Source of the DNA: Candidatus Levyibacteriota bacterium
Lineage (GTDB): Bacteria; Patescibacteriota; Microgenomatia; Levybacterales; UBA12049
Reading direction: 5' to 3'
DNA: 52,789 nt
Assembly (NCBI GenBank): GCA_027459725.1
Contig: DAIDHK010000008.1
Coordinates: forward strand, 1-52,789
Shown: positions 1-52,789 of the stretch, in pieces
Layout of the letters: every line of letters starts with the position of its first letter
How positions within the stretch are numbered: position 1 is the stretch's first letter
Notes under the pieces: generated by a model
What the model was told of the DNA's origin: nothing
The model's database searches: none
The model's input: the letters and a program-made list of their open reading frames with translations, nothing else
Program-made: the position numbers and the translations under genes

Positions 1-620
1 ATGATGGAGGCTTGGCTAAGGGAGATTTTGCCTGGACGCTCAATTTTGTGGATGTGAAAGTCCAATGGACTGAGCAAGTAGCAGTAAAAAGCAAAGCGCA
101 GCAATATGTATTTACAGGCATTAAAACAATTCGGGGAAGGTTACCCTTCCCCTTACTTGGATACGATTCTGACTCAGGATCAGAATTTATCAATGACCAA
201 TTATACCGCTATAGTATAGCCGAAAAGATAACCTTTACAAGAGGAAGACCTGGTAAGAAAAATGACAATGCTTTTATTGAAGAGAAAAATGATTCTGTAG
301 TTCGACGTTGGGTTGGATACGGCAGATATGACACACAAGAACAAGTGAATATGTTAAATGAACTTTATGATCTACTCAGAGTCTATACTAATTTTTTCCT
401 ACCAGTACAAAAACTTGTGAAAAAAGAGAGGATTGGGAGTAAAATCAAAAAAATACATGATAAAGCAAAGACTCCATATCAACGAATTATTGAATCAGAT
501 GATGTTACAAAAAAGGTAAAAGATAGATTGAGAACACACTACAAAACGTTAAACCTTGTGAAACTAAAAAAACAAATTGACGAAACTATCAAGCGTTTGA
601 AACCAACAAAGATTAGGTGA
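1..620 (+). CDS. DDE (integrase-core/rve-type) transposase, C-terminal portion; frame is open to the window edge
   Basis: ORF 12..620 has no in-frame stop back to base 3. It contains DSDSGSEFIN and NAFIEEKN, which resemble the second Asp and the Glu of DDE integrase-core transposases. Confidence 0.6.
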   Translation, partial: DGGLAKGDFAWTLNFVDVKVQWTEQVAVKSKAQQYVFTGIKTIRGRLPFPLLGYDSDSGSEFINDQLYRYSIAEKITFTRGRPGKKNDNAFIEEKNDSVVRRWVGYGRYDTQEQVNMLNELYDLLRVYTNFFLPVQKLVKKERIGSKIKKIHDKAKTPYQRIIESDDVTKKVKDRLRTHYKTLNLVKLKKQIDETIKRLKPTKIR

Positions 621-680
621 TTCTTCCCTGAGTCTACGAATCGCTAATTAGGTGATTTATTCGTGAGTCGATATGGGTAT

Positions 681-1322
681 TTAGTCACTTTGATGATCAT
701 AATAAGAATGTCTCTTACGTGCTTTTCTTTCGGCTTGAAGTGCATTTTGTTCAAATGTTGTAGTAGATATTCTACTGTATTGAATACTTAAGGTGTCAGC
801 TGCTGCAGCTGCCATAATACTTTGAATATTTTGTTCGGTTAAATATGAGTTTGGATCAAAAAACCCCCATTCATCTGGAGTCAAATTATGTGGTCCAAAT
901 TTAACTTTTTCTTCTGGATGCATTTCAAAAATAACGACATGACGCGAATGATCATCTTTTCTTCTATGCACTTCATAATATCCTCTTAAGTAAGTCTTTA
1001 TTCGGTCTGTCCCACCCATTTGTTTGTTTAATGCATATAAAGCAACATTATGACGATCCATATTACGCAAGATTCCACCATAGATTGGTTGATCTCCACG
1101 TGGTATCCCAAACATGACCGGTTGTGACGAATGAGGTAAGTATCTTAAGATAGGATATCCCTGATCTTCATCCACTGCATCTATAAACCGCACTCTCCGC
1201 AGGTCAGTAAATTCTCTATCACGGGAAAATGAGGGTAGAGATTGTGACACAACCAAGCCTCCTTCTGTAGTAGAAGATGTAGGACTGGTTATTCTAGATG
1301 GTGCTAATTCGGTTAATCCCAT
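681..1322 (-). CDS. hypothetical soluble protein, no family recognised; lies directly behind a Leu-codon leader attenuator
   Basis: ORF 681..1370. Its first 16 codons overlap a terminator hairpin, so the ATG at 1322 (MGLTELAPS...), right after the U-tract, is the likely start. Confidence 0.6.
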   Translation of the reverse strand: MGLTELAPSRITSPTSSTTEGGLVVSQSLPSFSRDREFTDLRRVRFIDAVDEDQGYPILRYLPHSSQPVMFGIPRGDQPIYGGILRNMDRHNVALYALNKQMGGTDRIKTYLRGYYEVHRRKDDHSRHVVIFEMHPEEKVKFGPHNLTPDEWGFFDPNSYLTEQNIQSIMAAAAADTLSIQYSRISTTTFEQNALQAERKARKRHSYYDHQSD

Positions 1323-1343
1323 AAAAAAACCCGCTTTCGCGGG
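1323..1343 (-). terminator. intrinsic terminator CCCGC-GAAA-GCGGG-U7 (attenuator terminator, copy 1)
   Basis: Minus strand reads CCCGCGAAAGCGGGTTTTTTT. The hairpin and T-run are identical to the element at 5040..5060. Confidence 0.75.
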
Positions 1344-1379
1344 ATGTGATTTTGTGTTCGTTGCACGCAATCTAACCCG

Positions 1380-1430
1380 CTAAAAACGGATAAGAAGGAG
1401 AGCAACTAATACTTGATTTAGATTTGTCAT
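1380..1430 (-). CDS. 16-codon leader peptide MTNLNQVLVALLLIRF (5 Leu, 2 Val, 1 Ile)
   Basis: ATG at 1430, TAG at 1382-1380. The stop overlaps the GCGGG arm (1380-1376) that can pair with the terminator 5' arm (1343-1339). Confidence 0.6.
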   Translation of the reverse strand: MTNLNQVLVALLLIRF

Positions 1431-1437
1431 AGATAGT

Positions 1438-1467
1438 ATTTTACAAAAAATTAGCATTATTTGTCAA
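1438..1467 (-). promoter_or_regulatory. sigma70-like promoter TTGACA-18-TG-TAAAAT for the Leu-leader transcript
   Basis: Minus strand has TTGACA (1467-1462, overlapping the ridA stop) and an extended -10 TGTAAAAT (1445-1438). The leader ATG lies 7 nt downstream. Confidence 0.5.
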
Positions 1468-1844
1468 TTTTTTTTATAAGCTACAACTTCAATTTCTACT
1501 AATGCGTTTTTGGGTAATTGTGAAATCTCAACAGTTGAGCGAGCAGGTTTGTGTTGGCTAAAAAACGATCCATAGATCTTATTTACTTTTGTAAAATCAT
1601 TCATATCTGTTAAGAAGATTGTAGTCTTACAGATAGTTTCTAAACTATAACCTAACTCTTCCAACAAAGATTGAATATTCTCCATTATTTGTTTGGTTTG
1701 GAGCTCAACCCCTGAGGCCAATTCCCCCGTCTTTAAATTTAGTCCTATCTGTCCTGAGCAATAGATAGTTCCATTTTCCAGCATTATAGCCTGTGAATAT
1801 GGTCCGATAGCCTGAGGAGCTTTATTAGTTTGAATTTGTTTCAT
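1464..1844 (-). CDS. ridA: RidA/YjgF/TdcF family reactive-intermediate (enamine/imine) deaminase
   Basis: 126 aa. APQAIGPYSQAI, GQIGLN..TGEL and C-terminal VEIEVVA are the family hallmarks. Confidence 0.9.
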   Translation of the reverse strand: MKQIQTNKAPQAIGPYSQAIMLENGTIYCSGQIGLNLKTGELASGVELQTKQIMENIQSLLEELGYSLETICKTTIFLTDMNDFTKVNKIYGSFFSQHKPARSTVEISQLPKNALVEIEVVAYKKN

Positions 1845-1851
1845 AGTTTAT

Positions 1852-3096
1852 TTATACCAGATATTGATAAAGCATATCATCCTGTCTCAATATTCTATAT
1901 TGTATACCAATCTTATTCATTCTACTAATTAGTGAATCATAGTCCTTTGCGTTTTGTAATTCAATTCCAACTAAAGCCGGACCCTTTTCCTTGTTCGTTT
2001 TCTTTATGTATTCAAATCTAACAATATCATCTGTTGGTCCTAATGCTTTGTCGACAAACTGTCGTAATTGGCCTGGTTTTTGAGCAAACTCTATAATAAA
2101 GTAATGTTTACGACCAAGGTAGATTAGACTTCTCTCCAAAATTTCAGGATAACGCAGTAAGTCATTGTTTCCACCACTCAAGATACAAACTACCGTTTTA
2201 CCTTTTATGTCGTCCTTTACTTTTTCTAATGTAGAGATACTTAATGCACCTGCAGGTTCGGCTATAATACCATCTTTTTGGTATAGCTCAATCATAGTCG
2301 TACAATCCATTCCTTCAGGGATTGTCACAATCTTTGATAAATATTTTTGACAAATGGCAAAAGTCATATTTCCTACAGTTTTTACGGCCGCACCATCGAC
2401 GAAAGTATCTATTGTTTCCAATGACACTACTGATCCGTTAGAGACTGAAGAATGCATACCTGCTGCACCTTTAGGTTCAGTACCAATGATAATAATCTTG
2501 GTGTTCTTTTGTTTAAGATAACTTGAGACACCAGATGTTAGTCCTCCGCCACCAATTGGGGATATAACCATATCAACTTTACCTGCTGTTTGTTCATAAA
2601 TTTCCTTGCCTACAGTTCCTTGTCCTGCAATAACTAATGGGTCATCGAAGGGATGAACATAGACCATATTGTTTTGTTTGGTGTATATTTTTGACTCTAT
2701 ACTGGCGTCATCAAACGTATCTCCAACCAGTTTGACTTCTACATACTTTTGACCAAACTGTTTGACTTTTTCAATTTTTTGGTTAGGTGTTACACGAGGC
2801 ATAAATATAACACCTTTAATTTTTTGTAAATAACAACTTAGAGCTACACCTTGTGCATGATTTCCTGCACTGGCGCACACAACACCTCTTTTTTGCTCTT
2901 CTGGTGTAAGGGAGGCTATCTTGTTGTATGCTCCCCGTATTTTAAATGAACGTACTTCCTGTAAATCTTCACGTTTTAGGTAAATATTAGCTTTATAAAG
3001 CTTTGAAAGGCGTTTTGAGTATTGCAAGGGTGTTTGCAGTACGATGTTTTGCAGAGTTTTTGCAGCCTCTTCAATTTGTTGTGTAGTTACTTTCAT
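1852..3096 (-). CDS. ilvA: threonine ammonia-lyase (biosynthetic threonine dehydratase) with one C-terminal ACT-like domain
   Basis: 414 aa. Has the PLP-lysine motif SFKIRGAYNK, plus GNHAQG and a GGGGL glycine loop. Overlaps ilvN by 4 nt. Confidence 0.9.
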   Translation of the reverse strand: MKVTTQQIEEAAKTLQNIVLQTPLQYSKRLSKLYKANIYLKREDLQEVRSFKIRGAYNKIASLTPEEQKRGVVCASAGNHAQGVALSCYLQKIKGVIFMPRVTPNQKIEKVKQFGQKYVEVKLVGDTFDDASIESKIYTKQNNMVYVHPFDDPLVIAGQGTVGKEIYEQTAGKVDMVISPIGGGGLTSGVSSYLKQKNTKIIIIGTEPKGAAGMHSSVSNGSVVSLETIDTFVDGAAVKTVGNMTFAICQKYLSKIVTIPEGMDCTTMIELYQKDGIIAEPAGALSISTLEKVKDDIKGKTVVCILSGGNNDLLRYPEILERSLIYLGRKHYFIIEFAQKPGQLRQFVDKALGPTDDIVRFEYIKKTNKEKGPALVGIELQNAKDYDSLISRMNKIGIQYRILRQDDMLYQYLV

Positions 3097-3332
3097 ATTA
3101 ATTGAACTTCCTCAACTTCATATATTTTTTCCATCTGTTTGCAAATTACCTGCAGATTTTTTTTCTCGGCAGAAATCTTTATCGTAAATTTTGCTTTTAG
3201 GTTTTTCTCTAAAGCTTTAACTTCTAAATAATCTACATTTATTTTTCTTCTGACAAACATACCAGCAATTCTATATAACACGCCAGGGGTATTAAGTGAA
3301 ATTATTGATATGGTATGCGTTGTGTTAGTCAT
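3093..3332 (-). CDS. ilvN: acetolactate synthase small (regulatory, ACT-domain) subunit
   Basis: 79 aa. HTISIISLNTPGVLYRIAGMFVRRKINV is ACT-domain-like. It lies immediately downstream of ilvB. Confidence 0.8.
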   Translation of the reverse strand: MTNTTHTISIISLNTPGVLYRIAGMFVRRKINVDYLEVKALEKNLKAKFTIKISAEKKNLQVICKQMEKIYEVEEVQLI

Positions 3333-3336
3333 AGCT

Positions 3337-5028
3337 TTAAGACAGTCTTATTTTATCCACGCTTGCACCAGTTGGTATCATAGGAAATACGTTAGTTTCT
3401 TTTATTACCTTTATTTCAAGTAAATAAGCGTTCTTACTTCTCCAGAGTTGTTGTAATGACTTTTTCAGTTCAGATTTTTTTATTACTTTTTTAGCTGAAA
3501 TATTGTATGCCTTAGCCAGTGTGACAAAATCAGGGCTGTCAATATTAACAAAAGAATATCTTTTTGTAAAAAATAATTCCTGCCATTGTCTTACCATGCC
3601 TAAATAATGATTATTCAGGATTACTACTTTGACTGGAATATTCTCTTGCATAATTGTTCCCAGTTCCTGTAACGTCATTTGGAAGCTACCATCTCCAATT
3701 ATTGCGATGACTTCTTTTTCCGGATGAGCTACTTTGACACCTATGGCGGCTGGTAAGGCAAAACCCATTGTACCTGCTCCTCCGGAGGTGATGAAGTGAT
3801 TTGGATATGTATGTTTATAGTAGCGAGCAGTAACCATCTGATGTTGTCCAACATCTGTTACAATGATGGCTTTGCCATTTGTTAATTCAGCTATTTGGTT
3901 TACTACCTCAGACATTGATAACCTATCATTCTCAGAAGGATGAATATCATGTTCGATAACTTGCTTATATTCTTGACTGTGTAGTTTGTGGAATTCTTCT
4001 TTCCAACTTGTATGGCTTTGTTTTTTGATTAAAGGAATCAGTTTCTCCAGAGCTATTTTAGCATCGGCTTGCAAGGATGTAGCTATCCCTACGTTTTTAT
4101 TAAATTCACTGGCGTCTATGTCGATATGAACTATCGTGGCTTGTCTGGCATAGGTTGAGGTGGTGCTTGTTACCCTGTCGTCAAAACGCATACCCAAAGC
4201 GATTATGACATCGGCTCTATTAGTAAGAACATTCGGGGCGTAATTGCCATGCATACCTAACATACCGGCATAATTAGGATGGTTAACGGGTATTGCAGTT
4301 AATCCATGTAATGTACATGCAACTGGTGCATCCATTTTCTCAACTAGCAACTTTAATTCCTTTTCTGCGTTGGCTATTAGAATTCCATGTCCGGCTAAGA
4401 TTAATGGTCTTTCAGCTTGATTTATTATACCTGCAATTTGTTTTAGTAATTTTTTATCTAGTTTTAAATGCGACTGTTTATCCTTTGTTTTTTTAACTGA
4501 TATATAATCACAGATATTTAGTTGTACATCTTTGGTAATATCAATAACGATTGGTCCGGGTCTACCTGAATTAGCAATTTTAAAAGCTTTATGCATTACT
4601 TCACTGATCTCTTCCCCCTTGGTAATCTGGTAGTTCCATTTTGTGATGGGAGTTGTAATGCCGATAACATCTACTTCCTGAAAAGCATCGCTGCCGACTA
4701 GATGAGATGCAACTTGTCCTGTTATACAGACCAGTGGCACTGAATCAAGCATAGCGTCGGCTATTCCTGTCACTAAGTTTGTTGCCCCGGGTCCTGAAGT
4801 GGCAAAACACACACCTGTTTTACCGCTAGTTCGAGCATACCCTTCAGCAGCATGTGCTGCCCCCTGTTCATGTCTAACCAAAACATGCCTTACTTTGTCT
4901 TTATAATCATACAACGCATCATAGATAGGCATTATCGCTCCTCCTGGATAGCCAAAAATAGTATCCACGTTTTCTGCAATTAATGACTCCATGACGGCGT
5001 TGGCGCCAGTTATTTTTTTACCTCTCAT
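3337..5028 (-). CDS. ilvB: acetolactate synthase large (catalytic, ThDP-dependent) subunit
   Basis: Has GYPGGAI, GPGATN and GDGSFQM..NN (ThDP motif). The ORF extends to 5082, but codons 1-18 cover the leader terminator, so ATG 5028 (MRGKKITGANAV...) is the preferred start. Confidence 0.9.
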   Translation of the reverse strand: MRGKKITGANAVMESLIAENVDTIFGYPGGAIMPIYDALYDYKDKVRHVLVRHEQGAAHAAEGYARTSGKTGVCFATSGPGATNLVTGIADAMLDSVPLVCITGQVASHLVGSDAFQEVDVIGITTPITKWNYQITKGEEISEVMHKAFKIANSGRPGPIVIDITKDVQLNICDYISVKKTKDKQSHLKLDKKLLKQIAGIINQAERPLILAGHGILIANAEKELKLLVEKMDAPVACTLHGLTAIPVNHPNYAGMLGMHGNYAPNVLTNRADVIIALGMRFDDRVTSTTSTYARQATIVHIDIDASEFNKNVGIATSLQADAKIALEKLIPLIKKQSHTSWKEEFHKLHSQEYKQVIEHDIHPSENDRLSMSEVVNQIAELTNGKAIIVTDVGQHQMVTARYYKHTYPNHFITSGGAGTMGFALPAAIGVKVAHPEKEVIAIIGDGSFQMTLQELGTIMQENIPVKVVILNNHYLGMVRQWQELFFTKRYSFVNIDSPDFVTLAKAYNISAKKVIKKSELKKSLQQLWRSKNAYLLEIKVIKETNVFPMIPTGASVDKIRLS

Positions 5029-5039
5029 ATTTTTCTCAT

Positions 5040-5060
5040 AAAAAAACCCGCTTTCGCGGG
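5040..5060 (-). terminator. intrinsic terminator CCCGC-GAAA-GCGGG-U7 (attenuator terminator, copy 2, ilv leader)
   Basis: Same hairpin and T-run as at 1323..1343. It lies 12 nt upstream of the ilvB ATG. Confidence 0.75.
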
Positions 5061-5096
5061 GTATTTGTTTGTTTTGCTCCACACAAATACGCCGCT

Positions 5097-5144
5097 TTAA
5101 CGGGTAATAATGAGAGCAACAATAATGTTTTGATTTCTTAACAT
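5097..5144 (-). CDS. 15-codon ilv leader peptide MLRNQNIIVALIITR (4 Ile, 1 Val, 2 Leu, 1 Thr)
   Basis: These are the last 15 codons of ORF 5097..5315. ATG at 5144, TAA at 5099-5097, followed by antiterminator and terminator alternatives. Confidence 0.65.
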   Translation of the reverse strand: MLRNQNIIVALIITR

Positions 5145-5150
5145 GAAAAT

Positions 5151-5180
5151 ATTATAGACTTTCTCAACACAGAAAAGCAA
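5151..5180 (-). promoter_or_regulatory. sigma70-like promoter TTGCTT-18-TATAAT for the ilv leader
   Basis: Minus strand has TTGCTT (5180-5175) and TATAAT (5156-5151). The leader-peptide ATG starts 6 nt after the -10. Confidence 0.5.
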
Positions 5181-5190
5181 GCATCTGTTT

Positions 5191-5871
5191 TTAGCCTGCT
5201 TGTGTAGCCACATTGCGGTCATGGTGCAATAAGAAGGTGGTACCCTCTTTCTTAGCTCTTTGCCAGAAACCATTTTTCTTCTTGCCTTTAATTGCTGCCT
5301 GCCACGCCCCTGCATCTTCTACTTTCATGCGTGCTTGTCGAATAACAGTCAGTACCCACTGGAAAAAACTAACATGATATTTACCTGGATTCTTAGGAGC
5401 CTGAGACATACTAACTTGACTGAATTCCACCTGCAGCATGCTAGAAGAAGAGACCAGTTTTTGTAATTCCATCTGAATTTCTTGAATTGATTGCCTGAGC
5501 TCTGCTTTTTCTTTTGCATGCATCCGTGATTCAACAGTAGCAATTTCACGGTTATAGTCCATCCCCGGTGCGACTTCTTGTTTGTGGGTGGTTTCTTTAA
5601 CTATCTGCTCATTCTGGCCAAACAAAAAGTCACCCCAAGAACTGTCTTTTTTAACAGTCACTTTGCTTTTGCCCAGATGCAATTCTTGTCCTGGTTTTAA
5701 ATCACCTGATTGTGCTTGGGAGGTGAACTCTCCTGAGCCTATAATCTGATCTAAGAAGCCCTTGCTCCACTGTTTAGTTTCTTCGCTTAAGCCGCGTAAT
5801 ATCGAATCGGAAGCTCTTTCTTCCAATTCTAGTGGATTTTTTACCTGATTAGTATGTTTTTTTGAAGCCAT
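5191..5871 (-). CDS. hypothetical protein
   Basis: 226-aa ORF with a coiled-coil-like middle and a basic C-terminus. No family recognised with confidence. Confidence 0.6.
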   Translation of the reverse strand: MASKKHTNQVKNPLELEERASDSILRGLSEETKQWSKGFLDQIIGSGEFTSQAQSGDLKPGQELHLGKSKVTVKKDSSWGDFLFGQNEQIVKETTHKQEVAPGMDYNREIATVESRMHAKEKAELRQSIQEIQMELQKLVSSSSMLQVEFSQVSMSQAPKNPGKYHVSFFQWVLTVIRQARMKVEDAGAWQAAIKGKKKNGFWQRAKKEGTTFLLHHDRNVATQAG

Positions 5872-5887
5872 GATAAGGCCGAGAGTA

Positions 5888-6736
5888 TCATATATTTTTC
5901 AAAAAATCAAGCGTCTTTTGTTGTCTAAGAATACTAGCAAGCATATAGCGATTTTGCTCTAAATAAGTTTTCTCTTCAGGCGATTTAGCTTTGTTGATCG
6001 CTTCTTCTAGTTCTTTGTCTTCTACGGTAATATTTTCATCTTCAGATATCTTTTGCAGTACCAATTCTACCTTGATGTCATTTTCTGCCTTTAGGGTATA
6101 TTCCTGTTTGAGCGTCTCAGGAGTTTTTTTAGTTGAAGACAAATATTGCTCAAGAGTTAAGCCTAGTCGCTTTATTTCATCTAGAGTTTGAGCTAAAAAT
6201 CGATCTACCTCTTGTTCAACCAGCATTTGCGGAATTCTAACTTTAGCTTCTTTAGTCACAATCTCCATCATTTCATCAAAGCTTGGTTCTTTTTGTTCTT
6301 TGCCCGGCACTACAATCTTGCTCTTTGCCGTAAGACTTTTGATCTTATCTTTGTAATCTCCTAATCTCACCTCAGGCATTTCACAGGTAGTAGCCTTGAA
6401 GACCCATGGTTGACCGCTTTCAAGTTTATCAACGTGAATTTGTGGGTTAGCCATAGGCCGGATATCGTGCTCACGCACAGCTTCGCTGTACGCAGCTGGC
6501 AAGAGGTCTCGTAGTGTTTCTTCCTGAAGCTTCTGTGGATCTGTATGCTCTAGAACGACCTTCTTAGGAGCTTTCCCTGGCCGGAAGCCTTGTATATTGG
6601 CACGCTGTACTAATCGATCTATAACTGAATCCTGAGCCTTTTGGACAGTATTCCAAGGGATTTCCACGGTCAATACTATATTACCACTATCTTCCCTTTT
6701 TATTATTGATTTTTTCTCTGTTTTTTTTTCAGTCAT
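5888..6736 (-). CDS. tig: trigger factor, short form lacking the PPIase domain
   Basis: N-terminal ribosome-binding signature GFRPGKAP and a C-terminal-domain-like region. Only 282 aa, against about 430 aa for canonical Tig. Confidence 0.75.
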   Translation of the reverse strand: MTEKKTEKKSIIKREDSGNIVLTVEIPWNTVQKAQDSVIDRLVQRANIQGFRPGKAPKKVVLEHTDPQKLQEETLRDLLPAAYSEAVREHDIRPMANPQIHVDKLESGQPWVFKATTCEMPEVRLGDYKDKIKSLTAKSKIVVPGKEQKEPSFDEMMEIVTKEAKVRIPQMLVEQEVDRFLAQTLDEIKRLGLTLEQYLSSTKKTPETLKQEYTLKAENDIKVELVLQKISEDENITVEDKELEEAINKAKSPEEKTYLEQNRYMLASILRQQKTLDFLKNI

Positions 6737-6824
6737 AGATTGTCAATTATACTATTTTAGGCTTAAAGGCAATTCCCATTTATCTTAAGCACATTTTGCC
6801 TCTATTTCAACCGAATTGGTATTG

Positions 6825-6905
6825 TGCGGACGAAGGGAGTTGAACCCCCACGCCTTACGGCACAAGGTCCTAAACCTTGCGTGTCTACCATTCCACCACG
6901 TCCGC
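6825..6905 (-). tRNA. tRNA-Leu (anticodon UAG), type II with long variable arm
   Basis: Hand-folded cloverleaf: GCGGACG acceptor, anticodon loop TTTAGGA, variable arm TGCCGTAAGGCGT, T-loop TTCAACT. No encoded CCA. Confidence 0.9.
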
Positions 6906-6945
6906 TTGGCCTGCCGCACTTTGTATTGAGTGAATTATACTATGA

Positions 6946-7506
6946 TTAGAGAGAAATTGGAAGTGACTCAGTCTGAAATTTAGTTGAGTAGTCCTGAAGG
7001 TCTTTCATATTGGCTTCTACTCTGACTGCCCAGGTGGGTGAAGCAGCATAAATTCTACCGATTTGATCTACGGTGATAGCTCCTTTATCTATATAGTCAT
7101 TCCTTAAGGCAGCGGAAACTGTGGCAATACCATCATCCCATGAATTGAAATAGCGTACGTTGTCTCCATAAATGCCATAACCGTAACAGTTGTACGAGCT
7201 TACTGGAATTTCCAGACAATAACCTGATTCTAATCCCGCAATAGATGGAATCAATTTCCAGTCTAGTTTGTACTTATCCGCTTCTTGAATAATATAATCA
7301 GCCTCATCAGCTAAAGGTGAGTTTTTAATCTCAAGATAGCTTTTTAGGGCTTGCCCACGATAATCTACCACCTGTTGTGCTGAAACAGTTGAGATTGCGA
7401 GGGTCGCAGAAGAGCCTGATGCGTCATTTGAAGCGAATGCTTCGAGAGGGAATCTCATCGCCAAGAGGAAAGTTGCGATGAGAAACAGATTTACCTTGTT
7501 TCTCAT
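6946..7506 (-). CDS. secreted protein, paralog of 7699..8280; possible cell-wall glycosidase or lytic-transglycosylase-like protein
   Basis: Signal-peptide-like MRNKVNLFLIATFLLA (start moved to 7506). Shares LIPSIAGLESGYC...SYNCYGYGIYG with its neighbour. Confidence 0.55.
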   Translation of the reverse strand: MRNKVNLFLIATFLLAMRFPLEAFASNDASGSSATLAISTVSAQQVVDYRGQALKSYLEIKNSPLADEADYIIQEADKYKLDWKLIPSIAGLESGYCLEIPVSSYNCYGYGIYGDNVRYFNSWDDGIATVSAALRNDYIDKGAITVDQIGRIYAASPTWAVRVEANMKDLQDYSTKFQTESLPISL

Positions 7507-7698
7507 ATTGGGAAGCAAGTTAGGGCGAGCCGGAACTTGGAAGTCCCAGCCCTTCCCTACTATGGGCGATTCTATCATGTAACTATAGGGTTGTCAAGGA
7601 TATTACTATGGGTAAGATGAGGGAATAGCCACGATTTTAGATAGGATTAACGACATTATTTGAATCTTGTTATCCGAATAATTTAATGGATAAATCTA

Positions 7699-8280
7699 CT
7701 ATTGGAGCTTATCCATGAAAGTTTGAACACCATGTGCCCAGCTTCCGTTGCTGGAAGGAGTCCAGTGAGTCATGATTTCAGCTGGGGTGGTTAACCCTTG
7801 GTCTTTATATCTGGTACCTAGAGTTTTGGCTACTTGCCAGATCCCAGTTTTGTAGTTAGGAAATCTAGTTACATGGCCTGTATAGATACCATAACCATAA
7901 CAATTATATGAATCTATAGGAATAACTTTGCATAAATGTGATTCTTGCATCGCTATAGCTGGAATCAAACGATAATCAATTTTATATGCATCTGAAGCTG
8001 CTATTATGTCTGAAGCATATGGTTCCAGGGGCGAGTTATACTCAGCCAAAAATTCACGAACGATCTCTATTCGACCATCTGCAGTGGCTATACTAGTTTG
8101 TATATTATCTGAACTGTCGGTAGCCGGTAGAGCTGCATATGCCGTAGATTGTGGTGTGACCGGGAACATAGTAGCTTTTGGTCCATGCTGATAATCGATG
8201 AAGAGGGTGAAAATAAGCGCCAAAAAAATTATTGAGGGGGTAATTATGAAATAGCTGAAGACAAGGGACAGTTTATTCAT
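7699..8280 (-). CDS. membrane-anchored or secreted protein, paralog of 6946..7506
   Basis: N-terminal TM segment. Has LIPAIAMQESHLC...SYNCYGYGIYTG; the AxxQES resembles the catalytic-Glu motif of lytic transglycosylases. Confidence 0.55.
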   Translation of the reverse strand: MNKLSLVFSYFIITPSIIFLALIFTLFIDYQHGPKATMFPVTPQSTAYAALPATDSSDNIQTSIATADGRIEIVREFLAEYNSPLEPYASDIIAASDAYKIDYRLIPAIAMQESHLCKVIPIDSYNCYGYGIYTGHVTRFPNYKTGIWQVAKTLGTRYKDQGLTTPAEIMTHWTPSSNGSWAHGVQTFMDKLQ

Positions 8281-8407
8281 GTACGCTATACTTTATTATG
8301 TAAAACTAACACAATGCTTGTCAAGTTGCGCGCATAAATCAGGTTTCATTCCAATCTGTCCGATGCTATAATTGTGATAAGTGGAAAATAACAGGGTTCT
8401 CAATTTG

Positions 8408-10009
8408 TTAGATGTAAATTGCTGATAAAATCTGATGCGGATGTGGTGAAATGGTATACACGCAGTGTTCAGGACGCTGTGCCGTAAGGCATGGAGGTTC
8501 AAGTCCTCTCATCCGCACACCTGTTGACTTGGAAGGCGCAATGCTAGCGATTATCTCAAAGGGACGACCTAATCGTTGGTTTGAAAAGTCCTTTCCGTCA
8601 AAGGTTACTCCATCTGGGAAAATTAGCCTCTGATATTTTACCCTTGCTTCAGGAAGGGCGTCATACCAAACTAAATGAGGGGTTTGAATAAATGCGTATG
8701 CATAATTGAGCAGGGCGTCAATATCCAGCTCCTCTGAATGTAATTCTGTTAAACCAATTTTTGCCAGTGTTATCTTTTGTTCGATCTCTTTCAATTGTTT
8801 CTCAAGAAGATTGTCTGGAATAATTCCCTTGCTACCTTTTTGCACAAGCCACTCTTGTTGCTGTTGTAATTCCTTAATATCATCCATTTTTCTCAGGTAA
8901 TCACCATTTATTTCTTGCAACCTCTCTTGATACCTTACACGAAAAACCTTATCAAAAAAGTCAATAAATTTTTGTTTGCCTCGATGGTGACGAAGATACT
9001 CAAAAAAATAATCCTCAAAGTCTTTTTTGGAGATCGTTTTTGAATACATTTTACAGCCTTTGTTATGGCAATAATACTTGGCATACATTCCACCATTTCC
9101 TTTTGTCCAACCTGCTGTCAGAGGTTCTCTACAAAACTTGCACATTGCAAATCTTCTGAGTGTAAAATCAGGATTATCATAAAGTCGTTTATTTATTTTG
9201 TGTCCTGTATTATGAAGAATAGCCTGACATTTTTCCCATAAAGCAATTGTGATAAGTGGCTTTTGTTTTCCCTGAATAATCTTCCCTTCCTGTGTCATGA
9301 GTAATCCTGCATAAAAACGGTTATTGAGAATTTTGTTGATGTATTGTTTGGAAAATTTTATTGTAAAACCTCTGTAATCTTTGAGTTTTCTTTTTCCCAT
9401 CAAAGAACCAAGTTGCGTTTGTGTATATGCACCAGTGCTAAAAAACGTAAAAATGTCAATTACCGATTGGTAACAATTTTCATCCCATTCGTGAGGAGAA
9501 AGTTTTGTGCCAAGCACTTTTACTCTTTTGTATCCTGTGGGAGGTTGCCATGGCCACAAGCCTTCTTCCACACGTCTCCAAATGGCTATTTTTATTCTTT
9601 CTTTACGAACTGCATTGTCATACTCATTTACAGCTGCTAGGACGCCTTCTACAAGTCTTCCTGATGGTGTCTCATCTATTCTCTCAGTTGCAGAACGTAA
9701 GATGATTTGTAGGCGAAGCAATTGTCCTCTGAGCCAATGGTGTTGTTCTTGTGAGCGAGCAAATCTATCCAATTTGAATACAACCAGCACATCAAACTTT
9801 CCCTCGTTACGTTTAGCAAAGTCCAGGAGTTCTGCTACCCGTTTCTCGTTCGTTTCTTTTGCTGAAACAGCTTCATTTTTCATGATATCAACAACTTCAT
9901 ACCCTTCTGTTTCACAGTAGGAACGACAAATCTTTTCCTGTGTATCAAGACTTGTGTTGTCAATTTGTTTATCACTACTGATGCGTAAATAAATAATTGC
10001 CTTTTTCAT
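8408..10009 (-). CDS. large serine recombinase (resolvase/invertase N-domain, recombinase domain, zinc-ribbon)
   Basis: AIIYLRISSDKQ (catalytic Ser), VVFKLDRFARS and the Cys cluster CKFC...CHNKGC. The last ~35 codons are the antisense of tRNA-Leu(CAG). Confidence 0.85.
   Translation of the reverse strand: MKKAIIYLRISSDKQIDNTSLDTQEKICRSYCETEGYEVVDIMKNEAVSAKETNEKRVAELLDFAKRNEGKFDVLVVFKLDRFARSQEQHHWLRGQLLRLQIILRSATERIDETPSGRLVEGVLAAVNEYDNAVRKERIKIAIWRRVEEGLWPWQPPTGYKRVKVLGTKLSPHEWDENCYQSVIDIFTFFSTGAYTQTQLGSLMGKRKLKDYRGFTIKFSKQYINKILNNRFYAGLLMTQEGKIIQGKQKPLITIALWEKCQAILHNTGHKINKRLYDNPDFTLRRFAMCKFCREPLTAGWTKGNGGMYAKYYCHNKGCKMYSKTISKKDFEDYFFEYLRHHRGKQKFIDFFDKVFRVRYQERLQEINGDYLRKMDDIKELQQQQEWLVQKGSKGIIPDNLLEKQLKEIEQKITLAKIGLTELHSEELDIDALLNYAYAFIQTPHLVWYDALPEARVKYQRLIFPDGVTFDGKDFSNQRLGRPFEIIASIAPSKSTGVRMRGLEPPCLTAQRPEHCVYTISPHPHQILSAIYI
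8437..8517 (+). tRNA. tRNA-Leu (anticodon CAG), type II
   Basis: Hand-folded: GCGGATG acceptor, anticodon loop TTCAGGA, variable arm TGCCGTAAGGCAT, T-arm GGAGG-TTCAAGT-CCTCT. No encoded CCA. Confidence 0.9.
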
Positions 10010-10161
10010 AATTTAATGCCTCCGCTGGGTGCACTCAGAACTGATTGGGTTCTGTCCACAACGAAGGCATTAAAAAGCCCAATCATTTACTCTGAGTGCT
10101 TTTTTATTATGTTACTTTTAGGAGTCTTTTTCAACTTCTTTTTGCTCTTAGTTTCTATTTC

Positions 10162-10386
10162 CTAAAAAGGACTGTCTTCCTCAGAAGGATTACCTACTCC
10201 ATATACGTCTGGGTGCATTTTTTGAATATAATACTTCACTTCAGAAAACCATTTAGGAAAATTGTTTTGCGTTAATCTACCTTGTTTGAAAGCAGGCGAT
10301 TCAAAAACATTCAATCCTCTCCTTTGGAGCCAGTCTATCTGTTCTGCATATTTTTCCGACAGTTCTTTCTTTTGCTTTTTTGTCAT
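10162..10386 (-). CDS. hypothetical small protein
   Basis: 74-aa ORF between the iteron-like array and the recombinase. No family recognised. Confidence 0.45.
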   Translation of the reverse strand: MTKKQKKELSEKYAEQIDWLQRRGLNVFESPAFKQGRLTQNNFPKWFSEVKYYIQKMHPDVYGVGNPSEEDSPF

Positions 10387-10427
10387 TATAATTCACCCCC
10401 TTTGTGCGAATAGTAATATGCTAATGT

Positions 10428-10545
10428 CATTGTTACTATTATTGTTACCTTCACTGTAACTATATGGTTACCTGTTACTATATTGTTACTGTTTCAATCA
10501 TGTATGGGGTAACTATCTAATAGTGACAATAAGGTAACAATATAG
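10428..10545. repeat. iteron-like array: 8 copies of (T)TGTTAC(Y)(W)T, 5 direct and 3 inverted
   Basis: GTTAC at 10432, 10444, 10467, 10474 and 10485. GTAAC at 10456, 10509 and 10534. All lie in one ~120-bp intergenic region. Confidence 0.7.
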
Positions 10546-10917
10546 TTAGAATGGTATTTCATCAGGATCAACAGTTACTGCATTAGTTATTCCTGTTGGA
10601 GCGGCATCGCCAACTTGAGAGTAATAGTCTTCCAATATCAGGTCATGTACAGCCTTCCAAAGTGTTTTGTCCTCAAGGATGAATGATGTTTGGAATCCTA
10701 GACCTACTCGAAATCCTGGGTGATCAACAGTAATAACTTCTTTTTCATTAAATGTCTTCTTTTTAATCGTAAATCCTTTCACCTTTATAAGTGGCTCAGA
10801 TGATTTTGATGGAACGAAGTGAAGTTCTGCAAAAGCTAAGATATTATCATCTCTATTTTCTGCTAATTTTACCTTTGAAACGATTTTCTCAATCTCTATT
10901 TGAATAAACTTTTCCAT
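10546..10917 (-). CDS. hypothetical protein
   Basis: 123-aa ORF, tightly packed behind the small ORF 10920..11093. Confidence 0.5.
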   Translation of the reverse strand: MEKFIQIEIEKIVSKVKLAENRDDNILAFAELHFVPSKSSEPLIKVKGFTIKKKTFNEKEVITVDHPGFRVGLGFQTSFILEDKTLWKAVHDLILEDYYSQVGDAAPTGITNAVTVDPDEIPF

Positions 10918-10919
10918 AG

Positions 10920-11093
10920 TTAAATTTTCTTTTTCTTCTTTTGTAAATACGAATCAATTGCCAAATCTGCAATAACTATAAAAATGTTGCGTAAATCTTC
11001 GATTTCTGCATCTGTCATGCTTTTTGCAACATTGCCCAAAAGTTTTCTGCATATATCTAATGGGAGTAACTGTGTCTTTTGCTCACTTTTCAT
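10920..11093 (-). CDS. hypothetical 57-aa protein (below the ORF-track cutoff)
   Basis: Hand translation: MKSEQKTQLLPLDICRKLLGNVAKSMTDAEIEDLRNIFIVIADLAIDSYLQKKKKKI. Its ATG overlaps the upstream stop by 4 nt, and it ends 2 nt before the next start. Confidence 0.4.
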   Translation of the reverse strand: MKSEQKTQLLPLDICRKLLGNVAKSMTDAEIEDLRNIFIVIADLAIDSYLQKKKKKI

Positions 11094-11329
11094 ATTGAAT
11101 TGCTGGAAAAAATCAAGTCTTTTAGGTCATGCAGTCGAGCGAAAAGATCACGAGGATTACAAAGTGCTTTATCTTGGAAGTAGTTATTTACCAATTCTTC
11201 TGCTTTATCTTTTGGAGTAAATGAAAAATATATTTCGCTATTTATTCTTTTTGTTCCAGCAAATTGTAATTTGCAAGAATAAAGAAATGCAGCAATTTGT
11301 AAGTTTTTTGTTGAATACTCGTCTTTCAT
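11090..11329 (-). CDS. hypothetical small protein (possibly DUF5659-like)
   Basis: 79 aa. The pattern LQIAAFLYSCK...YFSF resembles small phage/MGE proteins of that family; recognised by eye only. Confidence 0.45.
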   Translation of the reverse strand: MKDEYSTKNLQIAAFLYSCKLQFAGTKRINSEIYFSFTPKDKAEELVNNYFQDKALCNPRDLFARLHDLKDLIFSSNSI

Positions 11330-11444
11330 TTCAATTCCTCTGAAGACAGTTTGGAAGGAATTTCGTCAGAAAAAAAATTAAGGATGTAAGTTTCTTGAGG
11401 CAAAAAAAGCAAAAATTATTTTTACAGGTAAGTTTTTTGAGTTG

Positions 11445-12119
11445 CTATTCTATTGTGGCAGTAAGATTTTTTAACTGGTAATATCCTCGTTTATAACCAC
11501 TTCCTTTTGCATCTGGTATTATCCATCCATGTTTTTGGAGTTTTTTATTTAGGATAGCTTTCATTTGCCTATAATGTTCTGAAATAGTATTTTTGAATTC
11601 TTTGGTTTTGTGAGACTCAAGATCAGATAAAATGCTGAGAAATTCTGCCTCTTTGCTTTTGAGATTGAGTTTTTTTATAAGCTGTTTTAATTGTCGCTGA
11701 GCATCTTTTTTAGATAGTAATGTTGTTTGTTGCTCAATATCATTGATTGTAGCTGGGAGAATTTTATCCAACCATGCTTTTAGTTTTTCAAAATAAATCT
11801 CAACATATAAATATCCTTTTGGTCTTGGCTCAGTTTTATAAAACCACTTGTCGTCAATAATTTTTAGTACAGCATTTTTTTGTAGCATGTATGGAGTAGT
11901 TGGATTTGCGTAGAGAAGATATGGAATAACTGGAGAGGATTGTGGAAGTAGACCAAGACTGGTTGGTCTTTCTCTTGTGAGATATCTTTTAGCGCCATAT
12001 GGCTCCCACTCTTCCTTAGTGCTTTGAATTTCCAAACAAAGAGCGATAGCGTCATCAATATATTTTTCCATACAAATACGATCTGAATGCAATATAAATT
12101 TGTTGGTGATAATTGTCAA
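11445..12119 (-). CDS. hypothetical protein (alternative start at 12071, MEKYIDD...)
   Basis: 224-aa ORF with a Lys-rich helical C-terminal half. First gene of the minus-strand cluster that ends at the iteron array. Confidence 0.5.
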   Translation of the reverse strand: MTIITNKFILHSDRICMEKYIDDAIALCLEIQSTKEEWEPYGAKRYLTRERPTSLGLLPQSSPVIPYLLYANPTTPYMLQKNAVLKIIDDKWFYKTEPRPKGYLYVEIYFEKLKAWLDKILPATINDIEQQTTLLSKKDAQRQLKQLIKKLNLKSKEAEFLSILSDLESHKTKEFKNTISEHYRQMKAILNKKLQKHGWIIPDAKGSGYKRGYYQLKNLTATIE

Positions 12120-12192
12120 GTTTAGGTTAATATGTCAGCCCAAAGTCTGTCCAACTATTCAAATTAGTTTGATCTTGCTGTATAATTCAAAG

Positions 12193-12373
12193 TAACAATT
12201 TATTTGCCTACAACCCTCTGGTAATGCAGGGGGCATGGCATAAAGACCTGTTAGACCCAGTAAGCTCTTGTGGAGCGTCTAACAGGCTGTATATCGAAAG
12301 GTATGCAGGCGGAGCAATCCGTCGCCACAGGAGCTTTTTGTATGCTCTTGCTGGCACGAAAGGCGGTGAGAAC
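12193..12373 (+). promoter_or_regulatory. long GC-enriched structured 5' leader (candidate cis-regulatory RNA) of 12374..12859
   Basis: Putative promoter TTCAAA-17-TATAAT (-10 at 12181-12186). 10-bp stem CCTGTTAGAC (12247-12256) / GTCTAACAGG (12277-12286) with nested GCTC/GAGC. Second hairpin GGCG (12308-12311) / CGCC (12323-12326). SD-like GGCGGTGA precedes the ATG. Confidence 0.45.
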
Positions 12374-12859
12374 ATGAAAATAACAAAAACAGCAGAAGAA
12401 CAAAACAAAGATATAGTCAAAGGCGGTATTCTTTTTGGCGTTATATTTATTCTTGTTTCACTATGGCTATTTGCATCCCATCATTCATTCTTTGGAGAAA
12501 TGTTTTTAGGAGCAGGAATTCTCTTACCATTACTGATGCTTTCTCGTTATTCAACAGCAGCTGCTAAAACAAGTGGTGTGGTTCTTGGAATTGGCATAGG
12601 GGGCATTCTAGTTGTTCTCGGCATCATTTGTTTCCAAATTCCAGTTATTGGTTGGATACTCGGAATACTTTTTATTCTTTTTGGTATTGTTACTCCATTT
12701 GGTGGATTAAAACTCAATGCCACCAGTTTCCAGAGAATACAAGGAGATTGTCCAAGATGCGGAAATAAACTGATAGCACATAAAACAGATAAAGCGCTTA
12801 CCTGTAAGATATGTCAGAGGAGAGTGTTGGTAACTGAGAAGGGATTTGAATTGGCATAA
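12374..12859 (+). CDS. membrane protein (about 4 TM) with C-terminal zinc-ribbon CPRCG...CKIC
   Basis: ORF 12224..12859 trimmed to MKITKTAEEQ..., which follows an SD-like sequence. The upstream part of the ORF covers the structured leader. Confidence 0.6.
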   Translation: MKITKTAEEQNKDIVKGGILFGVIFILVSLWLFASHHSFFGEMFLGAGILLPLLMLSRYSTAAAKTSGVVLGIGIGGILVVLGIICFQIPVIGWILGILFILFGIVTPFGGLKLNATSFQRIQGDCPRCGNKLIAHKTDKALTCKICQRRVLVTEKGFELA

Positions 12860-12866
12860 CAGACGT

Positions 12867-13370
12867 TTACTCAAAGAAACTGTCATTGCAATTCATATTG
12901 TCTTTGCAAGTTACTTCGAGTAGGTCTACAGGATTTATTTTATCCAGTCCTGTTGCTTTGGCGTATTCTTTTACTTGCTGATCAGTCATGAAGTAATACT
13001 TTTGTTCTTCTTTTTTATTCACCTGTATTATACCCTTCTGGGCAAATTCTTCTGGGTCTTTTCGTTCTAAATACCATTTGGCTGTTTGTACATTTTTGTT
13101 TTTAACAATATCATCTGTTACTACTTCAGCAGCTGCTATTGTTGCAAAATTACGAGCCTGGTCTATTTTGCTGCAAAAATCAGCATCTTCATTATATTTT
13201 CGATAGAATGTAGCTCGATCAATCCGTGCGTAAATGCAGGCTTTTGTGATACTCACTCCTCGTTGCAAAACACTGACTAATTTTGCAACGGTGTCAGGGG
13301 TGAGAACAGTTGGTCTGCCAACTGGATTTAGCGTGAGGAAATTATTCATACAACTATTATATTCAGGCAC
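12867..13370 (-). CDS. HTH DNA-binding protein, phage small-terminase-like
   Basis: GRPTVLTPDTVAKLVSVLQRGVSITKACIYARIDRATFYRK, followed by AKWYLERKDPEEF. This pattern is common in small terminase and HTH proteins of MGEs. Confidence 0.5.
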   Translation of the reverse strand: MPEYNSCMNNFLTLNPVGRPTVLTPDTVAKLVSVLQRGVSITKACIYARIDRATFYRKYNEDADFCSKIDQARNFATIAAAEVVTDDIVKNKNVQTAKWYLERKDPEEFAQKGIIQVNKKEEQKYYFMTDQQVKEYAKATGLDKINPVDLLEVTCKDNMNCNDSFFE

Positions 13371-13432
13371 AATCTTTTTGCATACTGTCCAAGTGTGTAA
13401 ACTAATTGCTTTTCAGGCACAGCTGATGGATA

Positions 13433-13885
13433 ATGCTTCTGATGAAAAAAGTATTTGTTTCGATTTTTATTCTCCTTTCAGCATTGTTTCTGACAACGTC
13501 TGCATCTGCTCATAGTGGTTGTTGTTCCTGGCATGGTGGAGTACGAGCTGATGGATGCGGATGTAATGATGGGACACCTCTTTCTGATACCTGCGCACCG
13601 TACTATACGTGCAATGCTCCACAACAAAATACAGCACCAGCCAATAGTACATCAACGGATACCACAACAAATACATACACTGCACCTGTTTATGTAGCAC
13701 CGACTGATACTCCTACGTCAATTCCAACCAACACACCTATTCCGACTCCCACACTAACGCCAACTCCTACACCAAAACCAGTACATAAAATAGTTGTGAA
13801 GAAACATAACAAACCGAACAAGCCAAAACCAACGCCTACTCCAACTCCTGCAAAAAATTGGTGGCAATGGATATTTGGATGGTAA
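13433..13885 (+). CDS. secreted Cys-rich, Thr/Pro-rich protein
   Basis: Signal peptide MLLMKKVFVSIFILLSALFLTTSASA, Cys cluster HSGCCSWHGG..GCGCNDG, and a long PT-rich low-complexity tail. Confidence 0.6.
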   Translation: MLLMKKVFVSIFILLSALFLTTSASAHSGCCSWHGGVRADGCGCNDGTPLSDTCAPYYTCNAPQQNTAPANSTSTDTTTNTYTAPVYVAPTDTPTSIPTNTPIPTPTLTPTPTPKPVHKIVVKKHNKPNKPKPTPTPTPAKNWWQWIFGW

Positions 13886-13887
13886 TT

Positions 13888-15117
13888 ATGTCAGGCCTGT
13901 ATAAAAATAATCATTATGTTCCACAGTGGTATCAAAAAAGATTTCTGCCTGTCGGTCAAACAAATCAGGAGCTTTATTATTTGGATTTAAAACCTGAGAG
14001 TTTTACAGATCCAAGAGGTACTGTTCATCAAAAATCTGGTATTCACAAATGGGGTTTCAAACAATGTTTTGCAGAAGAAGATTTGTATACAACTACATTT
14101 GGTTCAGAAGAATCTACTAAAATTGAGCAATTATTTTTTGGTGATATTGATAGCAAAGGACGTGGGGCTGTGGAACACTTTTCAAATTTTACTCATCCAT
14201 CCGCAAACTATGAAGCATTTCAAAGCATGATAAATTACATGAGTACCCAAAAATTACGTACACCAAAAGGGTTAGGATTTCTCAGTTGGAAAGCACAAAC
14301 AGCCGACAAGAATGAAATCCTAAGACATATGTTGAGACTCAGAAATCTTTACTGTGCAATTTGGACAGAGTGTGTTTGGCAAATTGCAGATGCATCACAG
14401 TCTAATACAAAATTCATCATTTCTGATCATCCTATTACTGTATACAATCGCGAGTGTGGTCCTCGTTCTCCACAATGGTGCCGAGGGTATAATGATCCAG
14501 ATATTTGGCTTCATGGAACCCATACTATTTTTCCCTTGTCTCTTGATAAGGTACTTATACTTACTAATCTTTCATGGGTGAGAAATCCGTATCAGTCTGC
14601 TAAAAAGCTAAGACCAAATCCAAATCCTTTTCGAGGAGCTATGTTCAAATTTATGGATATACAAGTAATGCGTTATCTTACTGAGCAAGAGGTCAAAGAA
14701 ATAAACTTCATAATCAAAAGTAGAGCATTACGATATATTGGAGCAGCAAAGGAAGAATGGCTATATCCTGAAAAAGATATATCAAAGTCGCAGTGGAATG
14801 TTTATGGAAACGGTTATTTACTTATTCCTGATCCTCGCTCTATGCAATATGGTGGAGAAATAATGATTGGATACAAAGATGGAAGTGTTGATTCATTTGA
14901 TGAGTATGGTCGTAAGCCTTGGCAACCAGGTTACAGTAAGGCAGGTAATACTCCAAATGAATTTGTCACTTTTCACCGTTTCCAAGGGGAATTTGCTCGT
15001 TTATTTGGTCGAAAACGCAGAGGAAGATCATTTCAATTTGCACATTTAGATCCAGAGGAAGATAGCGACCAAGCACATCAATATCATTTGCAACAAGAAA
15101 AAAGGAGAGAAAAGTAA
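13888..15117 (+). CDS. DUF4238-family protein
   Basis: N-terminal NHYVPQWYQKRF matches the HYVPQ-FYL-xF signature of DUF4238. Start moved to MSGLYKNN... Confidence 0.6.
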   Translation: MSGLYKNNHYVPQWYQKRFLPVGQTNQELYYLDLKPESFTDPRGTVHQKSGIHKWGFKQCFAEEDLYTTTFGSEESTKIEQLFFGDIDSKGRGAVEHFSNFTHPSANYEAFQSMINYMSTQKLRTPKGLGFLSWKAQTADKNEILRHMLRLRNLYCAIWTECVWQIADASQSNTKFIISDHPITVYNRECGPRSPQWCRGYNDPDIWLHGTHTIFPLSLDKVLILTNLSWVRNPYQSAKKLRPNPNPFRGAMFKFMDIQVMRYLTEQEVKEINFIIKSRALRYIGAAKEEWLYPEKDISKSQWNVYGNGYLLIPDPRSMQYGGEIMIGYKDGSVDSFDEYGRKPWQPGYSKAGNTPNEFVTFHRFQGEFARLFGRKRRGRSFQFAHLDPEEDSDQAHQYHLQQEKRREK

Positions 15118-15153
15118 ACGATCAATTCGCAGATTTCGTAAATACTCTTAAGT

Positions 15154-15738
15154 TTATTTCTTGCTGCCAACTACTTCTCCGAACGCGTGCTTTTTAGTGA
15201 ATACTTTGTCTGCTGTTAATTTTAGTGTTTCCAATCTTTTGTTGTCTGGGTAAAGTGACGTAAGCCTATCAAGTAAAGCAGATATCCCTATCATTCGCCC
15301 CTGAAGTACTTGCATGCCCGATCTAAGCATTCTTCTGTCATTAGTTACACCGATAAGCTCTGGATGATTTTGGCATAAGAGTATTTGGGCGTAATCGGTA
15401 GCCGATATTTTATTGAGAACAATATACTTAGTTTCTCCATTTTCTGTAACAATAAATCTGTTTTCTTTCCAATCAGGATGCATTGCAGATTCTGCATTGA
15501 GTATATGATTAAAAAACGTCATCATTTGAGCTGGATTGAAATTTTGCCCATTTCCTATAAATTCTTCGAGAACTAAGTTGCAAACAAAAAAGGTAACATC
15601 TGATAATTCATCCAAAGCGGTAAATATGCTTACTCCGCATAATTGATACAATTTTTCAAAATAAAGAATTGTACTGGTGTCAAAAAGAAAATTATGTTTT
15701 TTACCCTGTTCTGAGAAGGTTTTGTTGTTTTGATCCAT
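15154..15738 (-). CDS. hypothetical protein (weak PIN-like N-terminus FLFDTSTI)
   Basis: 194-aa ORF convergent with the DUF4238 gene. The family call is tentative. Confidence 0.45.
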   Translation of the reverse strand: MDQNNKTFSEQGKKHNFLFDTSTILYFEKLYQLCGVSIFTALDELSDVTFFVCNLVLEEFIGNGQNFNPAQMMTFFNHILNAESAMHPDWKENRFIVTENGETKYIVLNKISATDYAQILLCQNHPELIGVTNDRRMLRSGMQVLQGRMIGISALLDRLTSLYPDNKRLETLKLTADKVFTKKHAFGEVVGSKK

Positions 15739-15817
15739 ATCAGAAGCATAACATACTAAATGAAGCTAACAGTAAATTAGTTTACGGACTTGGACACTAG
15801 TTTGCTATAATTACTTC

Positions 15818-16297
15818 ATGGATCAACTTACTGAAAAAACAAAAAGAATTCTTTCAAATAATCTTTTTATGACCCTCGCCACGTCCTCTCTTGATAATCA
15901 GCCTTGGAGTACGCCTGTATTTTATGCAGTTGACGAAAACTACAATTTTTATTGGTACTCAAGAAAAGACACTCAACATTCACTATTCATCAAGGAGAAC
16001 CCAAAGGTTTCGGTGTCTATTTTTAGTATAGGTGGACAAGATGATGGAGTCGGGCTGTATATTCGAGGGAATGCTTCTGAGGTTATTGAAAATGAGTTGG
16101 AACACGCTTTGAAAACCTACTCTGCAAAAGCTGCCTCAACAGAAGAAGCAAGAACGCAACTCACTACGAAAGAAGACTTTCTCGATGAAGCTCCCATCAG
16201 AATGTATAAACTAATCCCTGAGAAAATGTATGTTTCCAATGAAGCAAAAAAATGGAATGGAAAATGGATTGACACAAAAAGTGAGGTAAAATTATGA
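15818..16297 (+). CDS. pyridoxamine 5'-phosphate oxidase-like FMN-binding split-barrel protein
   Basis: LFMTLATSSLDNQPWSTPVFYAVDENYNFYWYS...NPKVSVSIF is the typical PNPOx-like pattern. Confidence 0.7.
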   Translation: MDQLTEKTKRILSNNLFMTLATSSLDNQPWSTPVFYAVDENYNFYWYSRKDTQHSLFIKENPKVSVSIFSIGGQDDGVGLYIRGNASEVIENELEHALKTYSAKAASTEEARTQLTTKEDFLDEAPIRMYKLIPEKMYVSNEAKKWNGKWIDTKSEVKL

Positions 16298-16800
16298 AAA
16301 CAATTCTTTACATGGCTACTACCGTCAATGGGTATATTGCCAGACCAGACGACTCTACTCCCTGGTCTGATGAAGAATGGAATGCGTATGCTGAGATGGT
16401 AAAAAGAGTTGGGAATATCATCATTGGGCGTAAAACCTATGAGATTATGAAAGATGGGGAATTTGACAGAATTGGTAACCCCTTTGTTATTGTTATTACC
16501 CAGCAAAAAGAGAATGAAACTATTCCAAATGTAGTATTTGTCAAAACTCCCGAAGAAGCACTAAAAATTGCAGAAGAAAAAGAATATACAGAAACAATGG
16601 TGAATGGCGGTAGCACCATTATTGATTTATTTGCTCAAAAGAAGCTCTTTGATGAAATTTACCTTGACGTCGAGCCTTTCGTTTTTGGGAATGGTAAACC
16701 ACTTTTTCTTCCAAGTAATTTGGAGTTACAACTTTCTTTGGAAGAAATAAAAAAGATTGGTAATAATTCTTTTCAGGTACACTATAAAGTTTTGAAATAA
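16294..16800 (+). CDS. dihydrofolate reductase-like (RibD C-terminal domain) family protein
   Basis: ILYMATTVNGYIARPDD...IIGRKTYE...GGSTI. Overlaps the previous gene by 4 nt. Confidence 0.7.
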   Translation: MKTILYMATTVNGYIARPDDSTPWSDEEWNAYAEMVKRVGNIIIGRKTYEIMKDGEFDRIGNPFVIVITQQKENETIPNVVFVKTPEEALKIAEEKEYTETMVNGGSTIIDLFAQKKLFDEIYLDVEPFVFGNGKPLFLPSNLELQLSLEEIKKIGNNSFQVHYKVLK

Positions 16801-16803
16801 TCT

Positions 16804-17214
16804 ATGTCAAAAGACTCAAAGGTTTATATTGCTCAATCTCATATTCCAAAAGCAGGACGAGGTGTTTTTGCAGCAGTTAATATAAAGAAAGGTGAAGTAA
16901 TCGAACAATGCCCTGTTTTTATAATGCCACGAAAAGATTATAAAACACTCAAAACTACTGCATTACGAGACTATTATTTCATGTGGGGTAAAACAACTTG
17001 TGTAATCTGCTTTGGATATGGTTCTCTGTACAACCATTCATATCAAGCAAATGCTACCTACAAAAAGTATATCGAGGAACAAACAATCGATTTTATTGCG
17101 ATCAAAGATATCAAAAAGGATGAAGAAATAACAGTTAATTACAACTACGGTAATCCAGAAGACACAAGTACATTATGGATCAAAGAGATAAAACCAGCAT
17201 CTAAAAAATTATAA
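16804..17214 (+). CDS. SET-domain protein (putative protein-lysine methyltransferase)
   Basis: GRGVFAAVNIKKGEVI, SLYNHSYQANA (NH motif) and EEITVNYNY. Confidence 0.75.
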   Translation: MSKDSKVYIAQSHIPKAGRGVFAAVNIKKGEVIEQCPVFIMPRKDYKTLKTTALRDYYFMWGKTTCVICFGYGSLYNHSYQANATYKKYIEEQTIDFIAIKDIKKDEEITVNYNYGNPEDTSTLWIKEIKPASKKL

Positions 17215-18087
17215 CAACGCCCCTTTTAGTAAACGAAACTCTTTTTTTGTATCCCAAATACTCTGTAATTTCTCAAAATTCTCATCTGGATTTTTCATAA
17301 ATCTTGCTAATTCATCAATTTCTTTTAGCTTATCTTCTGAGTTTTTTGGGAAATTTTGGAGCATTGCTAATTCTGGATGATGCAAATAGAGAATTTCACT
17401 ATTCATCAAGCAATGAAAGTCGTAAAATAATTGCCAAGCAATTGTTATTAGTCCTTTGAAACCACCAGCATTATTGAAATAGTCACCATTTCCTCCTTCT
17501 CTTACTGCAAGCCAAGCATCAGCAGACCAATCAAATAAACCTTCTGGAATATCATACATATTAAATCCAGTACGATGTAAACTGCCATCAACGTCCATTG
17601 TTATCCATCTTTGTTCTGTTTTATTCCAGTACTGTGTGATCCAATGATCCCATGCAACTTTTTGCCCTTCAAAGTATCCTGCAAAACCTGCTCGAACTCT
17701 TGCTGGAATTTTCTTAGCCTTGAGTATTGATGCCATGAGAATGGAAACATATCTGCATGTCAGGACAAGTTTATCCTCGACTTTTCTTTCCATTGTTAGT
17801 CCCTTTTGATCCCTATGGAAAAATTCAGCTAACATTGCAGCAGTTGTAGCCAGATTATCGTCCTCTGCCTGTCTGTACCAAGGAACTTTGGTCATATCGC
17901 CATATTTCAAATCTGCATTTGTTCCTATATTGCCAGCATCAAGAGTGGTACGGTGAATGAAGTTTTTACGAAGCAATAATCCTAGTTCTTGTACGTTGTC
18001 GGGCAGGGTTTTCAGATAGTCTTCATACAAACCTGGGTAAGTAAATAATCCAAATTCGAGGTAATGTGCTAAGACTTTGTCTTCCAT
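17209..18087 (-). CDS. transglutaminase-like cysteine protease superfamily protein
   Basis: A candidate Cys (LTCRYVSILMASILKAKKIPARVR), followed by DHW and a downstream Asp, as in transglutaminase-core domains. Confidence 0.6.
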   Translation of the reverse strand: MEDKVLAHYLEFGLFTYPGLYEDYLKTLPDNVQELGLLLRKNFIHRTTLDAGNIGTNADLKYGDMTKVPWYRQAEDDNLATTAAMLAEFFHRDQKGLTMERKVEDKLVLTCRYVSILMASILKAKKIPARVRAGFAGYFEGQKVAWDHWITQYWNKTEQRWITMDVDGSLHRTGFNMYDIPEGLFDWSADAWLAVREGGNGDYFNNAGGFKGLITIAWQLFYDFHCLMNSEILYLHHPELAMLQNFPKNSEDKLKEIDELARFMKNPDENFEKLQSIWDTKKEFRLLKGALL

Positions 18088-18309
18088 CAGACAAGAATAG
18101 CATTTATATTTTTTTTAATCCATAGCTAAATTTATTGCAAAAGGATACTGCTTGAAAATTACTCCCCACTGCTTGATAGCATCAATGAATTCATCTATAA
18201 TTTGGTTTGAAAGAACGAAACGGTAGTGCACTAGAGAGTAAACTGTTGCAAAATTTCATATTTAGCCTCGATAAGGTTCAATGTAAAAATCTAATACTAT
18301 TTATCTTGC

Positions 18310-19098
18310 TCATTTTATTTTTTTGACGTCAAAAAACTCAAAGTAAGTCAATATACTCATTGCAGCTATTACTATGAAAAAGAAGAATTCTTCAAACGGA
18401 AGTCTAACGCCAAATAATTGAACCCATCCAATATAATCTGTACCTGGGAATGACCATTGATTCAATTTTAGGGCTGTAATTTCGTATAGTAATGAGTGTG
18501 CAAAAAAATAAGATGACGTAATGAAGAAGCCTGAGATAAGTTGTCGATAATACGACAACATTGCCAATACTGGTAAAAAGATAAAAATCATACCTAGCCA
18601 AAAGTAATAGAAATGTATAACTAATAATGTTGGTATAAGCAAATATAACAGAAGAAATAGTATAAAAAGAACTATCACGAGTAACATCCCGTATTTTATT
18701 TTTCCTTCTAAAATCGTATGCTTCGCCTTATCTACAAAATGTTCGTAAAATATGACAATGGTATAAGAGAATAAAAAGATCCACATAATATCTTCAATAG
18801 CTACTTTGCCATATATCCTCAATGGAAAGATTGTTGGTACGTACCAAGCATTATCTATATATGCTGGATAGTCAAAAATAAATGCAAAAGCAAATGAGAG
18901 TAACGATGCAAAGATAGTTGTCTTTAGTATTGCTTTTCTTGTTCGGTAAGAGAAGTACAAAAGTAATGGTAGATAAAAAAGGATCAGTGACAGAAAGGTA
19001 TTTGCATGGAGAGCAAATGATATGAGCATAGCCAACAGTGGAAGTGATAGCAAACAGATTATATCTATCCCTTTCCATATTTTGTGTGTTTTATGCAT
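18310..19098 (-). CDS. polytopic membrane protein with lycopene-cyclase-domain-like repeats
   Basis: About 7 TM segments. AIEDIMW and LPFEEFFFF resemble the PxE(E/D) motifs of CrtYc/d-type cyclase domains. Confidence 0.5.
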   Translation of the reverse strand: MHKTHKIWKGIDIICLLSLPLLAMLISFALHANTFLSLILFYLPLLLYFSYRTRKAILKTTIFASLLSFAFAFIFDYPAYIDNAWYVPTIFPLRIYGKVAIEDIMWIFLFSYTIVIFYEHFVDKAKHTILEGKIKYGMLLVIVLFILFLLLYLLIPTLLVIHFYYFWLGMIFIFLPVLAMLSYYRQLISGFFITSSYFFAHSLLYEITALKLNQWSFPGTDYIGWVQLFGVRLPFEEFFFFIVIAAMSILTYFEFFDVKKIK

Positions 19099-19195
19099 AC
19101 TAATATAGTAACAAAAAATATCTATTTAGTATTGACTCACTTCGTCAAAAGATTTATATGATCGCATGAACTTGATAGAATGGTCAATAAATTGC

Positions 19196-19229
19196 TGGAG
19201 CGGTTCAAAATAAATACTCTCATCCGCAC
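19196..19229. repeat. putative attR of island 1: T-arm-like sequence plus 13-bp core repeat
   Basis: TGGAGCGGTTCAAAATAAATACTCTCATCCGCAC, compared with the tRNA 3' end TGGAGGTTCAAGTCCTCTCATCCGCAC. Confidence 0.55.
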
Positions 19230-19261
19230 CCAGCCTAAAATCATCAAACGTATTTTATTTT

Positions 19262-19293
19262 CCGTGGCTGAATAAGGTTCGAGTCCTCTCATG
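19262..19293 (+). pseudogene. orphan tRNA 3'-half fragment (variable-arm/T-arm-like)
   Basis: CCGTGGCTGAATAAGGTTCGAGTCCTCTCAT resembles the tRNA-Leu variable arm and T-arm, but has no 5' half or acceptor. Confidence 0.5.
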
Positions 19294-19442
19294 ACCTAAA
19301 TTGTAATTGGAGGTTTATGTAACGGAAATTAGTAAACTTGGTTATGTGTACCAATATCAATAAGATAAAGTGTTTCTTCGTGCTTATAATATATCACTCT
19401 AATATCACCACATACTTAAAAATATCTTTTATAACCAACGCA

Positions 19443-19841
19443 ATGTGTGGATTGAGTTTTAGAGATTTAATACCAGATGTTTATTTTGCTGATTTTCTCA
19501 GAGGACATTTAGATGGCGATGGTTATAAGACCACATATTGGGATAAAAGATGGAAAAATAGTTATATGCTTTATATAGGTTTTGTATCTGCTAGTAAGAT
19601 TCATTTAGAATGGATTAAAGGAAAAATAAGTGCACTATTTCAAGTTGAAGGTAAAATTAAATATGCAGGTAAGTCGGTATATCAATTAGTCTACGCTAAA
19701 TATGCCTCCATTAAGCTATTACAAATACTCTACTATTCAAGTGGTAATGTATGTCTGTCGCGTAAAAGGTTTAAAATTGAGTGCAGTTTCGCTATAATAT
19801 CCTTGAGCCGGGATGCTGAAATGGTAGACAGGCATGCTTGA
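19443..19841 (+). pseudogene. LAGLIDADG homing-endonuclease remnant (single-motif, truncated)
   Basis: FADFLRGHLDGDGY matches a LAGLIDADG motif. Only ~130 aa from the internal Met, and the ORF tail runs into tRNA-Leu(GAG). Confidence 0.5.
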
Positions 19842-21409
19842 GGTGCATGTGCCAGCAATGGTGTGGAGGTTCGAGTCCTCTTCCCGGCACTAGAGGGGAC
19901 TGTTTGTCCCGAATAGTACTGAATAGCTTGATATATCGGGCTAATTGAATGGTTCAATGTGCCATTATAGTCCCAAGCCAATCCTTCAGGGAACATTGAA
20001 CCTAAGAGCACTTTAGCCTGGGTTAGATTAGATCTTTTGTATGCTTCCCACAAGTCGGCAAGAATAGTTTTCATAAAAGAAGTTACTTCATCTATATTGT
20101 ATTTATCGAAAGTTGTGTCATCTTTTGCTATCTGTGCCTTTGTCATTTCACTTTCAATCATGGTATTCTGCTCCTTAAATATTTCATCAGAATAGATTCC
20201 AGCAAGGTTTTTCTGTACAAGCTGTTTTCTTATGGCTTGAAGTCTAGCAATTTCATCGTCTGCGCTATTTTTAATGTTTAATAACCTCGATTGTCTAGCA
20301 TAATAGGCTTCATATAGAGCGTTCATAAACAGTTTGAGACATTCTTCCTTAGGCGTGGTTTCTTTTAGTACACGTTTTAGTGCATCTTCGAGATCAATTA
20401 CCTTGATGGATTTACTATTGCATGGAGCACCACAGCGATAGTAAGCATATTTGCCACCATGGCCTTTAGTCATTCCCCCAGTTAGTCCTTTGCCACATTT
20501 TGCGCATTTTATAACTCTTCGCAGAGGCAAGATTGGATTATCATGATTTCTGTGAGCTAAGGCGACTTGATTAACATTTCTTCCATCTAAGATCGCTTGG
20601 ACTTTATAATATTGTTGCTCCGTAATCATGGGAACAAGTTGTCCCCTAACTTCCTGCTTATAGGTTTTCGAAGAAAGTATTCCCATATAGAATTTATTTC
20701 TAAAGAGTTTGTTCACTCTCTGAAGGCATAGAGTATATTCTTTTGTGCCTTGCCTTGCCCTTAATCCCCACTCATTCATAATATCTGCCATTTCACGAAG
20801 GCTTTTTGTTCCCGTTGCCATTAAGTCCCATGCTTCTTTCATTTTGTTCCATGTTTTGGGATCTTTAACTGCATACCCTGCTTCTACTTTGTACCCAAGA
20901 GGTGCTTGTCCTGTAACGATCATTCCTGCCATAAACCTGGCTTTTAGACCGTTTCTGGCTCTCTCGCTGCGAATATCATTATCAAGCTGAGCAAATCCAG
21001 CAAGTATTGTTTCAACAAGCTTTTCTGTAGGCGAATCCCCTGTAGGTTCTGTAGCGGATATTATATTAACGCCATTTTCAACCAACTTTTTTCGTATAGC
21101 TAAATAGTCAGCGGTTATCCTTGAAATTCTATCAAGCCTGTATACAAATACTGCTTGAAATTTATTTTTGTTCTTTCGGGAATACTCCAAAAGATTAATA
21201 AGTACTGGCCTTCCGGTAATAGTTTTAGCGGATCGTCCCTCTTCTCGGAAAACTTCAATTACCTCAAATCCTTTCTTTTCAGCTTCCCTCCTACAAATTT
21301 CTTCCTGAGTGTCGAGTGAAAAATTATCAACCTGCTCTTCTGTAGAGACACGAAGGTATAAAACTGCTTTTTGACCATCATCATATATAGTTGGTTTTTG
21401 TAGTTTCAT
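19733..21409 (-). CDS. large serine recombinase (paralog of 8408..10009)
   Basis: AVLYLRVSTEEQ (catalytic Ser), VYRLDRISR and the Cys cluster CAKCGK...YYRCGAPC. The C-terminal ~50 codons are antisense to tRNA-Leu(GAG) and its upstream flank. Confidence 0.85.
   Translation of the reverse strand: MKLQKPTIYDDGQKAVLYLRVSTEEQVDNFSLDTQEEICRREAEKKGFEVIEVFREEGRSAKTITGRPVLINLLEYSRKNKNKFQAVFVYRLDRISRITADYLAIRKKLVENGVNIISATEPTGDSPTEKLVETILAGFAQLDNDIRSERARNGLKARFMAGMIVTGQAPLGYKVEAGYAVKDPKTWNKMKEAWDLMATGTKSLREMADIMNEWGLRARQGTKEYTLCLQRVNKLFRNKFYMGILSSKTYKQEVRGQLVPMITEQQYYKVQAILDGRNVNQVALAHRNHDNPILPLRRVIKCAKCGKGLTGGMTKGHGGKYAYYRCGAPCNSKSIKVIDLEDALKRVLKETTPKEECLKLFMNALYEAYYARQSRLLNIKNSADDEIARLQAIRKQLVQKNLAGIYSDEIFKEQNTMIESEMTKAQIAKDDTTFDKYNIDEVTSFMKTILADLWEAYKRSNLTQAKVLLGSMFPEGLAWDYNGTLNHSISPIYQAIQYYSGQTVPSSAGKRTRTSTPLLAHAPQACLSTISASRLKDIIAKLHSILNLLRDRHTLPLE
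19807..19889 (+). tRNA. tRNA-Leu (anticodon GAG), type II
   Basis: Hand-folded: GCCGGGA acceptor, anticodon stem CATGC/GCATG, loop TTGAGGT, long variable arm, T-arm GGAGG-TTCGAGT-CCTCT. Confidence 0.9.
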
Positions 21410-21780
21410 GCTCCTCCCTTCTCATGAAGTAATTCTTGAAGCGTTAAGCCATCAAATATGCCTCGTTCAAAATCATCAAGCCAGCTAGTGGCTAAAAATT
21501 GAATTTCTGTAACGGCATCTCGTAATTGTTCAGAAGTAAATTCGTTAGCAATGTTTCCTAAAATTTCCTTTGCTTTCTTTAGTTGTTTTTCTTCATAAGC
21601 CTGTTCAGGAAATAAATCATCAAGAGATTTCTTAATGTTTTCTGGTGGCTTAAAGCTATTAGATGGAGCATTTAATACTTCTGTTAAAGGTTGGATTAAC
21701 TTTTCTTCCGTAGTTTTATCAGAATCAGTATTTGTAGTAGTTAAAGGTAGTGAAAATAGAGGTAATTCTGTCATATCCAT
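21406..21780 (-). CDS. hypothetical acidic protein, translationally coupled to the recombinase (candidate directionality or accessory factor)
   Basis: 124-aa ORF with a 4-nt overlap with the recombinase start. No family recognised. Confidence 0.5.
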   Translation of the reverse strand: MDMTELPLFSLPLTTTNTDSDKTTEEKLIQPLTEVLNAPSNSFKPPENIKKSLDDLFPEQAYEEKQLKKAKEILGNIANEFTSEQLRDAVTEIQFLATSWLDDFERGIFDGLTLQELLHEKGGA

Positions 21781-21813
21781 ATTAGTAAAAATTCATAAAA
21801 TCAAGGCTAATTA

Positions 21814-21831
21814 CTATCTATATATAGATAG
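21814..21831. promoter_or_regulatory. perfect 18-bp palindrome CTATCTATATATAGATAG plus an extra half-site ATATAGATAG (21843-21852)
   Basis: Located in the divergent intergenic region between the recombinase operon and the coupling-protein gene. Confidence 0.55.
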
Positions 21832-21884
21832 TTTATATCGAAATATAGATAGTGTCAAGAGCTAATTATCATTTCTGAGATAGT

Positions 21885-24575
21885 GTGATATACTCATTGC
21901 GTTCCTGCCCTAATAATATGGATGTTCAGAAGTATAGGGCAGATTATTTGATAGGAAATCTCTTCCACAACTTTTCTTTTACAACAGTACTATTTTCTCT
22001 TTCTCCTCTGTTTTCTCATGTGCTGGCTATTTTTATTGCTTTAGCTGCTATCACCATCATTATTGTCATTTTACGAGTTGTTGTTTCCTCTATTCTTTAT
22101 CTTCTTGAGAAGTCAGTGTTTTTGGAGATAACTCCACCTGCCTTTACACAAAAGACAGCATACACAACACAGCAGTTATTCTCAGTTCTTCATACAATTG
22201 GTAGTCAGAGAACTGTCTTTGAACGATTAGTTGGGAAAAAGGTTATATTCTCCTTTGAAATTGTTTCCACAAGAGAAGAAGGTATCCGATATATAGTCAG
22301 AACAACGTTAGATCAGGTACAGACGATAGAGCAAATATTGTTATCCTACCTTCCTCAGGTAAAAGTAAAACAAATTGACGAATATTTGCCCTCTCAAATA
22401 AAGGAAAAGTCTAAAGTCATTGAATTTCGGTTAGCAAGACATTACGCATATCCTCTGGCAAAACAAGATTTACTTAACGAGCATGATCCAGTGGCATATA
22501 TAACAGGTATGATGACAAAACTAAAACCAGGTGAACTGATTGCGCTACAAATTGTTGTTTCTCCCGTCAAGCCAAAGGAAGTAGCCATGATTTCTCAAAA
22601 AATATTACACAATGAACATGTCCTTCGTTTTCTGGATAGCCCGCGTTTTCCTTGGTATACACAACCAATTATTATGATTTTTAGTCTTTTTGGTAAAGTT
22701 TTCCAATTTGTTGGGTGGATTATTAATGACTTTTCTTTAACCAGAGAGGATCGTTTAGCACAACGGCAGATGACATATTTTAACCAAATGACCGCAAGTC
22801 ATATAAAACCTGCAAGAACGTTAAGTACATTCGAACAAGAAGCTGTAACTGCAATACAAGCAAAAATAGCACAACCGCTATTTGAAACAACTATTCGTGT
22901 ACTAATTTTGGTTAAGAATAAAAGCGAACAAGCTGAAAGAGTACGAGGAATAACAGCGTCTTTTTCTCCATTTACCGTACCAGGTTATCAGTCGCTACGG
23001 AAACTTATCAATATTTCGTTTCTAAAGACTCTGAGAGAGTTTCCTTTTCAGAGACGACAGTTATCTTTTCTATCAAATAGAACTGATTCTCTTCTTTCTT
23101 CTTCTGAACTCGCAGACTTATATCATTTTCCCTTTATGCAGGTAACTCAGACAGAAAATATTGTGAAAGTATATAGTAAAGAATTGCCTGCTCCTCTTTC
23201 ACTAAAAAAGGATACAAAAAACTTGGATATTATTTTTGCCAAAAACACCTATGGAGAGCAAGACACAATGATTGGATTGACTCAAGAAGAACGAAGACGA
23301 CATATGTATATCATTGGAGCAACTGGAACTGGAAAATCAACTCTGATTCTTTCAATGGTAAATCAAGATTTACAGCATGGAAAAGGTATTGGAGTTATTG
23401 ATCCTCATGGAGAATTAGCAGAAACAATTTTAAATTTAATTCCAGAAGATAGAAAAGATGATCTTGTCTATGTGAATCCTGATGATTTGCAATATCCAGT
23501 GGGTATTAATCTTATGGAATTAACGCCTGGTCTTTCAGAAGAAGATAGTCTTCGGGAAAAAGAATTTATTGCAGAAAGTGTTATTTCTCTTTTTAGAAAA
23601 GTCTTTGCCAGTGATATGAAAGGAAATCCGCATAGAATTGAATATATCCTTCGTAACACAATACATACTGCCTTTACTGTAGAAAATCCTACCCTTTTTA
23701 CCATATTTGATCTTTTGAATAATCCGGTGTTTCAGAAAAAGGTTGTCGCAAAGTTACGGGATGAAAACTTAAAGAATTTCTGGAAATATGAATTCGGAAA
23801 AGCTGGAGATTATCAGAAAGTAAAAATGGTCTCACCTGTCACTGCAAGAATTGGACGATTCCTTTTCTCGCCAAGCGCTAAAAGAATTCTTGAGCAAACA
23901 AAATCAACGATTAATTTTGACGAAATCTTAAATGGGAAAATTCTTCTATGCAATCTGGCGAAAGGAAAGCTAGGAGAAGACACCTCTCAAGTATTGGGAA
24001 TTATGATCTTAAACAAGCTCCAATTGGCTGCATTAAAACGCGCGAGAATAGAAGCTTCTGAAAGAAAAGATTTTTATCTATATGTAGATGAATTTCAACA
24101 CTTTGCTACAAGAAGCTTTGTAGAAATGCTTTCAGAGTCCAGAAAATATAAATTAAATCTGACCATTGCAGAACAATCAACCTCTCAACAAGACGATAGA
24201 GATTTAGTAAATATAATTCTGGCTAATGTGGGAACTGTTGCATGTTTTAAAACCGCAAACCCACAAGATGAAAAACTAATGCTTCCTCAATTTGAGCCGT
24301 ACGTTGTTCAAGGAGAAATTTATAACCTTCCTGCGTTTCATTTCTATATGAAAATTTCTGCACTTAATCCTGAAGAACCATTTTCAGGAGAAACAATGCT
24401 TATAAATGGAGAAAAAGACAAAGATAAGATTCAAAAATTTATTGAAGCCTCTCGTACTAACTATGCACACAAATATGAAACAAAAGCTCAAGTAGTTGAT
24501 GATGAAAAAACAAACGAAGAAGAAAATACTCCTATACCTTCTGTCCCAAAAGGGAAATTTCCTAAAAGAAAATAA
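21885..24575 (+). CDS. type IV coupling protein-like ATPase (VirD4/TraD/TcpA-like, FtsK/HerA superfamily) with N-terminal TM region
   Basis: Walker A GATGTGKST and Walker B-like LYVDEFQHF. N-terminal hydrophobic segments. The ORF starts at GTG 21885; an alternative ATG is at 21918. Confidence 0.7.
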   Translation: MIYSLRSCPNNMDVQKYRADYLIGNLFHNFSFTTVLFSLSPLFSHVLAIFIALAAITIIIVILRVVVSSILYLLEKSVFLEITPPAFTQKTAYTTQQLFSVLHTIGSQRTVFERLVGKKVIFSFEIVSTREEGIRYIVRTTLDQVQTIEQILLSYLPQVKVKQIDEYLPSQIKEKSKVIEFRLARHYAYPLAKQDLLNEHDPVAYITGMMTKLKPGELIALQIVVSPVKPKEVAMISQKILHNEHVLRFLDSPRFPWYTQPIIMIFSLFGKVFQFVGWIINDFSLTREDRLAQRQMTYFNQMTASHIKPARTLSTFEQEAVTAIQAKIAQPLFETTIRVLILVKNKSEQAERVRGITASFSPFTVPGYQSLRKLINISFLKTLREFPFQRRQLSFLSNRTDSLLSSSELADLYHFPFMQVTQTENIVKVYSKELPAPLSLKKDTKNLDIIFAKNTYGEQDTMIGLTQEERRRHMYIIGATGTGKSTLILSMVNQDLQHGKGIGVIDPHGELAETILNLIPEDRKDDLVYVNPDDLQYPVGINLMELTPGLSEEDSLREKEFIAESVISLFRKVFASDMKGNPHRIEYILRNTIHTAFTVENPTLFTIFDLLNNPVFQKKVVAKLRDENLKNFWKYEFGKAGDYQKVKMVSPVTARIGRFLFSPSAKRILEQTKSTINFDEILNGKILLCNLAKGKLGEDTSQVLGIMILNKLQLAALKRARIEASERKDFYLYVDEFQHFATRSFVEMLSESRKYKLNLTIAEQSTSQQDDRDLVNIILANVGTVACFKTANPQDEKLMLPQFEPYVVQGEIYNLPAFHFYMKISALNPEEPFSGETMLINGEKDKDKIQKFIEASRTNYAHKYETKAQVVDDEKTNEEENTPIPSVPKGKFPKRK

Positions 24576-24589
24576 AGTAAGAATTGTTC

Positions 24590-25018
24590 TTAATTTTGCA
24601 TTATTAAAAGAAACTCCTCGGGTTTTACAATAACGACATTTTTAAAAGTATGAAGATCGAGTAAGTCCTTATCTCCAGTCACAACATAATTACATTCTGC
24701 CTCTATTGCTGCTTCTAAAACCCTATTGTCATCTTCATCACGTACAGCATGTAGCGTTTGGGATGGGTGGACAATAACAAAATTTTCTTTAATGACCTCT
24801 TCGACTAAGGTAATTTTATCGGAAGTGAACTTAAATTTTTTCGTCAATATATCCAATAATTCACCAATGAGCATTGGGGTTGTAAAAGCAGTAAGTTTAT
24901 TTTCTTGGATTAACTTAATAATTGTTCTTGGTTTTCCACCAAAAAGTAACGAGGAAATAAAAACATTAGTATCTACAACGATTTTATACGGATTTTTTTC
25001 CATGTCGAGAAGAAGCAA
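24590..25018 (-). CDS. PIN-domain toxin (VapC-like)
   Basis: KIVVDTNVFISSLLFGG...VVTGDKDLL. Overlaps the upstream RHH gene. Confidence 0.75.
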   Translation of the reverse strand: MLLLDMEKNPYKIVVDTNVFISSLLFGGKPRTIIKLIQENKLTAFTTPMLIGELLDILTKKFKFTSDKITLVEEVIKENFVIVHPSQTLHAVRDEDDNRVLEAAIEAECNYVVTGDKDLLDLHTFKNVVIVKPEEFLLIMQN

Positions 25019-25235
25019 CTATGTCGTTAACTTCTTTCTCTGTAGTTATGCTAAGACGTTTCGCAACCGACTTACCATACGTAAATAATTCTTCCCATTT
25101 CTCATTATTTTTAATGTAACTTCTTAACGCTTCTCGAATTAAATCGCTTCGGTTACGAAATTCTTTTTTAGCTAACTCATCAACTTTTTTAACTAAATCC
25201 TCTGGGAGAGCAATATTAAGTGTTTGTGTATTCAT
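24984..25235 (-). CDS. ribbon-helix-helix (CopG-family) antitoxin
   Basis: LNIALPEDLVKKVDELAKKEFRNRSDLIREALRSYI. ATG at 25235 is preferred over TTG at 25241. Confidence 0.75.
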   Translation of the reverse strand: MNTQTLNIALPEDLVKKVDELAKKEFRNRSDLIREALRSYIKNNEKWEELFTYGKSVAKRLSITTEKEVNDIVASSRHGKKSV

Positions 25236-25263
25236 ATACAAAGATTGTATATAAGTTGTATAT
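25236..25263. promoter_or_regulatory. candidate RHH operator: ATACAA-aga-TTGTAT inverted repeat plus TTGTATAT direct repeat
   Basis: The sequence ATACAAAGATTGTATATAAGTTGTATAT lies immediately upstream of the antitoxin ATG. Confidence 0.45.
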
Positions 25264-25483
25264 TTCTGTCAAGTGGCAAAATTCTCCTAGATATTACTTC
25301 TGCTCTTCAAAAAGTTAGTTAAATAGTGTCTATGTGTAGACACTTAATTTTATTAATTTTGAATCTATTTTACTAAATTCCACATCTTCTTTATATCTTA
25401 TATACATATAAGAGGATATGATATATAATCCCAACTGAGTAGTATATATATTCCTCTGCTCATAGTATCTACTCGTCAATACT

Positions 25484-26245
25484 GTGAACGTATTACCTAT
25501 TACTCAAAAACAAAAACAACTTCTTTCCTATCTTTATACTTTTCGCTTTCTTACTGTTTCTCAATTTCAAAATATCTTTCATCATGCACATCCCAATAGA
25601 ATTAAATTGTGGTTAACAGACTTACTTGATAAAAAATTTATAACCAGACTAAAAATTGAAGACGATATAACAAAGCCATATATTTATTGTCTTTCCCAAA
25701 GAGCAAAGTATTTGCTGAAAGATAATGAAGATTATGATGTGTCTTTCTTAAATAGATTGTATAAAGAGAAAAATTTGACTCCCAACTTTATCAATCATTG
25801 CTTATCTCTTGCAGATACCTATTTGTTTTTTCTTACGCAGAAAGAAAAAGATACTGAAATAGATTTTTTTACTAAGCATGAACTTTCGGGATATGACTAT
25901 TTCCCTGAAGAATTACCAGAAGCATATATTGCAGTTGAGGAAAAAGCAGAAACCAACAGATATTTTCTTGATCTCTTTGATGACTATACTCCTGCTTGGG
26001 CTTTAAGAAAAAGAGTGAAAGCATATTTGGAGTATTATGAAAATAATACATGGCAGGAAAGAACGGAAAATAGTGAATTTCCAATTATTTTATTTGTCTT
26101 ACCTAATGAGCGCATGAAGAAACATATCTATTATTTTACAAAAGCACTGCTTGAAAAATCTTTTTATGAAGACATTACTATTTTCTTAACAACAAAAAAT
26201 AAAATAAAAGGAAATGGGCAGGATATTTGGGAAAAAGTAGAGTAA
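25484..26245 (+). CDS. replication-relaxation family protein (putative relaxase or replication protein)
   Basis: ITQKQKQLLSYLYTFRFLTVSQFQNIF is the typical N-terminal wHTH pattern of the Replic_Relax family. GTG start. Confidence 0.55.
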   Translation: MNVLPITQKQKQLLSYLYTFRFLTVSQFQNIFHHAHPNRIKLWLTDLLDKKFITRLKIEDDITKPYIYCLSQRAKYLLKDNEDYDVSFLNRLYKEKNLTPNFINHCLSLADTYLFFLTQKEKDTEIDFFTKHELSGYDYFPEELPEAYIAVEEKAETNRYFLDLFDDYTPAWALRKRVKAYLEYYENNTWQERTENSEFPIILFVLPNERMKKHIYYFTKALLEKSFYEDITIFLTTKNKIKGNGQDIWEKVE

Positions 26246-26265
26246 GGGGACTTTCGTCCCCCGGA

Positions 26266-26604
26266 TTACTCTATTCCATGCATTTTCTTAACCTCTGATA
26301 ATCTGCACGGAGAAAAATATAAATCCCTTTCCAGTGGTAGCGCCTGGATTCCTGCACAATTTTTCTTTGCTGTTTCTAGTTCTCTTAAAGTAAAGTATCC
26401 AAGCTCTGGGAAATCTCCAACAACAAAGCCGAAGAAAAGAAAGTCATCGTCACTTGTCTCCTCTCCTTCAGTTGCATACCATGTCCAAGATCCTGTTGGA
26501 TCAAAGTATTTAATATACACCATTGGATCAGTTTCATTCTCTTGAGAATACAGTGCTGGTAGTGTTTTCTTTAATTCTTCTGTAAGTAAAATCATTTTCT
26601 TCAC
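26266..26604 (-). CDS. DUF2958-domain protein
   Basis: PALYSQENETDPMVYIKYFDPTGSWTWYATEGE...FGFVVG..ELGYFTLRELE matches the pattern seen on conjugative elements. Confidence 0.7.
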   Translation of the reverse strand: MKKMILLTEELKKTLPALYSQENETDPMVYIKYFDPTGSWTWYATEGEETSDDDFLFFGFVVGDFPELGYFTLRELETAKKNCAGIQALPLERDLYFSPCRLSEVKKMHGIE

Positions 26605-26621
26605 CTCCTTCCTTTTGTTTT

Positions 26622-26737
26622 TTCGGGCATGCCCTATGCCCGAATACCTGTTTGAAAAACAAAGCGGGGAAGTGAATGTGCAAGGGCGAGGAACGAGTGC
26701 ATTTTACCCTTGCACAGAGAAACCGAAGGGGTTTCTC
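26622..26737. other. cluster of three GC-rich perfect hairpins (candidate oriT or structured RNA)
   Basis: TTCGGGCAT/ATGCCCGAA (26622-26644), GTGCAAGGG/CCCTTGCAC (26678-26715) and GAGAAACC/GGTTTCTC (26717-26737). Confidence 0.5.
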
Positions 26738-26781
26738 AATGAGTATTACCTAATTATGTAAAAAGCGTTACAATACATAAT

Positions 26782-27663
26782 ATGAGCCAAAATCATAGTT
26801 TTAACACAGGAATTGATAATAAGTTGAAGGTGGGTCTTCTTCTTAACACAGGATTTACTATTTTTGAGTTTGCTGTGGGTATATTCTCAGGAAGTTTGGC
26901 TTTGCTATCTGATGCAGGGCATAATTTAACTGATTCTCTTAGCCTTCTTATTGTCTTTTTTGCTCAAAAAATTGCCAAACGAGAGGCAAATGTAGACCAT
27001 AGCTATGGGTATGGCAGGGCTACCATCCTTGCCGCCTTTGTAAATGGTCTTATCCTTGTTCTCTTAGCACTATATATTTTCTATGAAGCATGGGGAAGAA
27101 TTATGCAGCCAGAGCATGTTGCTGGTAGCTTAGTTGCCGGAGTTGCTTTTGTTGGGATAGTGGTGAATACTTCTATTGCATTACTTTTTCGCAAAGATCA
27201 AGACAGTATGCACATTAAAAGCGCATACATAAATATGTTTTTTGATGCGCTTGCATCAGTTGGAGCACTTATAGCAGGAGTTCTTATTATCCTCACAAAA
27301 CAGACTATTTTTGACTCACTCATCAGTATTCTCATTGGGATACTTCTACTTCGCAGTAGTTGGGAGGTTGTTCGGGATGCAATGCACGTGCTATTGGAAG
27401 GCGTGCCATCTGGAATAAATACAAAAAAAGTAAAGGGAGTCATTCTTGGTAATTCTTTGGTAAAACATGTTGATGATTTACATATTTGGGCAATTTCTTC
27501 CCAATATGCAGCATTGAGTTGCCATGTGGTTATTGAGGACTGTGATTTAGAAAAAAGCACACAGTTAGTCAAAGAGATAAAGCAGGAGCTTCAGAGCAAG
27601 TGTAATATAGAACACGCAACCATTGAAACAGAATTAAAAGAATGTCCGCCAGATAACAATTAA
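26782..27663 (+). CDS. czcD: cation diffusion facilitator (Zn/Co/Cd efflux) transporter
   Basis: SLALLSDAGHNLTDS (TM2 HxxxD) and the typical six-TM plus C-terminal-domain layout. Confidence 0.85.
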   Translation: MSQNHSFNTGIDNKLKVGLLLNTGFTIFEFAVGIFSGSLALLSDAGHNLTDSLSLLIVFFAQKIAKREANVDHSYGYGRATILAAFVNGLILVLLALYIFYEAWGRIMQPEHVAGSLVAGVAFVGIVVNTSIALLFRKDQDSMHIKSAYINMFFDALASVGALIAGVLIILTKQTIFDSLISILIGILLLRSSWEVVRDAMHVLLEGVPSGINTKKVKGVILGNSLVKHVDDLHIWAISSQYAALSCHVVIEDCDLEKSTQLVKEIKQELQSKCNIEHATIETELKECPPDNN

Positions 27664-27677
27664 AAAAGAAGGAACAC

Positions 27678-28232
27678 TTACTTTCTCCCTATTCTTCTCA
27701 AGAGGAAAATACCTAAAAGAATAAGGTCAATAAAGCCAACAAGCCAAAAAAGGAATGCAAAGACACCAAATGCTCCAAACCAATTGCCTCCCATCATGGA
27801 ACCTGTCCAACCTCCCCAATCTCCCATCATACCAGTTACACCTCCTTGCTGATTATTTGTTGTAGTGCAATTCGTAACACTTCTGCCAATTTGAATATGC
27901 ATTTGCTCTTCACCAGTATCCCCGCGCATTTGCTGCACACGTTGGTTCATGGCAATATGTGCGGCAGTATTTCCTCCAAACATTTGGCTCATGGAATATT
28001 CTCCAATTTTTTCAAAGTCACTATCTGTTAATTTTGCACACGTTGTCTGGTTATTCTGTAATTGATCAAATAACCGTTTGCCTTGTGCTTCATCTTGCTG
28101 CTGTTGCTGTACTTCTGTAGGATTTGGCGTAACGGAGGGAGTACCAAACATCATCATTTGCGCATTGGCATGAGAGGCAAAACTTCCCACAAGAAGGAAA
28201 GCTACGACTAATATAATTATCTTTCTATACAT
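27678..28232 (-). CDS. secreted Met/Gln/Gly-rich protein with C-terminal TM anchor
   Basis: Signal peptide, QQQQQ tract, several MM/MMG motifs and a C-terminal hydrophobic helix. No family recognised. Confidence 0.5.
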   Translation of the reverse strand: MYRKIIILVVAFLLVGSFASHANAQMMMFGTPSVTPNPTEVQQQQQDEAQGKRLFDQLQNNQTTCAKLTDSDFEKIGEYSMSQMFGGNTAAHIAMNQRVQQMRGDTGEEQMHIQIGRSVTNCTTTNNQQGGVTGMMGDWGGWTGSMMGGNWFGAFGVFAFLFWLVGFIDLILLGIFLLRRIGRK

Positions 28233-28250
28233 AATTTTATCCTACTCCTC

Positions 28251-28640
28251 TTAAGAAATGTTTTCAATGATTCTTTGCAACTTTCCTTCAATCTCTTGTG
28301 CTATTGGCGCAATTTCAGGATTCTCGACCATTTCCATTGCCACAGTAGGACGAATTGCTTCAACAGTAACTGTATTTCCTGCTTGGTAAACAATGACATT
28401 GCAGGGAAGAAGTAGCCCAATTGATGGCTCTTTTTGTAAAACTTGATATGCTGATTGTGGGTGGCAGGCTCCTAAGATAATATACTTCGTATAATCCACG
28501 TTTAACTTTCTCTTGAGCGTTTCTGTTACATTAATATCCGTTAGTACTCCAAATCCTTCTTTTGTAAGCTCTGCTTTTACTTTTGCAAGAACCGTTTCAA
28601 AATCACCTGTAACCTCTTTTTGTATTCCATATCTATTCAT
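28251..28640 (-). CDS. DUF302-domain protein
   Basis: FETVLAKVKAELTKEGFGVLTDINV...YIILGACHP...LLPCNVIVY. Confidence 0.75.
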   Translation of the reverse strand: MNRYGIQKEVTGDFETVLAKVKAELTKEGFGVLTDINVTETLKRKLNVDYTKYIILGACHPQSAYQVLQKEPSIGLLLPCNVIVYQAGNTVTVEAIRPTVAMEMVENPEIAPIAQEIEGKLQRIIENIS

Positions 28641-28642
28641 AG

Positions 28643-28981
28643 TTATTTACTCACTGGATATACTTTTGCGCTCCAAGCAAGCATGCCTCCCTTCATATTT
28701 TCCACATTAGTAAAACCAAGTTGTTGTAAAAGTACCACTGCATGAGCACTGCGTGATCCGCTCCTGCAATATACATACATTTTCTTAGATTTATCTGTGA
28801 ATTGTGTCACATTTTGCTGCAAGGTCTGCAGAGGCATGAGCACACTTCCTGGAAGGTGTCCTTCTGCATATTCATCAGGTGTCCTTACGTCCAAAAGTAT
28901 AACGTTTTCCTTTGTATCAATTGTTTTTTTAACCTCAGTTGCGTCTACTTGTGGTATGTTTGGTTGAAAAAAATTAAACAT
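28643..28981 (-). CDS. rhodanese-like sulfurtransferase domain protein
   Basis: ILLDVRTPDEYAEGHLPGS and the active-site loop YCRSGSRS. Confidence 0.8.
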   Translation of the reverse strand: MFNFFQPNIPQVDATEVKKTIDTKENVILLDVRTPDEYAEGHLPGSVLMPLQTLQQNVTQFTDKSKKMYVYCRSGSRSAHAVVLLQQLGFTNVENMKGGMLAWSAKVYPVSK

Positions 28982-28986
28982 CGAAA

Positions 28987-29487
28987 TTACATTCCCATTG
29001 CATCACTGCCATGATCTGATAGCTGTGCGTCAAACCATGTATGAATACTGTTTATCAGGTTTGTATCGTTCGTATTGTAGGTAATTTGTCCCCCATTTGG
29101 TAGGTCAACATACGAAATTGCTATATTTTTTGCTCCCTGAGATAGTTCTTGCACGCCAGGCATGGAATTCCCATGTAATGTCATAGGGTCTCTGAAGTCT
29201 CCTTTTTGAAAAAGACCTGCTTCCATTTGTAGATGCATTCTAATAAGAGAAATTTGCTGGGTATTTTTTGGATCTTTTGCAATCACTTGCTGAATACCGC
29301 CAGTATCTGTTTTCTTGAAAATATGGGTTGTCTGGGAAAGATCAAATGGCATTACGCTTTCCCCTTTGTTATGGATTATTGCTTGCCTTTGTGCAAGAGA
29401 AGAATAATGGTAAAACATAAAAGCTCCTATGCCACCTATAGCAAGAAGGGAAGCGATAATGAGTGGTAATAAAAATTTATTCTTCAT
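28987..29487 (-). CDS. hypothetical membrane-anchored protein
   Basis: 166-aa ORF with an N-terminal TM. Overlaps the csoR stop by 4 nt. Confidence 0.5.
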   Translation of the reverse strand: MKNKFLLPLIIASLLAIGGIGAFMFYHYSSLAQRQAIIHNKGESVMPFDLSQTTHIFKKTDTGGIQQVIAKDPKNTQQISLIRMHLQMEAGLFQKGDFRDPMTLHGNSMPGVQELSQGAKNIAISYVDLPNGGQITYNTNDTNLINSIHTWFDAQLSDHGSDAMGM

Positions 29488-29750
29488 TTTTTGTGTAAAT
29501 TCAACAGTTGTTCAAGTTGCCCAAGTTTTTTATCCGAGACTTCTTTCCCATCAAGTAATTCATACTTAATAAATCCCCGTAGTGTTCGAGCTCTAAGGGT
29601 ATCAAAGGATTTAGCAATTGAGGTGGCAAGAGAAGAAATGTCTTCACAGGAGTGATTTCCTTCAACATATTTTTTCAAGGTTTCAATTTGTCCTTGAATA
29701 CGGTTAATGTGGTTGAGTGTTTCTTTGTGGTCTTGATGTTGTGTGTCCAT
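29484..29750 (-). CDS. csoR: CsoR/RcnR-family metal-sensing repressor
   Basis: INRIQGQIETLKKYVE...SCEDI...is the four-helix-bundle family pattern with a conserved Cys. Confidence 0.8.
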   Translation of the reverse strand: MDTQHQDHKETLNHINRIQGQIETLKKYVEGNHSCEDISSLATSIAKSFDTLRARTLRGFIKYELLDGKEVSDKKLGQLEQLLNLHKK

Positions 29751-29846
29751 ATACCCCTATCCCTATACTACTGTTGTTAATGTATGGAGTCAATGGGTAA
29801 AAAGGAAGAAGCTGCACAAAAGTAGATATTTTACCTGAAGAGGTCT

Positions 29847-30068
29847 TTATTCTTGTATCTCTGCTGTATATCCTGTTTTTTTAATTTGTTGCATAATCTT
29901 CTCTGGATTAGTTGCTTTTTCATCAAACACAACTTCAGTTTCTGCTTTTGCGTAGTTAGTGCTTGAAGTTGTAACGCCTTTTACATAATCTTCCAAATCT
30001 CCATCTATATTCATGGCACAACTCGTACAATGCATGCCTGTAATTTTTAGTTTAATTTTTTTTGCCAT
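29847..30068 (-). CDS. copZ: heavy-metal-associated (HMA) domain metallochaperone
   Basis: GMHCTSCAMNI (MxCxxC). Start moved to MAKKIKLKITG. Confidence 0.8.
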   Translation of the reverse strand: MAKKIKLKITGMHCTSCAMNIDGDLEDYVKGVTTSSTNYAKAETEVVFDEKATNPEKIMQQIKKTGYTAEIQE

Positions 30069-30073
30069 ACATT

Positions 30074-31141
30074 TCACCCCCCCAATATTAATTGGAATTG
30101 CCCTCGATACATTCCCATACTACACATAAATGGTAATACTCCCGGTTGAGATGGTGCGGTAAAGGTAAGCGTGTCTGATTGACCAGTAGGGACAACTTTT
30201 TGCACCCCAAGACTTGGAATAGTAAATGATTGTGTGCAGCCAACTCCACCAGTATTTTTTAAGTGAAGTGTTACCGTAGACCCAGCTTTAATTGCAAGGT
30301 TATTTGGATTGTAGCCGGATGCAGTTATTTCTATCGTTGGATTGTTTACTACTGTTCCTGCAGCTTGAGCAGTACCGTCACCAATGCCGTTATTCCCGCA
30401 CCAGCTCACTGTACACCAAAAACCCCTTGCTAAACTTCCTACAGTACTTCCAGCATTTTCAAGCGTTATATTGCTTCCCAACAATGCTGAAGCATTATTT
30501 GCATTAAAGATTGCTAAAAGAATAATGGCAATTGCTGCCAATTTCATAAAACCTTCCTGAAACATATCTCCCAGTTTTGTTGCAAAGTAACCTAAAATAA
30601 AAAACACAGGAGAAGTCCCAAGCACAAAAGCAAATAAAATTGCTGCCCCATACAGAGGTTTGCCTGATGCAACAGCGAGTGCCATCATGGCTTGGGTTGT
30701 CCCACAAGGAATAAAGATAGTAAATGCACCCAAAAGGGCGGGAGCAAAGACTGCCTGACTCTTTGATTGTTTACGAACCAGTCTGGTCAAAAATTTTGGC
30801 GGCTGGATAACAAAGTAGCGAAAGATTGGGTGAACATTAAGTATGTTTAATGCAGTCCCAACCATAAAAACTGCAACAGCAATTTGTAAAATTGCCCGGA
30901 ACTCTATGGATAAAGAGAAAAAAGAGCCAAGCATGCCAAGCAGGGCTCCAAGAGCAGTATAGGCAATAAGTTTTGCAGCAAGGAAAGCAAGGATTGGAAG
31001 CGCATTGCCTCCTTTTGCTTTATCCTCCAATTTTTGTTCTTCACGTTGTGCAAGTGTTGCAGCCAACAACCCCCCTTGTACTGCCATACAAGTAAGACCA
31101 CCTGTAATAAGTCCTGTTAAAAAAATAGCCCACAAATTCAT
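30074..31141 (-). CDS. polytopic permease (SO_0444/DsbD-like metal efflux type) fused to a C-terminal cupredoxin-like domain
   Basis: N-terminal LITGGLTCMAVQGGLLA. The C-terminal ~100 aa have a beta-rich cupredoxin-like pattern ending in FMCSMGMYRG. Confidence 0.6.
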   Translation of the reverse strand: MNLWAIFLTGLITGGLTCMAVQGGLLAATLAQREEQKLEDKAKGGNALPILAFLAAKLIAYTALGALLGMLGSFFSLSIEFRAILQIAVAVFMVGTALNILNVHPIFRYFVIQPPKFLTRLVRKQSKSQAVFAPALLGAFTIFIPCGTTQAMMALAVASGKPLYGAAILFAFVLGTSPVFFILGYFATKLGDMFQEGFMKLAAIAIILLAIFNANNASALLGSNITLENAGSTVGSLARGFWCTVSWCGNNGIGDGTAQAAGTVVNNPTIEITASGYNPNNLAIKAGSTVTLHLKNTGGVGCTQSFTIPSLGVQKVVPTGQSDTLTFTAPSQPGVLPFMCSMGMYRGQFQLILGG

Positions 31142-31153
31142 ATGAGTGTTCCT

Positions 31154-31170
31154 ACTACTTAGTGTAGTAT
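31154..31170. promoter_or_regulatory. CopY/BlaI-type box TACTACT-TAG-TGTAGTA
   Basis: Inverted repeat 13 nt upstream of the ATG of 30074..31141. One of five related boxes. Confidence 0.6.
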
Positions 31171-31205
31171 ATAAACAAAGGCATTACAAGAGATTATTTT
31201 GCTAT

Positions 31206-31919
31206 TCACAATGCCAATGCCTGATCTATCACTGTTTTCATTACGTCAAAAGATTGATTTCCTGAAAGGAGAATGGTATTCCCTTTAGAATCAATAACAA
31301 ACGTACCAGGTAATTGAAAAACGCCAGCAGAACTCCCGTCGGTTTCTTCAAATTTAACTGTGGATGCCATCGCTCCGGAGCTTAAACATTTCTCAAAATC
31401 ACTTTGATTTATGCCTACTTCTTTTGCAAAAATCGGAAGTTCATTCAGTGCTAATCCTGTTCCTCCTTCTGTTGGTAATACTTTCTCAAAAATTTTCTCA
31501 CTGAATTTCCAAAATGCGGTATTTCCCCCCTGCTTCCCTGCGCAGAGTGCAGCTTCTGCTTCTTTCTCTGCATTTTGATTTTGTGGGAGTGGAAAACGTC
31601 TGGAGACTAAACGTATTTTATCTCCATAATAGGAAAGTAGTTTACTGAGTGTCGGATGAAAATATTGGCATTGTGGGCATTCAAAATCTGAATACTCAAC
31701 CAAGGTGACTTTTGCTTGTGGGTTTCCCTCTATGTAATCGCTTTTTGTTACAGGTTCTATTTTTCCAGTTGGAGTTTGCCCAGCCTTTTCAAATTTACTT
31801 TTCGCTTCTAGATAGTTTACTTTCAAAAGCAGTGCAACAATCACAAGAATAACAAATGACAGCCCAGCTACCTTAGCGTAAGGTAAAAGGTGATTATTTT
31901 TTTTTGCTTCGTGGTACAT
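31206..31919 (-). CDS. membrane-anchored thioredoxin-fold (DsbA-like) protein
   Basis: CPQC active site (DFECPQCQYFHP). Start moved to MYHEAKKNN..., which precedes a TM anchor. Confidence 0.7.
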   Translation of the reverse strand: MYHEAKKNNHLLPYAKVAGLSFVILVIVALLLKVNYLEAKSKFEKAGQTPTGKIEPVTKSDYIEGNPQAKVTLVEYSDFECPQCQYFHPTLSKLLSYYGDKIRLVSRRFPLPQNQNAEKEAEAALCAGKQGGNTAFWKFSEKIFEKVLPTEGGTGLALNELPIFAKEVGINQSDFEKCLSSGAMASTVKFEETDGSSAGVFQLPGTFVIDSKGNTILLSGNQSFDVMKTVIDQALAL

Positions 31920-32409
31920 CACAATAGGCCTCCTTTTTTTGACTTCGAAGCAGAAGAAATAGTGAAAGAGAAAGTAACATAATGGAAAGAATAGGTAGTT
32001 CTGCTCCCTTAAAAGGAAGGTATAAAAGGCTTCCACTGAGTCCCAAAAGCGATAATAACGGTAATCCACACGAAACACATCCACCACTTACTATTCCAAG
32101 TAGTGCACTTCCTCCGGTAACAACATGAACATTGCCCATTTGTCTTAATAAAAAGATTTTGCGAAATGTTAAGGAAAGTGTTATCCCAGTTAAGCATGCG
32201 TTAATTACTAAAAGGACAAGGCTGGTTGTTGTCATAGTTGTTGTTAAACCTTGAAGAAGTGCTAAAAATAGCTTGAGCTTAAAATTGAGCGGAAAGTTTC
32301 CAAAGAGTGTTGTTCCAAGAAGTGAGCTATTCATCACAAATACAACAAACAGAAGATATAGAAGAGCAATTATAAGTGAAGAAAGAAGAATTTTCTTTGT
32401 GATACCCAT
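31894..32409 (-). CDS. small polytopic membrane protein with intramembrane CxxC (GGCVSCG)
   Basis: 171 aa, about 5 TM segments, sandwiched between two DsbA-like genes. Confidence 0.55.
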   Translation of the reverse strand: MGITKKILLSSLIIALLYLLFVVFVMNSSLLGTTLFGNFPLNFKLKLFLALLQGLTTTMTTTSLVLLVINACLTGITLSLTFRKIFLLRQMGNVHVVTGGSALLGIVSGGCVSCGLPLLSLLGLSGSLLYLPFKGAELPILSIMLLSLSLFLLLRSQKKEAYCDVPRSKKK

Positions 32410-32418
32410 ACTTTCATA

Positions 32419-33222
32419 TTATTTTTTTGTTAACTCTTGGTCAATAAGTGTTTGGAATGCAGAGTATGGTTGTGCACCAACAACTGGCAACCCATTGATA
32501 AATACTGTTGGTGTTCCACTTACTCCTGCTTTTTGTCCTGCTGCTAAATCGTCTTGAACATTCTTGTCATACTTTTTACTGTCAAGACAAGAGCGGAACT
32601 GATCAGTATTCATTCCGAGTTGCCCTGCAATTGTTGTCAAATTATCTGTTGTATACATGGAAGTATCTGATTCTGAGGGTTGGTTCTGGTAGAGATAATC
32701 ATGGAATTGCCAGAATTTCTTTTGTTCATTTGCACATTCAGAAGCATTTCCTGCAACTATTGAAGCTGGACCTAAGAATTGGTACTGGCGGTAATATAGA
32801 ACTGCCTTTCCTGTGTCAACATAGTCTTTAATAATTTGTGGTTCGGTATTTTTAAACCACTGATCGCAGAATGGACAACGCCAGTCTTCAAATGCAATAA
32901 TTTTTACTTTTGCATTTGGATTCCCTTGAGGAGGCAAGTGTCCAATATCTACATTCTGTCGTTGAGTAGGATTTGGAGCTTGAGGCTGATTGGGTGCTGC
33001 TGCTTGCTGTCCAGTTCCATAGGTTGATGGAGTACCACCACCAGATGATTGTAAATATTGAACCTTTGTAATAAGCATGCCAATAAGAAATGTCGCAATA
33101 AGAAGAAGCACCATAAGGAATGGGGTATAGCTTTTTGGCATAGGAATACTAAATGTTTTTACTACACTAGGCATAGTTACTTTACGTTCTTCTTTATGAG
33201 GAGATAATTTGGCTGCTTGCAT
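32419..33222 (-). CDS. membrane-anchored DsbA-family thiol:disulfide oxidoreductase (alternative start 33174)
   Basis: CPFC active site (WRCPFCDQW) and C-terminal GTPTVFING. Confidence 0.75.
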   Translation of the reverse strand: MQAAKLSPHKEERKVTMPSVVKTFSIPMPKSYTPFLMVLLLIATFLIGMLITKVQYLQSSGGGTPSTYGTGQQAAAPNQPQAPNPTQRQNVDIGHLPPQGNPNAKVKIIAFEDWRCPFCDQWFKNTEPQIIKDYVDTGKAVLYYRQYQFLGPASIVAGNASECANEQKKFWQFHDYLYQNQPSESDTSMYTTDNLTTIAGQLGMNTDQFRSCLDSKKYDKNVQDDLAAGQKAGVSGTPTVFINGLPVVGAQPYSAFQTLIDQELTKK

Positions 33223-33223
33223 A

Positions 33224-33240
33224 TACTACATATTGTAGTA
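33224..33240. promoter_or_regulatory. CopY/BlaI-type box TACTACA-TAT-TGTAGTA
   Basis: Perfect 7-bp arms, immediately upstream of ORF 32419..33222. Confidence 0.6.
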
Positions 33241-33267
33241 GTAATAAAATATGCTTGTCAAGTACTA

Positions 33268-34281
33268 TTATTTTAGAGGCGTATACATGTGAGAAGCGCT
33301 CTCTGCTGGAGAGTATGGAACAACTGTATTATGTTCTTTACACCAACTAGCGCAGTTATTCCCTTCCAAGCAAACCATCATCGAATCTTGTCTACTTGTA
33401 TGTACTTCAGTCGCATGTACGGGGACAGCAATACTGGCAATAAGTAATCCAAAAGAAAAAATACTGATAATAATGTTTCTTTTTTTTATTCTGGGAAGTG
33501 GTGGATTCTCATTAATGAGAGAACGAATTCGTGATTCAAGAGTTATACTCTCGCCGATTGCTGAAGCAAAAAGAAGAGAAGAAGCAGGAGTTTGTAAAAG
33601 TTTTTTTAAAACATTTATAAGCGGCTCTTTTGTTTCTAATTTTTTAATTGCCATATTGTCTGCCTGTATTTCTCGTTCAATTTTATATTGCTGCAACAAA
33701 TCAGTAATGATAGGAAAGAATGGGAAAAGAAACTGTGCTAGAAAAGCAATAAATAGAGTAAGCGAATCTTTATGTTCTAAATGATACTTTTCATGCCAGA
33801 GAATTGCCTCTAATTCTTGTTGATTCATCGTTTGTATCACCTTTGTCGAGAGATAAATGTGAGGACTTCTCAGTCCCAAACAAAAAGCAAACGGATGCGT
33901 ACTATTAACAACGGATACCTGTTTTTGTAAGCGTAGCTTCTTCAAAAGTGGCATTAGGGCTGCATATGCAGTAACATTTTTTACTAAGCTTTTTCTAAAG
34001 AAGTATTGTTTCCACAAAGTGTGGGAAAGTTTAATAAAAAAACTCAAAAGGAATAAACCCGTAAGACTAACAAATAAAAATGTAACTTGTCGAGGAATCT
34101 GAAGAGAATATGTACGAAAGACCTGCTGGCAATAGTATACCGTATGCCAAAAAAATAACGGGAGCAGTTTGTATAAGACAATCATACTAGATATTCCCAA
34201 AAAGGAGGCAATAAAAGAAAATTTTAGAAAGTTATTACTTAGTATCTGCTTCATGTTCAAGTAGTTTAAGAAAGTATTCAC
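33268..34281 (-). CDS. BlaR1/MecR1-like M56 membrane metalloprotease sensor without a penicillin-binding domain
   Basis: HEKYHLEHKD (HExxH zinc motif) and multiple TM segments. The short C-terminal tail has C-x5-C-x3-C. Overlaps the repressor gene. Confidence 0.7.
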   Translation of the reverse strand: MNTFLNYLNMKQILSNNFLKFSFIASFLGISSMIVLYKLLPLFFWHTVYYCQQVFRTYSLQIPRQVTFLFVSLTGLFLLSFFIKLSHTLWKQYFFRKSLVKNVTAYAALMPLLKKLRLQKQVSVVNSTHPFAFCLGLRSPHIYLSTKVIQTMNQQELEAILWHEKYHLEHKDSLTLFIAFLAQFLFPFFPIITDLLQQYKIEREIQADNMAIKKLETKEPLINVLKKLLQTPASSLLFASAIGESITLESRIRSLINENPPLPRIKKRNIIISIFSFGLLIASIAVPVHATEVHTSRQDSMMVCLEGNNCASWCKEHNTVVPYSPAESASHMYTPLK

Positions 34282-34624
34282 GTTTTTCTTTAGGCAATTC
34301 TTCTATACTTTCTGCAAATGAAGCAATTGCAGCATCTCCAAAGGAAGAAACAAAATTATGGAGAAAAGACGTTGCAATATTTTTACTATATGTTTTTTTG
34401 GAAAGAACAGGTTTATAAATATATGCTTTCCCTTGTTCTTGTTTTTTTATCATACCCTTTGCTTCAAGCCTATTAAAAAGCGTTGCAACGGTGGTGTAAG
34501 CAATAGATTTATTTTGATTAAGTTTGTTAAGTACATCTCGTACAGAACACTCTTTAAGCTCCCAAATAATATCCATTACTTCTTGTTCTAATGTACTAAT
34601 TGTTTTTAGTTTCATTTTTTTCAT
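34235..34624 (-). CDS. BlaI/MecI/CopY-family winged-helix repressor
   Basis: EQEVMDIIWELKECSVRDVLNKLNQNKSIAYTTVATLFNRLEAKGMI. Confidence 0.8.
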   Translation of the reverse strand: MKKMKLKTISTLEQEVMDIIWELKECSVRDVLNKLNQNKSIAYTTVATLFNRLEAKGMIKKQEQGKAYIYKPVLSKKTYSKNIATSFLHNFVSSFGDAAIASFAESIEELPKEKREYFLKLLEHEADTK

Positions 34625-34654
34625 AACTTTTGTATTGCAATAGTTAGTATATTC

Positions 34655-34671
34655 TACTACAATTTGTAGTA
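34655..34671. promoter_or_regulatory. CopY/BlaI-type box TACTACA-ATT-TGTAGTA
   Basis: Perfect 7-bp arms in the divergent region between the repressor operon and the M23 peptidase gene. Confidence 0.65.
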
Positions 34672-34693
34672 CACTTCCACTGGCTTAATTGTT

Positions 34694-35911
34694 ATGAGTA
34701 GAAAGATTGCCCTAATACTCCCCGTTTTATTTATTACTCTTCTTATTTTTACTACATCTTCTGCCTTTGGTCAAACAGTTACACCAACACCTACTCCAGA
34801 CATGTCCTTGCAAACTCAAGCACTCCAAGCAAAAATTGATGATCTTCAAAACAAAGTAAGTGGCTTACAAGGACAAGAAAAAACTCTCTCCTCACAGATT
34901 AAAATTATGGATAGTCAAATAACATTGACTCAGTTGCGTATTGATAAGACGCAACAAGACATTAGCAATTTAACGCTGGATATTGATACTGCAAGTAAAA
35001 AAGTATCAACACTGACCAATTCTCTGACAGAGCTAACAAATGTACTCCTTAAACGAATGGTCGCAAATTACGAAGTAGGAAGTCAGAACTCTTTTCTAAC
35101 GCTTCTGAGTTCTAGTGGTATTACTGATTTTTTCAAAAAGGCGAATTATTTGCATATTGTTCAAGAACATGATAGAAAGCTTGTCTATGACACAGTGCAA
35201 GCCAAAAACGACTACGCAAATCAAAAATCAATTTATGAAGATAAGAAGAAGCAGGTTTTGGGACTCCAAACGCAACTACAATCATATACAGATGAGCTTA
35301 ATCAACAAAAACAAGATAAACAATCTCTTTTAACAATTACACAAAACTCAGAAAGTGTTTATCAGCAACAACTTGCTGAGGCGATGAAAGAACTGCAGCA
35401 AATTCAGCAAGCCGCACAAACCCTTGTCTCAACAGCTCCTCATCATGTGAATAAAGGAGATATTATTGGCCTTATGGGAAATAGCGGTTATTCTTCAGGA
35501 GCGCATTTACACTTTGGGGTCTACGATATAACATCCCTTTCCCAGTACAGCTATTACGCAAACTATGAAAACCCGGCAAATGTGCTTAGTGCAACGAGTG
35601 TTGATTGGGAAACAGGATGTGGAGGAGATCCAGTCGGAAAAACCACAACAGGGAACGGAACTTTCGCCTGGCCACTAGCAACTGATAATCTTCATATTTC
35701 TCAAGGGTATGGAAAGACCTGTTATACTGGCGCCTTATATGGAGGTAAACCTCATCCAGCATTCGATATGTATAACAACACAAACATCGCTATCCACGCT
35801 GTTGAAGAAGGAGAAGCATATATCTGTCGCAATTGTACTGGTGATGGTGGCAATGGCGTATTTATCTTCCACCCTGATGGTAAGATGACACTCTATTGGC
35901 ATTTACAATAA
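34694..35911 (+). CDS. secreted coiled-coil M23 (LytM-type) peptidoglycan metalloendopeptidase
   Basis: Signal peptide, a long Q-rich coiled coil, and GNSGYSSGAHLHFGVYD. Confidence 0.75.
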   Translation: MSRKIALILPVLFITLLIFTTSSAFGQTVTPTPTPDMSLQTQALQAKIDDLQNKVSGLQGQEKTLSSQIKIMDSQITLTQLRIDKTQQDISNLTLDIDTASKKVSTLTNSLTELTNVLLKRMVANYEVGSQNSFLTLLSSSGITDFFKKANYLHIVQEHDRKLVYDTVQAKNDYANQKSIYEDKKKQVLGLQTQLQSYTDELNQQKQDKQSLLTITQNSESVYQQQLAEAMKELQQIQQAAQTLVSTAPHHVNKGDIIGLMGNSGYSSGAHLHFGVYDITSLSQYSYYANYENPANVLSATSVDWETGCGGDPVGKTTTGNGTFAWPLATDNLHISQGYGKTCYTGALYGGKPHPAFDMYNNTNIAIHAVEEGEAYICRNCTGDGGNGVFIFHPDGKMTLYWHLQ

Positions 35912-35919
35912 ATCTTTGT

Positions 35920-36498
35920 TTATCGCATAGAATGGAGCATTTCAACCATCTGTTGAACTTCTTGCCCTTGCTCTGTAATTGTTTTTTGTGCAAACCCAAG
36001 AAGTTCAGAATGTCCTCCCCCTACAACTTCCATCCGAGCCATTGCAATTGCTTGCTGGTGATGGGGTATCATCAATTCTACAAACGTTCTATCAACGTCA
36101 GAACTGCTTTGCAGCTCCTGTACCATGCTCATATCCATGCTTTGCATCTTAGGTTCGTCTCGAAACCACTGAACATACCAATTCTCTAACTGTTCAATCT
36201 CAGCTGTTTGGCTTGTCTTAATCTGTGCTGCCATTGCTTTGACATCTGCATTTGCCCCTCTTGTTAACTCAATGTCTGCCATTGTAACAGCCATTTGATG
36301 ATGAGGAATCATCATTTCAATAAAATGGCGATCCATCATATCTTGCTGCATAGGCATTCCTTTTATTTGTTGCATTGTGTTCATTTGCATAGAAGAGCTC
36401 GCATTTGCACCCGAAGAAGGCAATGAAGGAACAATAAGCAAACCTACAATTACTAGTGAGATACTTCTGGCAATAATCTTTAATTTCATAGTTTGCAA
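35920..36498 (-). CDS. DUF305-domain (ferritin-like, copper-resistance-associated) secreted protein
   Basis: Duplicated MMIPHHQMAV and LMIPHHQQAI motifs. Signal peptide present. Confidence 0.75.
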   Translation of the reverse strand: MQTMKLKIIARSISLVIVGLLIVPSLPSSGANASSSMQMNTMQQIKGMPMQQDMMDRHFIEMMIPHHQMAVTMADIELTRGANADVKAMAAQIKTSQTAEIEQLENWYVQWFRDEPKMQSMDMSMVQELQSSSDVDRTFVELMIPHHQQAIAMARMEVVGGGHSELLGFAQKTITEQGQEVQQMVEMLHSMR

Positions 36499-36582
36499 TA
36501 TTCACCTCCTTTACCACGAACAATTATTTTCCATAAGAAGTTTGAAAAGAAATAAAAAAACTTGTAAGAACTATGGCACATC

Positions 36583-36599
36583 TACTACAAAGTGTGGTA
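36583..36599. promoter_or_regulatory. CopY/BlaI-type box TACTACA-AAG-TGTGGTA (one mismatch)
   Basis: Lies in the divergent region between the DUF305 gene and the CAP-domain gene. Confidence 0.5.
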
Positions 36600-36609
36600 T
36601 GGTAAATGT

Positions 36610-37554
36610 ATGGTACGAAATTTGCATCATTTTATTCTCCCTCACAAGCATAAGAAAAAACATAGAAAAGCACATTTGCTGTCTATCCATGCACTTACTG
36701 TATATGTCTTTCTCTTTATTTTCATGCAGGTAGGCTTCCTTACTCTTCGTAATTTTGCTCCAGGTGTTTTAGGAACATCCTCAAGCATTACCAGACAACA
36801 AGTTATCGATTTAACAAATCAAGAGCGGCAACAATATGGTGATGCACCAGTTAAAGAAAACTCACTTCTAGATAAAGCAGCAGAAGAAAAAGCACAAAAT
36901 ATGTTTGCAGATAACTATTGGGCACATGTCAACCCAAAAACAGGTCAGACTCCATGGTATTGGATGCAACAAGCAGGGTATGGCTATATTTATGCTGGGG
37001 AAAATCTTGCGAGAGGATACAGTACATCTCAGGATGTCATGAATGCTTGGATGGCTTCAAAAATGGGACACAAAGAAAATGTGTTAGGCACTCACTACCA
37101 AGAAATTGGCGTTGCTGTTGAAGATGGAGTCATTGATGGAGAAAAAACAACACTTGTTGTTCAGATGTTTGGAGCACCAATAAATCCTCTAGCAAAGAAG
37201 GATGTTGGCAATGATGCAGCAGCAGTGCAGGATACAAATAAATTAGCAACGAATATTCCTAACACATACCCCGCGCAACCAGTGGCTCAAGAGGTGCATA
37301 GTGCAAGTACGCAAAGTGTTCCTGCTCCCTCGTTGTTAAATCAATTTAAATTGACCATTAATCCATATGCTCTTACCAGAAACTTTAGCATTGTTCTTAT
37401 GATGATGCTTAGTGTTCTTGCATTTCTTGACTTATTCCTCACAAGTAGAAGAAATGTTGCAGTAAAGTTACATTTACGTCATTTACCTCATGCTGGAGTA
37501 TTTGTCGCCGCAATGGCGATCCTTCTTATTGTACAAGCAGGATCAATTATTTAA
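36610..37554 (+). CDS. CAP/SCP (YkwD-like) domain protein with N- and C-terminal TM segments
   Basis: NQERQQYG...AEEKAQNMF...YWAH...GENLARGY...GHKENVL. Start moved to MVRNLHHF. Confidence 0.65.
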   Translation: MVRNLHHFILPHKHKKKHRKAHLLSIHALTVYVFLFIFMQVGFLTLRNFAPGVLGTSSSITRQQVIDLTNQERQQYGDAPVKENSLLDKAAEEKAQNMFADNYWAHVNPKTGQTPWYWMQQAGYGYIYAGENLARGYSTSQDVMNAWMASKMGHKENVLGTHYQEIGVAVEDGVIDGEKTTLVVQMFGAPINPLAKKDVGNDAAAVQDTNKLATNIPNTYPAQPVAQEVHSASTQSVPAPSLLNQFKLTINPYALTRNFSIVLMMMLSVLAFLDLFLTSRRNVAVKLHLRHLPHAGVFVAAMAILLIVQAGSII

Positions 37555-37596
37555 AATTCACGAAAAAAGCTTGTCTTTCCACATTTAAGTATATTT

Positions 37597-39822
37597 TTAT
37601 ACCGTAATTAAGCTTTTCTCCGCTCTATTCAATAAAACAGCATTAGTCGCGACAATAATTGATGAAAGACTCATCAAAAGCGCTGCCCATTCTGGACGAA
37701 GCTCAATACCAAATCTTGGATACAGAACTCCTGCGGCAATAGGAATTGCAAGCAGATTATAAATTGACGCCCAGAAAAGGTTTTGTTTCATTTTTCTAAC
37801 TGTTGCTTTGGAAAGCCTGATTGCTCGCAAGATATCTGCTGGGTCTGATTTCATCAGTACCACTTTTGCAGTTTCTATGGCAACATCTGTCCCTGCCCCA
37901 ATTGCAATACCGATATTTGCTTGAGCTAAAGCTGGCGCATCGTTGACCCCATCACCTACCATCGCAACAAATTTCTCCTCATCTTGCAGTTGTTTCACAT
38001 ATTTTGCTTTATCTTGGGGCATAACTTCTGCAAAAATTCGCTTTATACCAAGCTGTTTGCCAATTGCTTCTGCCGTTTGCTTGTTATCACCTGTAATCAT
38101 CGCAACCTCAAGCCCTAACTCCTGCATACGCTCAATAGCAATCTTTGCAGTTGGTTTGATTGGGTCTTGGGCTGCTGCAACACCAGCAACTTTACCATTA
38201 ATTGCCAAAATCATTAGTGTTTTTCCTTCACTAAGCAGCCTATCAATGTCTTTTTGAAGAGGCATAAGATCAACTTTTCTCTCCTGCATAAGCTTTTGTG
38301 TTCCAACCAAAATGCGTTTTCCCTCAACTGTTGCCTCAACTCCTAAGCCTGCAAGGGATTTAAATTCTGTTACTTTTTCTGGGACTATGGTCTTTCTTCT
38401 TGTTGCTTCTTCCATGACTGCTTTACTTAATGGGTGTCCTGATTTTGCTTCTGCTGCACTATCAAATCGAATTACATCGTCTTCTGAGAAGCCTTTCATT
38501 GCTACTACATCTGTTATTTTTGGTTTCCCTTCAGTAAGCGTCCCTGTTTTATCCAGTACAATTGCTTGGATTTTAGAAACCTGCTCAAGAGTTGGCGCAT
38601 CCTTAATAAGTATGTTATGTTTTGCCCCAAGACCAGTTCCAACAGCTACAGCGGTAGGCGTAGCAAGTCCCAGCGCATCAGGACATGCAATAACAACTGC
38701 TGAGATAGCAAAGGTCAGAGCAAAAAGCAGTGGTTGCCCTAAAACTAAAAACCAGACTAGAAACGTCAAAAGTCCGCCACCTACTGCAACAATCACTAAA
38801 TATTTTGCAAACCTGTCTGCAATTTTTTGCCCTGGAGCCTTGGAGTTCTGTGCAGTTTCAACCATTTTGACAATTTGGGCAAGCGCCGTATTTCCTCCTA
38901 TTTTTGTTGCCTTAAACGTAACTGATCCAGATTGGTTGATTGATCCGCCAATGACTTTGTCTCCTTTTCCCTTGGCAACAGGAATAGATTCACCAGTAAC
39001 AAGCGATTCATCTATTGCCGTATCTCCCTCGATAATTTCTCCATCCACCGGGACTTTATCTCCAGGTTTCAGAAGGACAATATCATTAAGTTTAACTTCT
39101 GAGGTCGGAACAAGTTGCTCTTTTCCATTTCGTATTACCCTGGCTTGGGGTGGAACAAGATTAAACAATGCTTGCAGAGCATCAGTTGTTCCTCTGCGTG
39201 ATTTCATTTCCATCCAGTGTCCAAAAAGTACAAACGTAATCAGCATAGCTGCTGCCTCATAGTACGAGTCCTGACTACCAAGAAAGGTAAGCACTACACT
39301 AAATCCATAGGCGGCAGTAATTCCAACTGCAATCAAAACTGCCATATTTAGTGTTTTCTGCTTAAGTGCTTGATAGGTAGAATACAGAAAAATCCATCCA
39401 GCATAAAAGTAAACGGGTGTTGTAAGAATAAGAAGCATCCATGGAACAGGTATTGGCGTAGGAAGCGTTATGCGAAAAATTTTTTCTCCAAGGGGTGAGT
39501 AAAGAATAATTGGAATTGTTAAAATTAAGGAAAAGAAGAACTTATTCCGAATATCTTCTTCCATAAGCTTTGCCATTTCTCGACCTGCAAGCCCTGTATG
39601 CTCCATGCCCATAGACATGGACATACTCATTTTGAATTTTTCCCAAAATGACATTTCAGATACAGGCTTCATCACGTGCTCTCCATGTTTCATGGTGCTG
39701 TGATCCATTTCCTCATGGTTCATTTTCATTTCAGTCTCAATAAACCTCATCCCGCACTTTGGGCAGGTGCCAGGTTTTTCTTGTTGTACCTCAGAATGCA
39801 TAGGACAGGTATACATTTTCAT
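37597..39822 (-). CDS. P1B-type heavy-metal ATPase with N-terminal YTCPMH..CPKCGM domain, Met/His-rich tract and unusual CPD transmembrane motif
   Basis: DKTGTLT, GDGVNDAP and ITGDN. The TM motif reads VIACPDALGLATP. Confidence 0.85.
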   Translation of the reverse strand: MKMYTCPMHSEVQQEKPGTCPKCGMRFIETEMKMNHEEMDHSTMKHGEHVMKPVSEMSFWEKFKMSMSMSMGMEHTGLAGREMAKLMEEDIRNKFFFSLILTIPIILYSPLGEKIFRITLPTPIPVPWMLLILTTPVYFYAGWIFLYSTYQALKQKTLNMAVLIAVGITAAYGFSVVLTFLGSQDSYYEAAAMLITFVLFGHWMEMKSRRGTTDALQALFNLVPPQARVIRNGKEQLVPTSEVKLNDIVLLKPGDKVPVDGEIIEGDTAIDESLVTGESIPVAKGKGDKVIGGSINQSGSVTFKATKIGGNTALAQIVKMVETAQNSKAPGQKIADRFAKYLVIVAVGGGLLTFLVWFLVLGQPLLFALTFAISAVVIACPDALGLATPTAVAVGTGLGAKHNILIKDAPTLEQVSKIQAIVLDKTGTLTEGKPKITDVVAMKGFSEDDVIRFDSAAEAKSGHPLSKAVMEEATRRKTIVPEKVTEFKSLAGLGVEATVEGKRILVGTQKLMQERKVDLMPLQKDIDRLLSEGKTLMILAINGKVAGVAAAQDPIKPTAKIAIERMQELGLEVAMITGDNKQTAEAIGKQLGIKRIFAEVMPQDKAKYVKQLQDEEKFVAMVGDGVNDAPALAQANIGIAIGAGTDVAIETAKVVLMKSDPADILRAIRLSKATVRKMKQNLFWASIYNLLAIPIAAGVLYPRFGIELRPEWAALLMSLSSIIVATNAVLLNRAEKSLITV

Positions 39823-39825
39823 ATA

Positions 39826-40347
39826 TTAACTTCCACAGGTTATACTTTTCTTTGCCATTTTTTCTATATAATCTTTGGTAACAGCTTGTCTCACCAATTT
39901 TTGGTCTTCCTTACCAATAAAAACAACCAAAATATCGTCAGGTTTGATTGGTTGCAGTTGATAATTCGCAACCTTTTCGCCATTAATATAACCCGTTGTC
40001 TTTGAATAATTGATAAGGAAGTGGATATTGGTAAATAAATCTTGCCACTTTGCCCCAGTACGCTCTATATGCACAACATCTCCCACGTTATCATGTAAAT
40101 GTGCTTTTTCAATTTGAATATCAGTAGGAGAATTATCATTATTTTTATTAAGAGTGCATGGTTCTAAAAACATATATTTAACATCAGAAAAATTTATCTT
40201 TTTATCATTCTTAAAAACCACAAATCCAGCGTGGTAATGAGTTTTTTGAGGAATAAAAAGTTTTTTTGAGATAAAGAGCATAGTGATACTTAACAGTACT
40301 ACAGCAATAAAGGGAATAAAAAGTATAACTGGTCTTTTTATTTTCAT
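39826..40347 (-). CDS. hypothetical membrane-anchored protein
   Basis: 173-aa ORF with an N-terminal TM, located 3 nt upstream of the ATPase start. Confidence 0.5.
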   Translation of the reverse strand: MKIKRPVILFIPFIAVVLLSITMLFISKKLFIPQKTHYHAGFVVFKNDKKINFSDVKYMFLEPCTLNKNNDNSPTDIQIEKAHLHDNVGDVVHIERTGAKWQDLFTNIHFLINYSKTTGYINGEKVANYQLQPIKPDDILVVFIGKEDQKLVRQAVTKDYIEKMAKKSITCGS

Positions 40348-40366
40348 ATATAAAATATCATACAGA

Positions 40367-40879
40367 TTAAAATAACTTTCTCAACATTGACTGATATTTT
40401 TGTGGGTTTTCAATTCCTGTTAATACTATATCATCCTGATATCCTCCTGATGCACTTGTTTTAAGAATTATATCTCCATAATGGAATAGTTTTCCAAGCC
40501 ATGATTGATTAATCGTGATAGAGCGAATATTATCATAGTGATACATTTCTTCATTCACATGCAATGTGCCAGTTCTTTTCACAATATGTCTATCAGTAAA
40601 AAAATAAAGATTGTTTGCCCAAGCTAACACGACATGTAACAAAAGTACCATTTGCAAAATATTTTTTATTAGTTGCAAGCCAAATAATAATTCAGATATA
40701 TGATGATGCAGATCAAATGGTAAAGAGATACCCAAGGTTAAGAGATAGAAAATCAGTGAATATATTCCATCAAATAATACCAGTATCATCAAAAGTTTGA
40801 CTATCAATATTGCAATGCTCCCTCGGACAGGTTCAAAGAATTTTTCTTTCTCGTCATGCCTACTACTAAATATTTCCAT
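40367..40879 (-). CDS. membrane protein with bacterial PH (YdbS/YdbT-like, bPH_2) domain
   Basis: Two TM segments followed by FFTDRHIVKRTG...ITINQSWLGKLFHYGDIIL. Confidence 0.55.
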   Translation of the reverse strand: MEIFSSRHDEKEKFFEPVRGSIAILIVKLLMILVLFDGIYSLIFYLLTLGISLPFDLHHHISELLFGLQLIKNILQMVLLLHVVLAWANNLYFFTDRHIVKRTGTLHVNEEMYHYDNIRSITINQSWLGKLFHYGDIILKTSASGGYQDDIVLTGIENPQKYQSMLRKLF

Positions 40880-40880
40880 G

Positions 40881-41216
40881 CTACTTTGCCCATTTGTTAT
40901 ACAATGCTGCTGAACAATAGGTCAAAATCCAGATTGTTGCTCCTAAAGCTAATACTCCGATAATGACTGAGCCAAAACTAATTTGTGTTGCGGCTGCATG
41001 CACAGAGCCTACGTTGAGAAAATGAAACCACGTTTGCGTGATAGAAAATGATAAATCTGGCAATAAAACGACGAACAAAGCACAAAGTGTGTAAGCGATC
41101 ATCCAGACTGTTGTTACTGCATTTGCTAAAATTCTTGGTTTTATCATATGGATGTCACCTTCTCTCCTTAAACCCATTCCCTCATAAATATCAGTATTAT
41201 TCGGTATGTGCTTCAA
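40881..41216 (-). CDS. small hydrophobic membrane protein (alternative start 41147)
   Basis: 111-aa ORF with 3 predicted TM helices. Confidence 0.5.
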   Translation of the reverse strand: MKHIPNNTDIYEGMGLRREGDIHMIKPRILANAVTTVWMIAYTLCALFVVLLPDLSFSITQTWFHFLNVGSVHAAATQISFGSVIIGVLALGATIWILTYCSAALYNKWAK

Positions 41217-41220
41217 ACAT

Positions 41221-43443
41221 TTATAATTTCACTTTCTTAAGAAGGAGAGAGTTAGAAACAACCGAGATACTAGACATTGCCATTGCAGCTGATGCAAAAA
41301 TCGGATTTAAAAGAACATGAAAGAAAGGATATAAAACACCCATTGCTACAGGAATTAAAACAATGTTGTACCCAAATGCCCAGACCAGATTTGTTTTGAT
41401 CGTCCTCATGGTTCTCTTAGAAAGAATTACCGCATCTGCAACTGAGTGTAAGTCTTTGTTAATAAGCGTGATATCTGCCGCTTCTATAGCAACATCTGTA
41501 CCCGTTCCCATTGCAATACCCACATCTGCCGCTGCTAAAGCTGGAGCATCATTAATGCCATCTCCAATCATTGCTACTTTTTTACCTTCTTTTTGTATCT
41601 TTCGCACTTCTGCTTCTTTTTGATCTGGAAGAACTTCAGCAAGAACTCTTGTTATACCAATCTTACGAGCGATCGCATCTGCTGTTCTGTGATTATCTCC
41701 TGTTATCATGGCAACTTCTATGCCCATGTTTTGTAGCTTTTGGACTGCATTTTTTGCTGACTCTTTAACTGTATCAGCAACTGCAATAAGTCCAACTAAT
41801 TTCCCTTCCTGTGCAAGCATCATAACGGTTTTTCCTTCGTGTTCAAGTTGCGCTATTTGTGTATTAAACGCAGTAATAGAGATACGTTCTCTTTCCAGTA
41901 GTTTTCTATTTCCAAAATAAAGCTGCTTTTCCTCCACAACTCCTTCAATACCATGTCCCGCAACAGCATGAAATTTAACAACAGAACCTAATTTCATTTT
42001 TCGTTTCTCTGCTTCTTTTACTATTGCATCTGCCAGAGAGTGCTCCGAACCTTTTTCTAACGAAGCGGCAAGCTGCAAAATACCTTCTTTACGTAATTTG
42101 CCTGTAGCGATAATATCTGTCACTTCAGGTTTCCCATTTGTTAATGTTCCTGTTTTATCAAAAACAACGGTATTAATTTTATTAGCAATTTCCAAGCTCT
42201 CAGCATCTTTAATAAGAATTCCATGTTCTGCTCCTTTTCCTGTGCCAACCATTATTGCAGTAGGCGTTGCAAGTCCCATTGCGCACGGACAGGCAATAAT
42301 AAGAACTGCAACGGTATTCAAAAGGGCAAATACAAACGCTTGATGGACACCAAAGATATACCAAACAGCAAAGGTTACAATAGCAAGCATAATAACAACT
42401 GGTACAAAATATGAAGAGATAAGATCGGCAATGCGCTGAATTGGTGCTTTAGAACCCTGGGCTTCCTGAACCAGTTGTATAATTTGTGCAAGCATTGTCG
42501 CTGAGCCCACTTTTATTGCTTTATAAGTAAATGTCCCGGACTTATTCATTGTTGCGCCAACTACAGTATCTCCTTGCACCTTATCAACTGGCATGCTTTC
42601 CCCTGTTATCATTGATTCGTCAATTGAAGACTCTCCATCAAGGATAATTCCGTCAACAGGTATTTTTTCTCCTGGCCTAACACGAATAATATCTCCAACT
42701 TCTACTTGATTTATCGGTATATCAATATCTTTTCCATTCCGAATAACTCGCGCTGTTTTTGCCTGTAATCCCAAAAGTTTTTTAATTGCATCCGATGTGC
42801 CTAATTTCGCTTTTGCTTCAAAATATCGACCCAAAAGAATAAGACCAATCACAATAGTCGCAACGTCGAAATACGGCATTGGGTCAAGACCAATCCTCAT
42901 AACTACTTGCGGGAAAATTGTTACAAAAGCAGAATAAAAATAGGCAACGGTTGTTCCTAATGCAACGAGAGTATCCATATTAGCAGTTCTGTGTTTTAAT
43001 GCAGGAATGGTTGCTCTATAAAAATCAAGCCCTGCCCAAAACTGGACTGGTGTCGCAAGTAAAAGAAGAATCCATGAATTATGGAGAATGGGTGGAGAAA
43101 TCTTTATAAGACCAGGAAAACTACCCCAAAGGATAAGGCTACCAAGTCCTAAACTTACCATCACTTTATTTTTCAGTATTTGCAGTTCTTGTTTTTTTTC
43201 AGTTGCTTGAGTAGTATCACTTTTTTCTTCAAGTTCTAATGTATAGCCGGTTTTTGCAATGGAGTCAGCTAATTGCTGTGGTGTACAAGAGTCTGTATTG
43301 TACGAAACAGTTGCTTTTTCTGTTGCTAAGTTGACTACTGCTTCTGTAACTCCGGGAACTTTTTTCAGTGCACGTTCTGTAACACGTACACAAGAAGCAC
43401 AATGCATGCCTTTTAATAAAAATGTTTTTTTTGTTGTTGCCAT
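41221..43443 (-). CDS. copA: copper-translocating P1B-1-type ATPase
   Basis: N-terminal HMA domain [24 protein letters not shown] and GDGINDAP. Confidence 0.9.
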
Positions 43444-43448
43444 ACGTA

Positions 43449-44003
43449 TTAAAACATTGGAGTCTGCTCAGGACCCCTATTACTGTTTATTACAAAGAAT
43501 GCTTTAATTGTTTTTTCGTCAATTGTTTGCAACTTGTAGAGTCTCCCCCAGGAAGTTAATGCAACCGGCACGTCTAAATTCTTTCGAGGAACCATAATAC
43601 CTTTTCCTGTTGTTTGTCGAAAGATTTGTTTTAGTTTTTCAACATCACTTGCCGAAAGAGAAGCATTATATGAAAGAATAACTGCTCCATGCTCCAAACT
43701 ATGCACAAGAAGCTCATCCGGTACTTCTGTATCATGAATTCCTGCTCCACCAACACCATCGCCATAATGCCATCCAGAAGTTGGGGGATTAGAATTGTAC
43801 GGCGGATGACTTTCGCCCCGTTTTATGTGAGTTTCCCCTTGTATAGTAATTGCTTCACCCATAAGAGGTTTCGTAGATGTTTGTGCAGAGATCGAACTTT
43901 GGTTTTGATTGCTATCTTGCTGGTTTGTGAAAAACACTCCGCCAACAATAATAAGAAGTGTTGCCAAACCTATGCCTAAAAATACTTTATGTTCTATTGT
44001 CAT
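43449..44003 (-). CDS. DUF3105-domain protein, membrane-anchored
   Basis: [15 protein letters not shown]...[10 protein letters not shown]. Confidence 0.7.
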
Positions 44004-44004
44004 A

Positions 44005-44364
44005 TTAGGTTACAATAATTTTGCCATGAAACATGTTCATTCCACACGCGTAGTCAAACTCACCTGTTTTTTCAGGAGTAACTACAACAGCTACTTTTTT
44101 GTTGAGAGGTAAATTCTTTCGTATACGAAAATCTCCAAGAACAACTTCCTCCAAACAACTTGAGGGATCTTTACGAATAAAATTAAGTGTTGTTTTCTTT
44201 CCTTTGGGAATAGAAATAACATTGGGAAAATATCCACCTTCAACAGTAATATCAATGCTACTGGTGTTCACTACTACTGCATCTTCCTCTTTTTTCATGA
44301 GAAAAAACCAATAAACAAATAGTATTCCACTAATACTTGCAATCGCTACAATAATTTTATCCAT
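44005..44364 (-). CDS. membrane-anchored cupredoxin-like domain protein
   Basis: N-terminal TM, then ITVEGGYFPNVISIPKGKKTTLNF...YACGMNMFHGKIIV. Similar to the C-terminal domain of 30074..31141. Confidence 0.65.
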   Translation of the reverse strand: MDKIIVAIASISGILFVYWFFLMKKEEDAVVVNTSSIDITVEGGYFPNVISIPKGKKTTLNFIRKDPSSCLEEVVLGDFRIRKNLPLNKKVAVVVTPEKTGEFDYACGMNMFHGKIIVT

Positions 44365-44372
44365 ATACCTAT

Positions 44373-44389
44373 TACTACAAACTGTAGTA
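44373..44389. promoter_or_regulatory. CopY/BlaI-type box TACTACA-AAC-TGTAGTA
   Basis: Perfect 7-bp arms, 9 nt upstream of the cupredoxin-gene ATG (head of the cupredoxin-DUF3105-copA operon). Confidence 0.65.
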
Positions 44390-44425
44390 GATGACTCATC
44401 TATTTGTCAAGGGTTTTCGTCACAA

Positions 44426-44698
44426 CTATTTTTGCTTTTGAAAAACAGTCATAATTTCTGTAATTGCCTCATCTTTTTTCCCTTTACTGATTGCATCTGC
44501 AACACAACCCTTCAAATGATTTTCTAAAAGTACATTTCCAGTTCCTTTTAATTGGCTTTCTACAGCTTGCAGCTGAGTAAGAATATCAATGCAGTATACG
44601 TCATCTTCAACCATCTTCATGACGTTTTCTATTTGTCCTTTGGCAATCTTGAGTCGGTGTAGAATTCTTTCTTGTGTATTTTTTGGTCTATATGCCAT
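44426..44698 (-). CDS. csoR: CsoR-family copper-sensing repressor
   Basis: ILHRLKIAKGQIENVMKMVEDDVYCIDILTQLQAV...HLKGCV. Confidence 0.85.
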   Translation of the reverse strand: MAYRPKNTQERILHRLKIAKGQIENVMKMVEDDVYCIDILTQLQAVESQLKGTGNVLLENHLKGCVADAISKGKKDEAITEIMTVFQKQK

Positions 44699-44719
44699 AT
44701 ATACCCCCTAGGGGTATAT
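44699..44719. promoter_or_regulatory. CsoR-type operator ATATACCCC-CTA-GGGGTATAT
   Basis: 9-bp perfect inverted arms with a G/C tract, starting at the base adjacent to the csoR ATG. Confidence 0.7.
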
Positions 44720-44784
44720 TACGTCTAAGAAAGATTTCTGTCAAGAGAACATAATTCTTCCAAAAGAAAACCATACTTCTTAAA

Positions 44785-44836
44785 AATAGCTTATCAAATC
44801 AAGCTATTGACAATTACTATCTTGCAGTGCTATAAG
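44785..44836 (+). promoter_or_regulatory. promoter TTGACA-18-TATAAG of the T4SS-like operon, overlapped by inverted repeat AATAGCTT-N8-AAGCTATT
   Basis: -35 at 44807-44812 and -10 at 44831-44836. The inverted repeat spans 44785-44808. Confidence 0.55.
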
Positions 44837-44847
44837 TTTGAATACTT

Positions 44848-44874
44848 AAAGCTGCCTCACTTGGCGGCTTTTTT
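44848..44874 (+). terminator. terminator-like 5' hairpin GCTGCC-tcactt-GGCGGC-T6 between the promoter and the pilin gene
   Basis: 6-bp GC-rich stem flanked by AAA and TTTTTT, about 20 nt upstream of the AAGGAGG-GTG start. Confidence 0.45.
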
Positions 44875-44894
44875 GTGTGAAAGGAGGTGTTATT

Positions 44895-45236
44895 GTGAAG
44901 AAATTAGCTATTTTCTCATCAGTTGCTTTATCCATGCTTGTTATGGCTACTCCCGTTTTTGCACAAACCGCAACAACAGGTGGCGTTTCTCAGATTGAGA
45001 CATTCATCAAAAGTGTTATTCAAGTCTTTATTACTCTCGCTGGAATTGTCGCTGTAGGATTTTTTGTTTTTGGAGGATTTCGCTACATTACCTCAACAGG
45101 TAATCCAGAATCTCTTGATAAGGCAAAACATACAATTCTCTATTCAGGAATCGGATTAACCATTGTTCTTGCAGCGTTTGTCTTAATGAATATTATCACA
45201 CAGTTGGCAACCAGTGCTTTTGGGGCAGCCCAATAA
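44895..45236 (+). CDS. VirB2/TrbC-like pilin
   Basis: A strong SD (AAGGAGG) precedes GTG 44895. Signal peptide ...ATPVFA, then two hydrophobic helices separated by YITSTGNPESLDKAK. Confidence 0.65.
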   Translation: MKKLAIFSSVALSMLVMATPVFAQTATTGGVSQIETFIKSVIQVFITLAGIVAVGFFVFGGFRYITSTGNPESLDKAKHTILYSGIGLTIVLAAFVLMNIITQLATSAFGAAQ

Positions 45237-45256
45237 AATAAGTTTCTTGAAAATAT

Positions 45257-46552
45257 ATGAAACGTATTGTCGCCATATTGTCGGTTGTTTTTGCGTACTT
45301 AATAATTCCTTCAGTGGCCTTTGCAGCAACAAGTAGCGTTATTACCGATTACACAAATAACACCCTACAACTTATCACGGTTATTGCATCTGCTCTTACA
45401 GTATTTTTCCTAGTGAAAGGAGGATATCTCTATATAACTTCTGCTGGTAATCCTCAGTCTTTGGAAAATGCAAAAAAGACAATTAAAAACGCCATTATTG
45501 GATTACTCTTGGTTCTTGGGGCGCATGTTATTGTTTCAACACTCACGGCAGCCTTAGCAGGAACAGTATCTAACACTAACACCGCAGCTATTCCACTTTC
45601 CCCTATTGAAACTGTTAAGCCAAATGATGGACTTACCCAGGTTCTTATTGATGCAATTTCAGGAGTACTCCAAAATATTGTTCAAAGTGCAACAAAACCA
45701 ATTATTGATGGAATTATTACGTATCTTACAACAACACCAAGCTTGCTTTCAAATTCTGTTGTATTTAATTTCTGGTTAGTCATTGTTGGCATTACAGATA
45801 GTCTTTTTATTGTTGTTGTGGCACTTTTAGGACTGCACGTGATGAGTGCTGAAAGTCTTGGATTTGAGCAAGTTGAAATTAGGACACTTCTTCCAAAAAT
45901 AGGATTTGCCTTTTTAGGGGCAAATGTCTCACTTTTCTTAGCAGATTATGTAATTACCACATGCAACGCATTGGTCAAAGCAGTTATAGACTCAACCGGC
46001 GGGATTGCACAGGCATGGATAGTAAATGCAATTACGCTCCCTACTTTATCGAGTGGACAAACGTTTTCACTTATTACCTTATTATTTCTCGTCTTGTTTC
46101 TCATTTTGGCAATAGTCCTTCTCTTTATGTATATTGGCAGGCTTATTTTTATTGCCTTGGCAGGAGTTCTCGCCCCGTTAATCTTTCTTTTTTGGGTGTT
46201 GCCAAAGTTTTCAGACTTTGCGGAAATCGCAGTCAAAACATATATTGTCACTGTCTTTGTTATCTTTGTTCATGTAATAGTGATTCAATTGGCAGCATCA
46301 TTTTTGGCTATTCCAGCAAATAACCAGAATTCACTTTTAGCAATTGCCGTTGCCATTGGTCTTTTCTTTACGCTTCTAAAAATCCCCGGCATGATGTATC
46401 AAATGGTTTTTTATAGCTCAGGACTCAGATCCTTTAGGCAGTTAGGCGGGCAAATTATAAATGTCATTAGTAGCAGTAATAGCTCATCGGCAACTAGATC
46501 TGAAGCAGCAAGTGGCGCAGTAAAACTTGCCAGAAAGAGAGTAATGGCATGA
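45257..46552 (+). CDS. pilin-like N-terminal module fused to a VirB6/TrbL-like polytopic membrane protein
   Basis: Residues ~30-95 (YITSAGNPQSLENAKKTI...) are homologous to the preceding pilin. They are followed by at least 6 TM helices. Confidence 0.6.
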   Translation: MKRIVAILSVVFAYLIIPSVAFAATSSVITDYTNNTLQLITVIASALTVFFLVKGGYLYITSAGNPQSLENAKKTIKNAIIGLLLVLGAHVIVSTLTAALAGTVSNTNTAAIPLSPIETVKPNDGLTQVLIDAISGVLQNIVQSATKPIIDGIITYLTTTPSLLSNSVVFNFWLVIVGITDSLFIVVVALLGLHVMSAESLGFEQVEIRTLLPKIGFAFLGANVSLFLADYVITTCNALVKAVIDSTGGIAQAWIVNAITLPTLSSGQTFSLITLLFLVLFLILAIVLLFMYIGRLIFIALAGVLAPLIFLFWVLPKFSDFAEIAVKTYIVTVFVIFVHVIVIQLAASFLAIPANNQNSLLAIAVAIGLFFTLLKIPGMMYQMVFYSSGLRSFRQLGGQIINVISSSNSSSATRSEAASGAVKLARKRVMA

Positions 46553-47055
46553 GAACAACTGTTATTCCAGCACAAATCACAACAGTTGAGGATAAGATTG
46601 TTGGAAGCTTAACGCTTTCACAAATTTTTATTTTACTTATACCAGTTCTTTGGACAACACTTGTTTTCGGAGTTCTTCCTCCAACTACTCATCTTGCGTG
46701 GTATAAAATTCCTCTGATTCTTTTTGTGCTGGTAGCTTGTTTGATTCTTTCTTTAAGAATTAAAGGGAAAGTGGTTATTAATTGGTTGGTTGTAATTCTG
46801 CAATATAACCTTAGACCACAATATTATCTGTTTGACAAAAATGATACATATCTACGTGATATAGAGGTTGTAGAAAAGGTAGTGCAGCAAAAACCTGTTG
46901 CAGTAAAAAAAGAAATTGCTATTGCAGCCAAGAAATTTACTATCAAAGATCTGAAGGAGCTAGAGAAATTTATTCACAATCCAAATTACACATTTAGTCT
47001 TAAACCGGACAAGAAAGGAGGATTATATGTGGCTGTTGCACAAATCCAAAAATAA
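46549..47055 (+). CDS. PrgI-like (VirB3-analogue) small membrane protein
   Basis: IPAQITTVEDKIVGSLTLSQIFILLIPVL followed by 2 TM segments. 4-nt overlap with the previous gene. Confidence 0.55.
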   Translation: MRTTVIPAQITTVEDKIVGSLTLSQIFILLIPVLWTTLVFGVLPPTTHLAWYKIPLILFVLVACLILSLRIKGKVVINWLVVILQYNLRPQYYLFDKNDTYLRDIEVVEKVVQQKPVAVKKEIAIAAKKFTIKDLKELEKFIHNPNYTFSLKPDKKGGLYVAVAQIQK

Positions 47056-47647
47056 GGTTTCCAGTAGACGTCAAATGCAAATAAAGGAAGTCAAAGATGA
47101 TATTCTTGTGCTTCCTAATAATGAGTATCGACTTATCGTTGAAACATCATCAGTAAATTTTGAATTGAAAAGTGAAGTCGAACAAGATGTCTTAATTGAT
47201 AGTTTTCAGAATTTCCTTAATTCCCTCTCAACACCAATTCAAATCCTGATTCGTGTCCGGGAAGTGGACATTGACCACTACGTTGAGCAAATCAGTAAAA
47301 GCAAGGTAACTGAGAAAGAAAAAGTCTACAAAGAACAGATTGATAATTATTGTGAGTTTATTGAAGAACTTGTATCGGGAAATAAAATCCTCTCAAGGAA
47401 ATTTTATGTTGTTATTCCCTATCATCACACAGGATCAAATAAAGATTTTCAACTTATTAAAGAACAATTATATGTTAGTCGGGATATTGTTATGCGAGGT
47501 ATGGAAAAACTTGGCATGAAAGTGCGAACGTTGGATAGTTTGGAAGTTCTTAATCTTTTCTATAGCTTTTACAATCCAAGCCAAGTGAAGACACAAGAAT
47601 TGAAAGCAGAGACAGTCAAAGCAATTTTTCAACAAGCATATGTTTAA
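47027..47647 (+). CDS. VirB4/PrgJ N-terminal-domain-like protein (separate ORF; alternative start 47075)
   Basis: QIKEVKDDILVLPNNEYRLIVETSSVNFELKSE..Q resembles the N-terminal domain of Gram-positive VirB4 ATPases. Overlaps the next ORF by 8 nt. Confidence 0.55.
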   Translation: MWLLHKSKNKVSSRRQMQIKEVKDDILVLPNNEYRLIVETSSVNFELKSEVEQDVLIDSFQNFLNSLSTPIQILIRVREVDIDHYVEQISKSKVTEKEKVYKEQIDNYCEFIEELVSGNKILSRKFYVVIPYHHTGSNKDFQLIKEQLYVSRDIVMRGMEKLGMKVRTLDSLEVLNLFYSFYNPSQVKTQELKAETVKAIFQQAYV

Positions 47648-49445
47648 CCTAAATAAAAAAGAGTTAAAAAATCGAACAACGTTGCGCCGCGACGTTGTTA
47701 AACGGTCTTTTCAGTATAATTTTGGAGAACAAGATCAAGTTGATTTAATTTCTTACTCAGGGCTTGAGGAAAACACAACATATCTTCAGATGGGAGATAA
47801 ATATGTTCGTACACTCTTTGTGTCTGGATATCCATATGTTGGCTCGACTGGTTGGCTGAACATGCTTATTAACTTTAATCATAATATTGATATCTCCTAT
47901 CATATTGAACAAGTTGATCCAATTCATGCACTGCCTAAGCTCAATAGAAAAATTACTGAGCTTGAATCAACCAAACGAACCATGTTGAAAGCTGGTAAAG
48001 TTATTGGTTCTGAAATTACTGATCCATTAGAATCTGCGATGGAACTAAAAGACAAAATCCAACGAGGACAAGAAAAACTATTTCAAGTATCAATATATAT
48101 GGCAATTACTGCAAATAGTTTGGCAGAATTAAATAAAGTTACAACGCTTTTGGAGACTGTCATGTCAACGAGGCTATTTTATATTAAGACCGCAACATTC
48201 CAACAACTAGAAGGACTTCAGTCAAGTCTTCCTCGCGGAGAAAATTTACTTGCACAAAAACGCAATCTTGATAGTTCAAGTGCTGCGCTTACCTTCCCTT
48301 TTGTTTCTTCTGAATTAGTGCAAGAATCAGGAATTTTGTATGGTATCAATAAATCAAATAACTCATTAGTTATTGTTGATAGGTTTTCTTTAAATAATGC
48401 CAATTCTATTGTCTTTGCTCAATCAGGGAGTGGGAAAAGCTACACAGCAAAAGTGGAAATCTTAAGACAACTTATGCAAGGAACAAAAGTAATTGTCATT
48501 GATCCAGAGCGGGAATATAAACAGCTTACCTACTCAGTGAACGGGACGTATATAAAACTTTCAGCAAAATCAAAAGAGAAAATTAACCCGTTTGATTTCG
48601 CAACTACGGTCAAAAACGGCGATGAATTGGCAGAACATACGCAGGACTTAACAGAAATTATTTCCTTGATGGTTGGAGGGCTGAATGCTGATGAAAAAGC
48701 AGCAGTTGATAAAGCAATACTACAAACCTATAAGCAATTTGGTTGGTTGCTCAATCCAACATACACGCCAAAAAAGAAACGAGATTCAAGAGGTAGAAAA
48801 CCAAAAGAAAAAGCGTATCCGCTACTCAAAGATTTCTATAAAACCCTTAAGCAGATGAAGCAGAAAACGCTTTGTAATAAACTTGAGAAATTTATTAAAG
48901 GCTCACTTTTCGCTGTATTTGACTCTCCAACCAATATTAAGTTGGATAACAGGCTTGTTGTATTTGATATCAAAGACCTCAACGAATCCCTCAGACAAAT
49001 TATGATGATGGTTGTTGCTAATTTTGTTTCAGCACAGGTCAAAGAAAGTCCCCAGAAACGCATTTTAATCATTGATGAGGGTTGGATGCTCTTGCAACAC
49101 GAAGAGAGCGCTAGATTCGTTGCAGGGCTCACAAGAAGGGCAAGAAAATATTACCTGGGTGTTACCATTATCTCTCAACAGGCAAATGATTTTTTGACCC
49201 AGGATTATGGTCGTGCCATTGCTTCGCAATCTGCACTTAGAGTTTTAATGAAGCAAGATACAACAACAATTAAGAAGGTCGCAACAGAATTTAACCTCAG
49301 TGAATATGAACAGCATTTTCTTTTAACGTGTGATCGTGGAGAGGCATTACTAATTGCCGATCAAAATCATGTAGCTGTCAAGGTTGTTGCATCAGAAAAA
49401 GAACATCCTCTACTTACTACTGATCCAAAAGAGATTTATTTATAA
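47640..49445 (+). CDS. virB4: VirB4-like T4SS ATPase (ATPase domain)
   Basis: Walker A QSGSGKSYT and Walker B ILIIDEGW. 601 aa. Confidence 0.8.
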   Translation: MFNLNKKELKNRTTLRRDVVKRSFQYNFGEQDQVDLISYSGLEENTTYLQMGDKYVRTLFVSGYPYVGSTGWLNMLINFNHNIDISYHIEQVDPIHALPKLNRKITELESTKRTMLKAGKVIGSEITDPLESAMELKDKIQRGQEKLFQVSIYMAITANSLAELNKVTTLLETVMSTRLFYIKTATFQQLEGLQSSLPRGENLLAQKRNLDSSSAALTFPFVSSELVQESGILYGINKSNNSLVIVDRFSLNNANSIVFAQSGSGKSYTAKVEILRQLMQGTKVIVIDPEREYKQLTYSVNGTYIKLSAKSKEKINPFDFATTVKNGDELAEHTQDLTEIISLMVGGLNADEKAAVDKAILQTYKQFGWLLNPTYTPKKKRDSRGRKPKEKAYPLLKDFYKTLKQMKQKTLCNKLEKFIKGSLFAVFDSPTNIKLDNRLVVFDIKDLNESLRQIMMMVVANFVSAQVKESPQKRILIIDEGWMLLQHEESARFVAGLTRRARKYYLGVTIISQQANDFLTQDYGRAIASQSALRVLMKQDTTTIKKVATEFNLSEYEQHFLLTCDRGEALLIADQNHVAVKVVASEKEHPLLTTDPKEIYL

Positions 49446-49450
49446 TCGTT

Positions 49451-50074
49451 ATGAATTTTTTCATGTTTGGTAGCGTTTGGTCTTTTCGACGCGAATTAAA
49501 ATTTGTTATTTTGACCATTGTTCTTATACTCCTCCTCCCTATTTTTGCAGTTATCCTTTTAACCAATGCCGGAATTGATATTGTTTCGGATAAACTTGCC
49601 ACACATAACACACAAACTAACAAAGTTGAGATTCATAATCCTGCTGATGGCTCAGTAGTTACTGAGGTATCTTCTGAAAGAGAGTGGCCAGTGCATGGAG
49701 TTGTAACGCTTGAGTTTGGAGCAATAGACCTTCCGTATCAGCCCTTGCACACAGGAATTGATATAGCTAACCCCCAAGGACAAATTGGTGATTCTGTCAC
49801 TCCTTTTATGGATGGAACGGTAATTTATGCTGGAGAGATATTTTGGGGTTACGGCAAACATATTATTATTGACCATGGAAGCAATATTACTTCTCTTTAT
49901 GGACATTTAGACAAAATATTCGTGTATGTTGGAGAAAAAGTGCATTTAGGACAAGTTATCGGGCATGAGGGAGAAACAGGTTGGGCAACAGGACCCCATG
50001 TGCATTTTGAAACAAGAGTGTATGGTATTCCTGTAAATCCAAGAACATTTTTGGCTGGCGACCCAGCACAATAG
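49451..50074 (+). CDS. membrane-anchored M23 peptidase (T4SS-associated cell-wall hydrolase candidate)
   Basis: HTGIDIA...GHLDKI...GETGWATGPHVHFE. Confidence 0.8.
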   Translation: MNFFMFGSVWSFRRELKFVILTIVLILLLPIFAVILLTNAGIDIVSDKLATHNTQTNKVEIHNPADGSVVTEVSSEREWPVHGVVTLEFGAIDLPYQPLHTGIDIANPQGQIGDSVTPFMDGTVIYAGEIFWGYGKHIIIDHGSNITSLYGHLDKIFVYVGEKVHLGQVIGHEGETGWATGPHVHFETRVYGIPVNPRTFLAGDPAQ

Positions 50075-50099
50075 GCTTGTTATGTTATAATATAGATAT

Positions 50100-50318
50100 A
50101 TGGATAGTCCTCAATTTAGGAAACAGGTTGGAGAAGGAATTAAAAAAGCACGAATTAAAGCTAAGCTTACTCAGGCAGAAGCTGCCAAAAAGGCAGGGAT
50201 AAATGTTAATTACTTTGCAGTTATTGAGCGTGGGGAGGTAACCACCTCTGGTGAAAAATTAGAGAATATAAGTAAAGCACTAGGAACAACCGTAGATGAA
50301 TTAACAAAATCTAAATAA
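50100..50318 (+). CDS. XRE-family helix-turn-helix transcriptional regulator
   Basis: IKKARIKAKLTQAEAAKKAGINVNYFAVIERGE. Confidence 0.8.
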   Translation: MDSPQFRKQVGEGIKKARIKAKLTQAEAAKKAGINVNYFAVIERGEVTTSGEKLENISKALGTTVDELTKSK

Positions 50319-50326
50319 GCACCACC

Positions 50327-50581
50327 TTATTTCTTCTTTATAAATCCTTTGGCAAAAAGTTGCATAATGTCTGCTAGCTTTTCTGCTCTTTCTAGAGTTG
50401 CATGTTCTGGATCGGTTTGCTGAAGCATTTTTAAGGTAGATTTCGTTACTTTAGATTTATTGCCTTGATTTGCTGCGAAATTAAATGTGGATGCACTGAT
50501 TTTTTCTAGCATCTTCTTAAACTTGCTTTTTTCAAGAATCTGCTTTATTTCATTCCATGGCAAAGCCTTATTAGCTGTCAT
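50327..50581 (-). CDS. hypothetical small protein
   Basis: 84-aa ORF downstream of the PLD-like gene on the same strand. Confidence 0.45.
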   Translation of the reverse strand: MTANKALPWNEIKQILEKSKFKKMLEKISASTFNFAANQGNKSKVTKSTLKMLQQTDPEHATLERAEKLADIMQLFAKGFIKKK

Positions 50582-50628
50582 ATTGGCTAAATTCTATCAG
50601 AAATTCATTACTGAGGTAAAGCGGAAGC

Positions 50629-51087
50629 TTACAAAAGCCTTTTATATTTCAGAAAAGTAAACATTTCCATAGCAGTTTCTCCGTTTTCTATTCGTCTCAT
50701 AATTTCTCGACTGTGCGTTTGGGAAAGAATATTGAGGCTTCCTTCCCAAAGAATTTGTCTATCTAAAATGGCTAGCTTTCTGTGATGGTTGCCTGAACAA
50801 AGTAAAACCTGAATTCCTACAGTTTCACACCATCTAATTGCATCTTCAGATTGTGTCTCCATACTCTCCTCATGCTCTTTTGGGTCTCTGGTTATTATGT
50901 ATACTTTTACCCCACGGTCTAATAGTTTTTGGAATATGCGATCAAACGTTTTCATCCGTTTTGTAGTAATGTATGGGCTTTCAATGAAAACTTCGTTTTT
51001 GCATTTAGAAAGATCTTTGGTAAAGGTTTGATAAAAAGTGGTTTCATCAAAGAGATCAGAGGATGATAAAGAATTATTTGTCCTCAT
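50629..51087 (-). CDS. phospholipase D-superfamily (Nuc-like) single-HKD nuclease
   Basis: HHRKLAILD...GSLN (HxKxxxxD...GSxN). Has the ~150-aa size typical of Nuc-type endonucleases. Confidence 0.7.
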   Translation of the reverse strand: MRTNNSLSSSDLFDETTFYQTFTKDLSKCKNEVFIESPYITTKRMKTFDRIFQKLLDRGVKVYIITRDPKEHEESMETQSEDAIRWCETVGIQVLLCSGNHHRKLAILDRQILWEGSLNILSQTHSREIMRRIENGETAMEMFTFLKYKRLL

Positions 51088-51147
51088 CTTTATCCTCCGC
51101 AGCTTGATAAGCCTCCATGAACCTGGTAAAATGAGTTAATAACGTGA

Positions 51148-51180
51148 GAAGAGGTTCAAAATAAAACCCCTCTTCCGCAC
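51148..51180. repeat. putative attR of island 2: T-arm-like hairpin plus core
   Basis: GAAGAGGTTCAAAATAAAACCCCTCTTCCGCAC. Shares GGTTCAAAATAAA with the island 1 attR, and CCTCTTCC..GCAC with the tRNA-Leu(GAG) 3' end. Confidence 0.5.
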
Positions 51181-51772
51181 TACAGTGAACATATTGTCTC
51201 CAAATTATTTTTAGTCTCAAAATATGGTTCAATATGATTTTTGTGTACTCAGTTCTTTGTGCTTAATTTTTTAAGATATTGTCTTGATTAGAGCTTTTTA
51301 GATTTGTATAAACAAACACTGCCAATTCAATGAGTAGAACTAAATTCTACGGAAAATCAAGCTAACATTGGCTTAGTTGGAATTCAAAATCGCCAATCGG
51401 CATTACAGAATCACGAGTTTATTGAAGATTCTAAAGCTGGTGTTGAAGTTGGACTGGATTACTTACCTTTATAGTAGGATGTTGAATATCAGTAAGTGCT
51501 GATTCTTATCTAATGTAAAATTATTTATATATCATCATGTAAATCTACAAACAACATTCTGAAATTTATAATTATCTCAGACGTTGTAGTTGTATTAGTA
51601 TAAAATGTGACTTTTGTGTTAAAATTCGTGGTAGAGTTGTATTGGATTTATAAAGTATCAAAGTCTGCAAAGATATTGTTAAAACTGAAGAAATGTTATA
51701 GTATATTTTACTATTACTACAAGATCACTAGATAGATTGCTAGATTTATAAAAATTAGAAGTTATTAATAAC

Positions 51773-51848
51773 GGACGATTAGCTCAGTTGGTAGAGCGCT
51801 TCATTTACACTGAAGATGTCAGGGGTTCGAGTCCCTTATCGTCCACCA
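51773..51848 (+). tRNA. tRNA-Val (anticodon UAC) with encoded CCA
   Basis: Hand-folded: GGACGAT acceptor, D-arm GCTC-AGTTGGTA-GAGC, anticodon loop TTTACAC, T-arm AGGGG-TTCGAGT-CCCTT, ACCA end. Confidence 0.9.
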
Positions 51849-52134
51849 TTTGGTGCTGAGACTGTTTAAAAAAGATTGATTAGGCTGATATAAGGCTCCA
51901 AACTAGATGTTCCAGACTTCAATTCGTTATATGTTGGCTGCTCATTGAATAGTACTTCCAAATAAGCAGCTCTTTTAAAAGGATTAGATTTTCCAAGCAA
52001 AATAACTTCTGAGCATAAATATATAGAGACCTTCAAAAAAGATTGTGCCATATCATTTTCCGCCCTACCCTCTCTTGCATACTCATTTCAACACTATGTA
52101 TACTGAATATGTAGTAGAGGTAAGAAAGAGTTAT

Positions 52135-52789
52135 ATGGATAATACCCCCGGGTTATTGAACACAGTACGTAACTGGATAGTTTCGCATAAGAAAGAGAGT
52201 ACTGGTGTTGTAATTGTTATTTTCGTTTTCCTTATTTTTCTAATAACGCTTCTCTCTCATTCTGCGATTAATCAATCGACTCCACTACAATCTGCTTCCC
52301 ATAAGACCTCTAAAACTGCCTCCTCTGCTACTGAGTCCAGCTATCCTGCACCAATTGTTAACTTTACCTCATATACTCCTGCTACTACTTCTACTATCTT
52401 AAATGCACTTCCTCAGGTTTCCCTCTCCAGCTACTCTTTCATGTATAACTTTACCAAAGATCAGATAGTGAGTTTTGCCGGTAAGCTGGGATTAACTGAT
52501 TTTAAAACCACCTCAACCAATTACGATCTGGTTACCAATATGACGGATATGCATCATAGAGGAATGCTGGTATTTGATCATTTGAATGGGTACTTTGTCT
52601 ATCAATCTTACGCTGATACAATGCCTGCTAACTATACAGCAGGGATGTCTCCTACAACTGAAGCTCTTTCTATGCTAAATACTCTTGGACTGTCAGATCC
52701 AACTCTTTCCTGTCCTGTAACCTATCAAAGGAAAGATACTCCATTTACCTATGTAGAGTGTCATAGGGATTGGGGAAAAATTGGTGCTC
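52135..52789 (+). CDS. membrane-anchored Ser/Thr-rich protein, 3' end beyond the window
   Basis: Hand translation from ATG 52135 (MDNTPGLLNTVRNWIVSHKKESTGVVIVIFVFLIFLITLL...) has no stop up to the window end. Absent from the ORF track, presumably because it has no stop. Confidence 0.5.
   Translation, partial: MDNTPGLLNTVRNWIVSHKKESTGVVIVIFVFLIFLITLLSHSAINQSTPLQSASHKTSKTASSATESSYPAPIVNFTSYTPATTSTILNALPQVSLSSYSFMYNFTKDQIVSFAGKLGLTDFKTTSTNYDLVTNMTDMHHRGMLVFDHLNGYFVYQSYADTMPANYTAGMSPTTEALSMLNTLGLSDPTLSCPVTYQRKDTPFTYVECHRDWGKIGA

Follow-up and report, generated by a model that had tools for sequence, protein, structure and literature searches.

The window, a stretch of 52,789 nucleotides, carries on its minus strand at 1467-1323 an element which is probably a ribosome-mediated leader-peptide transcription attenuator, a paralog of the nearby ilvB leader tuned to leucine. 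This element, termed leader 2, combines a promoter and a 16-codon ORF encoding MTNLNQVLVALLLIRF with an intrinsic terminator and three hairpins that exclude one another. It contains the set of features by which attenuators are recognized, i.e., a mini-ORF with clustered codons, a terminator, an antiterminator which excludes the latter, and a 1:2 helix over the 3' part of the ORF. Among the relatives found, a Candidatus Levyibacteriota MAG (CPR/Patescibacteria) is the closest. All features located below lie on the minus strand.

Promoter, mini-ORF and alternative hairpins of leader 2

A preliminary description had reported a second leader copy of about 95 nt upstream of an orphan gene. The copy exists and every element was found where it had been placed; the size was underestimated, as ATG to end of U-tract are 108 nt. 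The promoter scan yields a -35 hexamer TTGACA (1462..1467), in the same place in the related genomes L001, L030, L031 and L038, and, after an 18-nt spacer, a -10 hexamer TAAAAT (1438..1443). Both hexamers and the spacer had been described correctly. The extended -10 motif (TGn) was not found as the TG directly abuts TAAAAT. The promoter matches 11 of 12 consensus positions and has the top promoter score within the first 7 kb of the window; leader 2 may be transcribed from this predicted promoter of its own. The TGA stop codon of ridA (1466-1464) is located inside the -35 hexamer.

The leader ATG at 1430 is positioned seven nt after TAAAAT, as had been noted, and opens the very ORF claimed earlier, MTNLNQVLVALLLIRF, with 16 codons and a UAG stop (1380..1430). 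Orthologous ORFs are present in relatives. The peptide contains 5 Leu, including an LLL run, 2 Val and 1 Ile. By alignment codons 11-13, CUC CUU CUU (Leu-Leu-Leu; 1392..1400), are the putative regulatory codons; the ilv copy has CUC AUU AUU (Leu-Ile-Ile) instead. A rare-codon hypothesis was discarded: the Leu and Ile codons of the leader are common, e.g., CUU accounts for 31% of Leu codons. This absence of rare Leu codons speaks somewhat against the leucine reading.

Because the ATG lies only 7 nt downstream of the -10 hexamer, a leaderless or near-leaderless transcript is suggested. The -10 hexamer and the ATG are 6-9 nt apart in each of the ten close-group leaders and in the majority of the more distant ones. 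Leader 2 has no Shine-Dalgarno (SD) motif. Leaderless initiation would fit this genome: SD motifs are absent from most genes of the window, and many ATGs are situated 6-9 nt past -10-like hexamers. That the 3' arm of the terminator might serve as a sequestered SD, an attractive idea for the GGGAGG-type terminators of relatives, was not relied on for the same reason, i.e., the genome hardly uses SD motifs.

Region 1 (GUUGC...AUCCGUU; 1385..1406), the 5' strand of the anti-antiterminator in MFE folds, lies in the downstream half of the leader ORF. Region 2 (AGCGGGU...GCAAC; 1360..1381) pairs with region 1 or, via GCGGG and GAUU, with region 3. The 1:2 hairpin of GUUGC...AUCCGUU with AGCGGGU...GCAAC has -18.0 kcal/mol by MFE folding, and other leaders possess an equivalent helix. 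The core of region 2, GCGGG, overlaps with the stop codon UAG and has exactly the sequence of the terminator 3' arm. The antiterminator pairings proposed earlier, GCGGG (1380-1376) with CCCGC (1343-1339) and GAUU (1372-1369) with AAUC (1351-1348), are present and were recovered by folding at -13.0 kcal/mol with 5/5 arm bases paired. The antiterminator duplex amounts to -11.4 kcal/mol (z -2.4 vs shuffled controls). Region 3 (AAUC...CCCGC) and region 4, identified by terminator scan and folding, occupy 1330..1351. They include the intrinsic terminator hairpin CCCGC-GAAA-GCGGG (CCCGCGAAAGCGGG; 1343-1330; dG -9.1 kcal/mol). The U7 tract (1323..1329) is directly followed by the ATG of the orphan gene, the ORFan, at 1322. 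An ATG immediately 3' of the T-tract is seen in 13 of the 19 tabulated leaders.

The copy of the terminator arm in region 2 is at +2 nt from the stop, and the last Leu codon begins 14 nt before region 2. Taking the generally known size of the ribosome footprint, these are the distances of an attenuator: a terminating ribosome would mask region 2, a stalled ribosome would leave it free. From these elements we infer transcription start, translation of the mini-ORF, stalling geometry and leucine response as follows. Transcription from the sigma-70-type promoter would start at the leader AUG, or a few nt from it, to produce a leaderless mRNA. When Leu-tRNA is plentiful the ribosome would reach the UAG and cover region 2, or region 1 would re-pair with region 2 behind it. 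With region 2 occupied, the CCCGC-GAAA-GCGGG hairpin with its U7 would form and transcription would stop at about 1323. If charged tRNA-Leu runs short, stalling would occur on codons 11-13, with the ribosome masking region 1 and region 2 remaining free some 14 nt downstream. The free region 2 would then capture the terminator 5' arm (GCGGG:CCCGC, GAUU:AAUC), with read-through into the ORFan, the AUG of which is right after the U-tract. As no terminator was found in the interval between ridA and leader 2, the hairpin of leader 2 probably also ends transcripts of the ilv operon; on these, translation of the internal mini-ORF would be poor.

The proposed antiterminator not only was found by folding; in a set of 21 leaders it also covaries with the terminator. 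The terminator stems of these leaders differ (GCGGG, GCGGGG, GGCGG, GGCGGG, CGGCGGG, GGGAGG, GGGAGA, AGGGAGA, AGCGGGA), and the 3'-arm copy within region 2 follows these nine stem sequences. Of the 19 leaders tabulated first, 17 have a matching copy that begins +2 to +11 nt relative to base 1 of their stop codon. The antiterminator duplex surpasses its shuffled controls in 18 of 21 leaders; the median z is -2.7. Its stability is equal to or exceeds that of the terminator in all 21. Joint variation of the terminator stem and of a 3'-arm copy next to the stop is the signature of such a predicted antiterminator. Because the helices of the two leader types, i.e., those preceding ilvB (type 1) and those following ridA (type 2), are in different registers in joint MAFFT alignments, from which RNAalifold recovered only 3 terminator pairs, covariation was assessed sequence by sequence, by folding and shuffles, and nhmmer profiles were used for homology.

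The ilvB leader and the exchange of Ile for Leu codons

The homologous ilv leader (5040..5180) precedes ilvB. According to the promoter scan it has a -35 hexamer TTGCTT (5180-5175) and a -10 hexamer TATAAT (5156-5151). Its ORF, MLRNQNIIVALIITR plus stop, extends from 5144 to 5097, the terminator from 5060 to 5047, and the U7 tract from 5046 to 5040. The ATG after this U-tract (5039) is not the start of ilvB: it opens a mini-ORF of 4 codons, MRKI (5039-5025), the TGA of which overlaps the ATG that actually starts ilvB (5028). The ilv operon between the two leaders (1464..5039) consists of ilvB (5028-3337), ilvN (ACT-only, 79 aa; 3332-3093), ilvA (3096-1852) and ridA (1844-1464).

Terminator, U-tract and ATG had been described as identical in both leaders. 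Indeed, a 24-nt cassette, CCCGCGAAAGCGGGTTTTTTTATG, exists exactly twice in the window, at 1343-1320 and 5060-5037 (0 occurrences expected; 100 shuffles). The pairwise alignment of both leaders, which had been recommended, has 76% column identity over 220 columns. Homology was further examined using profiles built without window sequences, which are hence non-circular. With the type-1 profile, E is 1.5e-20 for 5140-5040 and 3.7e-5 for 1418-1323; with the type-2 profile, it is 8.7e-27 for 1430-1324 and 1.4e-12 for the ilv copy. The window contains exactly these two copies, with no further match at E<=10. Judged by these profiles the similarity is not due to chance, and leader 2 must be considered a paralog of the ilvB leader located 3.7 kb upstream. 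By homology, both qualify as members of a Levyibacteriota/Microgenomates ilv-type leader family as defined in this analysis.

The 24-nt cassette, identical in both leaders, stands out most in the comparison, and one may ask whether the resemblance is fortuitous or due to a recent copy of a terminator cassette without a shared leader; a duplication of the cassette alone had been envisaged in the preliminary description, too. Either proposition is extremely improbable and is refuted by the orthologous leaders of L001, L030 and L038 and by the matches of the non-window profiles. The similarity spans the ORF core and region 2. The mini-ORF is conserved at orthologous loci, thus more than a terminator cassette was duplicated. 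Further, the two terminators of relatives differ from each other (CCCCGCCAAGCGGGG vs CCCGCGAAAGCGGG in L001), yet both leaders persist.

Both leaders are located at the same positions in the window and in four related genomes (L001, L030, L038/L040 and L031). All five type-1 leaders have L-I-I (IIVALIITR, VIIALIITR, TIIALIITR, SIIALIILR, SILVLIILR). All five type-2 leaders have their own promoter and L-L-L (VLVALLLIRF, VVVALLLIRS, VIVALLLIRS, SIIALLLIR, LTLNLLLNRS). The ORFs orthologous to that of leader 2 are MINRTQVVVALLLIRS (L001), M(TM)MTEYKVIVALLLIRS (L030) and MRNRTLQSIIALLLIR (L038). The N-terminal part of the type-2 ORF is free to vary; frame, length and LLL run are preserved. The ORF has 25 codons in L031, where region 2 is within it, and 15-18 codons in the other four genomes. 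The switch from Ile to Leu codons, as proposed earlier, is borne out by the alignment: within the clade of the window ATT ATT is replaced by CTT CTT.

The regulatory codons are within region 1, and part of the conservation in the close clade could be structural. The LLL run recurs, however, in leaders with dissimilar nucleotide sequences and terminators, L031_2, L032_0 (SLLVLLLNR), L034_2 (DLLLALN) and L036_2 (IDLLLTEI). This argues for selection on codon identity and not on RNA pairing alone.

Given the Val and Ile codons in the peptide the specificity may be broader than leucine. In a general branched-chain attenuator stalling at any Val, Leu or Ile codon from 7 to 14 would cause read-through, and leader 2 would differ from the ilv copy in degree only. 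The 2 Val, 5 Leu and 1 Ile of the leader-2 peptide would agree with such a mode of action, as would the V-V-V or V-I-V ahead of A-L-L-L-I in orthologous leaders and the free mixture of I, V and L in distant ilvB leaders. Nevertheless, we consider it unlikely. At the three codons where a stalled ribosome would mask region 1 and spare region 2, all type-2 leaders have LLL and all type-1 leaders LII. The codons upstream vary (V/L/I/S), and, according to the fold, stalling at those would free an inner hairpin, AUCCGUU/AGCGGGU.

Downstream genes and the wider leader family

The ORFan (681..1322), the start codon of which directly follows the U-tract, codes for 213 aa. It has no Pfam or NCBIfam match even at E<=10. 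Only one homologue (79% identity) was found among 5.8 billion proteins, none at HMMER depth among 1.84 billion representatives. As dN/dS is 0.12 vs the L001 ortholog, the ORFan is, by this measure, a real gene under purifying selection. Sequence matches in the PDB to DC-SIGNR (E 0.15) are weak and probably spurious. The AF2 model has a pLDDT of 45, and a Foldseek search against the PDB returned nothing below E 0.05. Other lineages have unrelated small ORFs in the position of the ORFan. The genes after type-2 leaders (ORFan-213, an 81-aa, a 57-aa and a 645-aa gene, and a fragment in L030) have no mutual similarity in all-against-all BLASTP. Such lineage-variable downstream genes, none with a known link to leucine, are unusual for a biosynthetic attenuator.

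Could leader 2 be a relic, i.e., an ilv terminator plus a constitutive promoter, with a mini-ORF left over from a leuA leader or from the duplication and regulating nothing? In the window's clade the cluster lacks leu genes, whereas relatives carry a Leu leader before leuA; in addition, the downstream genes are lineage-dependent and a terminator is missing from ridA to leader 2, all of which would be compatible with a remnant. A remnant is expected to decay, yet frame, start, position of the stop relative to region 2, LLL, promoter and three helices are kept in five genomes, among which the synonymous sites of the flanking genes are saturated. We regard a relic as improbable.

A conserved leader with non-conserved downstream genes might also point to a product acting in trans. 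Then the terminated RNA of about 108 nt or the 16-aa peptide would be functional and the variable downstream gene incidental. A precedent has been described in the Sinorhizobium trpL attenuator (rnTrpL/peTrpL; PMC7298713, PMC7968998). For leader 2 this is very improbable: the C-terminal conservation of the peptide is accounted for by the RNA pairing of region 1, and the ORFan is under purifying selection with its start abutting the U-tract, which suggests a coupled unit.

The preferred reading, a leucine-tuned attenuator in front of the ORFan, has counterparts in further genomes. A small family of amino-acid-sensing leaders had been suspected and a search for copies with different mini-ORFs advocated; both Leu-rich and Thr-rich copies were found. 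In relatives with complete ilv-leu clusters Leu-rich leaders are located before leuA (L034) or before a leuA-like gene of the citramalate-synthase type (L036). In L032 a Leu-rich leader is upstream of a 645-aa gene of no assigned function and an M20 peptidase. A Thr-rich leader, MCKLLNIFMTGTTTSV plus stop, precedes thrS in L001, the closest relative, in one genome only. As this paralog with Thr codons has the same architecture and is ahead of thrS, the scaffold, judged by its sequence, is reused with different sensor codons. In L041, the next relative, there is no leader in the 113 nt of contig preceding thrS, nor before pheS. The genome of the window itself has a ThrRS homologue, P0124 (87% identity), on a 52,462-bp contig. 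In a pattern scan of a genome collection 26 of 28 loci were chance seed matches; two slightly better-scoring matches from Tolypothrix are inside a protein-kinase gene and were likewise rejected, as was a chance metagenome match, L039.

Tentatively, and with doubts prevailing, we outline a wider scenario. One compact leaderless scaffold would be reused in Levyibacteriota, with Ile codons before ilvBN-ilvA-ridA, Leu codons before leuA or lineage-specific ORFans, and Thr codons before thrS. The leu genes would have left the cluster in the clade of the window, and the Leu sensor would have been kept, now driving fast-evolving orphan proteins, possible leucine-starvation response genes of an organism thought to be host-dependent for nutrients. 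The controlled proteins are poor in the cognate residue, with 1 Leu among 81 aa, 1 Leu among 57 aa and no Thr among 79 aa. This would fit a starvation response. If true, attenuators would constitute a sequence-only route to starvation regulons in uncultivated CPR bacteria.

CPR/Patescibacteria are known almost wholly from metagenomes and their gene regulation is little documented. A conserved attenuator family would mean that they monitor whether individual tRNAs are charged and control transcription through the classical coupled mechanism, and this on leaderless transcripts. The codon-swapped leader would provide a functional handle on an unannotatable ORFan, as it predicts induction under leucine limitation. 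CPR genomes could be scanned for Ile, Leu and Thr leader types, and thereby for amino-acid-starvation regulons without cultivation.

Comparison with known attenuators

The mechanism itself is textbook and nothing is added to it. For the leader family and for the CPR lineage no prior description was found; literature searches retrieved no paper on attenuators in CPR/Patescibacteria. The enterobacterial leu and ilvGMEDA/ilvBN leaders have runs of Leu or Ile/Val/Leu codons, mutually exclusive antiterminator and terminator hairpins, and an amino-acid-specific logic. Unlike the enterobacterial Leu_leader, leader 2 is SD-less and predicted to be leaderless, and its target is not leuABCD. An Rfam scan of the whole window at gathering thresholds has no match at either leader. 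Permissive scans resulted in Leu_leader RF00512 (20.1 bits, gathering 50) at 1323-1411, Trp_leader RF00513 (20.1 and 21.3 bits, gathering 41) and Phe_leader RF01859 (19.3 bits, gathering 55), all sub-threshold and terminator-driven.

In Escherichia coli a leader-peptide attenuator is located ahead of the aminoacyl-tRNA synthetase genes pheST. The leader-peptide attenuators of Streptomyces trpS and leuS are a precedent for the Thr-codon leader before thrS in L001. We know of no earlier account of a Thr-codon leader preceding thrS.

In Staphylococcus aureus a cis-acting, Leu-responsive, leucine-rich attenuator peptide is positioned upstream of ilvD within the BCAA cluster (PMC5794164). Thus, Leu-specific sensing by a Leu-rich mini-ORF occurs outside proteobacteria. 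In contrast to leader 2 the S. aureus peptide controls the BCAA operon itself, alongside CodY, and its sequence is unrelated. In Sinorhizobium meliloti the terminated trpL RNA (rnTrpL sRNA) and the peptide (peTrpL) have functions of their own. This comparison is relevant because the gene downstream of leader 2 is not conserved; for leader 2 it is only a lead.

The closest analogue is the leaderless ilvBNC attenuator of Corynebacterium glutamicum. Its leader upstream of ilvB encodes IlvL (MTIIRLVVVTARRLP), a BCAA-rich peptide of 15 aa; transcription starts one nucleotide from the start codon, a ribosome-binding site is absent, and anti-antiterminator, antiterminator and terminator are present (PMC11857589). 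Similarly, the window leaders have peptides of 15-16 aa, an ATG 6-7 nt past the -10 hexamer, no SD and three hairpins. The sequences of the leaders share no similarity. The C. glutamicum leader region comprises 292 nt, whereas in the window a structural ATG follows the U-tract, about 108 nt from the start. Finally, C. glutamicum is an actinobacterium; here, the host belongs to the CPR and possesses a second, codon-swapped copy ahead of a non-biosynthetic ORFan.

Layout of the ilv operon and its two leaders

Both leaders lie on the minus strand. Ahead of the leader-1 promoter (TTGCTT 5180-5175, TATAAT 5156-5151) stand tig, a short trigger factor gene, and a DUF5660 gene. Leader ORF 1, MLRNQNIIVALIITR (5144-5097; leader peptides are given here up to the stop codon), is followed by the terminator CCCGCGAAAGCGGG (5060-5047) with its U7 tract and by the genes ilvB to ridA (1464-5028), i.e., ilvB with its true ATG at 5028, ilvN coding for 79 aa with an ACT domain only, ilvA, and ridA (1844-1464). 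Leader 2 consists of a promoter (TTGACA 1467-1462, TAAAAT 1443-1438), leader ORF 2, MTNLNQVLVALLLIRF (1430-1380), and a terminator of the same sequence as in leader 1 (1343-1330) with a U7 tract (1329-1323), directly followed by the ATG of the 213-aa ORFan (1322-681). A plus-strand fragment with a weak NCBIfam match to IS3-family transposases (12-620) precedes the contig end. The ridA stop codon is located inside the -35 hexamer of the leader-2 promoter. No terminator is present between ridA and leader 2; thus, the leader-2 hairpin probably also ends the ilv transcripts.

The trigger factor (about 280 aa) has N- and C-domains only, without a PPIase domain. Its pairing with the DUF5660 protein immediately 5' of the ilv leader (both in 5191-6736, minus strand) is kept in several Levyibacteriota (loci L001, L032, L034, and L036). 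The window, L030, L031, L033, and L038 have a reduced operon of only ilvB, a truncated ilvN without ALS_ss_C, ilvA, and ridA; ilvC, ilvD, ilvE, and the leu genes are missing, whereas other Levyibacteriota clusters (L034-L037, L042) have them. A mechanical ORF call for ilvB (3337-5082, minus strand) begins at a GTG at 5082 and crosses the terminator. Conservation instead places the start at ATG 5028, in agreement with the call for the ortholog at L001 (ATG, L001 6294). Automatically annotated versions of ilvB are likely to be 5'-extended, hiding the leader.

A further region (8400-52789) resembles an integrative or conjugative element, which is notable for a CPR genome. It carries a pair of large serine recombinases (8408-10009 and 19733-21409, both minus strand), each overlapping or abutting a tRNA-Leu gene (8437-8518, CAG; 19807-19890, GAG), a VirD4/TraG-like ATPase (21885-24575), a VirB4/TraG P-loop ATPase (47640-49445), and a DUF4238 protein. 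The Rfam LOOT RNA (RF03000) matches at 12205-12323 on the plus strand with 78.7 bits (gathering score 46.4), within this element-like region and overlapping the start of ORF 12224-12859.

A preliminary description, drawn from the sequence, regarded leader 2 as a paralog of the ilv attenuator in which the regulatory codons were switched from Ile to Leu. All of its coordinates proved correct on re-inspection, which confirms the observation; its interpretation is supported as well. The 24-nt cassette of terminator, U-tract and ATG, CCCGCGAAAGCGGGTTTTTTTATG, said to be identical in both copies, occurs exactly twice in 52.8 kb, where none is expected by chance. It leads the second-ranked family of direct repeats in the window (D2; longest, 42 nt). 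Pairwise alignment of the leaders yields 76% column identity and includes the ORF core GTTGCTCTC-NTT-NTT-ANC-CGT. With profiles built without any window sequence, the type-1 (ilv) profile detected the ilv copy at E=1.5e-20 and the other copy, at 1418-1323, at E=3.7e-5; the type-2 profile detected leader 2 at E=8.7e-27 and the ilv copy at E=1.4e-12. A whole-family profile matches exactly these two, with no further copies in the window at E<=10. The ilv copy reads CTC ATT ATT ACC (LIIT), leader 2 CTC CTT CTT ATC (LLLI), i.e., the two differ exactly at the proposed regulatory codons. Some details need amendment. The leader measures 108 nt, not about 95. TTGACA and TAAAAT are present, but the latter is not a TGn-extended -10. 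An ATG does follow the U-tract in both copies, but that of the ilv copy opens a four-codon ORF, MRKI, which overlaps the real ilvB start.

Leaders and their putative target genes in related genomes

Among 5.8 billion proteins the ORFan has one homologue (79% identity), and at HMMER depth no additional relatives were found among 1.84 billion cluster representatives. The homologue resides on contig DAIDHL010000003.1 (L001) of a Candidatus Levyibacteriota MAG (CPR/Patescibacteria). This contig is collinear with window 8290-680, and its leader ORFs are MIRNQNVIIALIITR, ahead of ilvB, and MINRTQVVVALLLIRS, past ridA. The synteny stops at the IS3-like fragment directly past the ORFan; an insertion may have removed whatever lay beyond. 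IlvB homologues, together with a pattern scan of metagenomes, led to more relatives: L030 (IlvB 72% identical; MLCKQTIIALIITR and M(TM)MTEYKVIVALLLIRS), L038/L040 (MFEKLQNNSIIALIILR and MRNRTLQSIIALLLIR), and L031 (IlvB 66%; MHLTISQSILVLIILR and, after ridA, a peptide beginning MQKVVSLTLNLLLNRS). The post-ridA leader of L031 is much more diverged and has a CCTCCC/GGGAGG terminator. Five genomes thus retain both leaders, each in its corresponding place. L-I-I occupies the critical codons of all five ilvB leaders, L-L-L those of all five post-ridA leaders. The mini-ORF is conserved at orthologous loci, contrary to the finding that the preliminary description had named as a refutation.

In more distant Microgenomates leader ORFs also precede ilvB or ilvE-ilvB: MNFRNSNIVSIIVTP (L032), MKQNASIVLVVILTP (L033), MNRLLSLTNVVVLLIEG (L034), MQNYLLSLFGIVLVEAC (L035), (V)KQFCILTVVLIDLA (L036), MLRKSLILLAVLISQV (L037, Daviesbacteria), and MNRLFSQIIVVLITH (L042). 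Complete ilv-leu clusters possess a second, internal promoter with a Leu-rich leader, MKVTCFQTDLLLALN before leuA in L034 and MKTNQNILLTIDLLLTEI before a leuA-like (citramalate-synthase-type) gene in L036. The Leu-rich leader of L032, MYSKTRSLLVLLLNR, precedes a 645-aa protein of no assigned function and an M20 peptidase.

A generic scan for a terminator preceded by a short ORF whose stop codon carries a copy of the 3' arm retrieved a third paralog with Thr codons, MCKLLNIFMTGTTTSV (L001 16536-16637, plus strand; element 16500-16640). Of its four Thr codons, three form a run (codons 12-14), adjacent to the position that the LLL run (codons 11-13) has in leader 2. The promoter is TTGACA-17-TAGCAT with the ATG 9 nt further on, and the architecture, CGGGG...CCCCGC-AAA-GCGGGG-U7-ATG, is that of the family. 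Its 3' half matches the type-1 profile (E=1.7e-6), from whose input it was absent. A 79-aa ORF follows, then thrS-infC-rpmI-rplT. The element, found in one genome, is thus a candidate for an attenuator through which threonyl-tRNA synthetase would respond to Thr. Since leaders precede ilvB, leuA, and thrS in relatives, the small leader family suspected in this lineage is real and comprises Ile/BCAA, Leu, and Thr types.

The predicted target of leader 2 in the window and L001 is the ORFan of 213/214 aa, a real gene judging by 79-80% aa identity and a dN/dS of 0.12. Pfam, NCBIfam, PDB and an AlphaFold model gave no assignable family, fold or solved relative. Elsewhere the post-ridA leader precedes an 81-aa ORF (L038), a 57-aa ORF (L031) or, in L030, where the contig ends, yet another target. 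An all-against-all comparison revealed no similarity among these proteins of different lineages. Leu is scarce behind Leu-type leaders (window 681-1322, 7.0%; L038:5626-5871, 1.2%; L031:4053-4226, 1.8%; L032:2719-4656, 6.0%) in a post hoc comparison with a 10.2% background from long window ORFs applied to all genomes. The 79-aa protein behind the Thr leader (L001:16667-16906) has no Thr; genes behind the Ile-type leader are not Ile-poor.

Most economically, an ilv-leu cluster in the Levyibacteriota ancestor carried one leader ahead of ilvB and a Leu leader ahead of leuA, like L034 and L036 today, and the reduced ilvBN-ilvA-ridA clade kept the Leu-type leader at the 3' end of the cluster, driving lineage-specific genes. 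In the window's clade the two leaders are alike in nucleotide sequence, too. The window's ilv leader (5040-5060) has the type-2 terminator CCCGC-GAAA-GCGGG where orthologs (L001:6256-6282) have CCCCGC-NAA-GCGGGG, and leader 2 of L038 has a type-1-like spacer. This mixing of type features suggests duplication or gene conversion between copies within a genome.

Predicted overlapping helices and translation starts

Each leader can fold into three overlapping helices. Region 1, the last ~8 codons of the leader ORF, pairs with region 2 (anti-antiterminator; in leader 2 GUUGC...AUCCGUU / AGCGGGU...GCAAC, -18.0 kcal/mol). Folding recovered the proposed antiterminator of region 2 and the terminator 5' arm, region 3 (GCGGG:CCCGC and GAUU:AAUC, -13.0 kcal/mol); the terminator, 3:4, has -9.1 kcal/mol. 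Terminator stems vary widely (GCGGG, GCGGGG, GGCGG, GGCGGG, CGGCGGG, GGGAGG, GGGAGA, AGGGAGA, AGCGGGA), and 17 of the 19 leaders first tabulated have a matching 3'-arm copy whose start is +2 to +11 nt from the leader stop, counted from its first base. For 18 of 21 leaders (median z -2.7) the 2:3 duplex is better than in shuffles of matched composition, and in all 21 it is at least as stable as the terminator. This three-way covariation is the strongest comparative evidence for the predicted attenuation. It was drawn from per-sequence analyses, without a single curated structural alignment, because MAFFT places the two types in different registers.

On reaching the stop codon, a ribosome would occupy region 2. 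Given the usual size of a ribosome footprint, one stalled with codon 11-13 in the A site would mask region 1 without blocking region 2, as region 2 begins 14 nt past the last Leu codon of leader 2. The geometry fits classical attenuation. Further, the LLL run recurs in leaders L031_2, L032_0, L034_2, and L036_2, whose nucleotide sequences and terminators differ strongly; therefore RNA pairing alone does not explain its conservation. We consider it probable that leader 2 is a functional leader-peptide attenuator. Judged by codon position, tuning mainly to leucine appears somewhat favored over a general BCAA response.

The leader ORFs have no Shine-Dalgarno motif. Most close relatives have the leader ATG 6-7 nt past the -10 hexamer, and some distant ones 9-12 nt past it, which points to leaderless or near-leaderless transcripts. 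An SD-like motif was seen in only 3 of 25 window genes inspected, and several gene starts (e.g., 6736, 15818, 26782, 18087) are 6-9 nt past a -10-like hexamer; leaderless mRNAs may predominate in this genome. An ATG directly follows the U-tract in 13 of 19 leaders tabulated (window, L001, L030, L031, and L038 among them). This ATG either starts the structural gene itself or belongs to a tiny ORF (MRKI, MTKI, MERR, MVKF, MV; 20 codons in L031) ending at or overlapping the real start. In the window ATGA (5028-5025, minus strand) joins MRKI (5025-5039) to ilvB, so translation may be coupled directly from the terminator onward. Some relatives have GGGAGG as the 3' arm of the terminator, 7 nt 5' of this ATG.

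Relation to known attenuators

Neither leader matches an Rfam family at threshold; Leu_leader, Trp_leader, and Phe_leader score 19-21 bits against gathering scores of 41-55. A full-text literature search found no paper that connects Patescibacteria or the Candidate Phyla Radiation with attenuation or leader peptides. The leader family is so far uncatalogued and apparently undescribed in this lineage. The mechanism is textbook ribosome-mediated attenuation, familiar to specialists; the non-biosynthetic target of leader 2 is unusual. Comparable attenuators are predicted in Actinobacteria, including before the tRNA-synthetase genes trpS and leuS (PMC1262725), and a Leu-rich attenuator peptide has experimental support in S. 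aureus (PMC5794164). The CPR setting, codon-swapped paralogs (Ile, Leu, Thr) and orphan targets offer a testable way into the regulation of uncultivated bacteria. The closest known analogue is the ilvBNC attenuator of C. glutamicum, in which the leader start codon has no ribosome-binding site and is adjacent to the transcription start (PMC11857589), an arrangement predicted for the window's leaders, too.

Follow-up and report, generated by a model that had tools for sequence, protein, structure and literature searches.

How is the ilvB-ilvN-ilvA-ridA operon of this bacterium regulated, and what does the short, structured region in front of it do? The window (the whole 52,789-nt stretch of DNA that we analyzed) carries on its minus strand, where all the window features described below lie, the genes for the large subunit of acetolactate synthase (ilvB, 3337–5028, 563 aa; TIGR00118, 712.7 bits), a short ACT-only small subunit (ilvN, 3093–3332, 79 aa), threonine ammonia-lyase (ilvA, 1852–3096, 414 aa; NF006390, 614 bits) and an enamine/imine deaminase (ridA, 1464–1844, 126 aa; TIGR00004, 163 bits). 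No exact-protein match is on record for IlvB, taken from its ATG start, or for IlvA. From the sequence elements upstream of ilvB, their conservation, their pairing potentials and an in-silico dependence on ribosome position, we infer a transcription start, translation of a leader ORF, termination of transcription and a response to amino acids. We consider it very likely that a transcription attenuator controls the operon, one in which the ribosome on a leader peptide decides among three hairpins in the classical manner, and which would respond mainly to isoleucine and additionally to valine and leucine.

Promoter and leader ORF

Reading the sequence directly, we located a -35 box, TTGCTT (5180–5175), and a -10 box, TATAAT (5156–5151), separated by an 18-nt spacer and followed by 6 nt (ATTTTC) and the ATG of a leader ORF. 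This ORF (5144–5097, with its ATG at 5144–5142 and its TAA at 5099–5097) has no Shine-Dalgarno sequence and encodes MLRNQNIIVALIITR* in 15 sense codons, among them four for Ile, one for Val and two for Leu. The promoter and the ORF are thus exactly where a preliminary description of this DNA had placed them. That description had spoken of an Ile-codon leader, and the Ile run is indeed present, but the regulatory codons delimited by the masking simulation and the relatives described below (Ile7 Ile8 Val9 Ala10 Leu11 Ile12 Ile13, 5126–5106) are a mixed branched-chain set of four Ile, one Val and one Leu, and the mix shifts in the relatives.

The -35 box is weak, being identical to the consensus TTGACA at just three of six positions, and the promoter is for this reason not listed by a consensus promoter scan. 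Its TTG and a distance of 16–18 nt to the -10 box are kept in eight loci. The promoter sits between the stop codon of an upstream DUF5660 gene and the leader ORF. We found no terminator between that gene and the promoter, so read-through transcripts are possible, on which the leader AUG would be internal and would lack a Shine-Dalgarno sequence.

Judging from the spacing between the -10 box and the ATG, which is 6, 6, 6, 6 and 7 nt in the five loci of the window clade, the leader peptide is probably translated from a leaderless transcript. No Shine-Dalgarno sequence precedes the leader ATG in the window clade, in the more distant members L108–L110 or in the four second attenuators presented further below. 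In L108–L110 the distance grows to 12–13 nt, which would leave an untranslated leader of roughly 5–6 nt, also without a Shine-Dalgarno sequence. The leaderless translation suggested earlier therefore fits the window clade and does not extend to the distant members: by this spacing criterion, predicted strict leaderlessness (6–7 nt from -10 to ATG) is confined to the window clade. Throughout the window, -10 boxes lie 5–8 nt before 2 of 41 gene starts against 0.83 expected, an enrichment that is not significant.

Alternative hairpins between the leader ORF and ilvB

The 5' arm of the antiterminator, box 2 (GCGGCGUAUUUGU, 5095–5083), begins 2 nt past the stop codon. Its 3' arm, box 3 (ACAAAUACCCCGC, 5068–5056), ends in the 5 nt that also form the 5' arm of the terminator. 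The two boxes pair at 12 of 13 positions, the sole mismatch being C5091/C5060, which reproduces to the base the pairing first described. The intrinsic terminator CCCGC-GAAA-GCGGG-U7 (box 3/box 4, 5060–5040), likewise part of that description and also found by a terminator scan, stands between the leader ORF and ilvB, the first structural gene. The GTG start assigned to ilvB by the ORF caller (5082) falls inside the attenuator and is wrong.

Folding the 2:3 hairpin of the window, from box 2 to the terminator arm, gave -16.7 kcal/mol (z about -4.4 to -4.6) versus -9.1 kcal/mol for the terminator hairpin, a comparison of energies that had been proposed at the outset. The 121-nt region as a whole folds at -37.2 kcal/mol (z = -4.6), a value equalled by none of 200 shuffles. 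The antiterminator and the terminator had been held to be mutually exclusive. This is true of the outer GCGG:CCGC, the roughly 4 bp of the 12-bp antiterminator that compete with the terminator of the window, but not of the inner 8 bp (GUAUUUGU:ACAAAUAC), which are able to coexist with it.

A further hairpin, the 1:2 anti-antiterminator (5119–5074), is absent from the preliminary description. It appears in the RNAalifold consensus of five window-clade sequences, whose structure consists of 1:2 plus 3:4. The hairpin pairs UUGCUC..CAU..UACCCG with CGG-GUA..GUG..GAGCAA around a UUAAAG loop that includes the stop codon, and comprises 16 pairs, one of which shows a compensatory change from C-G to U-A. 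Its 5' strand includes the regulatory codons. In the window it has a snapshot energy of -18.1 kcal/mol (z = -3.2); z values range from -2.6 to -3.2 in five of eight loci (the window, L081, L082, L108 and L110), and the hairpin is weak in L083, L107 and L109.

A model for the switch

According to our model, transcription would start on the first nucleotide of the leader AUG or no more than about 1 nt away, given the 6 nt that separate this AUG from the -10 box, so that a ribosome would load on the leaderless 5' end and trail RNA polymerase. With ample charged tRNA-Ile, tRNA-Val and tRNA-Leu, this ribosome would reach the UAA and its footprint would hide box 2 (5095–5083); box 3 would then pair with box 4 into the CCCGC/GCGGG-U7 terminator, and transcription would stop at 5046–5040, before ilvB. 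A ribosome stalled on Ile7-Ile8-Val9 or on Leu11-Ile12 would leave box 2 free, and would break the 1:2 hairpin because the 5' strand of the latter is made of the regulatory codons. The free box 2 would pair with box 3 once this is made (-16.7 kcal/mol), sequestering the 5' arm of the terminator and letting transcription proceed into ilvB. In an early stall (codons 7–10), the exposed ORF end ACCCGUU may also pair with box 4, closing a long hairpin over 2:3. If there is no translation, the 1:2 hairpin (5119–5074) would form first and lock box 2, so termination would be the default state.

We simulated this behavior by masking the ribosome footprint codon by codon and computing the probability of the terminator, P(terminator), in what is an equilibrium model only. 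In the window, P(terminator) was about 0.99 with the ribosome at the stop codon and about 0.00 with the ribosome on Ile7–Ala10 (0.00 for an A-site on codons 6–10), which is consistent with the control by ribosome position put forward in the preliminary description. Six loci (the window, L081, L082, L107, L083 and L106) showed values of about 0.00 on the first branched-chain cluster and of 0.9–0.99 from the penultimate codon to the stop. With shuffled upstream sequence the switch amplitude was 0.03 ± 0.12, and 0 of 100 shuffles matched the observed one. L109 and L110 presented weak equilibrium switching, with minimum P(terminator) of 0.65 and 0.83, respectively. A stall on Ile12/Ile13 gave, at equilibrium, 0.69 for the window and as much as 0.96 for relatives, hence antitermination there must depend on the kinetic precedence of 2:3. 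Finally, P(terminator) in the absence of a ribosome was 0.83–0.99 in seven of the nine loci described below; the window, at 0.52, and L083, at 0.05, fell short of this.

Conservation in related loci

Nine loci share this architecture before ilvB or the head of the ilv operon: the window, L081, L082, L107, L083, L108, L109, L110 and L106. Two of the eight others are labelled Patescibacteria or Saccharimonadales. The IlvB proteins of the relatives (P0002–P0005, P0009 and P0042) are just 60–77% identical to that of the window, L106 and L107 have partial ilvB matches only, and both the upstream neighbors and the make-up of the operon vary among the nine loci. Each locus contains an ATG-started ORF of 14–16 codons, with 5–9 Ile, Val or Leu, and a G-rich box separated from the leader stop by 0–1 nt. 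The N-terminal residues of the ORF are variable. Its frame, its length and the branched-chain run are kept in the eight other loci, although these differ by substitutions and by indels of whole codons, and substitutions at the regulatory codons remain among Ile, Val and Leu, with a mix shifted towards Leu in L110. In the final two sense codons the amino acids change (TR, LR, TP, TH, QP) and the C-rich composition and the complementarity to box 2 are nonetheless kept, which argues for selection at the RNA level there.

Regarding the structures, all nine loci have the 2:3 hairpin, with energies between -13.5 and -17.6 kcal/mol (z from -2.8 to -4.9), and in each of them the terminator hairpin (-9.1 to -13.5 kcal/mol) is the less stable of the two. 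The inner 2:3 helices have unrelated sequences across lineages with the pairing kept, and the terminator is present in every locus, its arms changing in step. Where the window has UUGCUC:GAGCAA, L110 has UUGCGC:GUGCAA (U-A to G-U) within a 24-bp 1:2 hairpin. A three-way covariation involves box 3, which reads CCCGCC in L108–L110 and ACCGCC in L106: the change in box 3 is matched by a G to U in box 2 and in box 4 (GGCGGU). Aligned with MAFFT (A1), the eight leaders were out of structural register, and column pair counts were for this reason replaced by alignment-free pairing tests. In these, cognate pairings outperformed non-cognate ones, with permutation results of 22/5040 for 1:2, 32/5040 for 2:3 and 144/5040 for 3:4. 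There are only about seven independent sequences, so position-by-position covariation depends on few events. Altogether, the mini-ORF, the branched-chain run, the antiterminator and the terminator recur upstream of ilvB in the relatives, and the conservation of mini-ORF and pairings on which the preliminary description had staked its case is found in eight other loci, with compensatory changes.

Trained on window-clade sequences only, a covariance model recovers L108 and L106 (36 bits each) as well as L109 (31 bits); in L106 the leader precedes an aminotransferase gene located before ilvB. Searching genome contigs with IlvB gave, among the matches listed, relatives of 47–60% identity, mostly Bacteroidota. 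When the 350 nt directly upstream of ilvB in these loci were scanned heuristically, no homologous leader was found there, and three candidates that the scan raised (L070, L076 and L079) were judged unrelated. In L104 and L105, where ilvB is internal to an operon, no leader was found directly upstream of it. A search with the N-terminal 150 aa of IlvB returned mostly frameshifted ilvB genes from other lineages. We also scanned metagenomes with a degenerate pattern of the ORF end plus box 2 and discarded all 20 matches as chance hits in unrelated, mostly GC-rich sequence.

Alternative explanations

One could argue that translation is what the element controls, in place of transcription or in addition to it: the terminator hairpin would block initiation at ilvB or at a mini-ORF in front of it, and translation of the leader would remodel the hairpin. 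In six of the nine loci an ATG directly follows the U-tract (0 nt between). In L082, L107, L083 and L110 it is the ilvB ATG itself, while in the window and in L081 it opens a four-codon mini-ORF (MRKI*, 5039–5025, and the equivalent MTKI*, respectively) that overlaps the ilvB start through its stop codon (AUGA). Besides, ilvB has no clear Shine-Dalgarno sequence. We nevertheless judge this explanation unlikely, since a GC-rich stem with U7 behind it makes a canonical intrinsic terminator, one kept with its U-run in every locus, and since the terminator of L108 and L109 lies 100–140 nt away from ilvB, so that occlusion of the start is impossible there. Translational control could at most add to termination, not replace it.

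Transcription attenuation also has to be weighed against a simpler arrangement, in which the ORF occurs by chance and is not translated, the hairpin and U-tract either terminate the DUF5660 gene or act as a constitutive partial terminator, and the ilvB promoter is unregulated. The promoter comes after the DUF5660 stop and before the ORF, and the element follows ilvB or the ilv operon even where other genes lie upstream (L083, L108, L109, L110 and L106), both of which speak against such an arrangement. So do the frame, length and Ile/Val/Leu run kept in nine loci with whole-codon indels, the conserved and covarying antiterminator and 1:2 hairpins, and a position-dependent switch seen in 0 of 100 shuffles. 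Set against these observations, the weak -35 box missed by the consensus scan and the lack of enrichment of terminator-like sites in a 4-kb scan (5 versus 3.0 ± 2.1 expected) leave the arrangement very improbable.

No Rfam leader family matches the ilvB leader of the window at gathering thresholds. The best sub-threshold scores (Trp_leader RF00513, 21.3/41 bits; Phe_leader RF01859, 19.3/55 bits; Leu_leader RF00512, 12/50 bits) come from the terminator, and a T-box was discarded after no T-box match was obtained at E ≤ 10 within 4900–5300. That a trans-acting factor (uncharged tRNA as in a T-box, a riboswitch metabolite or an RNA-binding protein) decides and the ORF is incidental is hardly credible: conserved single-stranded stretches would suit it, an example being the GAGCAAA that window-clade members have in their antiterminator loop, but no Rfam match to a T-box, a riboswitch or another cis-regulatory family appears even at E ≤ 10, the approximately 105 nt from start to U-tract are too short for a T-box, and GAGCAA is explained by its pairing with UUGCUC of the ORF, with which it covaries in L110.

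Comparison with known attenuators

In the enterobacterial trpL, hisL, leuL, ilvL (ilvGMEDA) and ivbL (ilvBN) systems, a leader ORF with cognate codons is coupled to alternative 1:2, 2:3 and 3:4 pairings, and the position of the ribosome determines whether the intrinsic terminator forms. The element in the window shares this regulatory logic. It is far more compact and probably leaderless, whereas in enterobacteria the leaders are longer and their peptides have a Shine-Dalgarno sequence. PMC1183508 gives a summary of the principle of attenuation.

We regard the leaderless IlvL attenuator of Corynebacterium glutamicum as the closest characterised analogue. [quoted passage not shown] Peptide length, mixed codons, three hairpins and the place upstream of ilvB are common to both elements. 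However, C. glutamicum belongs to another phylum, Actinomycetota, a sequence relationship to the window element is not detectable, and its regulatory region measures 292 nt versus about 117 nt from ATG to ATG in the window. The window further differs in that its U-tract adjoins a start codon, in that box 2 lies 0–2 nt past the stop, and in being a predicted element.

In Firmicutes such as Staphylococcus aureus and Listeria monocytogenes, leader peptides with branched-chain codons attenuate the ilv genes of ilv-leu operons (PMC5794164 and PMC5864092). These attenuators work with CodY and/or a T-box in long leaders, unlike the window element, and have no known sequence similarity to it.

Elements made of a leader peptide and a terminator also occur at the heads of Bacteroidota ilvE-ilvD-ilvB operons (L003, L008, L010, L019, L020, L033, L038, L046 and L052). 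Like the window, they present a short ORF with a long Ile/Val run, a GC-rich hairpin and a U-tract on the operon strand; L010 even has ATTATTACCCG (…VIITR…) in common with it, and IlvB of Bacteroidota lineage is among the closest to the window IlvB among the matches listed. Their peptides are longer (16–33 aa), with longer homopolymeric Ile/Val runs, and the elements precede ilvE, about 2.7 kb upstream of ilvB. They match the window-clade covariance model weakly (15–25 bits), with scores no higher than a terminator alone would give, and such scores do not establish homology to the window family. Outside Proteobacteria, classical attenuation was reportedly predicted by comparative genomics by Lopatovskaya et al. 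in 2010, a study cited in PMC4833913.

A probable second attenuator and a proposed wider family

A covariance-model match revealed a second, paralogous attenuator just after ridA (1467–1323). Its promoter (TTGACA at 1467–1462, 18 nt, TAAAAT at 1443–1438, then 7 nt) is followed by the leader ORF MTNLNQVLVALLLIRF* (1430–1380), a G-box and the terminator CCCGC-GAAA-GCGGG-U7 (1343–1323), whose U-tract adjoins the ATG of an orphan gene of 213 aa (1322–681). Alignment A4 shows its paralogy with the ilvB leader. The second attenuator has Leu/Val codons where the ilvB leader has Ile, and its in-silico switch (0.96, then 0.00, then 0.99) behaves like that of the ilvB leader. It is kept in L081, L082 and L083, with 6–7 nt between -10 and ATG in the four loci.

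The mechanism is a textbook one, and finding it is in principle unsurprising. What we describe is a concrete regulatory element in an apparently Patescibacteria/CPR-like lineage, where gene regulation is almost unknown; the host is probably a little-studied, ultra-small bacterium of this CPR/Patescibacteria-like kind, and among the full-text papers searched none joined leader peptide, attenuation and Patescibacteria. The element implies that these organisms closely couple translation to transcription and regulate their own synthesis of branched-chain amino acids. The family is not in Rfam and could be added to it.

It is conceivable, as a tentative proposal, that the window holds the founding example of lineage-specific, ultra-compact leaderless attenuators of Patescibacteria (CPR) and their relatives. 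Such a family would have at least two paralogous modules per genome, with specificity re-tuned by swaps of the first base of codons (ATT ATT to CTT CTT). Its Leu/Val copy would gate the orphan 213-aa gene, which would play an unrecognised role in branched-chain amino-acid metabolism, and the U-tract would double as the 5' edge of the start codon, coupling transcriptional and translational control. If this were true, reduced-genome bacteria would tightly couple transcription and translation, and cis-acting sensors would govern their own synthesis of branched-chain amino acids. The paralogous pair, one member Ile-tuned and the other Leu/Val-tuned, represents a natural experiment in the re-programming of attenuators by codon swaps.

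The orphan gene itself, flagged by the second module, is probably linked to Leu/Val supply, as the codons of its leader suggest. Its product has no match in Pfam, NCBIfam or PDB, relatives outside its own cluster were not found, and a single-sequence AlphaFold model was unusable (pLDDT 33). The protein is 79% identical to the L081 neighbor.

Anatomy of the leader upstream of ilvB

The preliminary description had placed an isoleucine-codon leader-peptide attenuator at 5040-5180 on the minus strand, ahead of ilvB-ilvN-ilvA-ridA, and its coordinates proved exact when we reread that strand. Direct reading gives a -35 box TTGCTT (5180-5175), an 18-nt spacer, a -10 box TATAAT (5156-5151) and, 6 nt further on, the ATG (5144) of the leader ORF MLRNQNIIVALIITR, whose TAA stop lies at 5099-5097. 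This promoter is absent from our consensus scan because its -35 box fits TTGACA at 3/6 positions only. We have defined as box 1 the end of the ORF and as box 2 the G-rich segment GCGGCGUAUUUGU (5095-5083), which a single A separates from the stop codon. A 14-nt loop containing GAGCAAA leads to box 3, ACAAAUACCCCGC (5068-5056), and the final five bases of box 3 form the 5' arm of the terminator CCCGC-GAAA-GCGGG-U7 (5060-5040), which the consensus scan detected and whose 3' arm is box 4. The 12/13 complementarity claimed between GCGGCGUAUUUGU and ACAAAUACCCCGC is real, and the 121-nt leader region folds at -37.2 kcal/mol (z = -4.6), a value matched by 0/200 shuffles. The observation is therefore confirmed and its interpretation supported: the ilvB leader is very likely a classical three-hairpin ribosome-mediated attenuator, with pairings 1:2 (anti-antiterminator), 2:3 (antiterminator) and 3:4 (terminator).

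The first gene of the operon is ilvB (ATG at 5028, 563 aa), followed by ilvN (79 aa, ACT-only), ilvA and ridA. A mechanical ORF call had started ilvB at GTG 5082, which we rejected since this position falls within the attenuator. Right at the end of the U-tract begins a four-codon mini-ORF, MRKI* (5025-5039, minus strand), which shares an AUGA overlap with the ilvB start; its counterpart in the related locus L081 is MTKI* (about 3990-4004). In L082, L107, L083 and L110 the start position of the mini-ORF is the ilvB ATG itself. A short insertion thus seems to have arisen in the window and L081, turning the ancestral ilvB start into that of a coupled upstream mini-ORF.

At gathering thresholds, an Rfam search of the ilvB-leader region gave no match. 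With E <= 10 we obtained only sub-threshold, terminator-driven matches (Trp_leader, 21.3 bits vs a threshold of 41; Phe_leader, 19.3 vs 55; Leu_leader, 12 vs 50), and no T-box or riboswitch matched the region even at this cutoff.

The leader is conserved among Patescibacteria-like genomes

The window covers an entire contig of 52.8 kb. Close relatives of its IlvB are very few (P0002, 77%; P0003, 72%; P0004, 66%), surrounded by a broad shell of about 60-64% in which some proteins carry the labels Levybacteria, Daviesbacteria, Saccharimonadales and Patescibacteria. The only named homologs of the DUF5660 protein adjoining the leader come from 'Patescibacteria group' and 'Candidatus Saccharimonadales', and the window also codes for a PPIase-less trigger factor and for type IV secretion proteins, among them a PF18895 pilin. 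Together, these features suggest that the window is of CPR/Patescibacteria-like origin.

In the DNA around these relatives we found eight more loci with the same architecture, placed ahead of ilvB or of the first gene in its operon. In the window clade (the window, L081, L082, L107 and L083), the leader peptides are MIRNQNVIIALIITR (L081), MLCKQTIIALIITR (L082 and L107) and MHLTISQSILVLIILR (L083). The more distant loci encode MNFRNSNIVSIIVTP (L108), MNNKFAQLIVILITH (L109, a Saccharimonadales MAG), MSKNLLLIALVILTR (L110) and MKTNNIIIVNILINQP* (L106, a Patescibacteria MAG, ahead of an aminotransferase-ilvB operon). The operons vary in make-up (ilvBN-ilvA-ridA, ilvBNC-ilvD, ilvBNC-ilvA or ilvBNC). 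As both they and the upstream genes differ between loci, the element belongs to ilv and not to a neighbouring gene. The window-clade operon comprises ilvB, ilvN, ilvA and ridA, without ilvC, ilvD or ilvE; L108-L110 have ilvC and/or ilvD.

Comparison of the relatives showed that the short ORF, its Ile/Val/Leu run and the antiterminator and terminator pairings are kept in nine loci. In 9/9, the leader ORF has 14-16 codons, 5-9 of them Ile/Val/Leu, and an ATG start, and the G-rich box lies 0-1 nt past its end. Changes within the regulatory run are Ile/Val/Leu interchanges, and indels are whole codons. The final two sense codons vary in amino acid (TR, LR, TP, TH, QP) and remain C-rich, a pattern that selection on the RNA (box 1) would produce. 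These nine loci so far make up a small attenuator family in Patescibacteria-like genomes, with a Leu/Val-tuned paralog in the same genomes.

Three competing hairpins covary

For the terminator hairpin, the energy is -9.1 kcal/mol in the window, against -10.3 to -13.5 in the other loci. From the base after the stop codon to the end of the terminator 5' arm, every locus folds into a single 2:3 hairpin (-13.5 to -17.6 kcal/mol, z = -2.8 to -4.9) that exceeds the terminator hairpin in stability. The sequence of its inner helix is lineage-specific: GUAUUUGU:ACAAAUAC, UUUAUUG:CAAUAAA, GGAUGGU:ACCAUUC or GGUUGA:UCAACC.

While the antiterminator and terminator of the preliminary description both stand, it had overlooked a conserved anti-antiterminator. 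The RNAalifold consensus of the five window-clade sequences consists of a 16-pair 1:2 hairpin plus the terminator. In this hairpin the Ala-Leu-Ile-Ile-Thr-Arg codons (UUGCUC.CAU...UACCCG) pair with CGG.GUA...GUG..GAGCAA, leaving the stop codon in the loop. GAGCAA is invariant because it pairs with UUGCUC of the ORF, and within the clade one C-G pair is replaced by U-A, the codon shifting synonymously from CUC to CUU and its partner base from G to A. L110 has a UUGCGC:GUGCAA form (U-A to G-U) within 24 contiguous pairs across codons 4-15. L108-L110 have CCCGCC as box 3, and L106 has ACCGCC; in these loci box 2 and box 4 both change G to U (GGCGGU), as the model predicts if each of them pairs with box 3.

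In an alignment-free permutation test, comparing the pairing of each locus's own segments with that of segments from other loci, the observed sum was reached by 22/5040 permutations for 1:2, 32/5040 for 2:3 and 144/5040 for 3:4. When trained on the window clade only, a covariance model finds L108 and L106 (36 bits each) and L109 (31 bits); L110 scores only 21 bits, the level of a plain terminator.

Ribosome position controls the terminator in simulation

At each codon we masked a 28-nt footprint, which extended 15 nt upstream and 12 nt downstream of the first base in the A site, and read out the equilibrium probability of the terminator stem in a transcript ending at box 4. In the window, this was 0.52 with the ribosome absent, 0.90 with the A site on codons 3-4, 0.00 from Asn6 to Ala10, 0.18 on Leu11, an intermediate 0.69 on Ile12 or Ile13 and 0.99 on Thr14, Arg15 and the stop, in agreement with control by ribosome position. 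This trough recurs in L081, L082, L107, L083 and L106, most cleanly in L106 (0.97 without ribosome, 0.00-0.04 on Val9-Ile13, 0.97 from Asn14 to the stop), and minima are weaker in L108 (0.24), L109 (0.65) and L110 (0.83). Dinucleotide-preserving shuffles of all sequence upstream of the terminator gave an amplitude of 0.03 +/- 0.12, and 0/100 reached the observed 0.97-0.99.

The antiterminator and terminator had been described as mutually exclusive. This holds for the outer GCGG:CCGC pairs, but the inner 8 bp can coexist with the terminator in the window. Hence, for a stall at Ile12/13 to antiterminate, 2:3 must form before the terminator does, as happens in classical attenuators. On an early stall, the freed ORF end (ACCCGUU) would pair with box 4 and shut a long hairpin over 2:3, which would account for the completeness of the equilibrium switch.

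The leader peptide may be translated from a leaderless transcript

The -10 box and the ATG lie 6, 6, 6, 6 and 7 nt apart in the five window-clade loci, and 7, 7, 7 and 0 or 6 nt apart in the paralogous modules, a spacing that would set the transcription start at or beside the AUG; the 12-13 nt of L108-L110 imply a 5-6-nt leader. A Shine-Dalgarno sequence is absent from the leader ORF of every locus, and a similar motif lies 5-18 nt before the candidate start of only about 16/56 window ORFs. Enrichment of -10 boxes 5-8 nt ahead of gene starts was not significant in our test. Leaderless initiation of the leader peptide is a plausible prediction, locally well supported. A precedent for this design is the C. 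glutamicum ilvBNC attenuator (PMC11857589): its leader peptide consists of 15 residues, its transcription starts one nucleotide from the leader start codon, and it is described by a three-hairpin model. Judged from sequence, the ilvB attenuator is probably leaderless and mainly Ile-responsive.

A second, predicted attenuator follows ridA

The window-clade covariance model also matches a site just past ridA in three genomes; the second attenuator lies at 1323-1467 (minus strand) in the window, 7561-7707 in L081, 3775-3916 in L082 and about 3825-3990 in L083. In the window, its -35 box TTGACA (1467-1462) embeds the ridA stop TGA (1466-1464), and an 18-nt spacer, a -10 box TAAAAT and 7 nt precede the ATG (1430) of a Val/Leu-rich ORF, MTNLNQVLVALLLIRF*, followed by a G-box. 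The terminator CCCGC-GAAA-GCGGG-U7 (1343-1323) is identical to that of the ilvB leader and abuts the ATG of the next gene (1322). As ridA has no separate terminator, that of the second attenuator may also end the ilv operon. Both leaders have in common the core GTTGCTCTC.TT.TTA.CCG, with CTT CTT (Leu-Leu) in the second at the site of ATT ATT (Ile-Ile) in the first. In simulation, the terminator probability was 0.96 without ribosome, fell to 0.00 on Gln6-Ala10 and reached 0.99 at the end. The second module is a predicted attenuator paralogous to the ilvB leader, and the use of one device twice with differing regulatory codons strengthens our main conclusion.

The gene behind it (681-1322, minus strand; L081 copy, 7708-8352) encodes an orphan protein of 213 aa, 79% identical between the window and L081. 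It had no match in Pfam, NCBIfam or PDB and no relatives beyond its own cluster among 1.84 billion representatives; a single-sequence structure model was unusable. A mechanically called start at TTG 1370 is probably wrong, as it runs into the attenuator. In L082 and L083, other genes follow the second attenuator. Its predicted regulation through a Leu/Val leader suggests that the orphan gene is linked to branched-chain amino acids.

Leader peptides in other ilv operons

Weak matches of the model about 2.7 kb upstream of ilvB, at many Bacteroidota loci, were all leader ORFs with Ile/Val runs and terminators, such as MKQAIIIPIIIIIPME, MYQLLSVIIIVIIIPLRL and MFSNSTNIVNIISTIIIVVVIIIPVPNGGGVLL*, sited before ilv operons (ilvE-ilvD-ilvB in L003). 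They lie at L003 312-404, L008 200-307, L010 6-105, L019 155-207, L020 174-272, L033 982-1085, L038 80-177, L046 823-949 and L052 97-193, and are absent from Rfam. The L010 leader has ATTATTACCCG in common with that of the window. Among the IlvB relatives listed, three sequence-unrelated candidate branched-chain leaders with terminators (one example being MDLFSNISTVIVLLVLVELLAVIISDQKPMPVGEAP*) directly precede ilvB in a Sandaracinaceae (myxobacterial) MAG (L070, about 2750-2900), a Caldilineaceae (Chloroflexi) MAG (L076, about 2755-2925) and a deltaproteobacterial MAG (L079, about 2775-2930). According to these results, leader-peptide attenuation of ilv operons is widespread, and the family seen in the window represents one compact form of it, specific to its lineage.

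Other features of the window

At 12205-12323 (plus strand; 78.7 bits vs a gathering score of 46.4) the window has a strong match to the Rfam family LOOT RNA (RF03000), into which the start of a called ORF (12224-12859) extends. Two large serine recombinase genes, at 8408-10009 and 19733-21409 (both minus), overlap with their 3' ends a tRNA-Leu on the opposite strand (cag, 8437-8518, and gag, 19807-19890, respectively). Type IV secretion genes lie close by (21885-24575 and 45257-49445, including the PF18895 pilin and a TraG-like ATPase), which together with these overlaps suggests integrated conjugative or mobile elements targeting tRNA-Leu. We also found two neighbouring heavy-metal P-type ATPase genes (37597-39822 and 41221-43443, both minus; E1-E2 ATPase with HMA or HMBD domains) and a DsbD_2/cupredoxin fusion protein at 30074-31141.

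What the first reader, a model, noticed from the sequence alone, without database searches (positions are those of the whole stretch)
8408..21409. Two related large serine recombinases, each abutting a tRNA-Leu gene and reading antisense through it
Recombinase 1 (8408..10009) and recombinase 2 (19733..21409) are clear homologs: same N-terminal catalytic domain, same Cys clusters. Each sits on the minus strand immediately 3' of a plus-strand tRNA-Leu, CAG at 8437-8517 and GAG at 19807-19889. In both, the ORF continues through the entire antisense tRNA before reaching a stop.

tRNA 3' ends are the classical targets of tyrosine integrases. A pair of serine recombinases with isoacceptor-specific tRNA-Leu targeting is less usual. 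It also means the recombinase C-terminal tail would change on excision if crossover occurs inside the tRNA. The stop-free antisense frames could be chance, because a stop-free run of ~27 codons is not rare.
Basis: partly seen in the sequence, partly recalled or inferred. Interest (0 to 1): 0.65.

Follow-up and report, generated by a model that had tools for sequence, protein, structure and literature searches.

The report
Serine integrases that target tRNA ends
Two mobile elements sit in neighbouring tRNA-Leu genes of a Patescibacteria chromosome, each inserted by a large serine integrase from a widespread clade that recombines at the very 3' end of tRNA genes, a target usually credited only to tyrosine integrases.

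Summary
ORFs 8408-10009(-) and 19733-21409(-) are large serine recombinases (LSRs), 31% identical. Each runs antisense through a whole tRNA-Leu gene.

They are the integrases of two inserted elements:
- E1 (8519-19229, 10.7 kb) carries a small terminase and looks like a phage satellite.
- E2 (19891-51180, 31.3 kb) is a conjugative element carrying metal-resistance genes.

Relatives have the same tRNA-Leu(CAG), tRNA-Leu(GAG), tRNA-Val cluster, which is the host backbone.

The tRNA overlap is a clade-wide trait. In about 103 of 141 homologous loci the ORF ends inside an antisense tRNA of many types, against 1 of 68 generic phage LSRs.

attR and attP-type sites carry the T-loop motif GTTCxA exactly 5 bp further from the junction than the tRNA does. 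That is the published attP/attB zinc-ribbon-motif offset.

A 98%-identical copy of rec2 elsewhere is joined to a different tRNA-Leu 3' end. This places the crossover at tRNA positions ~71-73, so the tRNA stays intact.

Reading through the entire tRNA is incidental, because the stop position depends on the tRNA. Targeting follows the T-arm and acceptor sequence, not the anticodon.

The recombinase C-terminal tail does change on excision.

Partial precedents exist (Dehalococcoides DsiB at tmRNA, phiRSM at tRNA-Ser).

The parts
6824..6905 (-). tRNA-Leu(TAG), a host backbone gene and not an att site. It forms an 83% inverted repeat with tRNA-Leu(CAG).
   Evidence: the same TF / tRNA-Leu(TAG) / two-paralogue block is in L243
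8437..8518 (+). tRNA-Leu(CAG). Its T-arm and 3' acceptor strand (8496-8518) form the B half-site of attL1.
8408..10009 (-). rec1, the large serine integrase of element E1. Residues ~497-533 are templated by the antisense tRNA and its 5' flank.
8515..8518 (+). GCAC (tRNA positions 71-74), the left junction of E1 that contains the inferred crossover.
8519..19229 (.). Element E1, 10,711 bp. It holds the integrase, a small terminase, DUF4238, PNPOx, RibD_C, SET and transglutaminase-like genes. It resembles a phage satellite.
12867..13370 (-). Small terminase subunit (TerS) of E1.
   Evidence: Pfam Sf6_terminase 1.7e-6; phrog_4102 1.5e-22
19202..19229 (+). attR1 P arm, GGTTCAAaataaataCTCTCATCCGCAC. 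The GTTCAA motif lies 5 bp further from the junction than in the tRNA. The 13-nt repeat of the tRNA 3' end is exact.
19276..19296 (+). Orphan tRNA-Leu T-arm fragment, GGTTCGAGTCCTCTCATGACC. Unexplained relic.
19807..19890 (+). tRNA-Leu(GAG). Its 3' part (19868-19890) is the B half-site of attL2.
19733..21409 (-). rec2, the large serine integrase of the ICE E2. Residues ~507-558 are templated by the antisense tRNA.
19891..51180 (.). Element E2, 31,290 bp, an integrative conjugative element with heavy-metal and redox cargo.
21406..21780 (-). 124-aa ORF overlapping the rec2 start codon. It is conserved next to the integrase in L241 (90%), L226 (48%) and L249. Candidate accessory or directionality factor.
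21885..24575 (+). VirD4/TraG-like coupling ATPase of E2.
25484..26245 (+). Replic_Relax relaxase-like protein of E2.
45257..50074 (+). T4SS block of E2: pilin, PrgI-like protein, VirB4-like ATPase and M23 peptidase.
51074..51232 (-). Orphan ORF that would become the C-terminal tail of rec2 in the excised (attP) state (...EEGFYFEPLLTLLTHFTRFMEAYQ...).
51153..51182 (+). attR2, GGTTCAAaataaaaccccTCTTCCGCAC|TA. It is a P arm with the +5 bp geometry and is homologous to the attP of L249.
51773..51848 (+). tRNA-Val(TAC), the next backbone gene of the conserved tRNA cluster.

Best explanation
The window is a Patescibacteria (Microgenomates / Curtissbacteria-like) chromosome segment. Its backbone tRNA cluster, tRNA-Leu(CAG), tRNA-Leu(GAG), tRNA-Val(TAC), has been invaded twice. 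E1 is a 10.7-kb element with a small terminase, inserted after tRNA-Leu(CAG) by rec1. E2 is a 31.3-kb ICE inserted after tRNA-Leu(GAG) by rec2.

Both enzymes belong to a large clade of large serine integrases found in several phyla. In this clade the B half-site of attB is the T-arm plus the 3' acceptor strand of a tRNA gene. The GGTTCRA T-loop motif most likely serves as the zinc-ribbon-domain (ZD) motif. In the element's P arm the same motif lies 5 bp further out, which is the geometry that lets an LSR tell attP from attB.

Strand exchange occurs at the last base pair(s) of the acceptor stem or the discriminator (positions ~71-73). The tRNA therefore stays host-encoded and intact.

attP overlaps the 3' end of the integrase gene. 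The reading frame crosses the crossover point. In the integrated state the last 3-50 codons are read from the antisense tRNA, giving a variable tail that is predicted to be disordered. In the excised state they are read from the P arm.

Shown: domain architecture, clade-wide tRNA overlap, att geometry, island boundaries, and the same ICE at two different tRNA-Leu ends. Inferred: the exact crossover dinucleotide, the role of GGTTCRA as ZD motif, and catalytic activity.
For: Protein family:
- Pfam hits, PDB sequence hits, an AF2 model with NTD, RD, ZD and a coiled coil at 346-425, and Foldseek top hits to SPbeta, Bxb1, phiC31 and LI integrases.

Clade-wide overlap with tRNAs:
- Homologue tails carry G[FILV]EP.
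- 63 of 76 ORFs (the two window ORFs included) and 42 of 67 end inside an antisense tRNA (Glu, Ala, Lys, Leu, Arg, Ile, Val, Asn, Met, Gln, Gly). 61 of 63 share one frame.
- The control set gives 1 of 68.

att sites:
- The exact 13-mer occurs only at 8506-8518 and 19217-19229.
- A search for exact 9-mers with no motif requirement gave 8 hits in 7 loci against 1 on the control strand. Six of the 8 have GTTCxA at 11 nt, where the tRNA has 6 nt.
- attP-state ORF tails contain WN, that is TGGAAC, the reverse complement of GTTCCA.
- The 5-bp ZD-motif shift is published (PMC3783163).

Crossover position:
- L241 (integrase 98% aa identical, ~90% nt over 4.6 kb) reads TCCTCTCATCCGCAC|TAGAGGGGAC, where the window reads GTCCTCTTCCCGGCAC|TAGAGGGGAC.
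- P arms are element-specific up to the final CAC. L243 and L005 share a P arm although they target Leu and Ile. L025's attR equals L028's attP. L031 and L033 share CTTGGGTCA although their host tRNA ends differ.
- Identity between attL and attR is 94-100% only at positions 68-73.

Backbone and mobility:
- L243 and L246-248 have LeuCAG and LeuGAG 4-45 nt apart, followed by integrase plus element. In L243 the element ends 3 nt before tRNA-Val(TAC).
- E2 gene content is that of an ICE.
- The flank of attR2 is homologous to the attP of L249.
Against: - No empty site, circular junction or read-level evidence exists for these particular elements. No public run holds the window.
- The B' and P' half-sites show no clear inverted copy of the motif.
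- The candidate crossover dinucleotide would be palindromic in some members (GC at 71-72 in the window, CG at 72-73 in tRNA-Glu with discriminator G). The register may therefore differ between subclades.
- Some subclades (L020/L184, and L042, L200, L230) have P-side sequences with T-loop remnants in tRNA register, including a 22-nt repeat. These would also fit a crossover further inside the tRNA in those members.
- The attR searches required the motif, so only and the attP-state tails are non-circular evidence for the 5-bp shift.
- Locus sets from the two collections overlap partly, so counts are approximate.
Confidence: 0.85

Rival explanations
1. Tyrosine-integrase-like logic: the crossover lies well inside the tRNA (T-loop or T-stem), and the element supplies a replacement 3' end that restores the gene. 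The 9-22 nt direct repeats would then be the displaced tRNA fragment.
For: - E1 has a perfect 13-nt repeat of the tRNA 3' end.
- L020 has a 22-nt repeat starting in the T-loop.
- In the Acidobacteria pairs L055 versus L064 and L065, the repeat covaries with host acceptor polymorphisms.
- The Dehalococcoides ssrA islands were interpreted this way (PMC3146451).
Against: - The same ICE integrase gene (98%) is joined to two different acceptor strands that each match their host tRNA.
- Many attR and attP sites differ from the host tRNA at positions 65-70 and agree only from ~68/71 onward.
- L243, L249 and L001 P arms have no acceptor-like segment at all.
Confidence: 0.07
2. The tRNA genes belong to the elements as cargo, and the real junctions lie 5' of the tRNAs.
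For: Mobile elements often carry tRNAs. The ORFs cover the entire tRNAs in this window.
Against: - Relatives have the LeuCAG-LeuGAG(-Val) cluster as backbone whatever element is present.
- In L241 similarity to the window stops exactly at GCAC, not 5' of the tRNA.
- attR sites repeat only the 3' terminus.
Confidence: 0.03
3. Chance or annotation artefact: the recombinases merely lie near tRNAs, the overlap has no meaning, and the genes are relics that no longer move anything.
For: A stop-free run of ~27 codons is not rare. There is no direct evidence of current activity.
Against: - About 103 of 141 family loci show the overlap, against 1 of 68 controls.
- The frame is conserved, the catalytic motifs are intact, and the same ICE sits at two sites.
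Confidence: 0.03

Closest known systems
Phage large serine integrases (A118/LI, Bxb1, phiC31, SPbeta, TP901-1)
   Same: Same domain order: catalytic NTD with a long alphaE helix, recombinase domain, zinc ribbon with an inserted coiled coil. Short att sites in which a motif lies 5 bp further out in attP than in attB.
   Different: Identity is only ~13-18% in the structural alignments. Those enzymes target protein-coding or intergenic sites (from general knowledge). Here the B half-site is a tRNA T-arm plus acceptor, and attP overlaps the 3' end of the integrase ORF.
Dehalococcoides ssrA-specific genomic islands and their serine integrase DsiB (McMurdie et al. 2011, PMC3146451)
   Same: A ~540-aa serine recombinase at the left edge of the island, on the reverse strand, with attL embedded in its gene. 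The target is the 3' end of a tRNA-like gene. A conserved motif lies just upstream of the repeat in attR. Islands occur in tandem arrays.
   Different: The target is tmRNA, not tRNAs. The repeat is 20 bp with insertion inferred in the T-loop. A second small serine recombinase (DsiA) is part of that module, and none is seen here. Homology of rec1 or rec2 to DsiB was not tested because no sequence was available.
phiRSM filamentous-phage integrase (Askora et al. 2011, as summarised in PMC4471427)
   Same: A serine recombinase shown experimentally to integrate and excise at the 3' 13 bp of a tRNA-Ser gene.
   Different: It is a small resolvase/invertase-type enzyme without the RD-ZD-coiled-coil C-terminal domains.
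Tyrosine-integrase genomic islands in tRNA/tmRNA genes (Islander/TIGER class, PMC4383910)
   Same: The island sits at the 3' side of a tRNA gene, with the integrase gene next to the tRNA, a partial repeat at the far end, and frequent target switching between tRNAs.
   Different: The enzyme family and chemistry are unrelated. No tRNA fragment needs restoring here. [quoted passage not shown]
Elements whose attP lies inside a gene so that the product changes on integration (SSV1 integrase; mycobacteriophage BPs-type integration-dependent immunity)
   Same: Integration alters the C-terminus of an element-encoded protein. This comparison is from memory and was not checked here.
   Different: Those systems use tyrosine integrases. 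A regulatory role for the tail swap is unproven here.

Membership tests
Large serine recombinase / serine integrase | N-terminal resolvase-type catalytic domain with conserved Arg/Ser/Gln motif | tested here: met
   PF00239 at 8.4e-26 (rec1) and 4.8e-31 (rec2). R9, S11 and Q15 are nearly invariant in 34 homologues.
Large serine recombinase / serine integrase | Recombinase domain (RD) followed by a Cys4 zinc-ribbon domain (ZD) | tested here: met
   PF07508 in both and PF13408 in rec2. C290, C293, C314 and C319 are conserved. Sequence hit to A118 integrase CTD 4kis.
Large serine recombinase / serine integrase | Long coiled-coil motif inserted in the ZD | tested here: met
   AF2 model has helices 346-393 and 399-425 with pLDDT ~80-90. 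Full-length Foldseek matches to SPbeta, Bxb1 and phiC31 integrases, E 1e-13 to 1e-19.
Large serine recombinase / serine integrase | attP half-site carries the ZD motif ~5 bp further from the crossover than the attB half-site | tested here: met
   GTTCxA lies 6 nt from the acceptor 9-mer in tRNAs and 11 nt from it in attR/attP-type sites: W-E1, W-E2, L053, L055, L064, L065, L072, L028, L048, L234, L236. A few (L001, L002, L061) show a 4-nt shift. That GTTCxA is the ZD motif is inferred.
Large serine recombinase / serine integrase | Recombination needs only a short (2-bp) identical core and leaves no long obligatory direct repeat | tested here: inconclusive
   Shared sequence is as short as CAC/GCAC in L243, L249 and W-E2, but 9-22 nt in others. 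The exact dinucleotide is not determined.
Large serine recombinase / serine integrase | Catalyses attP x attB integration | not testable with these tools
   No reads or runs are available. An assay is needed.
Integrative conjugative element (E2) | Integrase plus relaxase, coupling protein, VirB4-type ATPase and other T4SS parts, all between att sites | tested here: met
   (TraG/VirD4-like, Replic_Relax, T4SS_pilin, PrgI, P-loop_TraG/AAA_10, M23); att sites.
Dehalococcoides ssrA-GI integration module (DsiB/DsiA) | Target is ssrA (tmRNA), and a second small serine recombinase (DsiA) lies next to the large one | tested here: not met
   The targets are tRNAs. The ORFs next to rec1 and rec2 have no Resolvase domain. 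Sequence relatedness to DsiB was not tested.
Classical tRNA-gene genomic island (tyrosine integrase) | Tyrosine recombinase, and attP carries a tRNA fragment that restores the split gene | tested here: not met
   The integrases are serine recombinases. The acceptor strand at attL is host DNA.
Phage satellite (PICI-like) (E1) | Small integrated element with integrase and packaging-hijack gene(s) such as TerS, but no full virion module | tested here: inconclusive
   TerS is present and no other structural genes were detected. Helper phage, replication module and induction are unknown.

The most novel reading that the evidence does not exclude
The tail swap may be functional. In the excised state the integrase carries a conserved element-encoded C-terminal peptide. 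The P-side tail is conserved for ~20 codons beyond the crossover between rec2 and a 67%-identical relative. After integration this peptide is replaced by an arbitrary, disordered peptide templated by the tRNA. The protein, or its mRNA 3' end, would then report the integration state and bias stability, activity or directionality. This would be a serine-integrase counterpart of integration-dependent regulation. Separately, because the B half-site is the near-universal tRNA T-arm, this clade may be retargetable simply by changing the few bases next to the crossover.
Probability: 0.15. Interest if true: 0.8.

Novelty: new variant of a known kind. Interest (0 to 1): 0.62.

Why it matters
Textbook and database practice assigns tRNA-gene islands to tyrosine integrases. 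Islander explicitly excludes serine recombinases on that ground.

This analysis shows a large, phylogenetically broad LSR clade dedicated to tRNA 3' ends. It occurs in Patescibacteria, Acidobacteriota, Chloroflexota, Nitrospirota, Verrucomicrobiota and other MAGs. Its att architecture can be read directly from sequence.

Consequences:
- Island-finding tools that require a tyrosine integrase or a long tRNA-fragment repeat will miss these elements. They include ICEs and satellite-like elements in CPR bacteria, whose mobile elements are poorly known.
- It offers natural experiments on how an LSR reads attB versus attP, since one half-site is a known, conserved tRNA sequence.
- It offers candidate integrases whose landing pads already exist in most genomes.

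Tried and rejected
- Generic repeat search for a long duplicated tRNA fragment downstream of each integrase: nothing of 14 nt or more. The attR sites appeared only with targeted 13-mer and 9-mer searches.
- Read-level test for excision or circular junctions: only one run held 5% of the words and none held the backbone.
- IMG/VR: the E1/E2 P-arm pattern gave no hit. The viral collection holds only distant LSRs (35% identity or less), which were used as a negative control.
- Relaxed attR scan (3 mismatches, 3 spacings): too many false positives, 59 against 41 on the control strand. Only hits that matched other P arms were used.
- A candidate attR for E2 at ~40831-40856 (2 mismatches): rejected. 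It lies inside ORF 40367-40879 and would split the T4SS, coupling-protein and relaxase set.
- The idea that 51153 was the attR of a lost rec1-type element: rejected. ICE genes fill 21.9-51.1 kb, and the flank is homologous to the attP of a rec2-clade relative.
- Search for an inverted copy of the motif in the B' and P' arms: no consistent pattern seen by eye.
- The initial claim that rec1 and rec2 share a frame through the tRNA: corrected.

Full report
OBSERVATION. ARAGORN places tRNA-Leu(CAG) at 8437-8518(+) and tRNA-Leu(GAG) at 19807-19890(+). It also finds tRNA-Leu(TAG) at 6824-6905(-) and tRNA-Val(TAC) at 51773-51848(+). ORFs 8408..10009(-) (rec1, 533 aa) and 19733..21409(-) (rec2, 558 aa) both run through the whole antisense tRNA before a stop.

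Both are large serine recombinases:
- Pfam Resolvase and Recombinase in both, plus Zn_ribbon_recom in rec2.
- 31% mutual identity over the full length.
- Sequence hits to Bxb1, TP901-1 and A118 integrase structures.
- An AlphaFold model of rec1 with a catalytic domain and long alphaE helix (1-148), RD (180-266), zinc ribbon (288-327) and a two-helix coiled coil (346-425). Residues 485-533, the part templated by the tRNA, have pLDDT below 40.
- Foldseek's best matches are full-length SPbeta, Bxb1, phiC31 and LI integrase complexes.

One detail of the finding needs correction. rec1 reads the T-arm as ...GLEPP and rec2 reads it one nucleotide out of that frame (...RTRTSTP).

THE OVERLAP IS A TRAIT OF THE WHOLE CLADE.
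- rec1 homologues (34-69% identity; Curtissbacteria, Shapirobacteria, Chloroflexota, Omnitrophica and others) almost all end in G[FILV]EP after a conserved FSN..L...F.LI....V motif. That peptide is the antisense translation of the T-loop GGTTCRAnnCC.
- Among 80 loci from one-genome-per-species contigs plus the two window genes, 63 of 76 evaluable ORFs end inside an opposite-strand tRNA: Glu 28, Ala 14, Lys 10, Leu 4, Arg 4, and Ile, Val, Asn one each. 61 of the 63 share one frame.
- Among 75 metagenome loci, 42 of 67 evaluable do, adding Met, Gln and Gly. Several of the rest are cut by the contig end inside a tRNA.
- As a control, 68 evaluable phage LSRs from IMG/VR (23-35% identity) gave a single 12-nt overlap.
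- The ORF covers the entire tRNA in only 11 of 63 cases. The stop falls at a position fixed by the tRNA type: 41 nt into Glu, 38 into Ala-GGC, 65 into Lys-CTT.
- For the rec2 clade, 55 of 120 homologues end ...S[SC]A(D/E)ER[TS]*. Their stop is the TGA created by a TTCAAGT T-loop. rec2 reads on only because tRNA-Leu(GAG) has TTCGAGT.

So entering the tRNA 3' end is the conserved feature, and reading through the whole tRNA is incidental.

ISLAND BOUNDARIES AND BACKBONE. The 13-mer CTCTCATCCGCAC, the 3' end of tRNA-Leu(CAG), recurs exactly once, at 19217-19229. There it is preceded by GGTTCAA-aataaata, where the tRNA has GGTTCAA-gtc. A very similar site, GGTTCAAaataaaaccccTCTTCCGCAC, lies at 51153-51180.

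Between tRNA-Leu(GAG) and that site the genes form an ICE:
- a VirD4/TraG-like coupling ATPase and a Replic_Relax protein;
- CzcD, DsbD-cupredoxin, two DsbA-like proteins, DUF305, two metal P-type ATPases and a cupredoxin;
- a T4SS pilin, a PrgI-like protein, a VirB4-like ATPase, an M23 peptidase and a PLD nuclease.

E1 (8519-19229, 10,711 bp) carries a small terminase (phrog_4102, 1.5e-22) but no other virion genes. E2 is 19891-51180 (31,290 bp).

Relatives confirm the backbone. In L243 (integrase 69% identical to rec1) and L246-248, tRNA-Leu(CAG) and tRNA-Leu(GAG) lie 4-45 nt apart and are followed by integrase plus element. In L243 the 8.4-kb element (integrase, TerS-like gene, HTH) ends 3 nt before tRNA-Val(TAC). 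Host genes are 44-52% identical, and E1's cargo is not shared.

WHERE THE CROSSOVER IS.
- A search for exact copies of tRNA positions 65-73 upstream of each integrase, with no motif requirement, found 8 hits in 7 loci and 1 on the control strand. In 6 of the 8 hits GTTCxA lies 11 nt before the 9-mer, where the tRNA has 6 nt.
- ORFs with no tRNA at their end (L028, L048, L234, L236, L242 and others) read ...WN... at the matching place. WN is TGGAAC, the reverse complement of GTTCCA. L001, L002, L061, L166 and L176 read ...IRT... (TTCGAAC) with a 4-nt shift. These are attP-state or tandem P-P' junctions.
- This is the geometry described for LI integrase, where the ZD motif occupies positions 16-24 in attP and 11-19 in attB (PMC3783163).

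Three lines place strand exchange at the extreme 3' end of the tRNA:
1. L241 carries E2's integrase (98% aa identity; ~90% nt over 4.6 kb, with other ICE segments at ~81%). Its junction reads TCCTCTCATCCGCAC|TAGAGGGGAC, while the window reads GTCCTCTTCCCGGCAC|TAGAGGGGAC. The acceptor strand is therefore host DNA, and the switch lies within GCAC (positions 71-74).
2. P arms are element-specific up to the last CAC. L243 (Leu) and L005 (Ile) share TTTGGTTTGAAAGAAC..AA.GGT.GT.CAC. L025's attR equals L028's attP while the host tRNA differs at positions 65, 67 and 69. L031 and L033 share CTTGGGTCA although their tRNA ends differ.
3. In L053 and L072 the identity between attL and attR stops at position 73.

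Over 17 loci, identity is 94-100% only at positions 68-73, and it is 100% at 69, 72 and 73. The dinucleotide is therefore 71-72 or 72-73. I cannot choose between them, and the register may differ between subclades. The tRNA is left intact.

attR2 is validated independently. Joining its flank to rec2 predicts a tail ...GFYFEPLLTLLTHFTRFMEAYQ. The real tail of P0207, a 67%-identical integrase in attP configuration in L249, is ...ALYIEPALTWFTSLMEFYQ. The DNA aligns through GGTTCRAWATAAA up to CAC.

SPECIFICITY. Specificity follows the 3'-terminal sequence, not the anticodon. In L243 the acceptor GCGGATG/CATCCGC sits on the GAG gene, and that is the gene used by the rec1 relative. rec2-type integrases mostly sit at the CAG-type end. 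In this window that end is occupied by E1, and E2 uses the GAG gene. "Isoacceptor-specific" is therefore not the right description.

COMPARISON WITH WHAT IS KNOWN.
- The Dehalococcoides ssrA islands have a 540-aa serine recombinase, DsiB, at the left edge with attL embedded in the gene, a 20-bp repeat and a conserved motif upstream of the repeat. This is a bioinformatic inference, the target is tmRNA, and there is a partner, DsiA.
- The small resolvase-type integrase of phiRSM phages uses the 3' 13 bp of tRNA-Ser, shown experimentally.
- 27 of 937 Prochlorococcus tycheposon-type elements carry an LSR.
- I found no description of this clade, of the T-arm as the B half-site, or of a crossover at positions 71-73. 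The library searched is incomplete.

I therefore rate it a new variant of a known kind.

LIMITS. There is no experimental or read-level evidence for activity of these two copies. The role of GGTTCRA as ZD motif and the exact dinucleotide are inferred. B' and P' arms show no obvious symmetry. A few subclades (L020/L184, L042, L200, L230) have P-side T-loop remnants in tRNA register that might reflect a different crossover position. Locus counts include some duplicate contigs between collections.

Noticed in passing
window 19276-19296: Orphan T-arm fragment GGTTCGAGTCCTCTCATGACC in the 577-nt spacer between attR1 and tRNA-Leu(GAG). It is identical to the tRNA-Leu T-arm of L003/L243 up to about position 68 and then unrelated. 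It may be a relic of an older rearrangement or of a lost tRNA-Leu copy.
   Followed up: partly
window 8519-19229 (TerS at 12867-13370): E1 has an integrase and a small terminase but no other virion genes. Its relative in L243 also has an integrase, a TerS-like gene and an HTH regulator in 8.4 kb. This suggests a family of phage-satellite-like elements in Patescibacteria.
   Followed up: partly
window 19891-51180: A complete-looking ICE (coupling protein, relaxase, pilin, PrgI-like, VirB4-like, M23 and PLD nuclease) with copper, zinc and other heavy-metal plus disulfide-redox cargo, in a CPR-type genome. L241 carries the same ICE with part of the cargo replaced (window 26.7-28.2 kb, including czcD).
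   Followed up: partly
window 51074-51232 (-) and L249 4110-4240: The P-side continuation of the integrase ORF is conserved for about 20 codons beyond the crossover between rec2 and P0207. In the circular form it would overlap the start of the PLD nuclease gene (50629-51087). This may reflect a functional tail or an int-PLD operon junction.
   Followed up: partly
L246-L248 (P0003, 562 aa): In these Curtissbacteria contigs the integrase ORF reads antisense through two tandem tRNA-Leu genes (GAG then CAG, 4 nt apart). The tail therefore contains two GxEPP motifs.
   Followed up: no
L055 (four sites about 0.9 kb apart) and L033 (three sites): Tandem arrays of attR-type P-arm sites without integrase genes lie downstream of the occupied tRNA. 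They resemble the repeat arrays described downstream of Dehalococcoides ssrA.
   Followed up: no
window 6824-6905 versus 8437-8519: tRNA-Leu(TAG) and tRNA-Leu(CAG) form an 83-nt, 83% inverted repeat 1.5 kb apart. Relative to L243, the trigger-factor / tRNA-Leu(TAG) block lies on the other side of the tRNA cluster and in the opposite orientation, which indicates a rearrangement between lineages.
   Followed up: no
window 19338-19841 (+): A 167-aa TTG-start ORF with no family hit runs into the 5' half of tRNA-Leu(GAG) in the sense direction. It is probably not a gene.
   Followed up: no
window 5191-5871 and 5888-6736: A DUF5660 protein and a short (282-aa) trigger factor, together with ~36% GC and best hits in Curtissbacteria and Levybacteria, point to a Microgenomates-group Patescibacteria host.
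   Followed up: partly

Follow-up and report, generated by a model that had tools for sequence, protein, structure and literature searches.

A candidate integrative conjugative element with its own T4SS at a tRNA-Leu gene of a Microgenomates-group patescibacterium

In Patescibacteria, T4SS are regarded as fixed, chromosomal, relaxase-free machines that no longer move DNA. The stretch analysed here (the window, 52,789 nucleotides of a Candidatus Levyibacteriota bacterium) contains a T4SS operon, and the question it raises is whether that operon belongs to a mobile element. A preliminary description had proposed an integrative conjugative element (ICE) of Gram-positive type, carrying a serine integrase and hosted by a reduced-genome bacterium. 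This proposal was borne out by all of the tests run, in that recombinase sites delimit the block, the cargo is variable, and related joined or excised forms exist. We conclude that positions 19891-51180 (~31 kb) are probably an intact member of a family of ICEs of Microgenomates-group Patescibacteria. The ICE is a known kind of element, but it lies here in a phylum where the T4SS was thought to have been co-opted into different roles.

Element boundaries and the split recombinase gene

The left boundary of the element lies at the 3' end of a tRNA-Leu(gag) gene, and the sequence AGAGGTTCAAAATAAAACCCCTCTTCCGCACTACA at 51150-51183 is similar to that tRNA 3' end, GGAGGTTCGAGTCCTCTTCCCGGCACTAGA. 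Three groups of genes were confirmed between the two: recombinase, coupling protein and Replic_Relax; metal and redox cargo; and the T4SS operon with the XRE, 84-aa and PLD genes behind it. A second recombinase-bounded island (island 1) lies in tandem with this one at 8.5-19.2 kb, a point on which the preliminary description needs correction. The crossover was assigned to the ...GCAC end, at about 19886-19889. In the reconstructed attP, perfect 7-bp inverted repeats (CCCCTCT/AGAGGGG) flank TCCGCACT. The corresponding repeats of L014 and L015, which share one 41-kb contig, have another sequence and yet are again complementary, and the P arm has homologues in both L014 and island 1. The spacing from GTGC to GAACC is 24 nt in the P arms and 19 nt in the tRNA in four of four cases. 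This 5-bp shift agrees with the finding that serine integrases discriminate attB from attP by a distal motif lying 5 bp closer to the centre in attB (PMC3783163). The repeat had been described as a degenerate copy of the tRNA 3' end. Its likeness to the tRNA stands, but a decayed duplication was rejected on the grounds that its geometry is that of a serine-integrase site; it is the P arm of the element's own attP, which imitates the T-arm of the tRNA at a distance from the crossover that is 5 bp greater. The window attR is unlike the product of a simple duplication, and the att model that explains the mismatch is built from few complete elements. Since the end modules occur in the same order on unrelated contigs and the site has serine-integrase geometry, the combination of end modules and repeat is more than chance.

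The recombinase gene spans attP. Upon integration, the final 36 codons are separated from the rest of the gene and remain at the right extremity of the element, while the integrated ORF continues antisense through the tRNA to a stop at 19733 (ORF 19733-21409(-)). Frame reconstruction reveals a detached in-frame tail in L014/L015 as well, and the tail is present in actual proteins (P0207, P0185 and L152) and in eight of the nine checked representatives whose alignment runs through the tail region. The 120 listed homologues are mostly about 505-515 aa long, their alignments span about 91% of the query, and nearly all end in tRNA-antisense residues. The conserved tail is out of the recombinase frame both in island 1 and in one subfamily (L148/L100). 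The stop of the 124-aa acidic protein gene overlaps the recombinase start by 4 nt, and 69 of 69 metagenome loci have a homologue of it upstream of the recombinase. This protein matches no family in Pfam or NCBIfam, and we consider it a candidate directionality factor.

Features of the element, in window coordinates
Feature	Position	Strand	Basis or remark
tRNA-Leu(GAG)	19807..19890	+	ARAGORN; supplies the host (B) arm of attL through its T-arm and acceptor 3' strand
Large serine recombinase (integrase)	19889..21409	-	Pfam Resolvase, Recombinase, Zn_ribbon_recom
124-aa acidic protein	21406..21780	-	Candidate directionality factor; translationally coupled to recombinase
VirD4/TraD-like coupling ATPase (T4CP)	21885..24575	+	896 aa; long membrane-anchored N-terminal region
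PIN_3 toxin and RHH antitoxin	24590..25241	-	Pfam; PIN_3 24590-25018, RHH 24984-25241; addiction module
Candidate oriT, AT-rich intergenic region	25300..25460		Several inverted repeats upstream of relaxase gene
MOBC-type (Replic_Relax) relaxase candidate	25484..26245	+	N-terminal winged helix and PD-(D/E)xK nuclease domain
DUF2958 protein	26266..26604	-	Pfam; conserved left-module member
Metal-resistance and thiol-redox cargo	26782..44698		Pfam; about 18 kb; CDF transporter, DUF302, rhodanese, 2 CsoR, HMA, DsbD-cupredoxin, 2 DsbA, BlaR1/BlaI-like, M23, DUF305, CAP, 2 P-type ATPases, DUF3105, cupredoxin
VirB2-like pilin (T4SS_pilin)	44877..45236	+	119 aa; PF18895 46.5 bits, TrbC
Pilin domain fused to polytopic membrane domain	45257..46552	+	431 aa; PF18895 at residues 26-96
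PrgI/VirB3-like protein	46549..47055	+	PrgI 22.2 bits, under cut-off 27; two TM helices
TrsD-like protein, split VirB4 N-terminal part	47027..47647	+	206 aa; NF045971 positions 11-174
VirB4 ATPase, C-terminal two thirds	47640..49445	+	601 aa; NF045971 359 bits (cut-off 325)
Membrane-anchored M23 peptidoglycan hydrolase (VirB1 analogue)	49451..50074	+	Pfam; TM helix 19-37
XRE-family regulator	50100..50318	+	Pfam HTH_3; right-end module
84-aa basic protein	50327..50581	-	Part of conserved right-end module
PLD-family (Nuc-like) nuclease	50629..51087	-	PLDc_2 48 bits
Detached recombinase 3' end	51074..51178	-	Frame reconstruction; would add ..EEGFYFEPLLTLLTHFTRFMEAYQAAEDKDEDK* in frame after excision
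attR	51150..51183		Element P arm (T-loop mimic GGTTCAAAATAA), core ..TCCGCAC, start of host flank

DNA-processing genes, cargo and T4SS operon

Most of the gene assignments made previously held in Pfam and NCBIfam, namely those of the recombinase, PIN_3/RHH, Replic_Relax, DUF2958, pilin, M23, XRE and PLDc_2 proteins. Profile searches likewise support the VirB4 and T4CP assignments, the latter less strongly. In Pfam, the T4CP matches TrwB_AAD_bind (25.8 bits, cut-off 20.5) and DUF87, with TraG-D_C slightly under cut-off. Its best PDB sequence match is TrwB (1e9r, phmmer E = 8.5e-5), a Walker A motif (GATGTGKS) lies at residue 478, TM helices span residues 49-67 and 262-280, and DUF8128 is present in its homologues. 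The matches of the T4CP to curated conjugative families of NCBIfam are weak, which counts against the ICE reading.

The element had been said to have no canonical MOB relaxase. This does not hold, as PF13814 (Replic_Relax) is the MOBC relaxase superfamily (PMC5357655) and both the PD-(D/E)xK signature and the fold are present. The PF13814 match is narrowly above the Pfam gathering score (27.1 bits, cut-off 25.3). Residues E95, D/E146 and E152-x-K154 are conserved among 68 homologues, and the window protein has E where >90% of them have the PD aspartate. An AF2 model (pLDDT 90.9) has the FokI, PaqCI and XisH nucleases as top folds and also matches MarR-type winged helices. Sequence and model together make the protein a MOBC-type relaxase candidate. 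The region at 25300-25460, with repeats such as AGTGTCTA-n4-TAGACACT at 25325-25344, is a candidate oriT, the sole argument being its position adjoining the relaxase gene. DUF2958 adjoins Replic_Relax in L010, L015 and many metagenome loci.

The metal-resistance cargo was confirmed, with two P-type ATPases, two CsoR, a CDF transporter, cupredoxins, DsbD/DsbA and DUF305; other genes occupy this position in relatives, among them a type I R-M system, a Bil-like system and a threonine-pathway operon in L014 and L015.

In the T4SS operon, the VirB2-like pilin also matches the Mycoplasma-ICE pilin family NF045849 (45.9 bits, cut-off 40). The 431-aa fusion has nine hydrophobic segments, with about six membrane helices besides the pilin domain; it matches no VirB6/TrbL profile and appears VirB6-like by topology only. 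For the PrgI/VirB3-like protein, the proposed identity is supported by the two helices and by the same gene position in all relatives, but the PrgI match itself is weak. The VirB6 and VirB3 assignments are thus based on topology and sub-threshold matches. The proposed split of VirB4 is correct, since the 206-aa and 601-aa proteins cover positions 11-174 and 187-733 of the same NF045971 model. The smaller protein also matches TrsD (NF041427), and its homologues carry PF26593 (TraC-like); the larger contains P-loop_TraG and AAA_10 with the Walker A motif AQSGSGKS, and its relatives at 80-100% identity bear the names of Patescibacteria or Microgenomates-group bacteria. Profile searches recognised no VirB8-like protein in the element. 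At the right end, the XRE regulator is conserved in L003, L005, L006 and L014, and the 84-aa basic protein is 79% identical in L014 and 43% identical in L005.

We propose that the large serine recombinase would use the extreme 3' terminus of a tRNA gene, in this case tRNA-Leu(GAG), as the insertion point for the circular element, with the T-arm and acceptor strand as the host half-site and the same GGTTCRA T-loop motif in the P arm, 5 bp further from the crossover. Full-length recombinase would be encoded by the excised circle only, where the recombinase, PLD nuclease and 84-aa genes would all run in one direction, and the swap of the recombinase tail may have a regulatory role. A MOBC-type (PD-(D/E)xK) relaxase would introduce a nick at oriT, for which the AT-rich region next to its gene is the probable site, and the VirD4-like coupling ATPase would pass the DNA to a monoderm-type T4SS comprising the VirB2-like pilin, VirB6-like and VirB3-like proteins, split VirB4 and M23 hydrolase. 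The PIN/RHH pair would stabilise the element, and exchangeable cargo, here copper/metal resistance and thiol-redox genes, occupies its middle. If the window copy is excised, nicked and transferred through its T4SS in this manner, the element would be self-transmissible.

Relatives and alternative readings

The element ends are built alike in the window and in L014/L015, which have the same end-module order at tRNA-Leu(gag)/tRNA-Val. GCA_040384045.1 (NCBI) contains a 25-kb version at tRNA-Leu(cag), the right-end module is common to four further VirB4 loci, and the order of the left-module genes and the T4SS/PLD module is identical on three contigs. L099/L100 differ in having an unrelated recombinase and a rearranged right end. 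An antisense tRNA lies at the recombinase 3' end in 53 of 58 metagenome loci, covering 19 tRNA species, and the T4CP and MOBC genes occur together in 17 of the 25 metagenome loci with at least 7 kb of upstream sequence. The block did not prove to be a universal syntenic one lacking att sites.

Over 2.45 kb, element DNA in L016, which belongs to another assembly, is 96.9-98.5% identical to the window, and identity falls from 98% in the element to 65.5% in the tRNA-Leu(gag) exactly at the crossover point; the upstream flank is unrelated and island 1 is absent. The recombinase of L101 is 97-98% identical yet has another tRNA-derived tail. Modules are mosaic: relative to L008, identities are 82% (recombinase), 39% (T4CP), 37% (MOBC) and 51% (backbone trigger factor), and relative to L015 they are 66%, 77%, 59% and 55%, respectively. 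Two metagenome contigs contain the joined (attP) form. That of L148 reads small protein, recombinase, PLD ... M23, VirB4, with no tRNA, and in L152 the recombinase reads in frame into its tail, the stop of which overlaps the PLD start. The L148 junction may instead reflect a tandem array rather than a free circle. No empty tRNA-Leu(GAG)/tRNA-Val site was found in a close relative. Taken as a whole, the element looks like a recently transferred, complete ICE.

It is conceivable, though distinctly less likely, that the locus descended from a conjugative element and has since become fixed as a symbiosis island, with T4SS and pili that serve an epibiotic bacterium in attaching to its host cell or in exchange with it, and with the recombinase, coupling protein and Replic_Relax gene being relics or otherwise employed. 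T4SS genes are near-universal in Patescibacteria and essential in Ca. Southlakia, where the T4CP is dispensable; in Saccharimonadia, epibiotic growth requires them, and co-option is how the field interprets the system (PMC12102498, PMC12857230). Conservation is higher among T4SS proteins than among DNA-processing proteins, and very strong in VirB4 (80-88% across Daviesbacteria, Gottesmanbacteria and Woykebacteria), a pattern in keeping with a machine selected at host level. The same locus is occupied in all three syntenic relatives (window, L008 and L015), the window relaxase lacks the PD aspartate, and recombinase remnants and rearranged copies exist (L100). A fixed island is, however, difficult to reconcile with a 97-98% identical left end beside a 65%-identical tRNA, mosaic modules, the range of targeted tRNA species and the joined forms in L148 and L152. 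In the window copy, moreover, every core ORF is intact, as are the recombinase sites, which are also symmetric, the detached tail is preserved in frame, and an addiction module is present.

We disfavour, as very improbable, a chance juxtaposition of two unrelated neighbours, a small mobilisable element with recombinase, T4CP and relaxase beside a chromosomal T4SS locus, with the right "repeat" a coincidence. Mini-elements without a T4SS do exist (L121 and island 1), and T4CP and MOBC lie >20 genes from virB4, a distance that led earlier surveys to regard them as unlinked to it. The right boundary nevertheless lies beyond the T4SS and PLD genes and holds the recombinase's own P arm and detached 3' codons. 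In L148 and L152, PLD follows the recombinase directly, with M23/VirB4 coming next, and both the shared gene order on three contigs and the identical construction of the window and L014/L015 ends argue against coincidence. Large serine recombinases are typical of temperate phages. The presence of one here, and of one distant relative filed in IMG/VR, could suggest a prophage or phage-like island, but this reading is scarcely credible: Pfam identifies no capsid, portal, terminase or tail gene among 40 ORFs, conjugation genes are there instead, and just 2 loci were found in 2.9 million viral contigs.

Comparison with known systems

The ICE reading places the element close to monoderm ICEs with an MPF_FATA-type T4SS, such as C. 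difficile CTn2 (CD1110-type VirB4) and the Mycoplasma ICE (Mbov_0395/0397). The window VirB4 exceeds the curated cut-off set for the CD1110 family, and the pilin matches the Mycoplasma-ICE pilin family. VirB3-like, VirB4, hydrolase and VirD4-type T4CP genes are shared, outer-membrane components are absent, and the elements are chromosomally integrated with cargo between modules. Unlike them, the window has VirB4 split in two genes, a VirB6-like protein with its own pilin domain, no recognised VirB8-like gene and a patescibacterial host. Streptococcal IME_Class_8 shares the triad of serine integrase, MOBC (PF13814) and VirD4, but these IMEs depend on a borrowed T4SS, having none of their own (Coluzzi et al. 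2017, PMC5357655), whereas the window has a full mating-pore operon within the same att bounds.

The T4SS described in Patescibacteria by Quinonero-Coronel et al. (2025, PMC12102498) has the same VirB2-like pilins, PrgI, TrsD, VirB4 and M23-type hydrolase, and the same VirB4 relatives. That study describes the systems as chromosomal, mostly relaxase-free and probably co-opted, and recombinases, tRNA and att sites go unmentioned in it. Its scan covered +/-20 CDS on either side of virB4, whereas the window T4CP and relaxase lie >30 genes away, at the other end of the bounded element.

Phage large serine integrases (A118/LI, Bxb1 and phiC31; Rutherford et al. 2013, PMC3783163) have the same domain set and att dyad symmetry, with the zinc-ribbon motif 5 bp nearer the centre in attB than in attP, and the small upstream partner may correspond to their directionality factors. 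The window recombinase differs in targeting a tRNA gene 3' end, with the universal T-loop as distal motif, in having attP inside the integrase gene, and in being carried by a conjugative element rather than a phage. SSV-type integrases of archaeal viruses and plasmids (PMC7253208) likewise have their site in the integrase ORF, and tRNA integration splits the gene. These are tyrosine rather than serine enzymes, an unrelated class, and their gene is cut into two large fragments and inactivated, whereas the window recombinase exchanges only its last 36 codons or so.

Genes of the predicted transfer machinery

We scanned 40 ORFs between 19.7 and 51.2 kb against Pfam, and the key ORFs also against NCBIfam, and recovered all of the gene assignments made in the preliminary description. 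The strongest is that of VirB4, a 601-aa protein with a Walker A motif that matches NF045971 (CD1110-type conjugative VirB4) at 359 bits against a cut-off of 325, over model positions 187-733, and that also matches P-loop_TraG and AAA_10; it is a VirB4-family ATPase by a CONJscan-style definition. The 206-aa protein immediately 5' of VirB4 matches positions 11-174 of the same model as well as the TrsD family. Since the two proteins match successive parts of NF045971, the earlier reading of a split VirB4 is correct. The candidate mating-pore genes adjoining virB4 encode a pilin that scores above the cut-off of the Mycoplasma-ICE pilin family (NCBIfam), the TrsD-like protein and an M23 hydrolase, together with a sub-threshold PrgI match. 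A 431-aa protein is VirB6-like by topology only, and no VirB8-like gene was found among the ORFs scanned with Pfam and NCBIfam. This VirB4, with TrsD, PrgI and VirB2-like pilins nearby, corresponds to the Patescibacteria-clade T4SS (PMC12102498), judged from the identity of VirB4 to its named relatives and from the gene set. The type IV coupling protein (T4CP) is an 896-aa ATPase with a Walker A motif and N-terminal TM helices that matches TrwB_AAD_bind at 25.8 bits (cut-off 20.5) and has TrwB as its top PDB sequence match. Because it falls far below the cut-off of the curated TraD/VirD4 NCBIfam models, it is a divergent member of the coupling proteins.

The preliminary description held that the element has no canonical MOB relaxase. 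This does not stand, since PF13814 (Replic_Relax) has been equated with the MOBC relaxase superfamily by Coluzzi et al. (PMC5357655), and the Replic_Relax protein of the element matches PF13814 at 27.1 bits against a cut-off of 25.3. Across 68 aligned homologues, E95 never varies, at least 90% have D146, and E152-x-K154 is present; the window protein carries E146 where the usual residue is D. Together these residues make up the PD-(D/E)xK signature of a MOBC nuclease core. The best folds for its AlphaFold model (pLDDT 90.9) are the FokI, PaqCI and XisH nucleases and MarR-type winged helices, with modest E-values (2e-4) and with whole-chain TM-scores that are low because two domains are involved. 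A PDB sequence search recovered the MarR-like N-terminal domain only, the nuclease domain being recognized through the fold search. By both sequence and predicted fold, the element contains a relaxase candidate, which is predicted to nick DNA, and an AT-rich repeat region 5' of its gene is a candidate oriT by position and repeats.

Between csoR and the pilin gene lies a perfect palindrome, ATATACCCC-n3-GGGGTATAT, which looks like a CsoR operator and could couple transcription of the cargo or the T4SS to copper.

Coordinates of features in the window and in comparison loci
Feature	Sequence	Position	Strand	Method
Backbone threonine dehydratase and acetolactate-synthase-like TPP enzyme	window	1852-5082		
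tRNA-Leu(tag)	window	6824-6905	-	ARAGORN
Backbone gene	window	7699-8280		
Island 1	window	8408-19229		
tRNA-Leu(cag)	window	8437-8518	+	ARAGORN
LOOT RNA (RF03000)	window	12205-12323	+	Rfam
Island 1 attR-like P arm	window	19199-19229		
tRNA T-arm remnant	window	19270-19292		
tRNA-Leu(gag)	window	19807-19890	+	ARAGORN
Candidate ICE	window	19891-51180		
Palindrome	window	44699-44719		
Reconstructed attP	window	51150-51178 joined to 19889 onward		
AT-rich right end	window	51184-52789		
tRNA-Val(tac)	window	51773-51848	+	ARAGORN
M23-XRE gap	L014	12450-19689		
M23-XRE gap	L005	12460-20712		
M23-XRE gap	L100	12453-17732		
M23-XRE gap	L001	12507-14978		
Duplicated P' arm region	L100	18400-19950		
Mini-element	L121 (OBEQ011585635.1)	740-6270		

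Element ends and the recombinase gene across attP

ARAGORN detects four tRNA genes in the window. The element has an integrase and bounding att sites, with the recombinase at the tRNA end and attR beyond the T4SS and PLD genes. The recombinase carries the Resolvase, recombinase and zinc-ribbon Pfam domains of a large serine recombinase (LSR), all above cut-off, and 14 homologues share the RVSTEEQ serine motif without variation. Locus L016, which has near-identical element DNA beside another tRNA, is 98.2% identical to the window rightwards from 19891 (96.9-98.5% across 2.45 kb); left of 19891, identity falls to 65.5% in tRNA-Leu(gag), and the upstream flank shows no relationship. This drop in identity at the tRNA end places the crossover at the ...GCAC end of the tRNA.

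The reconstructed window attP, GGTTCAAAATAAAACCCCTCTTCCG joined to CACTAGAGGGG, contains perfect 7-bp inverted repeats (CCCCTCT/AGAGGGG) that enclose TCCGCACT. The attP reconstructed from the 41-kb contig SRR29757247_208, which comprises loci L014 and L015, has the same symmetry in a different sequence (GCTCTT-CCGCAC-AAGAGC). The predicted attP junction of the window element contains GGTTCAAAATAAAACCCCTCTTCCGCACTAGAGGGGACTGTTTGTCCCG, and the predicted empty attB contains GGTTCGAGTCCTCTTCCCGGCACTACAGTGAACATATTG. On the recombinase strand, the distance from GTGC to GAACC is 24 nt in the P arm of the element versus 19 nt in the tRNA, and this spacing is seen in four of four cases (the window, L014/L015, island 1 and L148/L100), in a comparison that covers the P and B arms, the P' and B' arms being less clear. 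In serine integrases, the zinc-ribbon motif lies 5 bp nearer the center in attB than in attP (Rutherford et al., PMC3783163); our sites show this 5-bp inward shift of the distal motif in attB, and the reconstructed attP has dyad symmetry. Given this rule, the 5-bp difference indicates that what had been described as a degenerate repeat of the tRNA end is instead the P arm of attP, with a T-loop-like motif at 24 rather than 19 nt. A decayed direct repeat as the origin of attR was ruled out, since the same CTCTTCCGCAC is found in L014 despite differing resident tRNAs, and since the arm is conserved in island 1, the second recombinase-bounded stretch of the window.

An antisense tRNA lies at the recombinase 3' end in 53 of the 58 metagenome loci with enough downstream sequence, and 19 target tRNA species are used across these loci. 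All tRNAs have the same T-loop at the same distance from the acceptor end, which would explain how this recombinase family is retargeted. The window tRNA-Leu(gag) is unusually divergent, being 69-76% identical in gapped alignment to the tRNA-Leu(gag) of relatives, which are 76-94% identical among themselves; it falls below the Rfam gathering score, and its cloverleaf looks intact. The window tRNA-Leu(cag) is closer to the tRNA-Leu(gag) of relatives (88-89%).

Nearly all of the 120 listed recombinase homologues end in tRNA-antisense sequence a few residues past the crossover (SCADERT and a stop, or SGAGDGNRTR), the exceptions being P0207, P0185 and P0214. Across the reconstructed attP, the window recombinase ORF continues in frame as VPSSA followed by EEGFYFEPLLTLLTHFTRFMEAYQAAEDKDEDK and a stop, the joined-form stop (51074) overlapping the start of PLD (51087). 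Likewise, the L014/L015 recombinase continues as SCA followed by EERRYFEPLLDNLLSYFIKFMESYQAEEAKNEE and a stop. The homologue P0207 ends in ALYIEPALTWFTSLMEFYQNVDISMN, P0185 has a similar tail, and in L152, a metagenome contig in the joined form, the recombinase tail has its homologue at the right end of L003, an integrated element, and the recombinase stop overlaps the ATG of PLD. When P0207 was used in an exhaustive search, nine of the best 150 cluster representatives aligned through the tail. Eight of these have an x(W/Y/I/L)(F/I/L)E-like helix there (WFEPIL, RIEPIL, WIEPVL, NLEPII and looser forms), and the ninth, P0387, ends in tRNA-antisense-like sequence. The F/I/L-E-P codons of the tail are the nucleotides of the GGTTCRA motif read on the opposite strand, so that the constraints on site and protein coincide. 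A universal in-frame tail was ruled out: L148/L100 and island 1 have the conserved tail in another frame, the recombinase frame there ending ~7 codons past the crossover or not being in register with the tail.

Related elements, host and mobility

The VirB4 loci L001, L003, L005, L006, L014 and L100 carry genes for the pilin, pilin fusion, PrgI-like protein, TrsD-like protein, VirB4 and M23 hydrolase in the same order. These are followed by XRE, a small ORF and PLD in L003, L005, L006 and L014; the L001 contig stops before this part, and the right end of L100 has HTH genes and PLD with a small ORF that is not recognizably related. The genes 5' of the pilin, and often also those between M23 and XRE, are completely different from locus to locus and include R-M systems, GmrSD, a reverse transcriptase and a threonine-pathway operon. 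In the recombinase loci L008, L010, L015 and L016, a small protein and the recombinase are followed by tRNA-Leu(gag), which the recombinase 3' end overlaps in antisense, and the T4CP, Replic_Relax and usually DUF2958 genes adjoin this module. SRR29757247_208 carries both modules in ~29.5 kb that, like the window element, is flanked by tRNA-Leu(gag) and tRNA-Val(tac), with different cargo. Both modules are also present, in the same gene order, in the ~25 kb of GCA_040384045.1 (L099 and L100) at tRNA-Leu(cag). This locus, which is rearranged or accreted, was rejected as a clean third example: BLAST finds its tRNA-Leu(cag) recombinase to be unrelated, and its right end adjoins both a leftover piece of a window-type recombinase and a duplicated P' arm. 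The P' arm ATGAGGAGATAGTAGTATCGTCAAAGCGACGAATAGCTTG occurs twice in L100, after the element attR and after tRNA-Leu(gag), with recombinase 3' remnants, and tRNA-Leu loci seem to gather successive integrations and scars.

The metagenome contig L148 (13.9 kb) has no tRNA, and its order is cargo, small protein, recombinase, PLD, a 77-aa ORF and two genes, then M23, VirB4 and an upstream ORF on the opposite strand. This order matches the circular permutation predicted for an excised element, and a tandem-copy junction would look alike. The recombinase-PLD junction of L152 is as in L148.

The M23-XRE gap is a cargo hot spot in L014, L005, L100 and L001. In L014 it holds the threonine-pathway operon (aspartate kinase, asd, hom and thrC, plus SHMT); the lineage is known for auxotrophy, which makes the presence of amino-acid biosynthesis genes on a mobile element notable. 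A ~5.5-kb mini-element in L121 runs from PLD and XRE to the small protein, recombinase and tRNA-Leu(tag), with both end modules and without T4SS, T4CP or relaxase. Scanning IMG/VR with the recombinase gave only two loci, indicating that the recombinase family is not phage-like.

A reduced-genome host, as suggested earlier from the backbone, is borne out by the relatives. VirB4 relatives of 80-100% identity are named Daviesbacteria, Gottesmanbacteria, Woykebacteria or Patescibacteria, and among the homologues listed a Levybacteria MAG (Patescibacteria group, Microgenomates group) has the closest named recombinase. The backbone order of threonine dehydratase, DUF5660, trigger factor and tRNA-Leu genes is common to the window, the Levybacteria MAG contig L008 and L015 (on the 41-kb Logan contig). 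The backbone threonine dehydratase and acetolactate-synthase-like enzyme are unexpected for a Patescibacterium with minimal biosynthesis. An exact-protein look-up of the backbone gene at 7699-8280 gave no match, probably owing to a differing start codon. In island 1, LSR1 (533 aa, 31% identical to the ICE recombinase) lies antisense over tRNA-Leu(cag), and the attR-like P arm has 13 nt (CTCTCATCCGCAC) in common with the tRNA end. T4SS, T4CP and relaxase are all missing from island 1, which contains a LOOT RNA (78.7 bits; gathering score 46.4). In L008, L015 and L016 the two tRNA-Leu genes are 55-97 bp apart, so island 1 is absent there. The stretch that separates island 1 from tRNA-Leu(gag) contains a lone T-arm fragment of a tRNA (AAGGTTCGAGTCCTCTCATGACC), probably left behind by an earlier integration. 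The ~1.6 kb at the right end of the window is AT-rich and contains tRNA-Val(tac), with no ORF of at least 62 aa.

The ICE reading of the preliminary description is the best-supported interpretation of the window block, and we consider it probable, given a recombinase-bounded VirB4, T4CP and relaxase candidate, varying cargo, and joined forms in relatives. For mobility speak the junctions of L016 and L101 (a second locus of this kind beside another tRNA), the incongruence between modules, the changing targets and cargo, the joined forms, and the intact ORFs and sites of the window copy. Relative to L008, the window recombinase is 82% identical, T4CP 39%, MOBC 37% and trigger factor 51%; relative to L015, these values are 66%, 77%, 59% and 55%. 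Element proteins show higher similarity than trigger factor, but the conservation of VirB4 does not by itself settle horizontal transfer; the L016 junction and the incongruence of the modules argue for it more strongly. A trigger-factor motif search of genome contigs with universal motifs yielded no empty integration site, and one distant Woesebacteria locus.

Published work views the T4SS of Patescibacteria as a system that no longer has its relaxase and has been co-opted for another function, unknown and in part essential (PMC12102498, PMC12857230). The main rival to the ICE reading is a domesticated ICE, which would fit two observations that count against mobility: the T4SS is better conserved than the DNA-processing genes, and Saccharimonadia need the T4SS but not the T4CP (PMC12102498, PMC12857230). 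However, we judge domestication unlikely in view of the module incongruence, the L016 and L101 junctions, the joined forms and the intact sites of the window copy. An ICE whose pore doubles for an epibiotic lifestyle would reconcile both sets of evidence. Extending the ICE reading, we propose tentatively, and as a conjunction somewhat short of even chances, that the T4SS, so far regarded as a fixed chromosomal system of Patescibacteria, is at least in the Microgenomates group the mating machine of a large, still-active ICE family; that a T-loop-reading serine integrase hops between tRNA genes; that each integration or excision rewrites the integrase 3' end as a built-in integrated/free switch; and that defense, metal-resistance and amino-acid operons are shuttled among ultra-small bacteria.

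Significance and comparison with known systems

Patescibacteria make up a large part of bacterial diversity, with tiny genomes and almost no cultured members, and genetics barely exists in them. If these are working ICEs, then conjugation is a route of gene flow among Patescibacteria, a divergent MOBC family is the "missing" relaxase, and the cargo reveals the goods traded (restriction and defense systems, copper resistance and a threonine pathway). The tRNA-directed serine integrase, with its attP of ~50 bp, would be a candidate tool for DNA insertion into these bacteria, and an integrase gene spanning attP provides a testable hypothesis on the control of recombination direction.

We found no description of such elements in the literature searched, the coverage of which was incomplete, so that novelty is unproven; a serine-integrase gene spanning attP was likewise not found reported there. 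Quinonero-Coronel et al. (2025, PMC12102498) described VirB4, TrsD, PrgI and VirB2-like pilins across Patescibacteria. They located most T4CPs at a distance from virB4 and counted only 109 relaxases, of which 58 were MOBC and 39 lay near a t4cp gene; recombinases, tRNA and att sites are unmentioned. Their survey covered 20 CDS on either side of virB4, whereas the virB4 and T4CP genes of the window are more than 30 genes apart and sit at the two ends of one recombinase-bounded element. The element brings together a monoderm-type ICE with a MOBC relaxase candidate and a serine integrase, a Patescibacteria host, a T-loop-reading integrase aimed at the tRNA 3' end, and an integrase gene that extends across attP. 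The triad of serine integrase, MOBC and VirD4 is the same as in streptococcal elements (Coluzzi et al., PMC5357655). For the gene spanning attP, the nearest precedent is that of the SSV-type archaeal tyrosine integrases, in which the gene is also split by integration (PMC7253208).
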